Source: Lama guanicoe (taxonomy: Eukaryota). Taken from it: DNA of 64,000 nt. This document shows positions 1 through 64,000 of this stretch, piece after piece. Location: assembly GCA_013239625.1 (NCBI GenBank), contig MU054662.1, positions 13,691,798 to 13,755,797 of the forward strand, in the 5' to 3' direction. The notes under the pieces were generated by a model, which did not search any database, was not told the origin of the DNA, and worked only from the letters and a program-made list of their open reading frames with translations. The position numbers and the translations under genes are program-made. Each line of letters begins with the position of its first letter. The first letter of the stretch is position 1.

Positions 1-1489
1 CTCGCCGGCTGCCTGCTGCCCTCCCAGGGCACAGATGAGAGATGGGCCTGGATCTGAAGGACCAGCGAGGGCGGTTCTGAGCTGTCGGCAGCCCCCAGGG
101 ACCATCTGCGTCTTCTCTCTCCTCCTCACACCTCGGAGTCCACCATCTCCCTCCTCGGCTCTAGGAAACTGGAGTTGAGGAACATACTTCCGAGTGGTGG
201 CCACCCCCCGGACAGGCTGCCTTTGTTGTAAATGGATGAATAATTTTTAAAACCTTGGCCTTCAAGCTACTCGATAAACTCAGCTCTTATGGATTGTGGG
301 GTGGAAATGTTGGCAGGTGAGTGAGTTATTAATAGTTTCATGCTGTATTTGACGTCTACTAAAAAACCACGTGGTCATTCTTGAACACCTGACATAAAAC
401 TGATTGTAACTTCATAGACTATCTCGTGTCTTAATAGGCAAAAGGCACAGCTCATGTGACTACAGGATGATCAGCTGCATAAACGTGCCGGTCAACGCAG
501 TCCTAAGTCTCCAGGAATCGGAAATCGACGGGGTAAGCCGGCTCAGTGCCGAATCTCCCCGAGTCAGTGAGCCTCTAGGAGTGGAGAGAATGCCTCTTTC
601 TGTGAAGGTGGAGGTGAACCAGGACACATTAAAGAGCAAGTCTACCATGACATTAACTTGTAATTTTAGGGGTTCCTCGAAATATGAATCGTCTGGGGAA
701 GACGTCTGCACTTACAGTGGGGCGCTGTTCCTTTACACCCAGTTTAAGTGGACTTTACCGTACATCCAAGACATCATTACCTGATTAAGCCAACCTGATT
801 CTGATCACACTGGATCCCCGCCAAGCCCTCAGGCGTGCTCAGGACTCAGACGATGCTACGTGAATCTTTAATTGTTGTTTGTGGCACAGTGAGTGTGAAA
901 TCTCACTGGTGGACACTGTTTTCTTCCTAAAACAGACTGACAACCCCTCCAGTGGCAGGGGGACATGAGGTTCCATGCTCTTTTGCCCTCTGCCTTTAAT
1001 TTTACGTGATCCTGGTTCTGCACCCTGCACGCAGGTAGCCACAATCGTACACCAAGTTCTTGGCCCCAGACCTAAGGGAATTCCCTCGCACAAACTCCAT
1101 CACCAGACAGGGCAGTGTAGACCATGAGTCGGCATGGAGTCTGAGTCGGAATTATGCAAGGCTGAGGGCCAGACCTGATGCTAACTCGCTTTACCACGTG
1201 GGCTGGTGACTCTGCTCTAGACTCTCAGTGCCCCCCTCCGCCCTTTCTGACCTGCTCTGTGCCCTGCAGACCGACCTGCAGACACACCTGCTTCCAGGTG
1301 GCCTGGCAGGTGGGGGCCCCGGCAGGAGAGGGGGGATGCTGAGGACTGGGAGCCCCGCTGCCTAGCTCCTCTTCTAAAGCTGCCGCCCGCATCAGCCTCC
1401 GCCACCTGCCACCTGCTTCCTGAACGCTGCCCGCATCTCGGAACAGTCCCCCATCACTCACTCTTCCTCCAGGTCCACTGGGCTCTGCG

Positions 1490-2110
1490 GGGCCCCGGGC
1501 CCACAAGGGCACAGTGACGGCGCCCTCACCCCGCTCCTGTCCGGCACAGGGCACTGTTCCAAACGTCTGCGGCGCCCAGACTAGTGAGCGGTGACGCCCC
1601 CACCCCGCGCGCCCATCTCCCTCGTGACGCATCCCGGGAGACGAGTGTCCCTCTGGTCCACTGTCGGCCTCCTGGCCGGCCCGGCGCGGCGCGTGTGCGC
1701 GGGGCGGGCGCGGCTGCCCTAGCAGACGCCCCCCCGCGCGTGGCCGCTGGCCGAGCCAGGCTGCGCGGTGCCCCTGCGCGGGCCGTCACCGCTGATGCGC
1801 AGTGTCAAGCGTAGCCCGGCTGAAGTCGTCAGACGCACGGGGGCGCCTGACGCCGAGGCGGTCGGGGGAGAGCAGGCCCTGGGGCCCAGTGACGCACGGC
1901 ACGAGGGTTAAAGGCTCAGCAGAAGCTTCTCCGAGAGGAGACGGAGAGCGCTCCCGACCGGGGAGGAGCCTGACCGAGTGTGGAAGACGCGGTGGCTGCT
2001 GATGAGGCAGGGGGGTTGGGGGGGCAGGTGGGCCCCCGGGACTCCTGATGCCCTGAAACCGGACGGAGGTGAGGAGACGGCTCCGTGGGGCACGCGGTGC
2101 CCGGGGTGAC
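1490..2110. promoter_or_regulatory. CpG island / candidate promoter or enhancer
   Basis: Very dense CpG (e.g. ccggcgcggcgcgtgtgcgcggggcgggcgcgg at 1681-1713), a GC box and 7 TGACG/CGTCA half-sites. No linked exon identified. Confidence 0.6.
1981..2088 (+). repeat. Donor copy of a ~105-bp local duplication (partner 3274-3377)
   Basis: tggaagacgcggtggctgctga...ccctgaaaccggacggaggtgaggagacggctccgtgg aligns to 3274-3377 at about 85% identity by eye. Confidence 0.9.
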
Positions 2111-2395
2111 TTAGGGAACCTCTTGGTGCCCCCACTTCTGCTTGGGCACAAGTCCTGGCCCTCCCCTCGTCAGCAGAAAGAAGCTGGTCCCCTCCCAGCC
2201 CAGCCCCCTTGAGAGGGATGCCCCGCATCACAGGTTACCTGCCTCACAGAGGGACAACCCCTCCCCTGTCTGGGCATCTCTCTGCGCTTCTGCCGCCTCC
2301 CGGGGTGCCGCGGGACGGCCACAAGTCTGCACAAGTTGAGCGGATAGCTGGGACCTGACCCGCAGCCCAAGCACTTTAAACGTTAAAAGTGAAAA

Positions 2396-4244
2396 CACGT
2401 AGGGCTCCGATTTTTCCAGCACCGTTTAAAATGGTGTTTGTTTTTTGGCTTTTTGTTTTGTTCGTTTTACATCTTCTCTCTTGGTTTATCTTTAACGTTA
2501 CTAAAACATCACCTACATGCAAAAGAATCAGAATGGACTCCTTTCTCACATCTCGAACAAAAATAAATTCAAGAGGGATTAAGGACTTAAATCTTAGACC
2601 TGAAACCATAAAACTTCAAGACGGAAGCAAAGGCAGGACGCTCTTTGACTCTGGTCTTAACAATATTTTTTTTTTGGCTCTGTCTCCTCAGGCAAGGGAA
2701 ACAAAAGCAAAACCAAACCAACGGGCCCTAATGAAGCTAACACACTTTTGTACAGAGAAGGAGACCACCCCTAGAACGAAAAGGCCACCTACGGGGTGGG
2801 ACAAGATACTTGCAAACGGCGTATCTGATGAAGGGTTAGTATCCAAAATACACGAAGAGCTCATGCAACTCAACATCAGACAACCAAACCGCCTGATTTA
2901 GAAATGGACAGAGACTCTGAACAGACGTTTCACCAAAAAAGACACACAAATGGCCCACGAGCTCGGGACAAGATGCTCAGCATCATCAGGGAAACGCAAA
3001 TGAAAAGCACAGTGAAGATGCCACCGCGTGGCTGTCGGAGCGGCTACCAGCAAAAGGACAACACGTGACTGCTGGCGAGGATGTAGGGGAAAAACCCGCT
3101 TGCGCTTTGGTGGGAATGTAAACTGGTGCAGCCGCTACGGAAAACCGCATGGAGAGTCCTCAAAAGATTAAACGTAGAACTACCATAGGATCCAGCAACT
3201 CCACTTCTGGTTATTTTTCCCGATAAAACAAAAACACTAATTAGCAAAGATGCATGTACCCCTATGTTCCCTTTGGAAGATGCGGTGGCTGCTGACAAGT
3301 TGGGGGCAGGGGGCAGGTGAGCCCCCGGGGCCCCTGATGCCCTGAAACTGGGCGGAGGTGAGGAGACAGCTCCGTGGATCAGCATCATTTCCAAAAGCTA
3401 AGATATGAAAGCAACCCAAGTGCCCATCAATAGGTGAACAGCCAGAGACGACATGTGGTGTATTACACAATGGAATACTACTCAGCCATGAAAAAGAGTG
3501 ACATTTGCCGTTTACAACAACATGGATGGCCCTGGAGGGTATTATGCCAAATGAAGCAAGCCAGCCCAAGAAAGACAGGCACTGTATGACCTCACCTATA
3601 CGTTGGAGTCTAAAAACACAGCAAACAAACAACAAAACAGAAACAGAGTTACAGACAGAGCACAGACAAGTGGTTGCCAGAGGGAGGAGGGAGAGGCAGG
3701 AAGGAAACAGGTGAGGCGGATCAAGGGCACAGACCCCCAGCTACAAAATCCATGAGTCACAGGTGTGAAATGCACAGTGTGGCGAACACAGCCAATGGCT
3801 ATGTGACATCTCTGTGTGGTGACGGATCATAACTGGATGGACCCTGGTGATCGCTTTGAAATGAACACAGCTGTCGAGTCACTACGTTGAGTAACAGGAA
3901 CTAACGTAGTGCTGCAGGGCAATCATGCTTCAAAGCAAACAAACAGACAAACTCATAGCAAAAGAGACGAGATCTGCGGTTACCAGAGGTGGGAGGCAGG
4001 GGAAGCGGGAACTGATGAAGGTGGTCGCAAGGTGCGCACTTGCAGGTGTAATGTGAGCACGAGGGGCGTCACGCACAGCGTGACTAACATGATAAACACA
4101 ACTGTTTGCTCTGTGTTGTTAAAAAAGTAAATCCTGAGTTCTCCTCATGTGCACAAAAACTCCTTTTTCTCTTTCTTTAATTACGTATCTCTATCAGATG
4201 ATGGATATTCACTAAATTCATTGTGATAATTATTTCATGGAAAA
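2396..4244 (+). mobile_element. 5'-truncated LINE-1 (ORF2 C-terminus remnant plus 3' UTR) with 11-bp TSD and short 5' inversion
   Basis: ORF 2389..2901 reads TKINSRGIKDLNLRPETIKL...WDKILANGVSDEGLVSKIHEELMQL and ORF 3505..3714 reads PFTTTWMALEGIM; both are L1 ORF2-like. TSD aaaagtgaaaa at 2385-2395 and 4245-4255, with a TT/AAAA endonuclease site. Confidence 0.92.
3274..3377 (+). repeat. Templated copy of 1981-2088 inserted inside the L1
   Basis: A GC-rich non-L1 segment interrupts the L1 between ...cccctatgttc and agcatcatttccaaaagctaagatatg. Confidence 0.9.
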
Positions 4245-5468
4245 AAAAGTGAAAATAAAACGGCAAGATGTCTACACTCACTACACAGAAGAAATGAACT
4301 GTTGCAGCCACACGTCGAAGGCGCTCTCCTCCACTCCTGAAACGGAGCTTAGTCCCTGCCTGCAGCCTCGCGCTCAGACCTGTCTGCTCCACGCACGCAC
4401 GTCAGTCCTGAGGATGGAGGATGGAGGCAGATGCGGGGAGAGGGCCAGGTGCGGCAGGGAGGAGGCGGCCGATCCTCCCTTAGCCTCCCGGGTCCCAGGC
4501 ACTCGGGATGATGAGACACCTGCACAGATGATGGTGCAGCTTGAAAGAAGCCACCAGGTGAGAAAGGCAGGTACCCTTCCGGGAGGAAGCCCCCCATTCA
4601 AGACGCCGAGCTCACGTGAAGGATGCTGATAATGTGATAAAAGCACACCCCTTCAGGCCCCACACCTGCCCACAACCGTCCATCGCTTAATGCTTGTTGA
4701 GAAGGACTGGACCGGCTGCCTGCGGAGCCGGGGCTCCTGCCAAACGCCGTCTGCGTCCAAGCTCGCATTCGCAGTGGGACCCCTGCCCCGGGGGCTGCAG
4801 AGGCTGCCTTTCCCAAGCCAGGCCTCCCCCACAAGGTCCGTTGGGCCACCACGTAGCTTTCGCTGTGGCTGAGTTCCCTCAAGGTGTGTGTAAGAGAGAT
4901 GAAGGCCGAGGAGCAGGAGGAGGGAGCAGTCACACTTGGGCTGACCTCTTTGGTTGATCTTCTGCAAAAAAATAGTCCTCTCTATATTAATTTCTTCTCT
5001 GTTTAAAATTGTCTGATTAAGTCTCCAAAAAGCCAGGGAACTGGAATTGTTGGCAGTGTCCAGAGGGTTCAACTTCTATGCAGTCGGCAAAACGGGCGGC
5101 CCCAGGGAGGAACCCACTGTGGATGTGGGGTGTCACACCTGGCGGGGGTGGGGTGCGTCCTGGAGGCAGGAGGGAAGCAGCCTCACGGGACAAAATCGCC
5201 TTCGACACAGCCGCCTCCCGTCCTGCAACTGCGCCCTGATGTCAGCGCTGAGGTCCCCTCCGCGCCGCCCTTCCCTCCGCGGGCGGCTCCCGCGTATTTC
5301 ACCGCCTGTCCTGCCCACTCTGACACTCATACATCAAAGGATCCGAGGACGAGGAGCTTGGTTTTGGAAAGATTATTCTTGTGAAGATTTATCCTCTCAT
5401 CTCGACCACCTTGGCTGGAAGGGAGAGGTTCTCCGTAAATTATTCAACGTGCTGTGCAGGGGGAACCT

Positions 5469-5503
5469 TCCCCCCCCCCCCTCCCCCCCCCCCAACCCCG
5501 CCG
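5469..5503. repeat. Poly-C tract (G4 / i-motif capable)
   Basis: Near-pure C runs interrupted by t and aa. Confidence 0.85.
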
Positions 5504-8500
5504 CCGGACTGGCTTCCCTTCCTTTTCTTTTTCCCTTCCTGCACGTTTAGGCCCGTTCACAAATGACACAAGAAGGTAAAATGGAAGAGGGGGGTGGGAA
5601 TCAGGAAATTCGAGAATTTCAGTGGAACCTTTGAGGGAGCCCAGTGGAACGGGGGCACCGGTGTCTTTGGCCGCAGGAAGGGGCGCTCAGGAAAGGTTTA
5701 GAGCACACTTCCCAGGAGTGGGTGTGAAGGAGACACCCAGTCTGGCCTGTGCTCGGTGCCGTCTCCCGAGTGGGTGCCGTCCCCAAAGCCCCTCCTACCT
5801 GGGCCGTTTGCAGGGAGGGGGCCTGCGGCAGAGGGAGGAAGTGGCCCTGATGCAAAGCAGTGGAGGAGGCTGGGGAGGGATGAGACACCCCAGGGAGGGG
5901 TGGAGGGGACCCGGGACGGGGACCAGGAAAGCAGGGCCCTGAAATGAAAGTGGCGGCAGGAGTGATGCTGGGGCCACCCGTCTCGCTCATTCATGGAGCT
6001 CTGCCTCCACCTGGTGGGCAGTTGCTGGCACTGCACCTCGCCCGCAGGCTCCGCGGCGGAGGCGCCCTGTGCATGGCCCTCCCCGCAGGAGGAGAAGCCC
6101 TTAGGGGCTGCGTGGCCTGTGGCTGCAGACAGACGGAGGGCCGAGCCCAACCGGGAGAGAGGCTGCAGGCTGGATCCGAGCAGAGCCCGTGTCTCCCGGG
6201 GGCCCCGTGTGGCCATGGGAGGCCCCCAGTCTGGCTGCCCTGGGACCGGCTCCCAGGCTGGTCCTTTGCGGACAGCAGGTGAGCGGCCCCGGGGGGTGGG
6301 GGGGGGTGAGAAGAGCCTGCAGACTGCAGACCCGCGCAGGCAGGGCCGGGAGCTCACCTGCCCCGTGACCACGATGCCGGACGTGGAGTCGGTGGCGTGT
6401 GTGGGAAGGTTTTAGTTATTGATTTACTCCAAAAACACTTCTCAGAAGCCTGCCGTGTGCCAAACAACACTGAACAACAGGCGCCGACCTCTGCGGTGGA
6501 GCCTGCGCTCCGTCTCCGAGGCAGCGGATCGCCGAGACCCCACCTGACGTATGAGGTGTGTCCCGCGGTGGGAAGGACAGGAGAAACGCTAAACTGGGGG
6601 GAGGAGGGGTCTCCAGGGGTCCGAGGTGGGGAGAGGCCCCAGGGATGGGCACACCTGGCGTCACACCTGGAAGAGGGGGTGCGCGGGAGCCGGTGTGAGG
6701 CCCCCCGAGGCGGGGTCTGCTGTGGGAGAAGGTGGCCCCGTGCTGAGCCCTGGGCCAGGAGGCTTAACTCAAGCCTCAGACAGGACAGCCGGGAAACCGC
6801 ACTTCTAAGCCGTGTGTGCGACCCCCGCGAGGTTCACCAGGTCAGCTGGAGAAGCGGAATTAAAGAGGGGGCTGCGATGTCACCAGTGCACCCCCACCCC
6901 ACGCCCGTGTCCCAGGGCATGGACCTGCCAACTGGACCTCCTTCCCGAGATGGACGCTCCCCAGGTGTGCCCGCAGCCCCGAGGGCCCAGAGTGTGCGGC
7001 GATGCTGAGAACGAGTTGTGCGTGTGGGACGCCGTCTCTCCTGTGCAGGACGGTGCTACGGTTCCTCTCTGAGCACAGGGGCCCAGCCCGGCTCCAACGG
7101 GCACGTGAGTGCACCTGACCACGGGGGTGGTCCCTGACAGCCTGGCCCTCGTCTGCTGTCTCTCCAGACCGAGAGCTGGCTTCCCAAAGGTCACCTGCCA
7201 GCCTCTCCCTGGACGTCCCCTCGGCGTGGACGGGGGCTTTGCGTTGATGCACAAGGACAGATATGGACGACTGCGGGGCTGAAGCCCAGACCCTGCCTTG
7301 GTTGCCAGGCCCAGGACGCCCGGGCTCAGCCGTGCCGAGCCCCCTCCTGCCTCCGGCTGTGCTCACAGCTGTGCTGCTTTGCCCAGAGCATCCTCCTCTG
7401 TCCTCTCCAACCACCTAAACCCCTCACCCTCCAGGTCCTAGATCAAGCCTCTCCTGACCTCCCTTGACTCGCAGTGGGGCGCTCGCCTCATCTGTGCGCT
7501 CCCTCCTGTGGCTGCATCCTCTCTCCCCAGCTTAACTTGCTCTTTACCCGCTGGCAGGAAGAGCCCTCCTGTGTGGGCACAAGGACCAGAGGGGCCTGGT
7601 GCCCTGTTCCCTCGGAGCGCTGTTGGGCCAGCAGCTCTGTGTGTGCCCCTGCCCACCCAGGAGGGACCTTGCTCAGGTGAGTGATGGGCGGAGGGCCCAC
7701 TTGCCCCCCCTCCACTCGCACCAGCGGCCGTGCCCCTGGACGGAACCCAACCCTACGACCAGCCAGCAAACGGGGTCCCTAAACCACCTCCCAAACGGCA
7801 GAAACGTTCTTTGGACGCAGAAGAGCAGCCTATGGAGCTGAGAAGAGCCTTTAGGAGAGGCCAGGTCCGGCCCCACCACCCTTTCACAGAAGACGTCCCC
7901 AGCCCGGAGAGCCTGAGACTGGACCGAGCTCCTTGTCGGTCCAGGGAACCAAGCTCAGAGTCCCTGCTTTGCGACCTGCAGTGTTTCCACGCCGACAGGC
8001 TAAGTCCAGTCCTGGGCTCCCGCTTGGGAAGAGGCGAAAAGGAGTCCCCGTGGACCCTCGTGCAAGCCGTCGGGACACCCGGGCCGCGGTCCGTCGGCGG
8101 AGGCTGCCGCCCCGGGCTCTGCGTACGCCCAGCCCCTCGTACAGGTGCGCCGAGGCGACATGGATGAAAGTTACCTGCGAAGTGACACCACCCAGCTAAG
8201 TAGAACAAAACGACTACTAAGAAGTGACCACGCTGGTCTCTAAGGAAGCAGCTCTCACTCTACCGGTTGCTCATTCACGGGATCAAGCGCTTTAGAAACC
8301 GCAGGCGTGGCCACAGACACACAGTCGCCCAGCCTCTCAGCAGTCGTCGGAAGCACGTGCGACTGGGGCCGTTCCCCAGGGATCTGAGGCTCAGCGAGGT
8401 GAAGCCGCTGCCTTCTGCCGGGGGACGCACAGCAGTTCAGGGTGACCTTGGACCTGAAGAGGGCCGTCTGGACCCAGGTTCCAGTCTTCCTCTTGCAAGT

Positions 8501-10729
8501 TAATCCCTGCTCCTGTTTCTTCAACGGCCACCGATTCTCACGTGTCTCGGGGGGCTCCCCAGGGTTTGGAAGGAGGAACTCTCGAATCTGGGAGCTCACA
8601 CGCTTGACTCCGGCTGAACTCTTGGAAGGACTCAGGGCCAGCAGAGCTTCAGCTACTTTTTCCAGTGGAACAAACCGCCGGCCGAAGGGAGCCGCGGAGC
8701 CGCGCTGGTCTGACTTCATCTTTCTCCGGGGAGTAAAGGAAGCCCCGGAGAGGAGGAGGGTTTGAGTCAGTTGTGTGAACCCGCTCCTGGGCCAACGTGC
8801 CCAGTGCAAAACGGCGACGTGGCACCCGAGCCTCCCACCGCCTCGGCCACTGTCCTGCCCCGCGGTCCCCCGGCCTCTCCCCCCAGGGACATGCAGGCCG
8901 TCCCTGAGCCCCGTGGGCCTCACCCCAAGGCCCGCCCGTGTCCAGGGCAAGGTGCCGTCCATCCTGCGTTCAGACTCTGCTCTCCCTATGAGAACATTTC
9001 CGGTGTGTGGGTACAAATCCCACCCCTCCGGCGCGGGGCATGGGGTGGGGGCTGGGAGCCGGGCAGCGCCGGGGGTGGAGCGGGGGACCTCCCTGCTCCC
9101 TTCCCTGTATCGTCCACTGCTTTTCATTAAAAAGATTTCCTTTCTAAACGTGAAATAATACACCTTTTTAAGCCTTTTCTCAGCACACTGTCACAACTCA
9201 AGTTGATCTGATAAGCTTATTTATATTAAAGTATCAAACACTGACGCTGACAGGCTGTGTTTGGAAGCCAGACAGCACGACAGCCTAGCAATGTTCCTGA
9301 AGCCAAAGCACCGTGCTGCCAGGGGGGCGTCAGGGCTCCAGGCCTGCGGGGGCCGGGCTCGGCCCTGGGCCGGTGGGCGCGAGCTGAGGGGTCCCCTGAG
9401 CCCTGCTCGGGTAGTTGCCACGAAATGAATGCTTCCCCTGTAGACCTGAACCCCCCCAACAAAGCCGCCTTAGTAGGATTTGTACTCACATATCGGGGAC
9501 GGATGGCGGCAGTCTTCCTCTCTGTCCAAATGCACAAACAAAGCCATTTCTCGGCCCACTCCTTCATCTAATCCTGGGCCCCTCCCCTCTCGGCGCGCCC
9601 CTATTAGCCCCTGGTACCTGACGAGTGCACGGCCCAGGCCGTCTGCAGTGCCCCACGGCACGTGGACTTACGTGTTCGCAGAGGGGCCGCAGGATAACGC
9701 GACTCAAAGGAGTTGCGCTAATGGGGAAACTTAGGTGCCCGACACCCGAGTCCCGGGGTGCTTGTTGACGGACATTGCGGCAAGCCCTGTGTCTGTGTAC
9801 ACGTGAGTGAACGCGTCTGACCCACATCCCGTGTTTAGCGAGCCCAGAGTCTTTACGGACCCGTTTTCCACGCCGGCATCAGACCGAACAGCTGAGGGCA
9901 GGTGCCCTCGAACGAACCCACAGTGACTGAAGAGGTGGGCAGACAGGCAGGACCCCTGACCCAAGTCACCTGTTCACTGTCACAGACAAAGGGCGTTAAT
10001 CAGATTCAGGAGATGATCACTTAGGACATCAAAGAACAAGATAACTTGGAGCCGGAGGGATCAGAGAACTTTTGAGATCATCAAATCCAACTTCTTAGAC
10101 CGTAAAACTCCAATTTGCTGCAGTATTAGCTAGAGAACAGAGCGGAGCGATGGAAGGCACGTGCGCTCTGGAGGCTCATCAACACACACTTGGCTCTGTT
10201 TGCCGTGCGCAGCAGGTGGGCCACTGCGGGCGGGGCCCTGAGGCCCACGGAGCCTCAGTCTCCCGATCCCCAAACAGCGTAAAGACAGCAGACTAACAGC
10301 TACTGCGAGTGAGCGACGGCGCGAGTGAGGCACCGGGCGTCACACCCTGGCACAGAGCAAGCGCTTTGTTTTTAGACACAGGGATAGAACCAGAACCAGA
10401 ACCAGAGCCAGAAGCTCACTCGTTGTGAGGGTGTGTGTGGCTCCCCCGGGGGACAGCTGGTGCGGCAGGAGGGGGCTTCCGCAGCCTGGGGTGGGCTCAC
10501 GCTCGAAGCAGAGGCGACAAGGACTGTCACCGCAGAACTGCCCTCTCCCCGCAGAGCCCGACCGGCCGGAGACCCTGGAGCGGCGCTGACACCGTCCACG
10601 CCGACGCGGGCAGCGGGGAGGAGAGGAAAGCCCCACCCTCCACGGGTGCACAGACCCCAACCCGGCTCCGCGAAATCCCACCCTAACAAGTCTGGGCTCT
10701 GTTTAGTCGGTGTCCTGAGTGCATGTTAA

Positions 10730-10965
10730 CAATAAATAAAGCTTCAATAAATATGCAAAGCAAAAACTAATTTAAATTGACACTTGTGTCCGGGTGGGGC
10801 CAGAGAGAGTCCTTTACACCATGAAGTGATTTAGGATCCATCGCCTCCGGCATCTGCATTACAGATTTACCTCTCATTACAGCCGTGTTAACTGGAAAAG
10901 GCAGCTTCTCGACAACACGCGAGGCACGGCTTATTAGCATAAATTTGCATAACGATTAGCTCTGC
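10730..10965. promoter_or_regulatory. Candidate enhancer with clustered POU/octamer motifs
   Basis: AT-rich non-repeat island with ATTAGCAT (10933-10940), ATTTGCAT (10943-10950) and ATGCAAAG (10753-10760). Confidence 0.45.
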
Positions 10966-12584
10966 GGCACGCAGGGGCCCTGTGTCTTTCAAACAGGCAA
11001 CTTTCAGTGTCAATTTTCTGTGCTTCTCTGCTTGTCCCTGTTTGTCTAAAGCTCCCGGAACCCCGTGGCCCTGCTTCTGCTGGTTCCTAAGTTCTCTCCA
11101 CTGGTGCGTTTAGGCTCAAGATTTCACAGCCTCTGCCCGGCTCCCCGCGGGAGGGAGGGGACTCCGGGCTCCAGCTGGGGACGTGGGTGAGGAGAAGCCA
11201 TCCCAAGGTCCTTGAGTGTGAGGACAACAGGACACGGCTACACCCACTGTCCACTCAGCTGTCAAACACCACGGAGGGAACGCGCCGGTGGTTAATTCCC
11301 AAGGGGAGGCCATGCTCAGCTGGTTTGGAGGCACGAACCCTGTTGTTGAGCAGCAGTTTCCTTTATAATTAGGTTGTGTCTAAGCTAATGTCGCAATGAT
11401 CTCCCTCCCGCTGCCTGGGCTCCTGCCAGCTGGGTGGTCAGCGCAGGGCGGCCAGCCCAACGTACAAGGACGGAAACCAGGCCAGGGGTGACACCGAGGG
11501 CACCTGGGCTGAGGGTGGACGGAGGCTGGCTTTCCCAACTCTGTCAGGACCAGGAGGTGGGCAGGGAGGTCCTGCCCTGGGCTTCCGTGAGTTTTCGCAA
11601 ACAGCCGCCCACCTCCTGAGATGCAGCACTCGCCCTCCCCAGGGAACCGGGCTCCTTCCCAGCGCTCAGGATGAACGTGGACGTTCCCCTGCAACGGGAG
11701 CGAAGGAGAGAGACTGGGGTGCGGTGCACCTGCTCAAAGAGCCGCACGACAGGGAACGTTTGTCAACGTGCAGAAATGTGCTTCCTCTGCAAAAACAGAA
11801 TCTGCCAAGTCGACGTGCGTGAGGCTCTAAGGCAGGAGCATGTCCACAGCCCTCAGACCCCCCCCCGGAGGGGAGGGCTGAGCCCCGCCAAGCCGGGAGG
11901 TGACCGGGACAACGAGGGATCCGCTGCGCTCCCAGGAGCCCGGTGTCGGGCTCAGACATCCGGGCAATCCACGCGGCCAGAAAAAATTGTATGCGTATAT
12001 AAATATTAATATTTGTGCTGTGTATTTTGTAAAAGTCTCAGCCGTGACCCCGTCTCACACGTGGGATGAGGATAAAAATGCGATTTGTTGAGTGTTTACT
12101 ACTCCGGGGACCCGTTTTCCGAGCCCTCCTGTTGTCTCAAGCAGCAAGCACGAGCTGCATGTCTAGGGGTGTGATGAGACTTGAAGACCCTTCTGACTCC
12201 AAAACACACATTCTTTCCAAGCAATCACAGGGGCGTAACGGAAAATCGCTGGCCCGGGAGTCAGCACGCCTCCGTGTGTCCCTGCTACCTGCAGCGGCAC
12301 GTGGGCACATCGCCCCGGAACGCGAGTGAACCAGGGGCAGCAGTGGGGACGCCAGAGCTGGAGCAGGTGCTCGGTCGCCGTGCCCGCTGGTCAAGCGTTC
12401 ATTTCTCAAGTGATGAAAGGAAGCCAGACGCTTTTACAGTTTTACTAAGTGTTTGGACTGTTCCCCGGAAAAACGCACCAATCAAACATGCATTCAAAAT
12501 GTTACAGAGTTAGCACTCATGGGCCTCCTGCAAATCTTCTATTTCTAAGATCCTGCAAATCCAAGACTGAATCTCCCCGATGTG

Positions 12585-12700
12585 GCCCAGTCCTCTCATG
12601 TGATAAACGGGAAACAGGCTCAGAAAGGACAAAACACTTGTCCAAAGTCACAGAGCTGGGGCGTGGTGAGGTCAAGATTGTGCATCCAGGACAGTCCCGT
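12585..12700 (-). mobile_element. MIR SINE fragment
   Basis: gataaacgggaaacaggctcagaaagg...tgtccaaagtcacagagctgg resembles the antisense MIR core. Confidence 0.7.
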
Positions 12701-12884
12701 GTGCCCAGTCACTCTGTTCCTAAAAGAGCTTTCTGCACCGGCCCACGGGACTCAGACGGGAATAGGGAACAAAGGGAAGCGGCGGGGAGACAAGAACCTG
12801 CTGGTGTGTGTCCGTGTGTGTGCACGCGTGTGTGCATGCATGCATGTGGGGGGATGTGAATATTCATGGCAAAGGTTTCTTAAA

Positions 12885-13015
12885 TAGTGACAAAGCATCC
12901 TAGAACTCACTAATGCTGACGCTGGACGGCCTTGTGAAGATGCTAAAAGTTACTGAGTGACACACTTCAAAATGATGAATTCTATGGTATGTGAATTCTA
13001 CTTTAATTTAAAAAT
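12885..13015 (+). mobile_element. Old L1 (L1M-type) 3' end
   Basis: cacttcaaaatgatgaattctatggtatgtgaattctactttaatttaaaaa is typical of an L1M 3' terminus. Confidence 0.7.
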
Positions 13016-16000
13016 CTTACTATGATAATCACTCAAAGTGCTATTGAAGAACTTTATTTAAGGAAACTAAATGGGAGACTCAACACGTACAATAACTCAC
13101 AGGAAATGGCGGCAGGCGCCCCTGTGGGTCTGGGGGAGGGGCAGAGGTGTTCAGAGAGGGGAGACAGAGGAGCCGACATGGTATATCGCAGCGGGAGGAG
13201 CTTGTCCTGAGATACACCTGTGGGCTGTCACACTCACCCCTGCCTCCAGGGACGGCCGGATGAGCCAGGGAAACAAATGTACAGCACGCTGGGTTTGGGA
13301 GCCACCATGCTATCACCGATGAGAGCGCAGTCCCCTGTACATCCGACAAGAGCGACCTCTGAGCACAGCTGGTCTGCGGAGGGGACAGGGTCCCGAGCGC
13401 TGAGCAACCTGATATGTCTCCCTCGGGCGACCCTCCGCTGACACATCCTCTCCCTCAACAAACCTTGGGCTCTTGGGACAAGGGTGCGGGCGACTGACTT
13501 AGCAGAGATTCTGGTGCAGCGACCCAGCTGGAAGAGCAGAGCCGGGGACAGACCCTGTGCAAAGACGGGCCGTTTGTGGAATGGCCGGGAAGAGGGAACC
13601 GTGGACAGGGGAATGGCTGACCAAGAGCAGAGACCTCAAGTCCGTCCGCAGACCTACGCTGGGGACAGGAGAGCTCAGGCCCACAGAGGCTTTAGAGAGC
13701 TGCGTCGCGCACCTGCGCTTCCCCTGCGTGGAGGGGAAGGAACGTCCTCCACGTCCACGTCCACGTCCGCACCTGCCGGTGGCACCGACCTCGTCACCTG
13801 CCTCCCACGCAGGCTAATGTCTGAGTGCCTGGAAGGTTCCCGCAGGCACCTGCCAAGCCCTGGGGCGGAGGAGCCAGGTGTGGCTGAGGTCAGACGCTCC
13901 CCACTCTCATCTGGGGGAGCTTCTCACCGCAGCGTCGGCTGGAATGAAAGGTGGGCGGAAAGGGTGTGTGTGGGGACACTGCAGGTGGGGACACGGAGCA
14001 TTGTCACGGTCCTCTGGGACCAAAGAGAAGCCATGCTGAGGGACAGTAAGACGAGCGAGGCTCCACCCCAGGGACCCGGGGCCTCACGGGGTCCGTGTGG
14101 GAGGAGGGGGGCTCCGGCACCTCCAGAGCGTCTGACCCCGAGCTGAGGACAGCACCCCTCCTGCCACCGACAACCGCTCCCAGGACCCAGGCAGCAGCAA
14201 GCGCGGGGGTCACGCCCACTCCGCTCCCGGGGTCCCCAGCCTCCCCGTGCCCAGCAGTGTCGCCCACGGCAGGGGCCCCGTCAGCAGCCGGTGGGGCGCA
14301 CTCACGGCCCCCAGGAGAGTGAAAGGCCTCCTGGTCTCGGCCGTGCTTTTGCCGACCAGTTACAAACAGCGGCTGTAAAAGCGGCAGAGCCACGCCGCTG
14401 CTGCGCGCTCCACACAGACCGTCGCCTTGAAAAGCCACAAAGGCCCCGGCGGGGAGAGCGAGGACTCACCGCGTCTGCTTCACGAGCAAAGGAACAGGCC
14501 TCGAAAAGTGGCCAAGGTCACAGGACCGTGCGCAGCACGGCCAGGATTCAAAACCGCTTTGACTTAGCCTTAAATTCCTGATCTAAGGCGGACGTTCCCA
14601 CACAGTAACCCACCCTCCGAGCCCCGGATGCCAGTAACTCCAGGAATGCAAGTCTCACCCACCGTCTGCCAGGGTAGCTTGCTCCACCCTCAGAGGCCCC
14701 TGGGGCCACTCGGACCAAGTCATCCCGCAGTTCTTTCTCTCAACATGCAAATCTCCTGGAAACATCTGTGCTTTCTAGAATTCGTCTCAAGTGGTAATCT
14801 TTCATTTTCCCACGACTACCGCGTAAAGAGCTGCTTGGCTTCCCTGACGTCCGGCCCAGGGGCTCCCTGAGGGGCTGTGCACCCTGCTGGAGTGACACTG
14901 GGAACCCGGCTCAGAGGCCGGATTCCTCCGGGGCTGGCAGGGGGCTGACGGCTGGGCGGCCCGGAGTGCCGGGGACTCGTGTTGCTTTGTTATGACACAT
15001 CCTGGGCTTCCAGCTCCCTTTTAGGTGGAGAAGAACGCTGAAGGCCTTCGCCTGACGGGGCGCGTGCACAGACTTGCATCTCTGGACCTTAGGCGAGCTC
15101 TAGCCCAGCCGCAGGAAGACGGGAGCTGAGAGCTGGGTGGAGCAGATGACACCCAGTCGCTGGCCCGCCCCCCCCAGGGGCCCCGATGGAGCTGGCGAGA
15201 CTGGACTGGTCCCCAGACGCTGAGGGATGGGACACTCCAGCTGCTGCTAATCTAATTTGCTCATTTATCTTACAAAACTGTGAGCAGCAATGCACCTGGC
15301 CCTGCCCGCGGTCACTCATCTTCACCCAGTCCCTCTGCGAGACAAGCTGCTCAGCCTTGAACCGCTGGCACGGCTGGAGAGCGGGGCGTCTTTCCGCCCA
15401 TTTCAAAAGCTGTCAACGCAGGGTCCGGATGCGCGCACCCGCACACAGAACCCGGCCGCCCCGGGGCGCCCAGCACCCCCTTCCTCTCGGGCATCCTTGG
15501 CTGGTGAGGAGGGCGTGTCTACAGCAAGCAGCTCAGGATGGAGCCAGGAGCAGAGGGAAGAGAGCAGCGAGGGGTCCGGATGTGAACCCTCAAGCGCCCC
15601 GCTTCCCGCCAGCCTCAGCTGTGTGTCGTCAGACAGAGCGAGGGTGGCCTCTCTCTCTTAAAGCAGCGGCGAGGACGCCACGTTGGCACTGACAGACGTC
15701 AGAGGTGACTGTAGGATCAGTGCTTCTGTGACAGCGTCAGGCCTGGTTTGGGAATCTGCCGTCATGCTCACCAGCCTTTCATGACTGGGTCAGAAGGAGG
15801 CCACGCTTCTCCAGAGACGGAGCCTGACACTAGGTCGCTCGGAACGCAGAGCCTTCGCCTTCGTAGAGACACAGGCGGGGACGAGGCTGTGTAACAGGCG
15901 AAACCCCTCCCTGCGCCTCTGAAGGGGGGACGGCGTTCTCCCCACTGGAGGGACTAGGAGACAGGTGTGGGGCAGTGGTGAGCTGTGCGGGAGACCACAC

Positions 16001-16157
16001 CCCAGGCTGCACACACGGACCGCGTTGTTGTCAGCGTTGCCTCTCACCTGGCCCGTGAAGAAGGCGTGGCCCATCTGCCTGGGGACTCTGAGCACGTGGC
16101 CCAGGCAGGGAGGCTCTTCAGTTAGGACCAGCCCCGGACACATGGACGCGCCCCCCC

Positions 16158-16221
16158 NNNNNNNNNNNNNNNNNNNNNNNNNNNNNNNNNNNNNNNNNNN
16201 NNNNNNNNNNNNNNNNNNNNN
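16158..16221. other. Assembly gap (64 N) with identical flanks
   Basis: gacacatggacgcgccccccc occurs at both 16137-16157 and 16222-16242. Confidence 0.98.
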
Positions 16222-16349
16222 GACACATGGACGCGCCCCCCCACCCCACCCCCCAGTGTCTGGGGCCCCCTCTGCCTTGGAGAGAGCTGGGCCCTCTCAA
16301 AGACAAGGCCCTCGGGGAACCTGGAAGAGCTGACAGCAGTCAGCCTGCA

Positions 16350-16800
16350 GTTTCTTCTCCTGTTTCTTCAGTTACTTGATTTATAAAACTATGCATGTTC
16401 ACCGAAGTGTCTTGAAAAATATAAGACACTTAATGTAAAATCCAGTGTCTGCCTCTTCCGACCTATGCCATTAATTTTTAGAATTTTAAAAATACGGTGT
16501 GTATTCTTCCATAATTTATTCTTTCGTATATAAAACCTGTGCACTTACCTTTTTTTTACAGACAGGTTAATGGAATATGCAGTATTTTACACTGTACTTA
16601 ATATTACATAGATATCCCTTCAGGTCAATACATGTGTGTATTTAGCAAACAATTAGCTACCTCTAATTACAATTTACTTTTCCACATAATTTGCTACCCC
16701 CTCCCCAATTCCAAAAATACTTCTATCTAAATGACTCAGGTCATTTTTTTGAGTAAAGGGTCATTTCTGAGATGAATTATTCTATCTTTCCACTTCCCCG
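16350..16800. mobile_element. Probable very old L1 (L1ME-like) remnant
   Basis: AT-rich block with degenerate L1ME-like 3' UTR phrasing; family uncertain. Confidence 0.35.
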
Positions 16801-16871
16801 TGCTATGTCGACCTCCAAAGCTGTCACCTTCAAAGGATCACCCTTATAAAATCATGTAAGAATGCAGGATG

Positions 16872-16975
16872 CCACCACCATCACCACCATCACCACCAAT
16901 CATCATCTTTACCATCATCACCATCACCATTGTCATTACCACCACCATCACCACCATCATCACCACCACCATCAT
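16872..16975 (+). repeat. (CAC/CAT)n imperfect trinucleotide microsatellite
   Basis: ccaccaccatcaccaccatcacc... Confidence 0.95.
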
Positions 16976-17859
16976 AGCCGCCATTACTGTCACAAAGATA
17001 CTGGGGTTCAGAGGCGCTAAGTGGCTCTCAGTCCTCAGGCTGCATGAGAGCTAATGACACCTATCCCCTGGCTCCACTAGTAACCACTGGCATTCTGACA
17101 CAAACTTCACCCAGGTCTCCTCTCTCCAAGCAGGTGAAGTCCAAGCAAAGGGGATTCCAATTCTTCTGCCAGCTCTGATGAACTGCTAGTGGCACAACAT
17201 TTACAAGACAGTGTGGGGAAACACTTGGTGATCAGTCAGTGACTTAGTGATGGTCGCTGGGGGACTGGGGTAATGCACGTAACTCACTTTGCGCTTCCCT
17301 GTTAATCTACCTACAGCAGGTGGTTTCGGCCTTTTCCTTGAGGGAATTCTACAACAGACAGGGTCACTGGTTTACGTAAGGACACCCAGAGCACCCAGAG
17401 ACAGTTTCTGTCCGAGTCCAGGGTCCCCTAGTTGACATGAAGGAAGCCCAACACGGCCACCTTCCAAGCTTCTCCTGCCGCCCGGTGAGCTTCTAAAAGC
17501 CCCATGCCTGCCAGGGTGTCGGGAAAACCGGGGATGTCCGGGGAAAGGTGCTCCAATTGTTCCCAGACTTGGGACGCTGAGCACATGGAATGAGGCCCGA
17601 GCTCTGCCGAGCTGCCCCCACGTGCCCCGGGAGCTCGGTGGGGTACCTTGTGTAAGTGAGCGGCAGGGAGAGAGCAGTTTGCAGTCAGAAGCAAAATACA
17701 CAGCACTGTAAAATTACTATAAGTCGATAAAAATGTTTTTAAAAAAGCAAAATAAAGCATGATGCCTGCCTAACGTCATTTGCAAAGCTTGATTCTGTAC
17801 AACTGAGAAAAGGAAATGTGAAACGTGAAATGACAGAATCAATACAGGGAATGTCAGAG

Positions 17860-18870
17860 CAAGCTCTTCTGAACTAGGACTGGGGAGGATTTCTGAGTTT
17901 CTATAAATAACTTCAAAGGCAAAGAGCACAAGGGAAAATGATGACTCTGAGTTTGTCAGAATTAAGACTTTCTGCTCAATGAAGGAAACGCGGTACATGG
18001 TTTAAAAGCAGCTGACTTACGGGGAGAAGATGCTTGCAGTGTGTAAAGCACCGGGGGAAAATGCTATGTTTCCACGAAGAGATCCTTCAGGCCGTTAAGA
18101 TAAAGAAGAGACTCTTACTAGAATATGGGCTGAAAGACACAAGCCGGCAATTTAAGGATGAAACTCAAACGGCCGTCAGCCACCAGAAGAGAGTCTTATC
18201 TCATTGGTGATCAAATCAATACAGATTAAAACGACGATAAGGTGAAATAAAGTCACTTTCCACATAATTGCCCGGCAAAGACTGGGCAGCTGGGCAGCGT
18301 GAAGCGTCGCAGGGGAACGGGAGGTGTGAGGGCCTCATGCAGCCCTCACCTGGCAGGATCTGGTAGCACCCGGTCGACCAAGTAAGGCATGTAATTTACT
18401 AGTCTGGTGACCCGCATTTTTACTTCTGGGTATGTATCAGCCCCCGGTCATGAACGTGTCCTTACAGGGCGTCTGCAGGGACACCCCCCGCAGCGCTGTT
18501 GTAGTGAAGGCGACCGGAAACGCTCAAGGTACAGGGCCCCTGTCAGCTGGGTGACGGCGAGGCCACAGGTGGCAGACACACAGGTGGAGACACGGCAGGA
18601 TGAGAAGCTGTGGACTCAGTGCACACAGGGCAGCGTGCCCAAGCTCAGCCCCCCGGGGCCGGGAGGCAGACAGAACAGCGAGGTACCAGACAGCATCGCT
18701 TACAGAAACTGACAGCAGCCACATGTCCGCAACACGTCACACTAGACACGTGACCGGAGCGGGGACAAGACCCACTGCCTGGGAGCAGCGACTGAGTGCG
18801 GAGCGAGATGGAAGGACACGGAGGGAGGGGTGCGGGGACCGGAGGGGCCGGCGCACACCGCAGGGATAAT
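17860..18870 (+). mobile_element. Highly decayed L1 (ORF2 3' end to 3' UTR)
   Basis: agaattaagactttctgctcaatgaagg, gggagaagatgcttgca and tcattggtgatcaaatcaatacagattaaaac match L1 ORF2 C-terminal nucleotide motifs. Confidence 0.7.
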
Positions 18871-20246
18871 CCGGCAGGAGGAGGGTGTGAGAGTGACTCC
18901 CTGCTCCTGAGCAAAGCAGGAGCTGGTGAAAGGCAGCAGGTTTGAAAGCTGAGAGTCTCCCCTCCCTGCCCGGGCCCCTTGTCTGCTCCGCGCAGAGGAG
19001 GAGGCAGGCAGCCCTTGAAGTCACCTCCAGTCTAACCTGCCCCGGGTCCCTGGGCCCTGCTCCTCTCACCCACCTGCACTGGTGCTGCGCGGACACAAGA
19101 GGGCGCTCCCTGCCTGTGGATTTTAAACACCCTGCGGTCCCTTCAAACTGAGCATCAGAGCAGAAACTGGAGCTGACCCCCCACAGCGCCCCACATCCCT
19201 CAGTCCAGGCTGTCACTCAGCTAGAGAAACACGAAGCACACGCACACCGTCATTCAGGGCAGGTGTCAGAGAAGTCCAGAGAGATGGCCTCTTTCGGGTG
19301 GCCCTGCCTCCCGGGTCCCTCAGACATGCCCTGTCCTCCCCCCCACGACCCCAGTGTCCTGCTTGCCCAGCACGGTCCCCGCCTGCCCCCCCCCCGTTCT
19401 CCCGAGCTGCTGTCCCGCCCACGAAGGCATCTGCTGTTGGCAGGTCACTGCAGATGCACACTTTGTGCCGGTGGAAGCTGAGGGAGGAAGGAGTGACCGT
19501 CAGAGCTGACCACAGGGCTGGGTCACGGCACGGCCACCTCCCTTTCCCTGGTGGTGCTCAAGGCCGACCACGCAGGAGCTGGACAGGGGTCCGCCTTTCT
19601 GATGGGCAGCTGGGGTCCATGGCACTTAAGATCATTCCCCACCATTAATTTTTAATGTTAGTGGATTCTACTTGTGGTCTCCAATCTGATTTCTTTTAAA
19701 ATAATTTAAATTCCCTTTAAAATTCTGCCTGGAGTACTCCAGGCTTGTCCTGGGGAACCTGTTAAGGGGCCGGCCGGGGAAGGGATGGCACTGTGCCACG
19801 CGGACCACAGGGTCCCTGGACGGACAGCCCGGGTCACATCTCCCCTCTGGTATCAGGTCACCGTGTGATCTAAATGCGGTCACCGCCACCTCCGCTGGGA
19901 ATGAACTAGGAGATGGCCGGGGCCCCAGGCACCTCCCACGTCCTCCCCCTCAGTCGGCTGCAGGAGATACCTGCGCTCCTTGAAGACGTCGGGGGCGAAC
20001 GGGGCGGCCCCTCCAAGAGGCCCGAGGGCGGCTCTCCCTCCCCTCAGCGAACCACCCCGAGGGATGCCTTGTGACCGTCAGCCGTGCTGGCAGCGCAGTT
20101 TCATAGAATGAATTCGACGTGAGAGGTGCCGGAGCCCACGGATGCCGGGGGAGAGAACCCACCCCGGCCGTGAAGGGGGTCCTCACTCACCCACCCTCCA
20201 CGCCAGACCCACTGGCCAGTCTGCAGGCAGAGCTGCAGCACCCCCA

Positions 20247-20296
20247 CCGGACAGGCAGACAGCCGGACAGCCAGACAGCCGGACAGCCGGACAGGC
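20247..20296 (+). repeat. 8-bp tandem repeat (GGACAGCC variants), about 6 units
   Basis: ccggacaggcagacagccggacagccagacagccggacagccggacaggc. Confidence 0.9.
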
Positions 20297-23149
20297 AAGC
20301 TGACCTTTGATCGACAAAAGCAGGGCCGTGGGGCGGTGCCCCCCACACGCTGAGGTGCACACCCCCCCATGGGGCTCTGCTCCTGTGGGTCCGAGACCCT
20401 TGGCTGTAATGAGCTCCCTGGAGCATCTGCAGCTGGTGTGGTCCATACCTTGTGGGGAGGGCAGGGGCGACACACGGCTCGCGCGGGCTTGGGTGTCTCC
20501 CCCTCCTCCCGGGGTGATGGGGGCAGCGTCTGTCCCACCTCCCAGGTCAACTGTGAAAAGACCCGAAGGCACCCCTGCGCGGGGTCCTGTCGGAGCTGCC
20601 CTCTTGCCCCAAGCGGGGCTGGGAGTGTGGGGGCCACGGGTCCCTGCGGCATCTATGTCAGTGGTGCCGACCAGCAGGCAAGAGGCTTGTGCCACGGGCC
20701 GTCCCCGCACCCCACACACCCAGGGCTGGGGACCCACTGCACGCCCGCCCGCCCTCGGCGTGAGCCCACCTCTCATCAGCCTCCCATCCTCTGCGTCTGT
20801 AGCCACCTTCCCCCCCGCTGGAAGGTTCTGCGGCCCATCCTCCACCTCGACTGGGGTGCCACGTCCCCCGGGAGGCCCCCAGGGCCCCCAGGGAGCAGCT
20901 CGGGCCCCTCCCCCGAGCCTCACTGCTGTGTGCTGCGCCCAGTTTCTTGTTGGAGCTCACTCCTCTGCCGAGAGCGCCTGCACATCCCAGGGTCACACCT
21001 GGTTGGCCCTGGAGCCCAGGCCCAGCGCAGTGCTTCCTGGGCAGGCCGGGGGAGGGGACAGCCTGCCCCCCAAACCTGGACAACGGTTCAGCTCCCGCCT
21101 CCAAGGGAGGCCTGCACCTGCACTCTGGACCCCCCCCCAGAAGGGGAAGGTTCCCCCTGGCCAGGAGGACAGCCCTCGGTGGGGGTGGGGGGCAGCTGGG
21201 GGCTACTTCTCCGTCTGCCGTCCCGGGAGGCGCCGGCGATGCGCAGGGCCCGCGCCTCCCCAGCCCCCGCTCACCACCTGGGGCCGCGCTTCAGGCTGTG
21301 GCCCACACAGCCCGGGGCCTCCTGCCTGCCGCCCCTCCCCTGGGGGGAGGACCCCCCCCACCCGCGGTCGTCTGCACAGTCCCTCACCACCGCCTCAGTC
21401 GCCCACTTCCAGCCAAACGTGAGGACGCAGAGTGGGGGCGGGGGGGCTGCTTCACACCCGCGACACCTCCCTGTGATGGGCCCTCATCAGCCCATCACTG
21501 GCTGCCGGGGCCACTGCAGCCCCACATGGGCCCTGCCGGCCCCCGCGTGCCCGCGCTCCCTGCCCTGGCACCCCTGTGGCTCCTTGTTCTTCACACCCGC
21601 CTTGGACCAGGCTCCCACTGCAGCAACAAGAGCCCCAGCCGGAGAGGAACACGGCCACGAGCGAGGAGTTTAAGGACAGCCCGGCCTGGACGGGCACCCG
21701 TGCGCCAGTCAAGCAGCCGCCCAAGGTGGGGGCACAGGGCGGGGGGCCTGGGCGGGGGCCTCCCTGCGCCCTCCGGCCCCCCTTCACCGCGGCCCAGCCC
21801 TGTTCCCACCCGCCAGAGGCCTCTCCTGGTGCCGGCACATCCAAGCTCAGCATCTCCTCACGACAGCGCAGGGGTCAGAGATGGAGGAGAAAGGACTCCA
21901 TGCGTTTATGGCGTCTTTCCCTTTAGGACGGAGAAGCCTGAGGTGAGTCTGTGTCGGGGGAACGTTCCCCACCAGGGCTGGGCTCCCCCGCCCCTCCCCA
22001 CCTGCTACACGCCCACTCACCATACACACGCATGCACACTCACTCATAACAGACGCGTGTGCTCTACACATGCGTGCACACGGGCACACACACCGCACAC
22101 TCCCACGTCACATGCACACTCACACGTACAGTGAGTTTTAGGCACAGGCGTTAAACCACAAGTCTCTTTGGAAACGTCCCTCTCTGTCCCTTGATACAGA
22201 AAACATACAGGCTTCGGATTCACCAGGAACTGGACACGCACTGCTGTCTTGCCAGCCGTGGGGACCCCCCCCAGGGTCCTGAAGGCACCGTCACGTGCAC
22301 GTCCCCCTCAGCCAGCCACACGGTCCTGGGAGGGACTGCTCCTGAGGCCGGGGAATCGCTCACTGCCTGGGGTTCTGGCCGTTGTGATGGGGGAACTGAG
22401 GCCTCTCTGCCTCGTGCAGAGACCCCCCTTCCGTGAGGAGAGCAGATCAAAGGGATGGAGAGACACAGAGTCCTGGCGAGGCCACCTGGCCCCAGGGACC
22501 CGGGGTGCCTGGAGGCAGGAGCCACCACCACTGAGCCAACAAATCCACATTTTCCAAAGCTGGATTGGCTTCGGCTGCACCTTTGCCACTTGCAGTCAGA
22601 AATGACCCGGCGACGCACCGCTGACGAACAGGCGTCTCATGCTCACGGTGTCCTGGAGGAGATTAGCTCGCACACGCCCTTGATGTTGGGGGGTGAGAGC
22701 GTGAACCCCACTAAGGGGCCCCAGGTCGCGTGCCAGATGCTCTCGGGGGAGGCTGGGGCCCGGCTGGGCGGGGAGAGTCCGGGCGGACGTGCCGTGGGAG
22801 CGGGAAGGCTCCCCGCGTACGGGGCTGACGGTGAACCTGGGAGACTTCCCAACGGCAGACGACTTCCCCTTTCTTTGAACTCCTATTGTGGAAAGAACTC
22901 ATTTGGCAATTAATCTTATACAGCCCTGTGACATCTTCTCTATTGTTGTCTGGAACTGTTATTTTAATCTTTTGTCACTAATTAACTTTTTCATGCTCCT
23001 GCCTCGGCTCCCTAACTAGACGGCAAATTCTTTGAGAGCAGAGACCTGTCTTGGCTATTTTTAACTGGCAGGAAGACCGGATTCCACGTTGCGTGCAACC
23101 GCAGAAGAGACCTGGAGAGTGGGTTTTGTTATTTCATTATTTATTATTT

Positions 23150-23260
23150 TATGAGTCTCGTTTTATAGACAAGGAACGCGGCTAACTCAGGGGAATGGCT
23201 CGTCTAAGAAGCGGCAGCTGGGAAGTGGCAGAACCAGGACTCACGCCAGACCGGTTCCGC
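23150..23260 (-). mobile_element. MIR fragment
   Basis: cgttttatagacaaggaa...cagctgggaagtggcagaaccaggactcacgccag. Confidence 0.65.
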
Positions 23261-26169
23261 TCCAGGCGCCGCCCCCACCCCAGACCCTCGCACGCTGACC
23301 AGCACGCCCCAGGCACTCGGCAGCCTCCCCGCCTTGGAGTCTCATCACTCTCACCAAACTCGATGCTTTAAGATGCATAATTAAAATTTGATGAAGGTCC
23401 ATTTTCAAATTCAAGTTTCGGTTTCCCATAAATTGGTCTCAGCTTCCGCTGAAAGACTCAGCTTAGACACAGGGAACTTCATACCTGGGAGGCAAATATT
23501 GACCCAGGACTCTCTGCAGAGTGTCTGAGCTTGAAGACTTGAGGCCTCCCGTTCTTTGAAATGGAATCGAAGGAGATTAGGCTCTGCGGGGAAGCCCACG
23601 TGGGGGCGTGTGGGACACCACCGTGCAAGGACCACAGGGCAAAGGTGGTCGGGGGCACGATGCTCGGCCCGGAAGCAGGAGGCCGGGTCCTGGCCCCAGC
23701 GCTCTGGCTGAGCCTCACTGGCCTGCACAGCGTCCCTCACAGTGAGGGCGAGGCTGCCTCTTCCAACAGCAGTCTTCAGAAACGTGACTCCCGTATTTCC
23801 CACTTAAAACGTTGCCATTTTTGGCTAGAATTCAAACGGTAACTCAGGTGTCGCTGATCACCTACCACGCGATACAGATTGAATGAGGAGTCATGACATA
23901 AAAATAGTGACGTCAAAGCCTCCATCTGTCACTTCTCTGCTCAAAGTCCACCTTTGTTATCACGACCTCAGAATATAGTTTACACCATCAAGCCTCAGAT
24001 AGCTTGTTTCCGCCCACTTTTCCAGGTTTATCCCCTTCACCTCCCTTCATGCAAAGGCCAGCTAAACAGACTTGCTATTGAATGCTTGGGTTTGTTCCTC
24101 CTTTTAAATCCCTCATGCAGTTGCCTGCAAAATATATTCATCTCTTCAGTTGTTGATGCAACGAGATGCATTTCACGAGCACCTATTACGTGCTGGTGTG
24201 CCGCACAGTAGGGCTGCTAATCCGCCTGCAGGAAGCTCTCGCTCGTCACCCGCACACCCAGCGTCTGCCTCTCTCTGCACCACCCACGCTCCGGGCTTCT
24301 CCGTGTTCTCACCAGCTGCGTCATGCCCAGGCTGCCCACTGACCCTCCGCTCCGTGAGGTCGGGGCGGTGTTCCCTGTATCTTTGTGATCCCTCCATTCC
24401 CAGCCCGAAAGCAGACATCCTCTGGTTTAAGCTGGTTTGGAAGGGCCCCCAGTCCATTCGGTGGGACGAACCGCAGCTGGCACCTAACTCGTAAGGCAGC
24501 GCCAGCCGACTTGGCTCCGTTTACACACGCGCGCGACAAAGCCCCAGAGCACCCGCGGCGGACGCCGAGAGGAGGGAGCCCGATGTGGTGCAGAGCCTCA
24601 CGGGGAACGGGCCGCCGTGTCAGAGGTCTACACGCACCGCAGGCCACTGCTGGGATTTCGGCACAGACCTAAACAGGGATTCCAGGAGGGAACCAGAAAT
24701 CAAGAGAGCCTCCCTGGGCCCTGCCTGGATCCAGGCGACCGCGCACACGTCAAATGCGCTGCAATCAAGGCCTCCTGGGGACAGGGCTGATGAACCTGTG
24801 GGTTCATGTGACGTCTGGCTCAGCTCCTTCCTGCTGCTGCTGGATCCTCTCCCGTCCTTAGTCCGTCCTCGGAGAAAGCAGCACAGTGAATGATGCCCGT
24901 CCGCACGTCTGAGAAGATGGTGCAGACCAGTGCTACAGAAAGGCTTTTCATAACTAGTATTTCAAGTCTGCAGATCCAAAGGTGATCGTTCAAGTGTAGC
25001 TTTAAGATTTCCCAGATGCCTTCCTCCACCTGCCTTGCTCCGATGGTTTCTATGAACACGTTTCCATGTTCTAAATCTGGAATTAGTAGAAGCTACTTGA
25101 ACAGAGATACTACAGTCAAACCACGTTCTCAGTTCCAGGTGTAGATATTGTTCCTCTGTTTTTAAAACCTAACATAAAATGTGATTTTTTTTAATTTTGC
25201 AAGGGACATCAACTTTTTCATGTCTCTTATTTTCCGAACTCTGAGGTCCCCACAACTTAGAGAATATTATAAACAGGAAAAGAAATGCAGATAAGTTCAA
25301 CTCCCAGTTTGCAATAAAAAGTCAGTTTATGGTCTGATAAGTATCTTCCTCTTTACTCCATCGCCTCCTGGCAGCTGCGAACTCTGCACAAAGACCCGTG
25401 CTTCCGCCTTCGTTCGGGAGAAGGGGGCTCTGCGCTGCCCCGGCTCCCCGGCCCCGTAGCTGGGCTCCGGCAGGCCTCTTCTTCGCCCTCGGCGGCTGAA
25501 GCGCTGCCCCGAGGGGTCTCCGTGAGCTGAGTCCTTGCTGTCTCCGGGCTTCCTCTACACTGGCCCTCGCGCCTCCGTGTGCACTCAAACCCGCCCGAAA
25601 CGGGGTTGCACTCAGTCAGACATCCCAGACGCCAGCACGGAGAGGAGCGGAGGGCGTCGGGGTCAAACTCGTAATTTAACCCAGGATGAACTTAGGACCC
25701 GAGGAGGGTGAGCGATGGAGGAAGGTCACGCGCTGGTTAGCAGAGCGCTCAGGCTAACGTTTAGCCGCTCCCTGGATTTCTGTTTTGACATTTTTATTTC
25801 ATTTTCCAACATTTTCCAAGCCATGCTTTTTAAAATAGCCAATTTTCAGGGAGGTGTTACTAGGTATTTTAAATGAAAAGAAAACGAATGTTCTGGGCCA
25901 AATAAATTTATAAAACACCAGGTTTATAAATTTGTTTAATAGCTTTATTTGCTGCGGGGTTTCACGGAGAGTTCAAATGCTCATTTACTGCAGGTCCCTG
26001 AGAGAGATACATGTGATCCACAGTTTGGCCGACCTATTTGCCTGCAGGCCTTTTAAAAATGACTTTTATGAGCCTCTGGGACTACACGTCAGGCCCCAGT
26101 TTACCAGAGAACAGCGCCCGGGAAAGGCTTCCAGCTGCTAACACCGCAAAGGAGGTCCGGGTTTGGCAG

Positions 26170-26365
26170 CGGACGCCACGAGCCCTCGCCCACACTTGCT
26201 GGCTGGGCTACCTCGTGCGAGCAGCTTGCACTCTGCGGACTCGGGTTCTCACCTGCACAGCTAGGACTCACCTTACGGGGTTGTTAGGCGATGGTGTAGA
26301 CCATACTCATCAAAGCAGGTTTGCCACAGCCTGCAAAAGTATCCATGACACGGCACAATAAAGGT
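26170..26365 (+). mobile_element. MIR fragment
   Basis: ccacacttgctggctggg...ttctcacctgcac...ccttacggggttgttagg...cacaataaa follows the MIR consensus order. Confidence 0.5.
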
Positions 26366-26399
26366 AATATATAAGAAAACGTGCACGCAGGGAAGGCAG

Positions 26400-28200
26400 G
26401 AGCGAGAAACAAAGACAACTGTGGAGAAAGTACAAAACTGCACATTGCCCAGCCTCACCTGGGTGCGACCGATGGGAAGAGAGTCTGGCCCGGCCGGCCG
26501 CCTAGGAGGAAAGTGCCCTCCCGTCCTCCAGGCGAGTCGTCGATGGAGCAAAAGTGAGTCCACTCCACGGGGAGCCCCAGCTCGCCTCAGTCCTGACGCC
26601 CTCAGAAAGCCCCACGGCCCTTCACCAGCTCCCAAGGGCGCAGGCTCTGAAGCCACGCGGACCCGGCTGGGGGTCCACCCTTACCTCTCACTCGGTTACC
26701 TCAGCTAAGTGCGCAGTCTCTACAGGCCACAGCTCCCTCTTCCACACGAGGGCAGGTCTCAGTGTCACACGCAACACCGAGTGGCCGGAAGGCGGGAGTG
26801 CGGAAACACCCTGAAGGCTGTAGCCCGCGGCGGACACCTGCCTCAGCGGTGCCCTTCCGTGGGGACAGCCGCCGCTAGCACCCTCTCCCTCGCCGACGGC
26901 TCACACTGGACCAGGTAATAGCACCACGCGGGTGACTGCCAGACGATTTGACCCCAAGCTAGAGCGTGACGCTGTCTCAGTGTATGTCGAGTGCTGGATG
27001 CATTACCCCCGGGGTAAACAGCTCTTCCTGCACTTGGACTTATAGTGAGAGCGGAACAACGGAAGAGGACAGGATGCGTTTCTGGCGAACACCTGGAATG
27101 CGGGTGGTCTACGTGCCTCCCCAGCACGATCCAGACGCTCCGGCCGCCGTTTAGTGAAGGGTCCCGTTGGCAACGCTTTCAAAACAGGAATAACAGGAGA
27201 GCAAGTCCCTATGTTTGAATACGTACAGCAGGACAGCTGTCATCTTATACCAGAAAAATTTCAAAGCGAGCGATAGCAATCATCCATCACAGTAATGGAA
27301 AAAAGTCTCTGGAAGTTCCCATAAAAAGGCTGATATTAAGTAATGTGGCTTCTGGGTGAACCTGCTAATACGGAGTGATTGCCAAATACATCATGAAGTA
27401 ATGGAATTATCTGACCCACGATATAGAACTTTTGGATCTCGGCCAATTAAATTTTGAAGGGTAAGCGCCAAAAATATATAAAGAGCGGATCTTGAGCCAT
27501 GCTTCCCGAGAACAGGAAGCGCGTAGGACCAATTGGCTGCTGCGGCCATTGCTGCCAGGTGACAGGCACAGAGAGAAGGCACCTGGAATGTGTCCAGCCG
27601 GCGGGCGTCACGCCCGAGGAGGGCGCTCAGCACGTCCACACAGTGAGTGTGTTTTCACAACAGTGGTGTCACCTCCCAAGGTAAACTCTGTGAAGGGAAT
27701 TTTACTCCCTTACACAGAGAAGCTGTACTATTTATTATGCAAAATGATAAGGATCATCCTACGCTCTTTATTGATTCTAAACCTCCTTAGGGCTGAGCGT
27801 TCACTGTACTAATTAATGGATCAGGTGCTCATTCGGAGACTGGATCACCACCAGTGAAAGCAACACGCTCTGTGCTGACGGCAAACGCCAGGCTCTCGTG
27901 AGCGTCTCGCTCTCCACGGACACGCCCCCTAGTTGTGACCCTGTGGAATCCACTAAGAAGTAAGGAAGAATGTGATTAAGTGCCTGAGCAACAAAGTAGA
28001 AACAGCTACTTGCTGAAGTTCAGGAAAACTGGAATGGACGCTATCGGCGAAGGCTCTGTTGACAAGGGGGACTCAAGCAGCCCCTGGAAGAGCCCAGGGG
28101 CTCATGGTTGGACAGAGACACTGGGGAAGGACATGAAAGCAGAAAACATTGCGACAGAAAGTTTGATGAAGACCCCAAATCTGATATCAGGTTCCATGGT
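26400..28200 (+). pseudogene. Possible decayed intronless pseudogene, parent unidentified
   Basis: About 1.8 kb of non-repeat sequence with coding-like texture. Read-through translation gives protein-like segments (HHEVMELSDPRYRTFGSRPIKF; DQLAAAAIAAR; NDKDHPTLFIDSKPP; KFDEDPKSDIRFHG) broken by stops. No poly(A) or TSD seen. Confidence 0.35.
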
Positions 28201-28700
28201 TTAATAACAGATGTTTCCTGAGCCCACGCCGCTCTCCACGCTGACGGAGTTCACGTTCTGGGGGGGGGGTCCAATAATCACCAAAAATCACCCACACGAA
28301 CGGGCAAGGACCCCCTTTTGACCAGAACGTAGTCGGGCTCCTCTGAGCCTCGTGCTTGGCCCCGCCCTTGACCTGCTAAGTGCAGTTTTAGCAACGCGTC
28401 CCGTGAAGCCAGCTGGAAGGACCCCCCACACCGACAGCTGATCAAGCTGCTCTCAGGGACCCTCCACCCGCCCCCCCACCTGCCCAGTGGCTGCGAGCCC
28501 CGACTTGGCCCCGCTCTGTTTAGAGCCGCGCTCAGTCTGTCTGTTCCAACGGCCTTGACCCCCGTGCGATCACCTTAAGTCAGGTCTTCCTTGCTGTTTC
28601 CAACAGCATCTGGTGAATTTCCCTCTTTAACAAAATCTGAAATTATAACTGTGATCAGCTTAAAAAGAAGAGGTACCTGTGGCCATCACACCACAGGATA
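28200..28700 (-). mobile_element. L2 fragment interrupted by an LTR
   Basis: L2-like sequence acagatgtttcctgagc...gacggagttcacgttctggggg lies before the LTR and aaattataactgtgatcagc after it. Confidence 0.5.
28303..28632 (+). mobile_element. Solo ERV1-class LTR, MER31-like
   Basis: ttgaccagaacgtagtcgggctcctctgagcc, cagttttagcaa and gtcttccttgctgttt...ctctttaaca resemble the recalled MER31 consensus. Confidence 0.7.
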
Positions 28701-29496
28701 CGGAGGCACAAGGGAGAATTTCAGAGGAAGTAATTATCAAACTGCAGTTCGGGGACGAGTTGCACCTGACATGGTGAGAAACAGGGGAAGGGGCGGCGCA
28801 GTCAGAGGCGGAGGGTCTGTGCAGGTCCCCACGGCAAGTCTGAAGGAGGGGGGGAGTCGTGACGCCCACCGCAGGGGAGCGAGCGGGGCGGCCGGGCTGA
28901 GCCGTGCCACACAGACACCCCGGACCCCACGTGCCCGAGTATGAGCACCACGTCTTCCCCTCCTAAATGCGGGTCTCGTCCCCGTGTCCTGGCCCCTGCC
29001 TCCCGTGCCCGCGCCTCATGTTGCTTCTTCTCCCGAAGTCTTGTCCACAAGCCTCATCTCTCCTGCCTCATTACCGTCTCCGGAACCACCTGTCAGAATT
29101 CAGAGTCTCATTACACTTCACCCACGTTAACCCTCGGTGCTCTGCCTGCTTCCCCCTGACCTGCTCCGCACACTCCCAGAAGGGTCTCTCCAAACAGCAG
29201 ACCCGACCGTGCCTTCCCCCGAGCTGAGACCCTTGAGCGGGTCCCGCCCTCCGTCACCCATTGTGCAGCCCCATCGCACTCAGGAACGGCACTTCACAGT
29301 GTGCACCCTCCCGGCTCTTCAGGCCAAGACTCTTTTGTGTCCACAGGGCCTAGCAGGCCTTATAAACAGCGTGTAAACTGCCAGGACTCCTGCAGATTCC
29401 CCACGTTTCTGTACTTTTTACAAATGAAGCTCTTTTTGCCTGGAATGCCTCACCCCAGCACTCCTTCCTTGCACAGTTGCGTGTGCTCACAAGCCT

Positions 29497-29522
29497 ACAC
29501 ACACACACACACACACACACAC
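29497..29522 (+). repeat. (AC)13 microsatellite
   Basis: Direct observation. Confidence 0.97.
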
Positions 29523-29724
29523 CCTCATCTTTCAACATTCAGCTCGTGTCCCACGTGAGTCACGACCCTCCCTGCCTTCCTCTTCGCCTCACGGTTAGAA
29601 GCACCTTTGTAGTTTCACCTTTTCACCTCTCTCAGAATTAGCTCTCAACACATAACTTTCAGTAATTTGAGGACAGGGATTTAATTTTGCTATTTCTATA
29701 GGCACAGATTGTAAAATCATTATA

Positions 29725-30378
29725 ATGGATAATCCTCGGCAGGTGCCATCCAACAGCAATCCTCCTCTTTCTGGGAGGGGCCTTCAGTGTACGGTCGGGT
29801 CTGTGTCCCTGTGCGTGCTCCACCGCCCTGCCACCTGGCCACGGGTAACTGGCTCAGGACAACACGGAAACTGTCCCTGAAACTCTAGGACTGAGACTCA
29901 CAGAGAATGTGAGTCAGTCACGAAATAAAGCTTGAGCTCTCAACTGTCATGTTCTTTCCATGTGGAGGAGGTCAGTGCACAAAATTAAAAAAAAAAAACA
30001 ACACATGGGAAGTAATAAAGGAAAGACAAGGTGAGAGAACAAGGGCACAAGAGCGAGGAAGAGAGAGGCAGGGAGCGAGATGGAGAGAGATAGAGAGATG
30101 GAGAGATGGAGAGATGGAGAGAGGATGGAGAGAAGATGGAGAGACATGGAGAGATGAAGAGACATGGAGAGATGAGAGAGATGGAGAGATGGAGAGAGAT
30201 GGAGAGAGTTGCAGGGAGGGAGGGAGAGATGAGTTCGGGTAACAGCACCTGAGTCTCCAGTGCCCTTCTTACCCCACAGTCTGGTGTATCAAGCGTTCTT
30301 CCAATAAATATCACAAGTTTTCTAAGCTAGTTTGAATTGGATTCTGTAACTTGCCACCAAAAATCTTTGACAAATGCA
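29725..30378 (+). mobile_element. Old MaLR/ERVL-type LTR (MLT1 or LTR16-like)
   Basis: The 3' end aataaa...aagctagtttgaattggattctgtaacttgccaccaaaaatctttgacaaatgca is characteristic; the 5' boundary is approximate. Confidence 0.6.
30077..30208 (+). repeat. Purine-rich (GGAGAGAT)n tandem repeat inside the LTR
   Basis: gagatggagagatggagagatggagagagg... Confidence 0.95.
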
Positions 30379-33300
30379 TGCTAACCCTACTGAACATAAC
30401 TTATTAATCACCAGTCACATGTCCAGCACAATCTTAGACAGTTTACAATTCGAATCTTGTATAATTCTCACAATGACCTAGGAGATTGTTATTATTCCTA
30501 GAAAATGATGGGACCTGAATTCAAATCCAATTTGATCTCAAAATCCAAGGACTATTTTGCTTGCATTAAATCTAGCTTTAAAAATACAGATTTACTGGAG
30601 CAGAGAGGTTACTTCCAGGAAAGCAGCAGACTCATGTTGAGCGGGGTCTTTTGCCAAAGTTAGGGACCTGCTAACTTCACTTTCTGAACAGCAGCCATTA
30701 GAGTTCTTGAAAGCGCTGTTGAAAGGACCCAAGGCAATGCCTTCTCTGCATTCACTTCAGCAAATTCAATTCAATTCACTTAAGAAAACCAGAATAGACA
30801 AACCTTAATTTTTCTCTTACAGGAAACATAAAATTAAGTCAAAGTCAAGAATACGGGTGGAGGGAGAGGCGCAGTGGCTGCAGGTGGGGTCTGAGTGCTG
30901 GAAGTCGGGAGCCCCGGGGCTCTGAGCACTAGGTTTATTCTGTTCAGAAAAACGTTATTCTACTCATCTGGATCTGGCGTAAACTGTTTCTGAGAAAAAA
31001 CAGGTGCTGCTACAAGTGCCTCCGCGGACGGGTGTGGTGAGCACCCGCGCGCCTCCGAGGTGCTCAGATCAAAGCTTCATTCAATGCAGAAGTGGTGCCT
31101 GTTCCCATCACGGAAGATCGTCACAGGACAAGGCTGAGCACAGAGCACTCAGGCAACAATAAACACACTTGGCTTTCTAAAGTCAGCTTGCTTACAGGCC
31201 GAACGTACGAGACAAAGTTTAGGATGCTGAAAACTCCGGAATGAAAACCCACAAAACTAGGCGCAAGTGTTCAGGTGTCACTTTCAAGTCACCATCAACA
31301 TCAGGTGACAGTTGCCCCAAAGAGCTCAAGGCACCTTCACCAGCCTCCGCGAATCACTCCCACCTGCCGGCCCTTGTAACGCCTTCATCTCGATGGCCCA
31401 CAGCAGACGACACGTAGCATTGTGGGGGCTTCTAGAAATGCCAGTTTCTCAGAAGCATTTTTCTAGTTGTTTATCTTGTTAGTAATGAAGTTCTGGATGG
31501 ACGCTCAAATCACAAGAGCCAAGGACGATTCCTTGTTTGCTCAAATAGCAGGAGAGAGCACGATGGTGCAAAATGACAACATATTAGGGGATCAATGTCT
31601 GGAATGAGCTATATGCTTACATACACACTCAAACACCTGCCTCGAAGTTCTCCTGAGATGCTGGAAACGAGTTAGCAACAGCAGGGTCTTGAAGCATCTA
31701 TTTAGCAGATGTTTGAGCTTGGGAAGGAGACTTCAGGAAAACACGAATGTAAAGAGACTATCGGGAGGCCACACTGCGTTTTTACCTAGGCGCCCCGCAC
31801 CACCGGGTTTGTGCAAATCTGCCTTCGCCTGGCTGCTGGCGTCAGTAAACACAAAGTTCAATTATGCATGCATGGACGGACACCAAGGCATCCTCTCATG
31901 TGTTCCCAAGGGGAAATCAACGGCGTCATAGATACTGGAGATCCACGTGCGCGGTGTGTCAGGGTTCAAACCGGCACGCTGCTCCACTAGCTGTCCCAGC
32001 GGGGCCGGCAGCGCCGTGCTAAATCAGTACAAAATGAGGGCCATGCATCCCCTCCTCGGACGAGCAAGATGTTTTCTAGCCACAGATTCCCATAAAACAG
32101 TCCTCTTGGCCTGATTTTCTGAGACTAAGAGGATTATTATTTTTTTAATGGAAATGCTTCTTGAACTGCACCTCTGTCTCCGGCCAGAGGAACCAGGCAG
32201 AAGAAAGAGCGTGGGACGTAAGAAGGCAGAGAGAAGTGAGATCATCTCAGAACTGGGTTGCAGGCAGCAGCCAGGGTGGGTTCGCTGTGTTGATGTCATT
32301 AGTCTTGCAAGATGCCTAACAATGAGTAGGCTCGTTTTAGGGAGGGGGAAAACGCGTGAACACATGCGGAGCGGAAGGAAGGGCCCAATGGCTACAAGGG
32401 GAATTCAGGGAAGTGTGTCTATTTATGCTTCCGACCTTCCCTGAGTCTCTGAAGGCAGAGATGAGTTCAAAGTTTACTTCCCAGACCCAGTGGAGGGGAG
32501 AAAATTTATCTTTCATGTGAATGAAAAAGATTTAGTCTGTAACTACTGATGCAGTGGCCTTGAATTATAATCAGAAAGGTTAAACCACTCCATCAAAGCT
32601 GAGAGAATTGTTCGGAGCATGAGAAAGACTCAAATGCACAGAGAAGTACGTTCTCTATGACTAAGCTGACTTTGGTTTGACTCTCTGAGGCTAACGTCCC
32701 TACAGACGGGAACTCTGAAATCTCTCTAAATGAGACAGGTTTATGACCCTGGGTTATGGAGCAGGAGAAGAGAGAGCCAGCACCCTCTCTCCTGGGAGCA
32801 GGAGAAAGAATGGTCGGTGGCTAGTGGGGAAGTGTCTCTGTGAAGGTGCCTTAATCACTGTCATGGCCTCTTGCTCTTGGATACAAAAACAAGGGCATAA
32901 TGAAAATTATTACTCTATCTAAAATGAATGATAAGCCACAATGCCACTTTATTCAAACAGTGATCTGGGGATTCCTGTTTTGAGATAGTCTCTTTAACTT
33001 ACGTATTTGTTTAGTCTTCTCTTAGATATTTGTGAAACTTAGTTTCACTGCTTATTCTACTTTGATCAAACTTTACACATCTGCTGCATGTCACCAGAAC
33101 ACCTGAGAAAACTTAAAGCAGCCTCTTCTCACAGGAGGGGAAACCAGATCACCAAAACCCACCTCGTATTTTGAGACTGAGTCACGAACGAAATCCAGGA
33201 TGTGTCTCCACCTACAAATCACCCTCTCTACACCAGGAAACCTAAAGACTAATCGCCTTGACAATGCTTTGCATTCAGCTTCCAGATTTGCCGCCGACTT

Positions 33301-33689
33301 TGTGAAAGCGGAGACCAAAGGAGGAGAGCCAGGTAGGGAGGTGTGGATTAGAATCAAACAAAATTTGACGGGGAAAAATTACAAGGTGAGAAAGCCCTTT
33401 TGTTCATACAATGGAACATAATTTTGGGGTAGACATTTTTAAAGCTCGTATTGTATCACACAGTGTTCCTTTGCGAGATTTCACGTGTTGTGTTAAAATG
33501 AATTTCATTTTGTCCCAATCAATGAGTCTCCCCACTTGCTATTACCTACAGCCCTTCCTAGCAGCCAGGGTTCTGGTTTCACTCCAGTACCAGGCTGGCA
33601 TTAAAGTAAGTAAAGTTGTTGGCTGCCCAACTGTTCGATCGAGGTAGCTGGAAAACGTCATCTACACCCAGATAATTTTTAAATTCCTT

Positions 33690-34060
33690 TTTTTCCCTCC
33701 TTCTCTCTCCCCATGCTCTGAAATTACCTCCAGCTTATTTGTCTGGCTAGAGGTTAATGGAACACTAATGATGTTAATGAGCATTTCGCAGTGCAAGTTT
33801 TTTCAAGAAAGAGATATAATAGCTGTTTTCCTTCCCTTTTAATCTTTTTCATCATTCAAGAGTTACAGGCTGAGGCAATTAGCAACTTGGGCAGCTCTGC
33901 CTCCCTGCTCAGCCGCAGCCCAGTGGGGCAAGAAGCAGGAAGCCATTAGGCAGCTTCACGTGTCCACAGGTGAGATCTCGGGATAGATGCAACACACTGC
34001 TTCTTGCCAGAAGGCATAATGCTATTCAGGGAGAAAGGAGGGAAATTAGCAATCTGTTGA
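33690..34060. promoter_or_regulatory. Candidate conserved non-coding enhancer (homeodomain-site cluster)
   Basis: TAATG at 33755, 33766 and 33775, plus caattag, ccattag, cataatg and aaattag, in non-repeat sequence. Confidence 0.4.
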
Positions 34061-34929
34061 TGAAGCTTTTCCATGGCAGGCGGGCAGCAGGAGCTGTCCA
34101 AGGTACTGAAGAGTCATCATAAATTCCTCCCCCTTCCCTTCCTTAGGCTGGGGCTGGGGCTGCCGGAGAGCCACAGATCTGGAGGAGCTCACAGCCCAGT
34201 TCTCCAGCACATCCAAATGTTTACCTACTTAGAGCAAACTTACCCTAACCTCATAGGATCCTGGCAAAAGGAGGATGTTTCTGGAAAAAAGTTCTTTAGC
34301 AATGCTTTCCATTTTCTTGGGCATTGTCCATTTGGTGGTGGTTTGATATTCTCTATGCTTTGGAAAGTATACATCCTAGATGCATATGGTAATTAAAACA
34401 TGCTCTTATAGTGCTGCTAAGATAGAAAAACACTGAAATTAAAACAAGTCCAAGATTTGAATTAATCTCAATTCTGACTCAGCTGGTGTTAGCTTTTATT
34501 TCTGGTGAAAAGGCCCTATAAATGCCTTCAGTAGATGCTTCAAGAAGACATTCAGAACACTCAAGGGAGAGGGCCGAAGAACGTGACATTTCACTTTCCT
34601 TCAGATTGTTGATTCCTTTTGTACCTAAAAGTGGATTTTAATTAAATGGATCATGGTTCACAACCAAGGTATAGAGAAAAATATTAAAGGTCCAAATCAA
34701 AACCAGGAACTGTGGGCATAATTTTCCTAGAAAGGTCACTCTCAGTCAGAACTCAGCCATTAATGCCAGCTAACCCAAGATGTCGCGGAAAGCAAAATAT
34801 TAATAGGCCAAAACAATTTTGAGCAAATTATATGCTATAGATGTATAGTAGTTTGTTGGGCACATTGAGAATTTTCTATATACCCTCAAAATGTATGGTT
34901 TAGAGATATGCCTGGAAAAACAATCAAAG

Positions 34930-35560
34930 ATTCACTGTCCACCTACTATGCATGGTCAATCAACTTTATGCCTGGTGAGGTGCTAAATATTAATTAAATA
35001 TAAGACCTGGAGCTAACATAGAGGGGCAAATGCACACCTGAAATAATTAAGAAAGCAATTAACTATGAAACTATGTATGGTGCAGATAAGAAGCACAAGT
35101 CAAGGGGGAGAAAGTTTCATTCAGACCAAGTGTAGTTGCTGAGGGCTTCATCAAAGAGGTCATGAAGCATAAACACGACGTGCATCATTGGATGGTACAA
35201 GGAGGGGGTTTCCAGGCCCAGGAAGCAAAGGAAGGCTGGGGTCTGTATAACCAATGATGACACTTGCGTGTCAGAGCCACTGTTTGGTGTCCATGGGCAG
35301 ACGGATTGAAATGAACAGAAACCCAAGGTAAGGAGATCTCCCGAGACAGCTGCCGAAATTCAGAAACAGGTCCAAAATAGAGATGAAAAGAATATGTCTG
35401 CTAAGACATACTCTGAATGAAAATATTAAGACTTGATGCCAGATTTGATTTAGTAGAAGACAAAGAGAAAAGACTCAAAGAGGATTTGGAGATTTTTAGC
35501 CAGGGCAACTGAAGTTATTGATTGGGTCTAAATAGAAAAGGAATCATTTTTTGTGGAAAA
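34930..35560 (-). mobile_element. L2 LINE remnant
   Basis: ccacctactatgc, ggagctaacatagaggg, gagggcttcatcaaagagg and gatttttagccagggcaactg are antisense L2 motifs. Confidence 0.65.
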
Positions 35561-38500
35561 ATCAACATGTTCAATGACGCTCTTTTCAAATAGTGTAATA
35601 TTTTTTCTAGATCCACATGGGTCTGGCCAATCTAAATGATTTTAACGTCTTAGATTCCTATCTCCCCATTCGAATGTTCGCTCCAATTGCTAAATAGCAC
35701 CTATATTCTCTTATACCAATTGAACAATAATTTTACCAATTTACTCCAGACAAAAGCTCACTGGAGACAAAGATGTTTTGTGCAGTGGGCATCATTACCA
35801 GCATGTGCTCGGACCATCCATTTGAGATGCGGGTTTCAAGAAGGCAAGCATCACGCCCATTTAGAAAACTCTGTCGCAGCCTGCAAAGCGCCACGCAGAA
35901 ACATTTCTGCAAGAAATGATGACGGCAACTAGAAATAGTCTCAAAGGGTTTATCAAACGCCTTAGAGGGTAAAATCGAAGTGAAAGCTTTTATGCATATC
36001 ACATCCTTGTTTCCTAAAGAAATAACGAACCCGCCCCCCACCCCCCAGCAGTGGAAGGAACTACATAATTGTGTATGTGGGGCGGCAGCGCTAACAGCAA
36101 TGTGCTCCATCCAGATGGCAAATGGGATGATGGCAAAGCCAGGATGAGGAAGCAACTAATGATACTTCAAATAGCAAAGCGCAAGCACAGGCGACAGACC
36201 CAGGACCAGACAATGGAGCACATGTCGAAGTCAGCTGCTGGGGCCGGGGGAGGGGGAGACAGAACCAAAAAGTAAATATGCGCTCCCTAAACATAAGTGC
36301 AAATGCATGGCTCCACTTCAGAGGCAGTCGCCACTCTCCCTCTCCGTCTCCGTCCCTCCCTCCTCCCTCCAGAGCTCGCGCAACGTGGAAGAGCCCACGG
36401 ACCACCCTCCTCGCCGGGGAAGGAGATGGGTCTTTCTCCCCTGCCCTGGAGAGGAGACTCTCCCAGGAACAGCTACCTGGGACTCAGTAGGCAATACAAC
36501 CCCGTGATATGGCCCAGTCTCCAGCACCCCCCTTGGAAATGGGGGGAAGTCGGGCCAGGGTCTCCACGCGAGTCACGCTTGGCTCAGGACCGAGAACTCT
36601 CTGTCACCTCGGACAGGCTTCTTGTCTCCACTGGAGGGAAGGGCTGTGAAGGACGCCTCTCCCCGGGTGGCACTGTGACCAGGCTTGGAATGTCCCTGGC
36701 ACACGAACGGCTCCAAGTTTAGACAGGTACGCCAAGGCACGTACAAGGAGATCATTCACCGGAACTCGCAAGGATTGAAGACCTCCGCCTGCATTTGTGT
36801 TAGAGGGGATCCGTCTGCATTTAAAGCTGCTGCTCTCTGATAAAGGGGAGGGAGAGAGCCCTTCGAAATCGCCCGGACAGAAGCCGAGATATTGCTTTTC
36901 AGACAGCCCGGACGCCCTCACTGAATCACACAGCTGCCACCGCCCTCGTCGGCGTTTCGGGAGCTCCTGACACAGACTGTGAGGGACGTCTCGTCACAAA
37001 TGAGCACTTCTGGCCAGAACCTGCTTATCGAGACAACCTGTCAGCCAACCAGGGAGAGGCTTTCCGTTGACACGGACAAGACAGCGACCCGGTGGTGCGA
37101 ACTCGTCTTGCTCATCGTTCATGCTCACCTGTCCCTCCTCACAGTCACAGACACTCCGTCTGAAGATCACGGAGATTCCCAGTGACTCAGTTTCCATTTT
37201 CATCTCACCATGTCTTTCCCTGGCTGCTTATTTACGGCTAACTGCATGGAGAGCTTTCAGGGAAAGACGCCATTATAGCACAACGATGCTCTCTTGACAC
37301 AGAAGATTGGAATCTACACAAATGTTCTGTAACAACTCATTTTAATGTTTGCCTACTTGTCTTTATTTTTTTATTTCTGATTCTCAGTGTACTCGAGACA
37401 GAGGGAGGTTTGCTTCAGCTCAGGGAGACATGCCACAAATCTAGCGGAGACCACAGATGGCGTGGGCTGGGTTGCCTACCTCCCTTCCAGGCTCGGCGTG
37501 GCCATTGGTATGCAGCACAGCACCTCGCACGCTCATCAAGGCTGTTGGAGGAAAAGGTTCAGGGTGCTCCAAAGCACAGCAGCCAAATTATCCTTGTTTA
37601 TGGCAGGAGAGGGTTCACTTCAGATCAAGACAGAAGTATATTAACAAGGAAATAAGCCTTGAAAAATACTTTCTTCCTTTGTCTTTTAGTTTCGGAGAAA
37701 AGGCTGCTACGCATTTGCTGATCAGCGTCAAGGTACATTTTCAGGTTGAGCCAAGAGGCGGATTTGCTGTGAGTTAACACGCACCTCTCTTTCCAGACCT
37801 AGTCTTTAGAAGGTTGTTAATTCTTCCAGGTGGACATACATCACTAAGTTGTAAGACTAAAGGCACACAGACATCTGGCTGCACATTGACTTGATGGGCT
37901 ATTGTCAGACTTTCGTCCAAGAATTCAGAATGAAAATTTAATCCTTCCTACTAAAATTGCAGCCAACAGCCTAGCACACCTCAAGGAAGACAGAGGAAGG
38001 GCCCTGCAGGCTGCTGCCCCACGGCCGGGTCGGAACTCTCTGCACCAGGGCCGTCCAGGGGGCAAAGCCGAAACGCCGGTGTCCCGGTGAGAAGTCACTT
38101 CACCCGTGGGCCTGGCTCTTCCGTAATGAGTCTACCCTGAGCGCCTGCCAGGCTCTCCTCAGATCTGCATTTACTCTCTTCTGTGGATTGAATACGAATG
38201 TGGCACCTTCAGTGGATTTTCAGACCCCTTGAGACAGAGACCGTACTTAATTAATCCTCATATCTCTCACGCTATCGAAGCCGGCACTTCTACACAGTGG
38301 TTGAAACTATGTGTTAAATACGCAGTGGAACTCCTCCTACGAATCACCCAGGCGGGGAAAAGGCTTTGCGGAGTCTTTCCGGCAGCATCTGTGCCCAGGG
38401 GGCCCTTCACTTAGCACACCTGGTAAAAAGGCCCCCTCGGCGGTGCCCGGGACGCATCCCTGACTTGTCCCTGTCACACAGCATCGCCGAGCAGGGGAAG

Positions 38501-38656
38501 ACCAGACCGAGAGGAGGAGACATGACACCGTATCTGAGAGAGCAAGCTACGTCAGTGTTCACGTCACCCAGCCCTTCTGTTTCAGAACCGAAGGAAGTGA
38601 GACGGGGACAGAGAGCGACAGGATGCCCGGTGCTCACTCTCGGGAAGCCTCCAGCC

Positions 38657-39001
38657 CAGCGGTTCTCAACCAGGAGCAGCGTGCCCGACACAACTCAAAG
38701 CTATTTCTTCTTTATATGAATCTTAGGGGTTTGGTTCCATTCCAATCTTTTAAAAAAATTATTCTTTGTACTTTTTAAAATTTTTGAATAGGTCTCAGAC
38801 CTCTTTACATTCTAGGTCACTGACTTTGGGACAAAAAAAAAAAAAGGAAACAAAAATTCTTAAAAGACTCGGGCGGGGCTTCTATTGGCATCTAGTGAGC
38901 AGGGGCCGGGCAGCTAATAACTTCCCACCAGGCACAGGACAGGCCACACTGGAGAGAGTCACTCAGTCTAAACGCCAGTGGTGCTGAAGCTGAAAACCCT
39001 G
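38657..39001 (+). mobile_element. MER20 (hAT-Charlie) DNA transposon split by a 172-bp insertion
   Basis: 5' end cagcggttctcaacc; resumes with ctattggcatctagtgag...gcacaggacag...tgctgaagctgaaaaccctg. Confidence 0.85.
38696..38867 (+). repeat. 172-bp templated copy of 40854-41025
   Basis: 4 mismatches in 172 bp by manual alignment. Confidence 0.97.
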
Positions 39002-39699
39002 GCTGGCCCATTAAGGCAACACAAGGCCAACAGACAAGGACGGGATTAAGAAAGGTAAATTTTGCGTTTCGGGTTCTGGAGCGCACATCCTCCACTGAGC
39101 AGAAAGCTTAGGATAATGTGTGTCCTCAGCAGTGAGGATCTGTGACCATGCCCGCGTGACAGCAAGGAAGCCTCATACCCACCAGGCTCAGAAAAGGCGT
39201 GACCGGTGCTTTGCCCCCGCCCGGCGCTGCCACACCGTGAGCTCTGCACCTCGTCGGGTCACTCAGGCTCCGAGCACGAAACAGAGGTGACAGGCCCTGT
39301 GGGTGATGCCACATTCTTCTTGAAGCATAAACTGGGTTGCCGTGCAAGGAAGGCAGTGCAGTGTTTCGAGAAGGGCCTGAAAGTCAGGAGGTCGGGCTCT
39401 GAACAAGTTTGTCACGTGATCTGGAACAACCTATGTCTTCTCCATCCTGGGCCCAGATTCCTCTTCCTCCATTAAATGTGACGGTGACTTTGACCTCAAA
39501 GGTAGTAGCTTCCGGCTCTGATCATCTGTAGGGTTCTTTCTCTTTCCCTGACACCCCGCTCCCGGCTCTGAGTCAGGTGGGCACCCGGCCGTGCAAGAGC
39601 GTCTCCCTGGGGTGCTGCCAGTGAGGCTCGGCGCTAGGGGCAGGGAGGCGTGGAGCACAGACGCCGGCCGGGGGGTCTGGGGCTGTGCCGTCATCGCCT

Positions 39700-39850
39700 T
39701 CACGCTGTCAGGCAGTTATCTGACTTCCCAAACCCTCAGGTTCCTCATCTGGGAGGTGGGAACCGTCATGACAACACCCCCCTGCGTGTCTGTTGGCAGG
39801 AGGAACTGAGATGACACACATAAAGGGTTTGGGACAGCCCCAAAGTAAGG
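39700..39850 (+). mobile_element. MIR fragment
   Basis: ggcagttatctgacttcccaaaccctcaggttcctcatctgg...actgagatgacacacataaaggg. Confidence 0.65.
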
Positions 39851-40853
39851 AGCTACGTCACGGCCCAGCCCGGGGATCTGGTCTCCGGGTCAAGGGTGAG
39901 GAGTACAGTCCTCCTCCCTCGGTCAGTCTGTGCTCTGCAGGAAAGAGACCGCTGAGCCTCGTTCCGGGTCGTGGGTGAGGAAACAGCACACATGTGCAGG
40001 AACCCCCGCAGAACACTGCTGTGCCACGTGCAGTGCAATGGCCGAAAACAAGCCACGCGCCCTGGCACGGGAGCTGGCGTCCCTTCCCTGTGGCTCGGAT
40101 GGAAGCTCAGTGTCCCTGGGCAAATATCCATCCCTGTCTCTGCCTTGTGGCTGGGGAGCAGGGCTTTCCTGGAGCGCACGCCCCCGGCCCCCCCAGCGGT
40201 CTCTCGGCACGTGTCCCTGTGCTCGTCTTTCTCCCACGCCAGCTCCCACGCGGCCGGGGCACATCCAACGCCCAGGAGGGACGGGCTTCACCCAGGTGGG
40301 TCCTCGTCATCCGTCCCTCTGGGGCTGCCTTTAAACCCAGGGGGCACCGCCTGCCTGGGCAAGCACTGTGCCTGGGTGACCCCTCTCCTCCGCTGACGGG
40401 GCTCCCACAAAGCACCCCCAGGGCCGGGAAAGGGTCTCCTTCTGTTTTCAGTTCTGTTTTTCTTGGGGTGAGGGAAGGGCTAATCCTTCACAGGCGATAT
40501 TGGGCCCGTCCCCTCTTAGGAAAACACGCTGATACTTGATGAGACCCCCACCTGGGACTGACGGCTGTTAATAACCTGGGAGACGCGTGGGGGAGGCCCG
40601 CACCGCCAGCCACCGGTGTCTGGGACTCTATTTCTCATCAGCTGTCACTCAAGGGCAGGAGTGAAGGATATTATGTCTTTTCTTAAGACGTTGCTGTGGA
40701 CCCACAGACGCTGGGCGGGGGAAATCATCCTGCTCAGCCACCTGCACGCGGGTTCCTAGGAAACAGATTGCCAGGCTTGTAAGTCACATTCAAATAATGC
40801 ATCTATGAACTTCTCTCACCCCGGTTTTGATAAGGTGATGGGCAGCTGGGAGA

Positions 40854-41025
40854 CAAAGCTATTTCTGCTTTATATGAATCTTAGGGGTTTGGTTTCATTC
40901 CAATCTTTTAAAAAAATTATTCTTTGTACTTTTTAAAATTTTTGAATAGGTCTCAGACCTCTTTACATTCTAGGTCATTGACTTTGGGCCAAAAAAAAAA
41001 AAAGGAAACAAAAATTCTTAAAAGA
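40854..41025 (+). repeat. Donor copy of the 172-bp duplication
   Basis: Matches 38696-38867 and lies in unique sequence. Confidence 0.97.
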
Positions 41026-42879
41026 AACAAAGTTGAGTGTAAATACACAGAAATGAACGTTGGCCTTAGAAAGCAGTTACTATGATGCTGACAGTACGAC
41101 AGACAAGAGGGTAGTTCATAATGAGCAAGATTAAGAAAAAAAAATACCACGGAATCAGTCTTGTTTTTTTCCCCAAATCAGACAATCTGCAAACAGTTTT
41201 CCAGACGTGGGCAAAGAGACCGCTCTTTCAGACATTTTGTTTTCTCAGCGGGAAAAAGGAGACTGAGTTTCTTAGAATAAAAGATCTCTTGAGAGCAGGC
41301 CTGAGCGGAGGGCTCTTTGCCTCATGTATCTTTGATGGATCAACGTCCCCAGCTTGAGCGAGTCCCGGCGGGGTGCATCCTGCCCCGCCACCACACGCGG
41401 CTCAGCACCGCCTCCCGCCCCTTCTCTGCAGCGGGCATCCTGCACCGGCATCTCGGGAGCAGGGTGAGCGTCTAGGAGGGCCAAGGGCAGGTGAGTGAAG
41501 GACAGGAGGAACAGAGAACTGTCAGCCCCTGCCCTTTCAGGGACGTCACTGTGTCTGCCTCGGCCAGCAGCCCCTGAGGAAAGACGCTGGGACATACGCC
41601 TTCCCTCCCTCCTTGCCAGACCTGGGCAGGTCCTGGGATTTACAATCCCCACGTGCAGCCTGTCTGCGATAACGGAACACATATGCCCCTTCATCTTCCA
41701 GATCTCCCAGCTAAATGGAAAACGTACCAAATGCATTTTAAACCGCGTTGAAAGCCCAGTGGCAGTGCTGAGTCTGCACCCAGGCACCACGCACAGCAGG
41801 CGCTGTTTGGCGCTGTCTGCCCGGAGCTAAACTGGATGGGTATAAAAATTTCTTCGACGGCTCTTCCAGTTGCCTGATTTTGAATCCGTTTTGCCACTTT
41901 GTCTTTTTTTTTTTTCCCCACCTTGGGATCACCCATTAAGCGGAATGGAGACTTTTCAGCAAATGCAATTCATTAAAAGACTTAAAAAATCAACCCGCCG
42001 GTCACATTCTCTCTTACTTGCCTAGAGGATGGTTTTAGACCTGAGGATTCTGACACTGAGCAGGAGAGGGAGGACCAAGGAAGAAGGAGAGGAGACAGCA
42101 GAACTGCTCTTGTTCTCTGCGCGTCATCACTGAATTCTTTCAGAACCACTCAGGGACAGATTGCATCCGACCCAAGGAAGTGAAGCTCCAAGGCCATGCA
42201 GAGCCAGGACGTAAACCCAGGTGTTCTGACTCACGGTTCACGGCTCTTTTCGCAATAGCATAGCTCAAGAAGGTACAGGAAGTCCGAACCGAGGCCAAGG
42301 CCTGATGCTGACAGCAACTGACCGACTCCCTGTTCTCCTGACGGAGAAGGCCATCTTACTAATGACTAAGGGCAAAGCGTGAACCGGCCCCAAAGAAAGA
42401 TCCTGGTGTTTCTGTTGCACCACCGCAAATAAGAAGCATTTGTGACTCTTGTCCTGGAGCGTGAATGTCATTAGCCAGTTCAGAGCCCCACCTCTGAGCT
42501 TCAGGCACACTGGACTCTTCCCTCATCAGCATAAAACTAAACAATGCGTTGTCCCCTCTCTAAAATATTCATTTTTATAAAAAGCAGTGAGCATCTTAGA
42601 TCAAGTTGTAACGCTGGTGGGAATTTGGACCCATGCTGGGGAAGAGACCACGACACACAAGATGGTCTATGTAAGCTCTGCTTCCATCAGATGAAAAAGA
42701 ACACCTGACAGATGCTGAAGAATTTCCACATGACTTACTTAGTGTTGTTCACTGAGAACTCACGGGACAGACTTACTCCAGTTGGCCCAGTGACACCTCC
42801 AGCGGGAGCTGCTCCCTGCACAGCTCACCTGGACTCGCGGGTGTGACAGGCGCCCCAGCTGAACCCCGCCCCCCGGCAC

Positions 42880-43070
42880 GCACTCCCGAACCTCAGGAAG
42901 TGGCAACAGGATCTTTCTCGTTGCTCCAACCAAAATCTTGGGGGTGCTGGTGTCTCTGTTTTCTCACACCCCAATCCCCATCCATAATAGCGACTCCTGC
43001 TGGCTCTGCCTTCGAGATGAATCCAGAATCTTTCCATACTTGTTACATTCACTGCCACCCCCGTTCTGTT
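42880..43070 (+). mobile_element. L2 fragment
   Basis: ttgctccaaccaaaatcttgggg...tctcacacccc...tcctgctggctctgccttc...atccagaatc. Confidence 0.65.
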
Positions 43071-43739
43071 CCCTGGGTCAGGCCCCGTGCTTTGGACTTG
43101 ACTTTCTTCAGAGTCTGGATCGTGGAGGGCACCCGCTCACCTCCGGCGACAGACTGTTTGTGTGCGGCTGGGTGGGGCCGAGCACTGACAAGTGCGTCCG
43201 GACCTGCTGCCTGCTTCTTTGCAGCTGCTCCATCTACAGCCCGGGTCTGAGGCCACCCAGCAAGGTCACATGCTGTCCTGACTCTGGTCACGACTGAAAT
43301 TACTACCTTTGTCTGAGACAGTGAAAGCTCACTGCCGGGCAGTTACAGGGCTGGGCGGGCAGACACAACCCTGCCTGGCCGGCAGCAGTGCCCGCCAGTG
43401 CCTGCTCTGAGCCCCCGGCGGATCCAGCCTAGAGTAAGGGGTTGCAGGCAACTGAGGGTGCCTGAGAAGGCGACCGCCCCGAGATTGGTGTCCAACGCCC
43501 AGAGTTCCTGCTCTGCCCCATCCCGAGAGGAGCGCAGGGCTACCCGAGGTCTCTGGCGGTAAAAAGTGGGCGGAGCTTTTTAAATGTGCACGTGTAAGCC
43601 TGAGACGTAAGAAGCTCATTCCTCTGCATCACTTCAAGAAATACTCCATTTCCCACTGAAAATCAAAGATGAAACCAGACCCCTAAGGCCAAAAACTAGG
43701 GGAGCCACGTTTAGCCACATTGTCACAGTACTGCCATAT

Positions 43740-45530
43740 TTTTAAGTGTACTTTTAGAGAAGCTTAATTTAGAGAAAAATGTTACAAAGCCTCCCACCTG
43801 CATTTACCCAGATTCATCCAACATTTTGCTTAATTTTCCCATTTGTGTTCACACATTACTTTCTTCTATTCTAATTAATTGAGGATAAATTTGAGCTACT
43901 GTGCCCATTTGCCCCTAAAATGCTTCGGCATTTGCTTCCTAAAATTGGGAATGTTCTTTGCTTAACCGCAGCACGATTTTCAAAATCAAAACGTGAGCGT
44001 TAACCTAGTACTACGATCTTGTGCTTTAAAAGCAAATTTAATCCGTTTTTTCAATAATACCCTGTGGCTTCCTACCTCCAGGTTCGGGAGCCAGTCTACA
44101 AAAATTCAGCACACTCCACTATCAAGGGCCGTTGGTCTGCCGTGGTCTGGAACCATTCCTCAAGCTTGCCTTCTTCCGGACCTTAGCGGTTGTTCGGACA
44201 GGGGCCAGTTCACTCGCAGAGCGGCTCCCATGCTGGGTGTGTCCTCGCTTTGCATGCAGGTGACGCTGTGGGGCGGGAGCACATACGTGCGGGGCCGTGA
44301 CCCCACACCCGCTCGGCGCACCTCAGCGGGAGGGATGTGAGGTGTGGGCCTGGCTCGTTCCTGGAGACCTTCACCGCTTGGCTCCTCGGTTAAGGTGCGG
44401 CCCGGCAGGTTTCCATTACGCCAAGTTACTGTTCTGTTCTCTTTGTGATTCGTAAGTAATCTGCGGGAAGATGCTTTAAACCCACGTACATATCCTGTTC
44501 CTCATCATTCATCTGCTCGTTTGAGCGCCCACCGACGAGCACCGCCCGCACCAATCATTAGTGGGGTGGCTGCGAAATGCTGATGTTCCAGTTTCTCCTT
44601 TGTTTGTTTTGACTTTCTCCTGGCTGTATTTATTTCAACTTTTATTGAAGCATAGTTGCTTTACAGTATTGTATCAGTTTCAGGTATACAGCAGAGTGAC
44701 TCGGTGTTTTTAGAGGTTATACTTCATTAAAAGTTATTACAAAATAATGGCTATTATTTGCCTGTGCGGTACAATACGTCCTTGCTGATTATTTATTTTA
44801 TACCTAAAATCTGCACCTCCTCTCGCCCCTCCGCCCTCCCTCTCCCCACTGGTGCCCACTACTATGCTTTCCACATCTGTGAATCTGTTTCTAATTTGCA
44901 TATATATTTGTTTGTTTTATTGTTTAGATTCCACAAATCAGTGATATTACACAGTATTGTCTTTCCCTGACATTTCACTAATCAAAGTAACCTCTAGGTC
45001 CCTTCACATTGCTGCAAATGGTAGCATTTCCTTCTTACGGCTGAGTCGTATTCCACTGTGTACACACACATCATCTTTATCCGGTCACCTGTCGGTGGAC
45101 ACCTGGGGTGCTTCCATACCTTAGTTACTGTAAATAGTGTCACTGTGAACCTTGGGGTGAAGGCTCTTCTTTTATTCTGTATTAGCTGGAATTAGACTGT
45201 GAGAGAGGCTTTTCCATTCATTCAGACATGGATTCAGTGATTCATTCATCTGTTTAATTCCATACAGACTCATTGACTTTATTCATGAATTATAATCTAT
45301 TATTTCTGTTATAATCTGTTAAATACTTTTTTTAAAAAAATTGATGCTCAAATTGTCCTAGATCGTCTAATGGGAGTCCCTTCAAACGGGCTCCTGTATC
45401 ATTTTAAATGTCCCCATTGTTTTTGGAGTCCTTTTTTCTCGTGTGGCCCATGAAAGTGCCTTGGGCTTCATTCCTTCATCCTGCAGCCCCTTTACCTCGG
45501 CCCTGGACCCATCCACGTCAGCAAGGAGCC
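43740..45530 (-). mobile_element. Old L1MC4/5-like 3' region containing a younger L1
   Basis: tttacccagattcatcc, ttaaggtg...caggtttcc...aagttactgt and ttgatgctcaaattgtcctagat...cccttcaaacgggctcctgt match recalled L1MC 3' UTR. Confidence 0.75.
44625..45160 (-). mobile_element. Younger L1 3' end nested in the L1MC element
   Basis: ttttattgaagcatagttgctttacagtattg...gctgcaaatggtagcatttcc...ggctgagtcgtattccactgtg. Confidence 0.88.
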
Positions 45531-46299
45531 TGCACCGTTGCGACGCTTCCCCAGCAGGTAAAGACACTCAGGAAGAATCACATGGTGGTCCGAGTCCCAG
45601 CCCCCTTGTTCGCTATCGGTGACTCAGGGGACAATGCTGGATTACAACCAATGACGGCCTTGAATACGCCTCTGGAAGGGTGACGTGGTGTCTGCCTTTG
45701 ATCCTGGACGCCCGCTCTTCCCGGACACCACATCTGACCCATCCAGGAGGTGCCTGCGTCCCAGGCTTGGCTCCCGTCATCGAGGCGGAAGGGAGGCTCC
45801 TCTGAGAAAACGTCTCCCCTTCCAGGCCTCAGGGTCCAGGGCTGGAGCAGCAGCACCGAGCCTGCTCAGCGGTGAGAGAAACGCGCCAGGCTCCACCGCC
45901 TCAGGGGTTCTCTTACAGGCGTTTACCCAGCAGCCCTGCTGGAAGTGGGGAGAGGAGACTGGAGGGGCCGCCCCTTGCAGAGACGGAGCGGAGAGAGACC
46001 AGCTCGGGGGCGAGGATCAAAGGGGCTGGGAATCAGGGGGCGTTGGGGGGGCGAGAAGTGGGCTCTTGGAAGATGCCTTCACGGCCACCTGTCTTCACAA
46101 GACACTCCCTTCTCACGTGAAATGCAATTTTATCTCCTCAGAACACGGGTCTGCGTCCCCAGTCCACTCAGTTTCAAACACAGGACTCCCACTCGCCTAC
46201 AAGCAGCTTTGGGGCTGGAGAAGTGAGGTGGGGGTGCAGGAGGAGGCTGACGGCGGCGCCACCCGGCGGGCCGCTCCTGTCTTCCCTGCAAAGCGCACG

Positions 46300-46484
46300 C
46301 CAGCGACCAGGAAAGCAGCAGTGTGCCCTCCTGCACAGAGCGGGCGTGGACGCGGCCCAGCGAGCGCCTGTTCCCCGGCAGACGGCTGGTCCCAGCGACC
46401 AGGAAAGCAGCAGCGTGCCCTCCTGCACAGAGCAGGCGTGGACGCGGCCCAGCGAGCGCCTGTCCCCCAGCAAACGGCTGGTCC
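46300..46484 (+). repeat. Tandem duplication, 2 x 92 bp
   Basis: Unit cagcgaccaggaaagcagcag...acggctggtcc starts at 46301 and 46393; about 5 mismatches. Confidence 0.95.
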
Positions 46485-49400
46485 TGTTTCTACGCCAAGT
46501 ACTGTGGTAGCAGCGTTTGGCGATGAGGGGCAGCGTTAGCCTGGAGGCCGGGGGAGGCCCGGAACTCAGCGCGAGGCTCTAAACAGCTCCTTCCTTAGAT
46601 GATCCCTTTTTCAGAGGCCGACTGGGCGTATAAATATCACATCACACCATGGCCTGGCAAGTTTTTATCAGCATCAGCTCAGGCAATGTCTAGCACCACT
46701 GAGCCCGCGGCTCTGGAAGAGCGGCCGGTGACTCCGGCCAAGCCTGGGAGGAGCACGCTGGGCAGGGGCCCCCAGAGCAAGGCCCGGGGGTGCAGGCTCG
46801 GCCCCCCTCAGAGCCCTGTGTTGTGCACTCAGCCAGCAGGACCACATCTCTGGGTCTGTGTTTATGCACATGGGCCTTGCAATGTCTTCCTGCTTGTCAG
46901 TAACAACTCAGGGACAGGAACCCTGACTTGGGGTTAGCGTCTCCAGCTCCGAGACACCAGCACTGCGACCCCTGCGCTTCTGGGGCTCACTTTCTGTTGG
47001 CTTTCTAGGTCGAGCACATTCCTGCGCGTTGAGCGTAGCTGGTCGGTGGTTCTCAGGGGACGTGGGAGCCAGAGAGCCCATCAGAATAGGGTTTTAGTCC
47101 ACGTGGACCTTCCCTCCCCAACCCTCCTCCTCACCTAGCCCGAGGCAGCCTTGATTCACCCAACCCGCCCCCTGCCATTTTTCAGACGATTCTGGCATCT
47201 CCCAGGCACAGCTCAAAGGAGCCCAACTAGGACGTCCAACAGACCCGCTTCCAGAGGTAGGCTGCAAATCCAGCGTCTGTCTCCGCGACGGCCTGGCGGA
47301 GGCCCGCCCGCACCGCTGTGGCTTTCTAAGCACTGACCAGCACGCTCCTCTCCCATTTTCCAGCTGCTCTCTCCCCCGTGAGGTAGTTAGGCCCTCTTTT
47401 CATTTGGAAATCACTAGCAAAGTGCATCAAAAGTACTGTAAAGAAGATGCTCTGCAGTTTTCTCAGAGGCTTCTTCAAGCAGAAAAGATGTTTCTCCCGG
47501 ACTCCTGCCTAAGAGGTGACCTGGAAAAAAATATTCCAAGCCGTGGAAGCCGTTTCCTCTCAGACAGCGTGCTCACCGTGACAACGCCAAGGACACGGGC
47601 TTGAAGAACCTTCTCCTATGACATCATGCAGTGAGAAACCCCCTCAGCTCCAGATGCTCTACTGAGTATATGGTTTTGGGTCAGCCGGCTCGTTTGGGTG
47701 ACAGATGATTCCTGCCCTTGCAATACCCTTGTATTCTGCAGGCTTTGAAAGATCTCAGAAAGATCATGAATATTAAACACACAGAGACCCGGGTGGAGAA
47801 ATCCTCATGCTGCAGGCCGCATGCTTGTTTATCAAGGATCTTTCTGTGTTTTACTCAGACGTGTATTTGCTGGGCGATCTTCTTCGCCTTTGCCCGAGTG
47901 GAAACAACAACACATACACACACGGAAACCAAACCAAACCAAAACAAAAATAAATTTTCCGTTTTTCAGACTGAAGTGAGCTCTGTGCTCCACCAAGGGC
48001 AGCAGCCTCCTTGGACGGCGAGCTGCTCTGGACGGGCGCCCTGCCTCCCCCTCTGAAGCTGCTTGATCAGGGGCCATCTGGTCAGCGCGGCAGGCTTGGA
48101 GGAGCAGCGCGGGGGGCCAGATGGATGGGATCTTGGAGAGTTCTTTAGAAACCGCGCACCCAACCCCGGAGTCGCCATATGCCAAAAGGTCACCTCGACC
48201 TGCGTGACGGCCCTCCTGCTTCTCTCTGTGTGGCTTTTCATTTAGAGCCAGCACCCTGGTGCTTTCCGGGGCTGTGGGTATTAATTAGTGCATTATTATA
48301 ATTACTCTGCATACGAATGTCATCGACATCAGCCTTGCTACCTCCTCTGAGGTTTCCGAAAACAAAACTGAGATGTGGGATGGGCTTTGCTGAGGGGTCT
48401 CTGCCAGGAGAGGGCAGGGCCGGGTCCCAAGGTGAGGTGGGCTCAGAGGGCCCGCGTCCAAGGCGCTCAGTTTGGCGCCTGCCCCTCAACAGGGATGCCC
48501 GCAACGGCTCCCAGGCCTTCAAGGCACAGAGAGTGGCCCTATCTCTGCTCTGCAGGTGGGCAACCCGAAGGCTTAAGGTCTCCGAGGGAAGGGGATTCAA
48601 AGGGAAGAGTGCAAATGAGGGGGAGAATCCTTCCGTTTCTCCCCAGGGCTTGAGTCACCCTCTAGGAATAAAAAAGACTTTGAAGGAAGCCATGTGTTCT
48701 CTGATTCTCTTCAAGTGCAGCGTTTCCTGAAGGGAGAGGTTAAGCAGTTGGGCATTTACAGCTGGCTCTCAGCCCAGCAGCCCCACCCCTGGGCTCTCTG
48801 CAAAGCTCTCAGCAGACACAAGGGCCAGCCCAACAGGAGGCCCAGGGTCCGGCAGCCCACCCCGGGGCCCGGGGCCTCTCTGCGCCTTCCCTGCTGCACG
48901 GCGGGTTCGGCGCACCTGTCCCAGGGTGGCAGGTGATGGAACCTGCAGCCGGCGCCCCGCTGTGAGAGGCGCACACTTCACAAGAGGCCCTCGACAGAGC
49001 GGGAATCTCATTAAAGACTGACATTTGCTGAGCATCCCCAGCGGGCGAAGGTCCCCGTTCCAATCACAGAGCCCCACCGCTGACCCAGCAGGCGGCATGG
49101 TGGCCCTGGGACTGAGCTGTCACCCTCAGTGTCACCCCCCCACCTCCTGCAGCCCCGGCGGGCACATGCGCCTCTGTGGAGCCCTTTCTGCTCCTGCTCG
49201 GGGGCCTGAGACGCTCCCCTCACCTCTGTCCTCACGCCACTCCCCTCCCCAGCATCTCCCGCACAACAGTAACCTTGCCTGCAGTCTGCTCACCGGCAGC
49301 ATGAAGACCTGACCGATCCTCGCGTCCAAGTCCTGCGGACCTGGCCTCGCACACGAGCCAGGACAGACCAGGGAGCACAGTCTTCCCCACAGACCCCCAC

Positions 49401-50853
49401 TGGGAGCCGCCACACGGCTGCACACACCTGGGCGTCCCAGGCACGCATCTCTGCCTGAGCCCCGTGTGCCGGGAACTGACGCAAGTAAGAGCAGAAGCGC
49501 CCGGCAGTCGGAGCCCTCGGTCGTGCCGGCAGCCTCTGGGGATGGGAGCTGGCACCCACGGTCACGTCCCTGGTTGCCAGAGGACAGCTGGGGGCGGCTT
49601 CCTTCTCAACGTTCAGGGTGTGCGACGAGAGCTCCCCACCCAGGGAGCCTGATGCTCGCTCCTGCACGGGGTGTCGCACAGACACTAAGAACCCACGGGG
49701 CCTCCGTCGTCCCTACGTGAGGTGGCCCCTGCCCCGAGCTCTCCTGTGGCTCATGGGTCAGAGCCGTCCCACCTCAGCGTCACCACTCAGACTTTCTGTC
49801 TCCCCTGCCCGGCCCCGGCCCCAACACCGCACACTGTGCCAGCTGTGTCTCCATGTTTCATCCCGAACTTACACCAACTCCGCGAGGCGTCTGTGCTGTC
49901 GGCCTCACACCGCCCCAAGGTTGTATGTGAACTACATTCAGAGGACAAATACTCAGGTACCTGCATGTAAAATCAAGGAGTGTTGCATTTTGCTCCTTTC
50001 CTTTATAATATTTTTTAGCAATGAGAGCCTTAGAGTCGCAATCCCCTTTGAAGCTCGCCCCCAGTCCTGCAGAGCCAGCCACTCTGCTGCAGGCGACGTG
50101 CCTCCTTCGTGTCTACACCGAGGAACCCGCCCAAGGGGTCACCCAGTTAAAGGGAGGAACCGGGACGAGGAGGCCTGGCTCCCTCCTGGATTCAGAGCCG
50201 GGGGGACCATATGCACACGCAGGAGGCTCACAGAAGGTGGAAACAGAAAAGATGCAAAATTATCTTTAAACAAGAGAGGGTCTCAGCGGGTAGCAGGTAA
50301 CGAAAGACACTGTTCTTTGGAACCCAGCGCTCTGGCAGAACAGTGTCCGGACTTCGGGGTGGCTTTGTGGCGGCTTCCACGTCTCCACAGGGCTCCCGAC
50401 CCTACGGGCATGTCCTTTCCCACCTCCCAAGAATGTCAGATTCTCCCAAGAACACGACAGTGTCCGTGAAACTCGGGAAGAAGGGAAACGCTGAGCTGTC
50501 CTTAGATGTGCTTCTTTCCCTCTTTTGATCAGTCTTCTTGTACTTCTAAGCTTAGAGGGGTCTTGGCACGTCCCACAGTGAACATTCTTCAAAATCCCTA
50601 GTACTTTAAAACGTTTTTACTCTAAGGTTTCGAGATCCAACCGTTTGGGCCTTTTCTGCATGACCTGTCACATGATGATAGTCACAGGCCCTCTGCCCAC
50701 GTCACAGAGTCGTACTTCCTCTGAATGAGTCAAAATTCACTTATTTAAGACACAGTAACCAATTATCTGCAACGTGCAGGCTTGTGCTCATAGCAGGGAT
50801 ATGGCCGAACAAGACAATTGCTGTCTGCATAACACTTAAGACCTATTTGAGAG

Positions 50854-50881
50854 AAAACAAAACAAAACAAAACAAAACAAC
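50854..50881 (+). repeat. (AAAAC)n microsatellite
   Basis: Direct observation. Confidence 0.95.
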
Positions 50882-52429
50882 AGCAGCAGCCAGACGTGGA
50901 GGTGCAGAAACCCAGGCTCCGTGTGAGCATCACGGACCGGCACCTAATTCAGCACCAGAGGGAGAGGCCCCCAGACTGGGCCCTCGGGGCCGGGGGAGAC
51001 AGGGGCGCCTATGGACTTTGCTGCAGACTCGGGGACACTGTGAGTCCTCGGATGTGCTGTTTCTGGAGTGTGAATAACTGCCAGTCCCTATCAGCACAAA
51101 AGAACTAATTCCTCTTGAATTTTTCTAGAAACTCCACAAACTCATTTCTGCCCCAACTCCTGCCACTTTCTTTTATGCCAGATTCTGCCGTTCATTTGTC
51201 CCCAGCGTCTCACAGCCACTGCAGCACGCAGAGGCACGGCCAGAACCGAGGGCGGGAAGGAATTAGTAAGGGGCGTCAGGGGCCCCCCGCTGGTGCCTGA
51301 GCCACCAGCCGCCCCTGCGGAGGCGGAACCCGCATTTACTGCTGCTCTTGCAGTCGCCCGCGCTCTGGCCTTGCAGACTCAGCCTGAAGGATCTGGCAGA
51401 TGCCTTTCTCAGCCTCTCCAGCCCCTTCAAACATAAAAAGTGGCAGACAGCAAAGGAAGGGAACTCTTCCTAGAGAACGGTTCCCTTTGCTCCTTTCAAA
51501 GTCAAGTTTTCTGTGTGGTTCTCTGCACTAAGCTCTCTGCTCCATCAAGTGGGCTCTCCCAACGCGGGGGCCCCTGCGGTGAGGAGAACACAGGGAGGGA
51601 GGAACCTTAGGAGGAGGGGAGTCAGAGGGCGAGCCCCCGCACAGCTCGGCTTCCGGGCGGACGTCCCGGCCCGGCTCTCTGCCGACTGACTCTGAACCCC
51701 AGGGTGGGAAGGACGCCGGTCCCAGGTCCACCCACACAGCTCCTGGGAGAATCTGTATCTCCGGAACAGCTTCTCATGGACCCAGGAGAGGGAGCGCTCT
51801 CAGGAGGGCCGGGGGGTGGAAATGTGCAGCCAAGCAGCATGAAGAGGCGCAGCCCGCCTCCCTCCCCAGGGCCCTGGCGGCCTTCTCCGCATCAGAGGGC
51901 TTCCCCTCAGCCACAGTGGACTCCCAGGGACCAGTTCTGCCCCCTTGACTGAAACAACCAAAAGCAGACAGAACATACGGAATGATGATTTCCGTGGCCC
52001 CCGGCCCCGGGGAACGAGAGACAGTGACCCAGGAGAGATGGAGAACAAAGACTCTAACCCCTGCCGTTTGTTGCCTCAGAGTATCCAGGCTGCGGAAGCT
52101 GACGGAGCCTTCAGGCCTGTCTGAGTTGAAGAGAAGTCGAGGGTTTGGGGAGACCACAGCAGCTCGTTTGCAGAACAGAGAACTGGAGAGGAGAGGGCTC
52201 GCTACACGGAGAGGGGATGCCCGGGGGCCGCAGAGCTCCCCGGGCTCCTGGCTGAGCGCTGAGCAGACCGTGCGTGTAAGGGACCCGCGGCGGGGGAGAC
52301 TGACTCAGAGAGGCCAGCAGGGGCGGCACACCGCGCCAGGAAGAGCGTCTGCTCCCGCCTCCAGGCTGGAAGAGCCCGGACCCACGGGAGAGCGGGCAGA
52401 GGACACAGAAGAACGTAGGCAAGGCGAGA

Positions 52430-54460
52430 CTCCAGCTCTCCCTAACAATTTAAAAGCAAGACCCCGAAGGATCAAGTCCAAACTGACGAGGAAAAAACAG
52501 AGAGAGAGAGAGCGGGAGATGGCCTGTAACGTAAGAAGTCACGTCACTGCAGAGTCTACAGACGGTTAAAGGGTAATAGGGAGATATTAACACGTTTATG
52601 CTGATAAAACCGACACCTTAAGTGGAAAAACATCCTCTAAGACACAAACCATCACAGGGTGCTCATGAAGAAGCAGAAAATCTGAATATATTTGTTAAAG
52701 AAACTGAAGTTTCAGTTAAAAATGTTTCCACAGTCCAGTCCCAGATGACCTCCGTGGTAAAATGCATCGAGTATTTAACAAAGAAGTAATACCAATTCCA
52801 CACAAATGCTTTTTCCAGAAATTTGAACAGGAGAGGACATTCCCAACTCAACTTGTAAGTCAAACGCAGCGCCAGAATACGTCAGAGATGGCAATTCTCC
52901 CCAGACTGGTCTATGGATTCCATGCACTCGCAGTGAAAATCCTGCTAGGTTTTTTTTTCTTTTAAGTAGAAATTGACAAACTGGTTTTAAAGTTCACATG
53001 GAAAGGCAAGTCCACACACAGCCAAGGAAGTCTGAGAAAGGAGGACAAACATAGAGAGCTAACACCACCTAATTCCAAGACTATCGCAGAGCCACCGCCA
53101 CCTCGGCAGTGTGGACTTGGCGTAAAGACGGAGAAGCGTGTCCGCGGAACAGAAGAGAGAGGCCCACACGTACACGGACAAGTGGGTTCTGTGCGAAGGC
53201 AACTCCTGGAGGAAGAACGCTCTTCAACAAGTGGTGCTGAAAACACTGCATGTCCTTCCGCAGAACAGGGGACTTCAAACCATGTCGCACAGCCCGCACC
53301 AAAATTAAACTGCGTTATAGATCTAAACACAGAACCTAAGGCTATAAACCTTTAAGAAGGATCCATAAGGGAGAAATGGATAAACTGGACTTAATTATAA
53401 TTAAAAGCTGCTCCTTGACAGACACTGTTCAGGGAATGAAAAGGCAACAAAAACTGGCAGAAAAGTATTTTCAAATATCATATGGTCACTAAAGGATTCA
53501 CGTCTAGAATATAGACAAACTCCCATAATTCAACTGTAAGAAAACAAACAACGCAATTTAAAAATTGGCAAAAGATTTGAAAACCACTTCACCAAAGAAG
53601 ACACACTGATGGCGCACGAGCACGCCTGCCCAACAGCACCAGTCACCAGGGCGGAAATGCAAGTCAGAGCCGCCGTGAGAAGCCACGAACACCTACTCAC
53701 ACGGCTAAAATCGGAGACACCGGCTGTTTTTGTGTCTACAGGATACGGAGGAACCGGAACGCTCCTGCCCTGCTGGTGGGATGGAAAACGGCACAACACA
53801 GTTTGTCCGTTTCTTAACCAGTGAAACACACACCTGGATATCAGATGATCCAGCTACTGGCCTAGGTATTTACCCGAGAGAAATGAAGATATGTGTTTAT
53901 AAAGACCTGTACACAAATGTTCACCTCAACTTTATTTTCAATATCCCCAAACTGGAAGCAACCCAAATATTGATCCACAGGTGGATGGGTGACCCAGGTG
54001 TTGTGCGTCCCTGCAATGAGATACCGTTTGGTAATAAAAGGAATGGCTTATTGATAGACACATTTGGCTGAATCTCAAAATAATTATGATAAATGAAAGA
54101 AGACAGAACAAAAGAGAGTACACACTCCATGACTCCATTTATAAGAAAGACATTACAATTGTAAATGTATATACCCTTGCAGATCTTGTAACAACCAGAT
54201 AAAATTCTAGCAATAAATTGCAAAAAAAAAAAAAAGAAAAAAAGATATTACAAGCATAAAGTAGTCATTGGTTCCCGAGGGTCCAGAAGGAGATTACAAA
54301 GGGAGCTGCCAAAGCTTGTGGGGTCCTACGGTCATTATCCTGGTGGTGATGGCTTGGTGGGTGTACGTACTTGGTGTGACTTGTCAAATTGTGCCCTTTA
54401 AGTATGGGAGGTCTATTGTATGTCAGTTATATCTCAATAAAAGTGTAAACAAAATAAAAC
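52430..54460 (+). mobile_element. Decayed L1 (L1MB-like) with internally deleted ORF2 and 3' UTR
   Basis: Remnant peptides FNKEVIPIPHKCFFQKFEQERTFP, MAILPRLVYGFHA and DPATGLGIYPREMK; terminus tgtcagttatatctcaataaaag. Confidence 0.9.
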
Positions 54461-54639
54461 AGAAGGCAAAACCAAAAACAGACCCTGAAGCAGCCCCGCG
54501 GGATTTGCACTTGGTTACACGTGGAGGACAGAGCTGGCCTCACGCAGACTAGACACCTAGGTGCTCGGGGCAGCGATGTGGGGGGTAGCGGGGCTGGTGG
54601 ATTTAGGGCTGGCACTTTTGAGGACGCTCCTTGAGGGCT

Positions 54640-55030
54640 GAGAACAAAAGCCAGGGATATCAGAAAGTTTATTTCAGGTTGTTTGGCGGCTGACAACTCA
54701 GAAATTGATATTCTGCTGGCCAAGGAGGCCAGGCACCGCCAGGAAGTTCTCAGCTTTGTTAGGACTCAGACGGCCCCCAAATGCCGCCTGTGCTAATCAG
54801 GGCTGAAGTCCTCTCACAGGTGCCAGCTCCCAGCTCTGACATCATCCTCAGGTGGCCTCGGCCCTGGGGGTGGTGGGGCTGCAGCCGGGTTTGGAAGCCG
54901 GGTCCTGATTGTGCAATCAGAGATAATTGGCTTCTAACTGATCCCATTTCTCCCCGTCCCCAGACAGGAAAAGCTGCCTCGCCTCCTTTGTTTTTAGCCC
55001 CGCGTTCCCTCACTGTCAGCTGCTGAACAT
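54640..55030. promoter_or_regulatory. Candidate enhancer (C/EBP-like palindrome plus GATA)
   Basis: Inverted repeat CTGATTG-TG-CAATCAG at 54905-54920, followed directly by AGATAA at 54921-54926. Confidence 0.3.
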
Positions 55031-55297
55031 TTTTGTCTCCTCCTGTCCTCTCGCGTCTTCCCTCCCGGACTTCACGGAGCCCTTCACTCAGCTTCGGGCT
55101 GCTGACCATTCAGTTTCCCCTCTGGCCCTCTGCCTCGCCACGGACAGCGGGTTCCCACAATGCCCCTTTCTACAAGGGCTGGCGGGTACCCTGGGGGACA
55201 GTTTCCCCTTCTGCTGCCCCAGGGCAATGCGGTGGCCCCTCTTCTGTTCCCCTTGAGGGGCAGCAACAGAGGAGCTCCTGCTCCAGACTATGTCTTT

Positions 55298-55529
55298 CTC
55301 TCTTTCTTAACTGAGGTATAGTCGGTTGCAATGTGTCCATTTCTGGTGCGCAGCATCATGTTTCAGGCATGCGTATACACACGGATATTTGTTTCCATAG
55401 TCTTTTTCATTATAGGCTACTACAAGATATTGAATATAGTTCCCTGTGCTGTACAGTATAAACTTGTTTATCTATTTTATATTTAGTAGTTACTATCTGC
55501 AAATCTCGAACTCCCAGTTTATCCCTTCC
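55298..55529 (-). mobile_element. Short young L1 3' end (camelid/cetartiodactyl-like) with 15-bp TSD
   Basis: ctacaagatattgaatatagttccctgtgctgtacag...ctcccagtttatcccttccc. TSD ccagactatgtcttt (55283-55297) and ccagactgtttcttt (55530-55544), followed by aaa. Confidence 0.88.
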
Positions 55530-57569
55530 CCAGACTGTTTCTTTAAACATCTATCCACCCATTTTCTCTTCAACTGGACAGTCAGCTTCTGAGGGGGGCT
55601 GACAGCAGCCCTCTCCCGTCCACAAGACCCCTGCATCACTGAAAAGGTTACGAGGCTTTCTGCAGAATCCTAAGTAAAGCAGAACTCTCTCATTCAGAAA
55701 AGAAAGAAAGAGCAAGCATGCCTGGGCCACAGTGACTTTCCGCATCAGTAAGACGTGTGTATGAAGCTGTTCGAGTTGTTCGTGATTCGCTGTGAAGCAT
55801 CCAACACCGCCAGGGACAAAGCACCTTACTAACCGCTGATGAATATGCACGCGCAGAAGGCGAGATAGCTCGCAGCCCTTCCAGCCGCCTGTGATAATAC
55901 ACGCGCCTGGATCATCCCCGCCGTGGAGTGGAAGCCGCAGCCTGAATCGTACCAACGCGAATCACCGCAGCCGCCCGCAGGCTTGTGCATTGTGACTTGT
56001 CTGTTGGGCCAATAAAAAGATACCCCGTTATCAGCCTTGTCCACTCAGCTATTAGGAAGGCTCCCCGGGCCTTTCACGGCCCTCCTGCGGGTCCCCACGC
56101 CCCTCTCCTGCTCACACAGCCGGCACCGCAAAGCCTGCCTTACTGCCCGCCTGCAGACGAGCCCAGGGACAGGGGCCACGGCCACCTCGAGAGTCCCGGA
56201 AACGAAATCCACATCAAATAACAGAGGGGGCTCTTCAGTGGTGAGCCGCCGCCGTCCTCCAGGGAGGCCCCCCTGGGAGTCCCGGGCGGCTGGGGGTGCA
56301 CTGGCCTCCCGTGCTGTTGGTCGTCAGAGAAGTGGAGGTGCGGGGCTGGGAGAGGGCGGCCGACGGTCCCTCCTGGAGACTCACTCCCACCCTCTCTCCT
56401 GCTCTGCTCGCCAGCCCGTAAGCTCTGTCCTGACACGTCTGCCGCAGCCCTGGTCCTCTGCCTTCTTTGCTCCGCTGGGAGCCGTGTGTGACCCTCTCCG
56501 AGGCCACGGGAGCTGAGAAGGCGTCCTGCTACCAGCTCGGCCGGGGCTCTTCCGCCCGAGCCCGACGTCCCTCAGCCGGGAGGGCCCCCCACGCGAGGAC
56601 GGGGCAGGGAACAGCAGCGAGGGGCTCAGTGACAGTTCCCTTCTTCCACCTGTGCTTTCTGGAGTTTTGTTTGTTTTTTTGTTCTGTTTCCAGACCCACC
56701 TTCTTTCTGGCACATTGTTTTATTGCACATTTCACCCAAAACTAACCAATTCTCTTCCTCTATTAACAACAGCCTCGGGCTCACTTTAGAATCACGGGAA
56801 GAAGGCAGAACCACACAATCACCAGAAGGAAACTTCTGGAAGAAGTGCTCGAGAAGGGCTGGCTCTCACAGGCGAGGCTGACTTGCTGCGGCTGGAGTCC
56901 TCGCAGTTGAAGAAAAGCACCCAGGACACGTGACCAGTGGCTGCTCCAGGCCCGGCCCGTCTCCCCTGACCTCTCAACAGCGTCCGTAATGACCAATCAC
57001 TGCTGAAGTGCTTTTACACCTGCCTGCTGGTGGGGGGCTGGGGGCGGACACAGCGGCCCTACGCTAACAGGCAGCCGGCGGGTCAGCGGCTGGGTGACCA
57101 GGCGCCAGCCCCGTGGCCCCTGTTCTCCTTCCGCAGCATCGCGCTGTCTTCCCTCGGCCTCCCAGAGACGCTCTCTCCTAAGGGTTGGGAGAGACCGGGC
57201 TCAGCTTGCGGACGGAAGGAGGGTTTCCTCTCCCGCCGCAGTGCTCTGCTCAGGTGGCCCCTGTCCCGCTGAATGTTCTGTGTTTCAGATCACCTGCCCT
57301 GTCCTGTGTGATTCTTGCAACCATTTAGGGAAGAGAATAAGATTCCCAAAATACGGACGCAGAACCTGAGGCTGCGGTGCTCAGGGCCCCGCGAGGACGC
57401 AGGGCAGGGCTGTGTCCCCTTCCCGGTCCTCGGTGTCCTTTTCTGCTCCGCTGCCTCACCCGCCCTGACACCTCCACCAACACGACACCCAAAGCAGCCT
57501 TCCTTGTTTTCTTTGGGAAAATCACACGAGGAACAAGTTGTCTTCCAGCAGCAAGAGAAACAGAGGTAA

Positions 57570-58110
57570 GCGAGCGCGGTCACCCAGACGGCAGCGCGCC
57601 AGGCACGGCCGCTGGAGAGCTCCGCGGCGGGCCGGCAGCGGTGCTGGCCGGGAAGCACCACTGCCCCCTCGCAGGCCCCTTCTGATCGTTCGCTCCCCAC
57701 CCGTATCTACTCAGAAGACCTGCGCGTCTCCCCACCTGGCGGGAGGGCCTCACTGCCAGCGCCTGCAGTTCGGGAGGCGGTGTCAGGCCGAGCGGGAGTG
57801 GGGACAAGAATCAGCGCCCCGTCCCCTTTCTACCCAGGAAGGGGGCTCCTGCGAGGAGGCGAGGCAGGGCGAGGGCGGAGGGTGATGTGGGACGCGGTGC
57901 TGGGCGGGAGGAGGGCGGCAGGAAGGGGAGAACGCGCTGGACGGGAGGTTCCAGCCCCGACGGCCACACCCAAGCCCACCTCAGACAGGGCTGGCGGCCT
58001 GAGCGGGCCCGCGGTGGGGCGTGTGTGAGCGCCTCCCCCGCACTGCAGGTCCAGGTGGTCACGGAAGGCCCCGCGGCACACGAGGGGTGGACGGCAGCGC
58101 GGAATCTTCC
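57570..58110. promoter_or_regulatory. CpG-rich island with a CTCF-like motif
   Basis: Dense CpG; the minus-strand sequence ggcctgcgagggggcagtg (57659-57677) resembles the CTCF core. Confidence 0.4.
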
Positions 58111-58359
58111 AGCACTAGCAATAGCGCTGCCTCCTCGGGGCAGGGTTGGCTTTCAGGCGATGGAGGTGGAGGGACCGGACCCCAGGAAGGGGCATGCGGT
58201 CTGGAAGAAGGCGCTCTCAGGGGAGAGGGAGGGAGAGAGAAGGAAGGAGGGAGGGGTTGGGGCCACACTGGAAGACACATTGGAAATCTAGGGTGTGGCT
58301 GGACTTTGCAGGACCTGGAATGTGTGGGCTTTAGGTGTCAGTTAAGGAAAACGTCGCAC

Positions 58360-58409
58360 TGTGTGTGCGTGTGCGTGTGTGTGCATGTGTGTGCGCACGT
58401 GTGTGTGTG
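58360..58409 (+). repeat. Imperfect (GT/GC)n alternating purine-pyrimidine tract
   Basis: tgtgtgtgcgtgtgcgtgtgtgtgcatgtgtgtgcgcacgtgtgtgtgtg. Confidence 0.9.
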
Positions 58410-60441
58410 GTGCAGAGGTTGGCAACTTGTGAGAGTGTTTTAGGGGATATCATTTCTCAGTGAAAGAAAATGGTCATCAGAAACCTGCCTCTAAAAAGGT
58501 GAACTATTTTGGGAAAACAATTAGGACGGAAGCCCTCAAAAAACCTGCCTATTTCCAGGACCCAAAAGGCCAAAAGCACCGTTAATGTAAAGGATGATTT
58601 TGTCATCACTGGTTCAGGGCCCATTTAACAACAGGAAGCTTTTTTTGTGGAAATGTCCCCCCAGAAAAAGAAAGAGGGAGAGAGGAATATTTTTATAGAG
58701 CGTTTAGCTGAGCCTCTCTTTGAAAATGTTTCTCATTCTTGGCTTTTCCTGATGAGGTCACGTCTGATGGACTGTCCTGCCTGGAAAAGGCGCTCGCACT
58801 TCTGGGAGGAAAAGGAGTTTCTTTGGGATAAACAGTGTTCTTATTCTGTTGACTCATTTATTTTTTTAACTGTTTAAAATCGAGGCCTACATAATTCTGG
58901 AATTCTACTCAGGCACAAAGAAGAACAATAATTCTGTATTTTTACTATTAAATGTGCTGACATGTTTTCGCTTTTTCGTGTGTTTTAAACAAGGAGGGTT
59001 GACCAATGAGTGAAAGGCGGGTCAGGGAGTTCCAGGGGCCTCCCACCGGCTCGGTGCTCGGGCGCAGGCGCGTCGTGCTGGCCGTGTCTGCCGGGTTCCT
59101 GACCCTGAGCTCACATACCCCTGCTTCCAGGTCACGTTGCTTTGGGAACCTTCTCTGAATGCCAAGGGCCCACGAAGCAGGCCCACGGCCCGGTCTGCAG
59201 TGAGGCTCCTTGCGACTTAACATTCTCTCTCCTCCTGGGAAAAAGGCCCGCGTGTGTGTTCACGTCATGTTCCTCCCCTTTCCATTTGGGGCGACGTCTC
59301 ACACTTCAGCAGTAAATTGCACCTCCTAGCAACATCAGAAGCTCTTAAGTTTGCCAGGAAGATCGACCTCCAGAGAAAGTGGGAACAGTCTAGAGAGGTT
59401 TGCAAACAGAAAATTACACACACGTGAAGTTAAAACAGGTTCGTTGTAAGAGTCCTTTGTGAGAAAGTGGGGGTGCCTCTGTGCAGGGAAGGTAGCTGTG
59501 GGGGGGGATCCTGGCAGCCTCCTGTCTGCGCCCCCCTGACCCTGGCCCCCGCAGCACAGATCCTCTGTGGTGGCCCGGACGGCTAGGACTTGCTTCTGAT
59601 TTGCAGAGTGCTCCCTAACCTCTCAAAATCAAGTCTCTTCATCTGACAAGTAGGACCATCTGCTCAGTTCCCTGCTTGTGACTCCACGGTATACAACGTG
59701 CCTTCCGTCACCATTCTTCCTCCTCAACCTGGATCACCGCATCCTATTCGTGCCTGAAAGAAAGACTCTCCTCCCATGGGTGGGGGAACACCGCTCCCCC
59801 GACCCCAGCAGGTGCTACAGGCTGTAAGGCTCCAAAGCCACGCCCTAGAGGGAAGCCCGCAGGTCCCCCGCGACGGCGCTCCTGGAGATGCTCCTGTGAC
59901 GCACTTGCCTCTGCTGGGCTCTGCACCATTTCTGGGGCTGTTCCACTGGGAGGAAGTCTCTTCCCATTTAGAAACTCACAGAGTGTCACCACGACCTAAG
60001 CGTCTCCTCTCTGGTCAAAGGAACAGCCTCTGAATGTTACGTACGTGGAGGGTTCCCCAACTTACGGAAGGACGCCTCTCGTAGGAATTTGTTTGCTGAT
60101 TGTACGGAGCACAGTGTGGACTTGGGCTGTTAGGGATTGTCAGGGTTCTCCCCTGGATGACAAAAATAATTTTAACCCTTAATATTACTGAAAGACTCTC
60201 ATGTAGTCCTGCTACACTAATAATTAAGCAACATGAGAAAACAATGAACTAAATTAATCTCCCTTCTTTGAAAGTTCGTTGAGGGTAGAAACTGCATCAT
60301 ACCTTCCTCGCTTGACTCACCAGCAGCGACACCCACACAGGGCGGACCGTGCGCCACGTCCTGTCCAAAGGCTCCAAACGCAGTGAGTAACGGAACCCTC
60401 CGCCGACCTAACGAGGCCGAGGCTCTGTGCTGCCTCCCCCA

Positions 60442-60564
60442 GGCAGGTGCAGTCACCGGGCACTCGATGGTCAGCACCAATTCTTCGTGTCTTCTACCAA
60501 AAGAATAATTTTCTCAACATGTTTTTAGGGCAGGTGCAGTCACCGGGCACTTGATGGTCAGCAC
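60442..60564 (+). repeat. 36-bp direct repeat flanking a 50-bp templated insert
   Basis: ggcaggtgcagtcaccgggcact(c/t)gatggtcagcac at 60442-60477 and 60529-60564; insert 60477-60526 is identical to 61939-61988. Confidence 0.97.
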
Positions 60565-61379
60565 GCGGTGAAGCTGGACTGTGGGCCGGCGGGAAAGAGC
60601 ACTACAGAGGTGCCTGCTGAGCACAGAGACGTGAAAAAGCGCTTCCATTTGGGTGCCGACACTCTGAAACGGGTGCCTGCTGGGGAGACGTGGGGCGGGT
60701 GAGCTGGCCCTTCCACGGGAGCGTCTGGTGTCGCAGAGGCAGTGGGCGGGGGGCTGCTGCTGCCCTGCTTTCCCACCCGAATGCCGGGCTTGGGTTTTCC
60801 AGGAGTGGGTGCCGGGCTAAGGCTTGTCCCCAGGCCAGTCACGGTCAGTCTTTTACGTTTTCCCTGCAGATGGAGATTAAGGGGAGCAAGTGTGGTTTTC
60901 CTGAGGTGACTGGACGTCTCAGCAAGACGAAGGAAAGGAGGAAACAGCGTGAGTCTGAGGAGACAGTGTGAAGTGTCACTGCAGGAGGTGGAGGGAGGCA
61001 GGGAGGAAGGGAAGGACGGTCCCCGTCCTGGTTGAACTTTCCCTGGAGTCGCGCGTCCACCACACACGTCTCGACTGGCACCCTCCACTCCTGCCTCTGG
61101 ACCCAGCCCTACAAAACACACACGTGCTTTCTCTCTTTCTCTTGTTCTCCCTCGACCTTCGGACCAGATCCTCTGTGTGCAGAGCTGGATCAAGCAGGTA
61201 TGCAGGTGCTGAGGACGACATAGCCTTTCTCCCCGTGGGTCCCTGGGTCCACTCTGGACGAGGACGCCCAGCTCTCTTCCACTCTCCTCATTTCCTACGA
61301 CTCTGTGCTCCATAACCGTCACTTCTACACCACGACTCCACACGTCTCTCGGGGGCCCCAAACGTCCCTGCCTCCTGGG

Positions 61380-62400
61380 CGCTGCAGCTGGGCGCTCCCT
61401 GCCGAGAGCTGAAACCTGCTTTTGCTCCCGGAGGAGGATAAACTCCTCAACCATTAGCATGACCACCACCTCCATCCACTCTCACCTGAAACTCTGCACA
61501 CCTGAGGCTAGAATTACCCTCTCCCCCTCCTTACAATTTTGTCCCCCTAATTTCCTTAACAATATGCTGCTTCTAGAATCGTCCAGGATGAAAATGTGGA
61601 TAAACACTCCATCTTTCCTTTATCCCCTAAATCTGAGCTGTCGCCAAACCTGACCCAACCCTCCTGCACCATCTCTGCCTCTTCTGTCTTCCCTGGTCTC
61701 TCACTGTCACCACCTCGACCGTCAGGCTGTTCCCATCACTATGCCAAGTTCCTGGCGTTTGAGAGCCTGGCCTTGGTGGGTCAGAGCCCACACTCTGCCT
61801 TTCTTAGAGCAATTCAGCGAAATAGCAGTGGTGCAGACCACACCGAGCAGCTGACGTGATGGAGCAGTCCCACGGCGCCTTCTCAGGCATCAGTAGTCAC
61901 CACCAAAATTACTGCTTCTCTCTGGCTTCACATCTCTCCCAATTCTTCGTGTCTTCTACCAAAAGAATAATTTTCTCAACATGTTTTTCTGACCAAACAA
62001 CTTCACTAATCTAAACCACAAAAGTTGCCCCAGTGTTTAATAAATAAAATGAAACCCCTGCGGCCTGGCACTCGGCGTCCCCTCGGCACGTCCCCTCACC
62101 CGACTGTCTCTGCTCCGCTCGGGTCCCGGTGACTGGCTGGCGGCTCCCAGGACCGGTGTCCACGCCACCTCTGCTGTTTTGACGTCAGCCCCGCATCAGA
62201 TGGAGCCTGGACCGCAAAGCTGTGCGGCGGCAGCCCCGTCTGTCACTGCTCCTCCCTCCTCGGGCCCCGTTTTGCGTCTGCATCAGCACTGCGGACTCGG
62301 TGCTAACTGCGTACTGTCTCTATTGTCTTCATCTCTAGACTCCAAAGCCTAGAGGTTCTGAGACCTGATTTTACTCACCGCTGTGGCCCTGTCAGCATGC
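61380..62400 (+). mobile_element. L2 LINE remnant (patchy)
   Basis: ccatccactctcacctgaaactctgcac, ctagaatcgtccagg and tattgtcttcatctctagactccaaagcctagagg resemble the L2 3' region. Confidence 0.55.
61939..61988 (+). repeat. Donor of the 50-bp insert at 60477-60526
   Basis: ccaattcttcgtgtcttctaccaaaagaataattttctcaacatgttttt, 50/50 identical. Confidence 0.97.
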
Positions 62401-62879
62401 GGCACACAGCAGGCGCTCCGTGACTTCTGTTACAGGTGAATGAGATGCTTATCTCTGCAGAAAGCCTAGGTGGTCGATGGACAAGGCCGTGGCATGAAGG
62501 GGACCCGCGCACAGGTGGCGTGGTGGAGAGGCAGCTGCGATGACGGCATTCTGATGGCTTCAGGCCCCCATCCCAGCTCTTCTTCTCCAGGACTGGCTGT
62601 GGGACGCGCTCTGGGCAGAGAACGCTAAGGGCCTTTTCACGCCCCTGGACCACACACCCTTCGACGTGAACAGAACTGTGAGGCCTGGCACGGGCCAGGC
62701 TGGCTAAAGTCCCCAGATGTGGTTGGGGACCACAGGGCAGCCACAGGGTGTCCTGGTTACCTGCTCTGAGGGATGGCCTTCGCGAGTGGGTCTGACCACA
62801 GAGCCCAGCGGGTCCTGCACGGGTGCCTGGAGGAGGCGGGGCCACCCATTTGCTGGATAGAATGACGATGACGTTTGAG

Positions 62880-63800
62880 CAGAACGGTGCCGTGACCGAG
62901 CCGGGGTGGGCTGGCTGGTCCGCAGGGGCCACACGAGGTGCACGGCCGAGTTCCCTTACACCTAGGCAGACCCCGTCATCACTTCTCCCAAAAGCGGCGT
63001 GAGCAAGATGCCGCGGCAGCTCCCGGCCCAGGCGCGCTCCCCCCAGCCTCGCTGGTCAAGTGGCCGCGCAGCCCTGAGGCTCAATGTCCGAGTGCGGCAG
63101 AGCCACGGCTGGAGGGGCCTGACGCCCAGCATCACCCTCCGGGTACAGTGACATGGGGGCGGGGAGACACAGGTGTTTTTGCCCGAAGAGCTAAGATCTG
63201 TGGGCTGTTCCCTGTTACACTTAGTTACTCAGAGACACTGTTCAAAGCACTTCCCCAAATCCACGCCCCTTTCTTTGTGAGGAGAGGGGCGTGTGCCTGG
63301 CCGGGGCCTCGCCACCAGAAGCCAGGACTTCCGCAGGAGAACCTGTGTGCTTCTCTCTCCGCTGCACCACAGGCTCGCTCCCCGGCGCTGAAAGCTGGTC
63401 ACGGGCGCTGTCATTGCCTCCTCCGCCGCCGGCCTGCAGCTCCGGGGGACCCGCCGTCGCTCTTCTCGAGAGGCGGGAAGAGGCAGGAGCGCAGGGGCGG
63501 AGGGCTCTCGAGACGCCGCTCCGAGAAGACGGAGGACGGCTGGCGGGCCCTCGAGCACTTGCTGTTTTGTCTGGTTCTTGTTCTGATTCTCGAAGTGAAG
63601 AGACGCCACTTAGCCGGGGGCCGCCTGCCTCCTCGTATCCCGCTCTCTCTCCCGACGAGGACTTGGAGGGGAATTTCAAGACGTGCGTGTAGGCAGGGAG
63701 GAGAGGGGCTGCTGGCAGGAACGGGGAGACGCAGCGGCCCGCCTCTCTGGGCTGCACGCTCCCTTGGATGGCGGCCGGGGATTAATCAGGGTCCGGTCCC
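62880..63800. promoter_or_regulatory. CpG-rich island
   Basis: High GC with dense CpG; no linked exon recognised. Confidence 0.4.
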
Positions 63801-64000
63801 CCTGCCACACATCCTGAGTGGAGCCTGGCTTGTGACCAACGTCACCCAGCAACGCGGCGTCCTTCCCTGACCGTCTTCCCCCACAACCTTCTTCCTCCCC
63901 TTTCTGCCTTTCTCAGCAGTGGTGAGTTCACTCCTTCAACGGGCTGGTGTGCCAGTTTCAACTACCTCCCAATCCAGAATGGGCGCGACAGACCCGCCAG

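Follow-up and report, generated by a model that had tools for sequence, protein, structure and literature searches.

A window of 64 kb from the Lama guanicoe genome (the whole stretch of DNA analysed here, 64,000 nucleotides long) contains three short segments that each occur twice. Does such a concentration of local copies mark a special repair process in this region or lineage, or is it what ordinary repair leaves behind by chance? The initial annotation favoured the former. Apart from the self-match, BLAST of the window against itself returned nine matches. Three are the pairs, one is the short duplication at event 3 and five are tandem or simple-repeat matches. Chance matching is excluded for the three pairs (E 1e-18 to 1e-79). 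All are direct. The copies of event 1 are 1293 bp apart and 83% identical by BLAST (91 of 108 alignment columns identical, 13 substitutions, 4 gap columns), those of event 2 are 2158 bp apart and identical at 168 of 172 sites, with the four differences spread out, and those of event 3 are 1462 bp apart and identical at 50/50 sites. The inserts measure 104 bp, 172 bp and 50 bp (49 without the shared base), respectively. Thus, the reported direct duplication of three segments over 1.3-2.2 kb is borne out in the assembly.

Coordinates of the three copying events and associated features in the window
Feature	Position	Strand	Remarks
Event 1 donor	1981..2088	+	GC-rich, two-copy; 7 CpG against 4 in the copy
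Event 1 inserted copy	3274..3377	+	2 extra bases follow; from self-BLAST and repeat alignments
Old LINE-like repeat interrupted by the event 1 copy	2510..4239	+	2510-3269 and 3380-4239 match 26-30 deep in a 1.86-Mb sample
Short old repeat interrupted by the event 2 copy	38657..39001	+	right half matches 4 other loci at 72-82%
Event 2 inserted copy	38696..38867	+	4-bp target repeat, 38693-38696 / 38867-38870
Stretch duplicated in leftover contig C54613	38925..40944	.	2020 bp, identical
Event 2 donor	40854..41025	+	27% GC
Event 3 first copy of 37-bp duplication	60441..60477	+	2/37 sites differ from other animals
Event 3 inserted copy	60477..60526	+	49 bases plus 1 shared; extra base 60527; absent in X2 and X8
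Event 3 second copy of 37-bp duplication	60528..60564	+	matches empty allele of X2 and X8
Event 3 donor	61939..61988	+	present in X2 and X8; 30% GC

Based on a genome-wide DNA search in which very common words and simple repeats were skipped, events 1 and 3 have two copies each. For event 2 the search recovered the two copies, a leftover contig of that locus and one weak 39-bp A-rich match; the latter, on C7076, matches the event 2 donor at its end. None of events 1-3 has an added poly(A/T) tail, in agreement with the annotation, and the A run of event 2 and the terminal T5 of event 3 are templated in their donors. Among 150 of the 159 stop-to-stop frames of at least 110 aa in the window, none matched a Pfam family at the curated cut-off, a scan that short exons could escape; two weak matches both fell below the cut-off.

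The direction of copying in events 1 and 2 is indicated by the repeats that they interrupt. The event 1 copy splits an old LINE-like repeat, which we take to be an L1. In all 11 other copies this repeat runs through without a break, the two flanks joining with an offset of -2. Two extra bases form the junction filler, inside the published range of 1-68 nt. The event 2 copy splits a shorter old repeat, presumably a MER20, and shares one base with the donor at each junction. All four other loci continue unbroken into sequence resembling the left flank, as judged by eye (the left half was not significant in BLAST). At 2.2e-9 substitutions per site per year, the divergence of the copies would place event 1 at approximately 30 Myr, a value inflated by CpG decay, and event 2 at about 5 Myr. 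The leftover contig C54613 ends 49 bases into the exact part common to the two event 2 copies, which suggests that both were present in the assembly's own reads.

For event 3, the direction of copying comes from an empty site. The read check covered four runs; X1 and X14 had no alignment there, possibly falsely, and were therefore not counted, and runs X21-X24 were left out as they contained next to none of the query words. Both informative runs, X2 and X8, skip 87 bp, and the filled allele was seen in no run. The event 3 junctions thus drew no support from reads, which show the empty site only; the insertion, if real, is a private allele, and otherwise an error of the assembly. With split repeats for events 1 and 2 and an empty site for event 3, the annotation's templated insertion from 1-2 kb away, and its choice of the derived copy in each pair, are supported. 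Its 36-bp duplication around event 3 is confirmed as a duplication, although one better taken as 37 bp with two differences, plus one extra base at the junction.

Several features of event 3 point to the assembly. The first copy of the 37-bp duplication carries 2 differences, versus 0 in the 941 bp leftward (P 0.001-0.008 at the local divergence; animals differ by 0.15-0.35% near event 3). Of the 12 N gaps in the sample, 3 have duplicated ends of 12-39 bp. The insert measures 49-50 bp, and two leftover contigs stop 49 bases into a repeat; C54614 and C52000, also leftover contigs, gave no terminal repeat match, so that the 49-base argument rests on two of the four contigs examined. A search for a leftover contig covering event 3 found none, and no repeat was detected at its flanks. 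We consider event 3 likely to be an assembly error or, failing that, a private allele. It may be non-biological, in which case a mate-pair chimera or a gap-filling artefact would be the probable route. A chimeric contig join is the reading we lean towards, a young private allele is a possible but less probable one, and an older insertion since deleted in the relatives is improbable.

The three pairs fit a known class, the proximal repair-mediated duplications (RDs) of Pace, Sen, Batzer and Feschotte (2009). In the portions of that study drawn on here (PMC2671141), RD inserts are at least 50 bp and at most 619 bp long and come from a donor 50 bp to 5 kb up- or downstream of the copy, with a mean spacing of 1.2 kb. 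The segment is found at only one other genomic place, and the copy interrupts a repeat whose two halves adjoin elsewhere and has no added tail. Junctions show microhomology of 2-9 nt, filler of 1-68 nt, a deletion of 1-15 nt or a target duplication of 4-21 nt (PMC2671141). Judged against those portions, our events are alike in size (50-172 bp), in donors 1.3-2.2 kb up- or downstream, in having two copies and no added tail, in the split repeat of events 1 and 2, in the filler of event 1 and the short target repeat of event 2, and in 0-13% divergence. They differ in sharing 0-1 bases at their junctions, versus the 2-9 nt scored by Pace et al., and event 3 differs further in its 37-bp duplication, which exceeds the published target duplications of 4-21 nt, and in its lack of a detected host repeat. 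Table 3 of that study covers 10 species, camelids not among them (PMC2671141). The split host repeat is a device for detecting RDs and not part of the mechanism.

The doublets of Thomas et al. 2004 reportedly have a same-strand bias and a 1-kb spacing. As characterized in the same portions of Pace et al. (PMC2671141), doublets, which are likewise local duplications of short segments, share many attributes of RDs but are (nearly) identical and under 100 bp, a description for which only event 3 qualifies. A validated germline case comes from an even-toed ungulate: in pig Tex14, according to the excerpted report (PMC3248578), the source of the insertion is a unique 51-bp segment 360 bp downstream, copied without change of orientation and with hardly any target damage. 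The Tex14 copy hits an exon and causes male infertility, whereas the copies in the window lie in DNA without a detected protein family. Polymerase theta joining of failed intermediates of synthesis-dependent strand annealing (SDSA) is similar in that repair synthesis is followed by end joining at the kilobase scale. It is dissimilar in that the available part of the source (PMC8654963) describes head-to-tail duplications in C. elegans repair mutants and no short copy from 1-2 kb away.

We propose, with good though not complete confidence, that events 1 and 2 are ordinary and mutually independent repair duplications, that event 3 is an artefact or a private allele, and that the cluster is the chance tail of a background of approximately 5-6 pairs per Mb. 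The putative repair pathway behind events 1 and 2 is inferred from their junctions, as was done by Pace et al. A germline double-strand break would be resected and one 3' end would prime on the intact DNA of the sister or homologue, 1-2 kb off. The primed end would copy 100-170 bases, be released and then be joined to the other break end, that is, by aborted SDSA completed by end joining.

The background was estimated by a repeat-masked scan for pairs of 35-1000 bp with at least 80% identity, 0.5-5 kb apart and with two copies only, in 1.80 Mb elsewhere in the genome (analyst-chosen blocks rather than random ones; 9-11 events). The scan retrieved 11 pairs (6.1 per Mb), 8 direct and 3 inverted. 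Eight of the 11 lie at 1-2 kb and none at 5-10 kb, and the density is the same in GC-rich and GC-poor DNA (6.1 vs 6.1 pairs per Mb). Counting pairs of at least 50 bp, there are 3.9 per Mb (CI 1.6-8.0). Two controls are doubtful, namely a pair on C3168 that reaches one end of a 540-bp multi-copy element and a neighbouring pair that could not be cleared. Both flank pairs that were searched singly proved to be two-copy genome-wide. A split repeat could be demonstrated for 0 of the 11 background pairs; thus, either member of each may be the derived one, and some may not be repair copies. The initial annotation had taken shared orientation and distance as signs of a special process. The background pairs display the same direct bias and 1-2 kb distance, and the spacing, being the published norm (mean 1.2 kb), is no such sign.

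Against this background, it is unlikely that copies arise in excess through a lasting hotspot of the region or a repair habit peculiar to the lineage. The window holds 3 pairs versus 0.32-0.39 expected, a nominal enrichment of about 8-fold (conditional P 0.011), and the nominal probability of at least 3 pairs in 64 kb is 0.004-0.007. Yet 138-239 such windows are expected genome-wide, and if event 3 is false the remaining two events give P 0.04-0.06. The flanks of the window are denser than the DNA elsewhere (8.3 vs 3.3-5 per Mb), but the difference is not significant (5 pairs in 600 kb vs 6 in 1.2 Mb, P 0.52, at low power), nor does it become so when the two doubtful pairs are dropped (5 vs 4, P 0.17). 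When the three pairs of the window are included and the doubtful controls removed, the 664-kb block has 8 pairs vs 4 (P 0.03), a comparison biased by selection; when 8 events are placed uniformly in 664 kb, 62% of draws have some 3 of them within 60 kb. No pairs were found in 100 kb at two other places on the same scaffold. The annotation's persistent regional process is therefore not sustained, given the non-significant flank excess, the absence of a GC effect and the background of 5-6 per Mb. The density of pairs of at least 50 bp does exceed the 0.18-0.65 per Mb of TE DNA in the literature (PMC2671141, as excerpted). Those rates are not comparable with ours, since an annotated TE had to be split for a case to count and the values are given as minimums. 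It is doubtful that the lineage makes or keeps local repair copies several-fold above cow or dog, which would mean about 8,000-12,500 of them per genome, mostly in direct orientation and with the sharp 1-2 kb reach of our transposon-independent scan, and that event 3 is a new allele whose flanks come from different homologues.

Other routes to the pairs themselves fare worse. Each could derive from a tandem duplication of 1.3-2.2 kb, one copy of which subsequently lost its middle part. The topology would be identical (one duplication-type and one deletion-type junction), the direct bias would be explained, and C. elegans helq-1 mutants give duplications with a median of about 1 kb from failed SDSA, according to the excerpted source (PMC8654963). 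We nonetheless regard this as very improbable, since in events 1 and 2 alike the later deletion would have to stop 0-4 bases from the original site, and since this route cannot make inverted pairs, of which the background has 3 among 11. LINE-1 reverse transcription of a local transcript would account for the short target repeat of event 2 and agrees with the AT-rich donors of events 2 and 3 (27% and 30% GC). It leaves a landing 1-2 kb from the source without a reason, poly(A) was added in none of the three, and a tail is present in 0 of 39 published proximal cases (PMC2671141, in the portions cited); an RNA-mediated origin is thus highly improbable. That all three pairs are assembly artefacts is hardly credible, even in a short-read style assembly with patched gaps, in which leftover contigs duplicate the scaffold in 3 of 4 cases examined and event 3 is missing from the reads of other animals. 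The 13 substitutions in 104 bp of event 1 are beyond what an assembler can make, the 4 differences in 172 bp of event 2 far exceed the 0.15-0.35% between animals near event 3, and the stop of C54613 within the shared event 2 stretch resembles a graph branch.

As things stand, the import of the locus is small: it adds two examples to a class known since 2009, and they lie where no protein family was detected. Pace et al. cautioned that their 1.2-kb peak was possibly an artefact of using transposons as markers (PMC2671141, in the text available), and our transposon-independent scan, which also finds the 1-2 kb distance in 8 of 11 background pairs, bears on that caution. In this assembly, a perfect local copy of 49-50 bp that lies within a short duplication calls for verification in reads before being described as a repair scar. 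A lineage-wide excess, if shown by one method across species, would bear on differences in RD rate among mammals, and an inter-homologue origin of the copies flanking event 3, if true, would be a direct trace of inter-homologue templating.

The three direct pairs that the initial annotation had described are present in the assembly (2.05 Gb in 55,231 contigs), where the window is C3616:13691798-13755797. Self-BLAST of the window returned nine non-self matches, comprising the three pairs, the short duplication around the event 3 copy and five tandem or simple-repeat matches. Donor (the presumed source) and copy share the same orientation in 3/3 events. The event 1 and event 3 segments had no third copy in genome searches; for the event 2 segment the searches returned, beyond the pair, a leftover contig representing that locus and one weak match of 39 bp. 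The GC content of the window is 55%, and no Pfam family reached the cut-off in 150 of its 159 long frames. A 70% GC island at 20000-22000 has open frames of 370-440 codons with no Pfam match, and a 92-bp unit at 46300-46484 is present in two tandem copies that are 94% alike.

Coordinates of the paired segments and related features (window positions unless a sampled block, L, is named)
Feature	Location	Description
Event 1	donor 1981-2088; copy 3274-3377	1293 bp apart
Old LINE-like repeat	2510-4239	contains the event 1 copy
Event 2	donor 40854-41025; copy 38696-38867	2158 bp apart
Event 3	donor 61939-61988; copy 60477-60526	1462 bp apart
Event 3 duplication	60441-60477; 60528-60564	37 bp
Young repair-type copy	L175:9726-9778 (C55230, 20.01 Mb)	direct, 53 bp, 98%, 1.9 kb from partner
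Background pair	L197:3302-3578 (C3616, 13.415 Mb)	direct, 281 bp, 83%, 1266 bp apart, two-copy genome-wide

The LINE-like repeat split by event 1 is one that we take to be an L1. The flanks of the copy are contiguous in 11/11 other repeat copies fetched, with two extra bases in the window, and the copy differs from its donor by 13 substitutions and 4 gap columns. Because the flanks are unbroken in these paralogous copies and the copy has four CpG against seven in the donor, the polarity first proposed is established. With the substitution rate of Pace et al. (2009; PMC2671141), 2.2e-9 per site per year, the event would be about 30 Myr old, an overestimate insofar as CpG decay contributes.

The event 2 copy differs from its donor at four dispersed positions, none at a CpG, and would date to about 5 Myr. 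It splits a short repeat, presumably MER20. The right half of this repeat matches four other loci, which continue unbroken into sequence resembling the left flank, bearing out the split originally described, with the left half compared by eye only. The insert is bordered by a 4-bp target repeat, and each of its ends shares one base with the donor. Compared by eye with sampled block L022, the split repeat lacks about 45 bases just left of the insert (38657-38695), a loss that possibly happened in the same repair event. Two of four leftover contigs examined were informative: C54613 is identical to 38925-40944 and ends 49 bases into an 82-bp stretch identical in both event 2 copies, and the end of C54612 matches two further repeat copies exactly over 49 and 54 bases. 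We infer an assembly word length near 49, with contigs ending at graph branches, and both event 2 copies are therefore presumably in the assembly's own reads.

Most likely, a break end was resected and then primed on intact DNA 1-2 kb away; the primed end would have copied 100-170 bases, been released and been joined to the other break end. Tandem duplication with later deletion is less favoured as the source of events 1 and 2 because in both the return lies 0-4 bases from the point of departure, which argues for a single repair step with both ends held. The pathway may be SDSA, fork template switching or polymerase theta joining, which are inseparable by sequence.

Event 3 is doubtful. The pair stands in the assembly, but in the two informative runs of other animals, X2 (from organism B) and X8 (from organism C), position 60440 is followed directly by 60528 and 87 bases are missing. 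Four runs were compared over 59500-63000; X1 and X14 gave no aligned sequence, and the filled allele appeared in none of the four. The empty allele of X2 and X8 agrees with the second copy of the 37-bp duplication. The first copy differs at 2/37 sites, each a loss of CpG in one copy, and over the 941 bp immediately left of it the assembly is identical to X2 and X8; at the local divergence, the probability of two new changes within 37 bp is 0.001-0.008. This pattern is consistent with two joined haplotypes or an older duplication. We lean towards an assembly chimera, given that 3/12 N gaps in the sample have duplicated ends (12, 21 and 39 bp) and that the insert measures 49-50 bp; a circle-junction read of a long-insert library could have linked the donor end to 60528 in the same direct order. 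Against an artefact, an insert of 49-50 bp is not rare, since four background pairs measure 45-53 bp, and a pig case (PMC3248578) provides a validated 51-bp example. That event 3 is a young private allele is possible but less probable, and an old insertion deleted in relatives seems unlikely.

One of the three sampled gaps with duplicated ends is in the window (16137-16242; 64-base N gap between exact 21-bp duplicates), and on contig C4216 (18.028 Mb) a 39-bp duplication whose copies are separated by an A-rich spacer of 15 bases resembles the event 3 arrangement on a smaller scale. On C3616, some 108-112 kb beyond the right end of the window (window-based 171850-176270), a 2.2-kb tandem duplication (98-99% identity, N gap inside) probably represents two haplotypes that the assembly placed one after the other.

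The background scan covered 1.864 Mb. Besides the window, it took in 600 kb of adjoining flank sequence and a further 1.2 Mb from 27 blocks elsewhere, which were hand-chosen, some for their high GC; 16 of these blocks are single stretches of 10 kb. Non-tandem pairs of 35-1000 bp with at least 80% identity and a gap of at least 50 bp, within 100 kb, numbered 141; 123 were removed as multi-copy in the sample. Of the 18 retained, 14 are spaced 0.5-5 kb, none 5-10 kb and three 10-50 kb; the one remaining pair is the event 3 short duplication. Without the window there are 11 pairs in 1.80 Mb, or 6.1 per Mb (CI 3.1-10.9), eight direct and eight spaced 1-2 kb; two doubtful pairs on contig C3168 reduce the count to 9 if left out. 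Two flank pairs are two-copy in genome searches. By eye, the young copy in L175 has short filler and a target repeat close to 9 bp long. Contig C6476 (20.04-20.06 Mb) has two pairs in inverted orientation, of 201 and 420 bp (82%), which are unique in the sample and spaced 21 and 14.6 kb apart.

The initial annotation had suggested a persistent regional or lineage-specific repair process, with pair density as the check. Expected pairs per 64 kb are 0.32-0.39, and the probability of three or more is 0.004-0.007, corresponding to 138-239 such windows genome-wide (34-1093 across the confidence interval of the 11-pair count); without event 3 the probability is 0.04-0.06. The window is nominally enriched about 8-fold, at low statistical power, and the 664-kb block, selected events included, gives P 0.03-0.10. 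However, the flanks do not differ significantly from the rest of the sample (P 0.52, or 0.17 without the two doubtful pairs), and GC-rich and GC-poor DNA have equal rates (6.1 vs 6.1 pairs per Mb), so that a regional process is not supported. Three of three direct has a probability of 0.38 at the background ratio.

A literature search including "camelid" did not return the word among the matches listed, and we make no wider claim. Pace et al. (PMC2671141) give 824 human repair-mediated duplications whose donors lie no more than 5 kb away, averaging 162 bp in length and 1.2 kb in spacing, with tails absent in 39/39 inspected cases and no clustering trend. Rows of its Table S1, whose head has no orientation column, resemble the window events. 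Its densities per Mb of TE DNA are 0.18-0.26 in four non-primate mammals and 0.52-0.65 in primates; our pairs of at least 50 bp (7 in 1.80 Mb, 3.9 per Mb) exceed these but are not comparable, because that method requires a split annotated repeat and yields minimums. Events 1 and 2 are likely to be real and ordinary.
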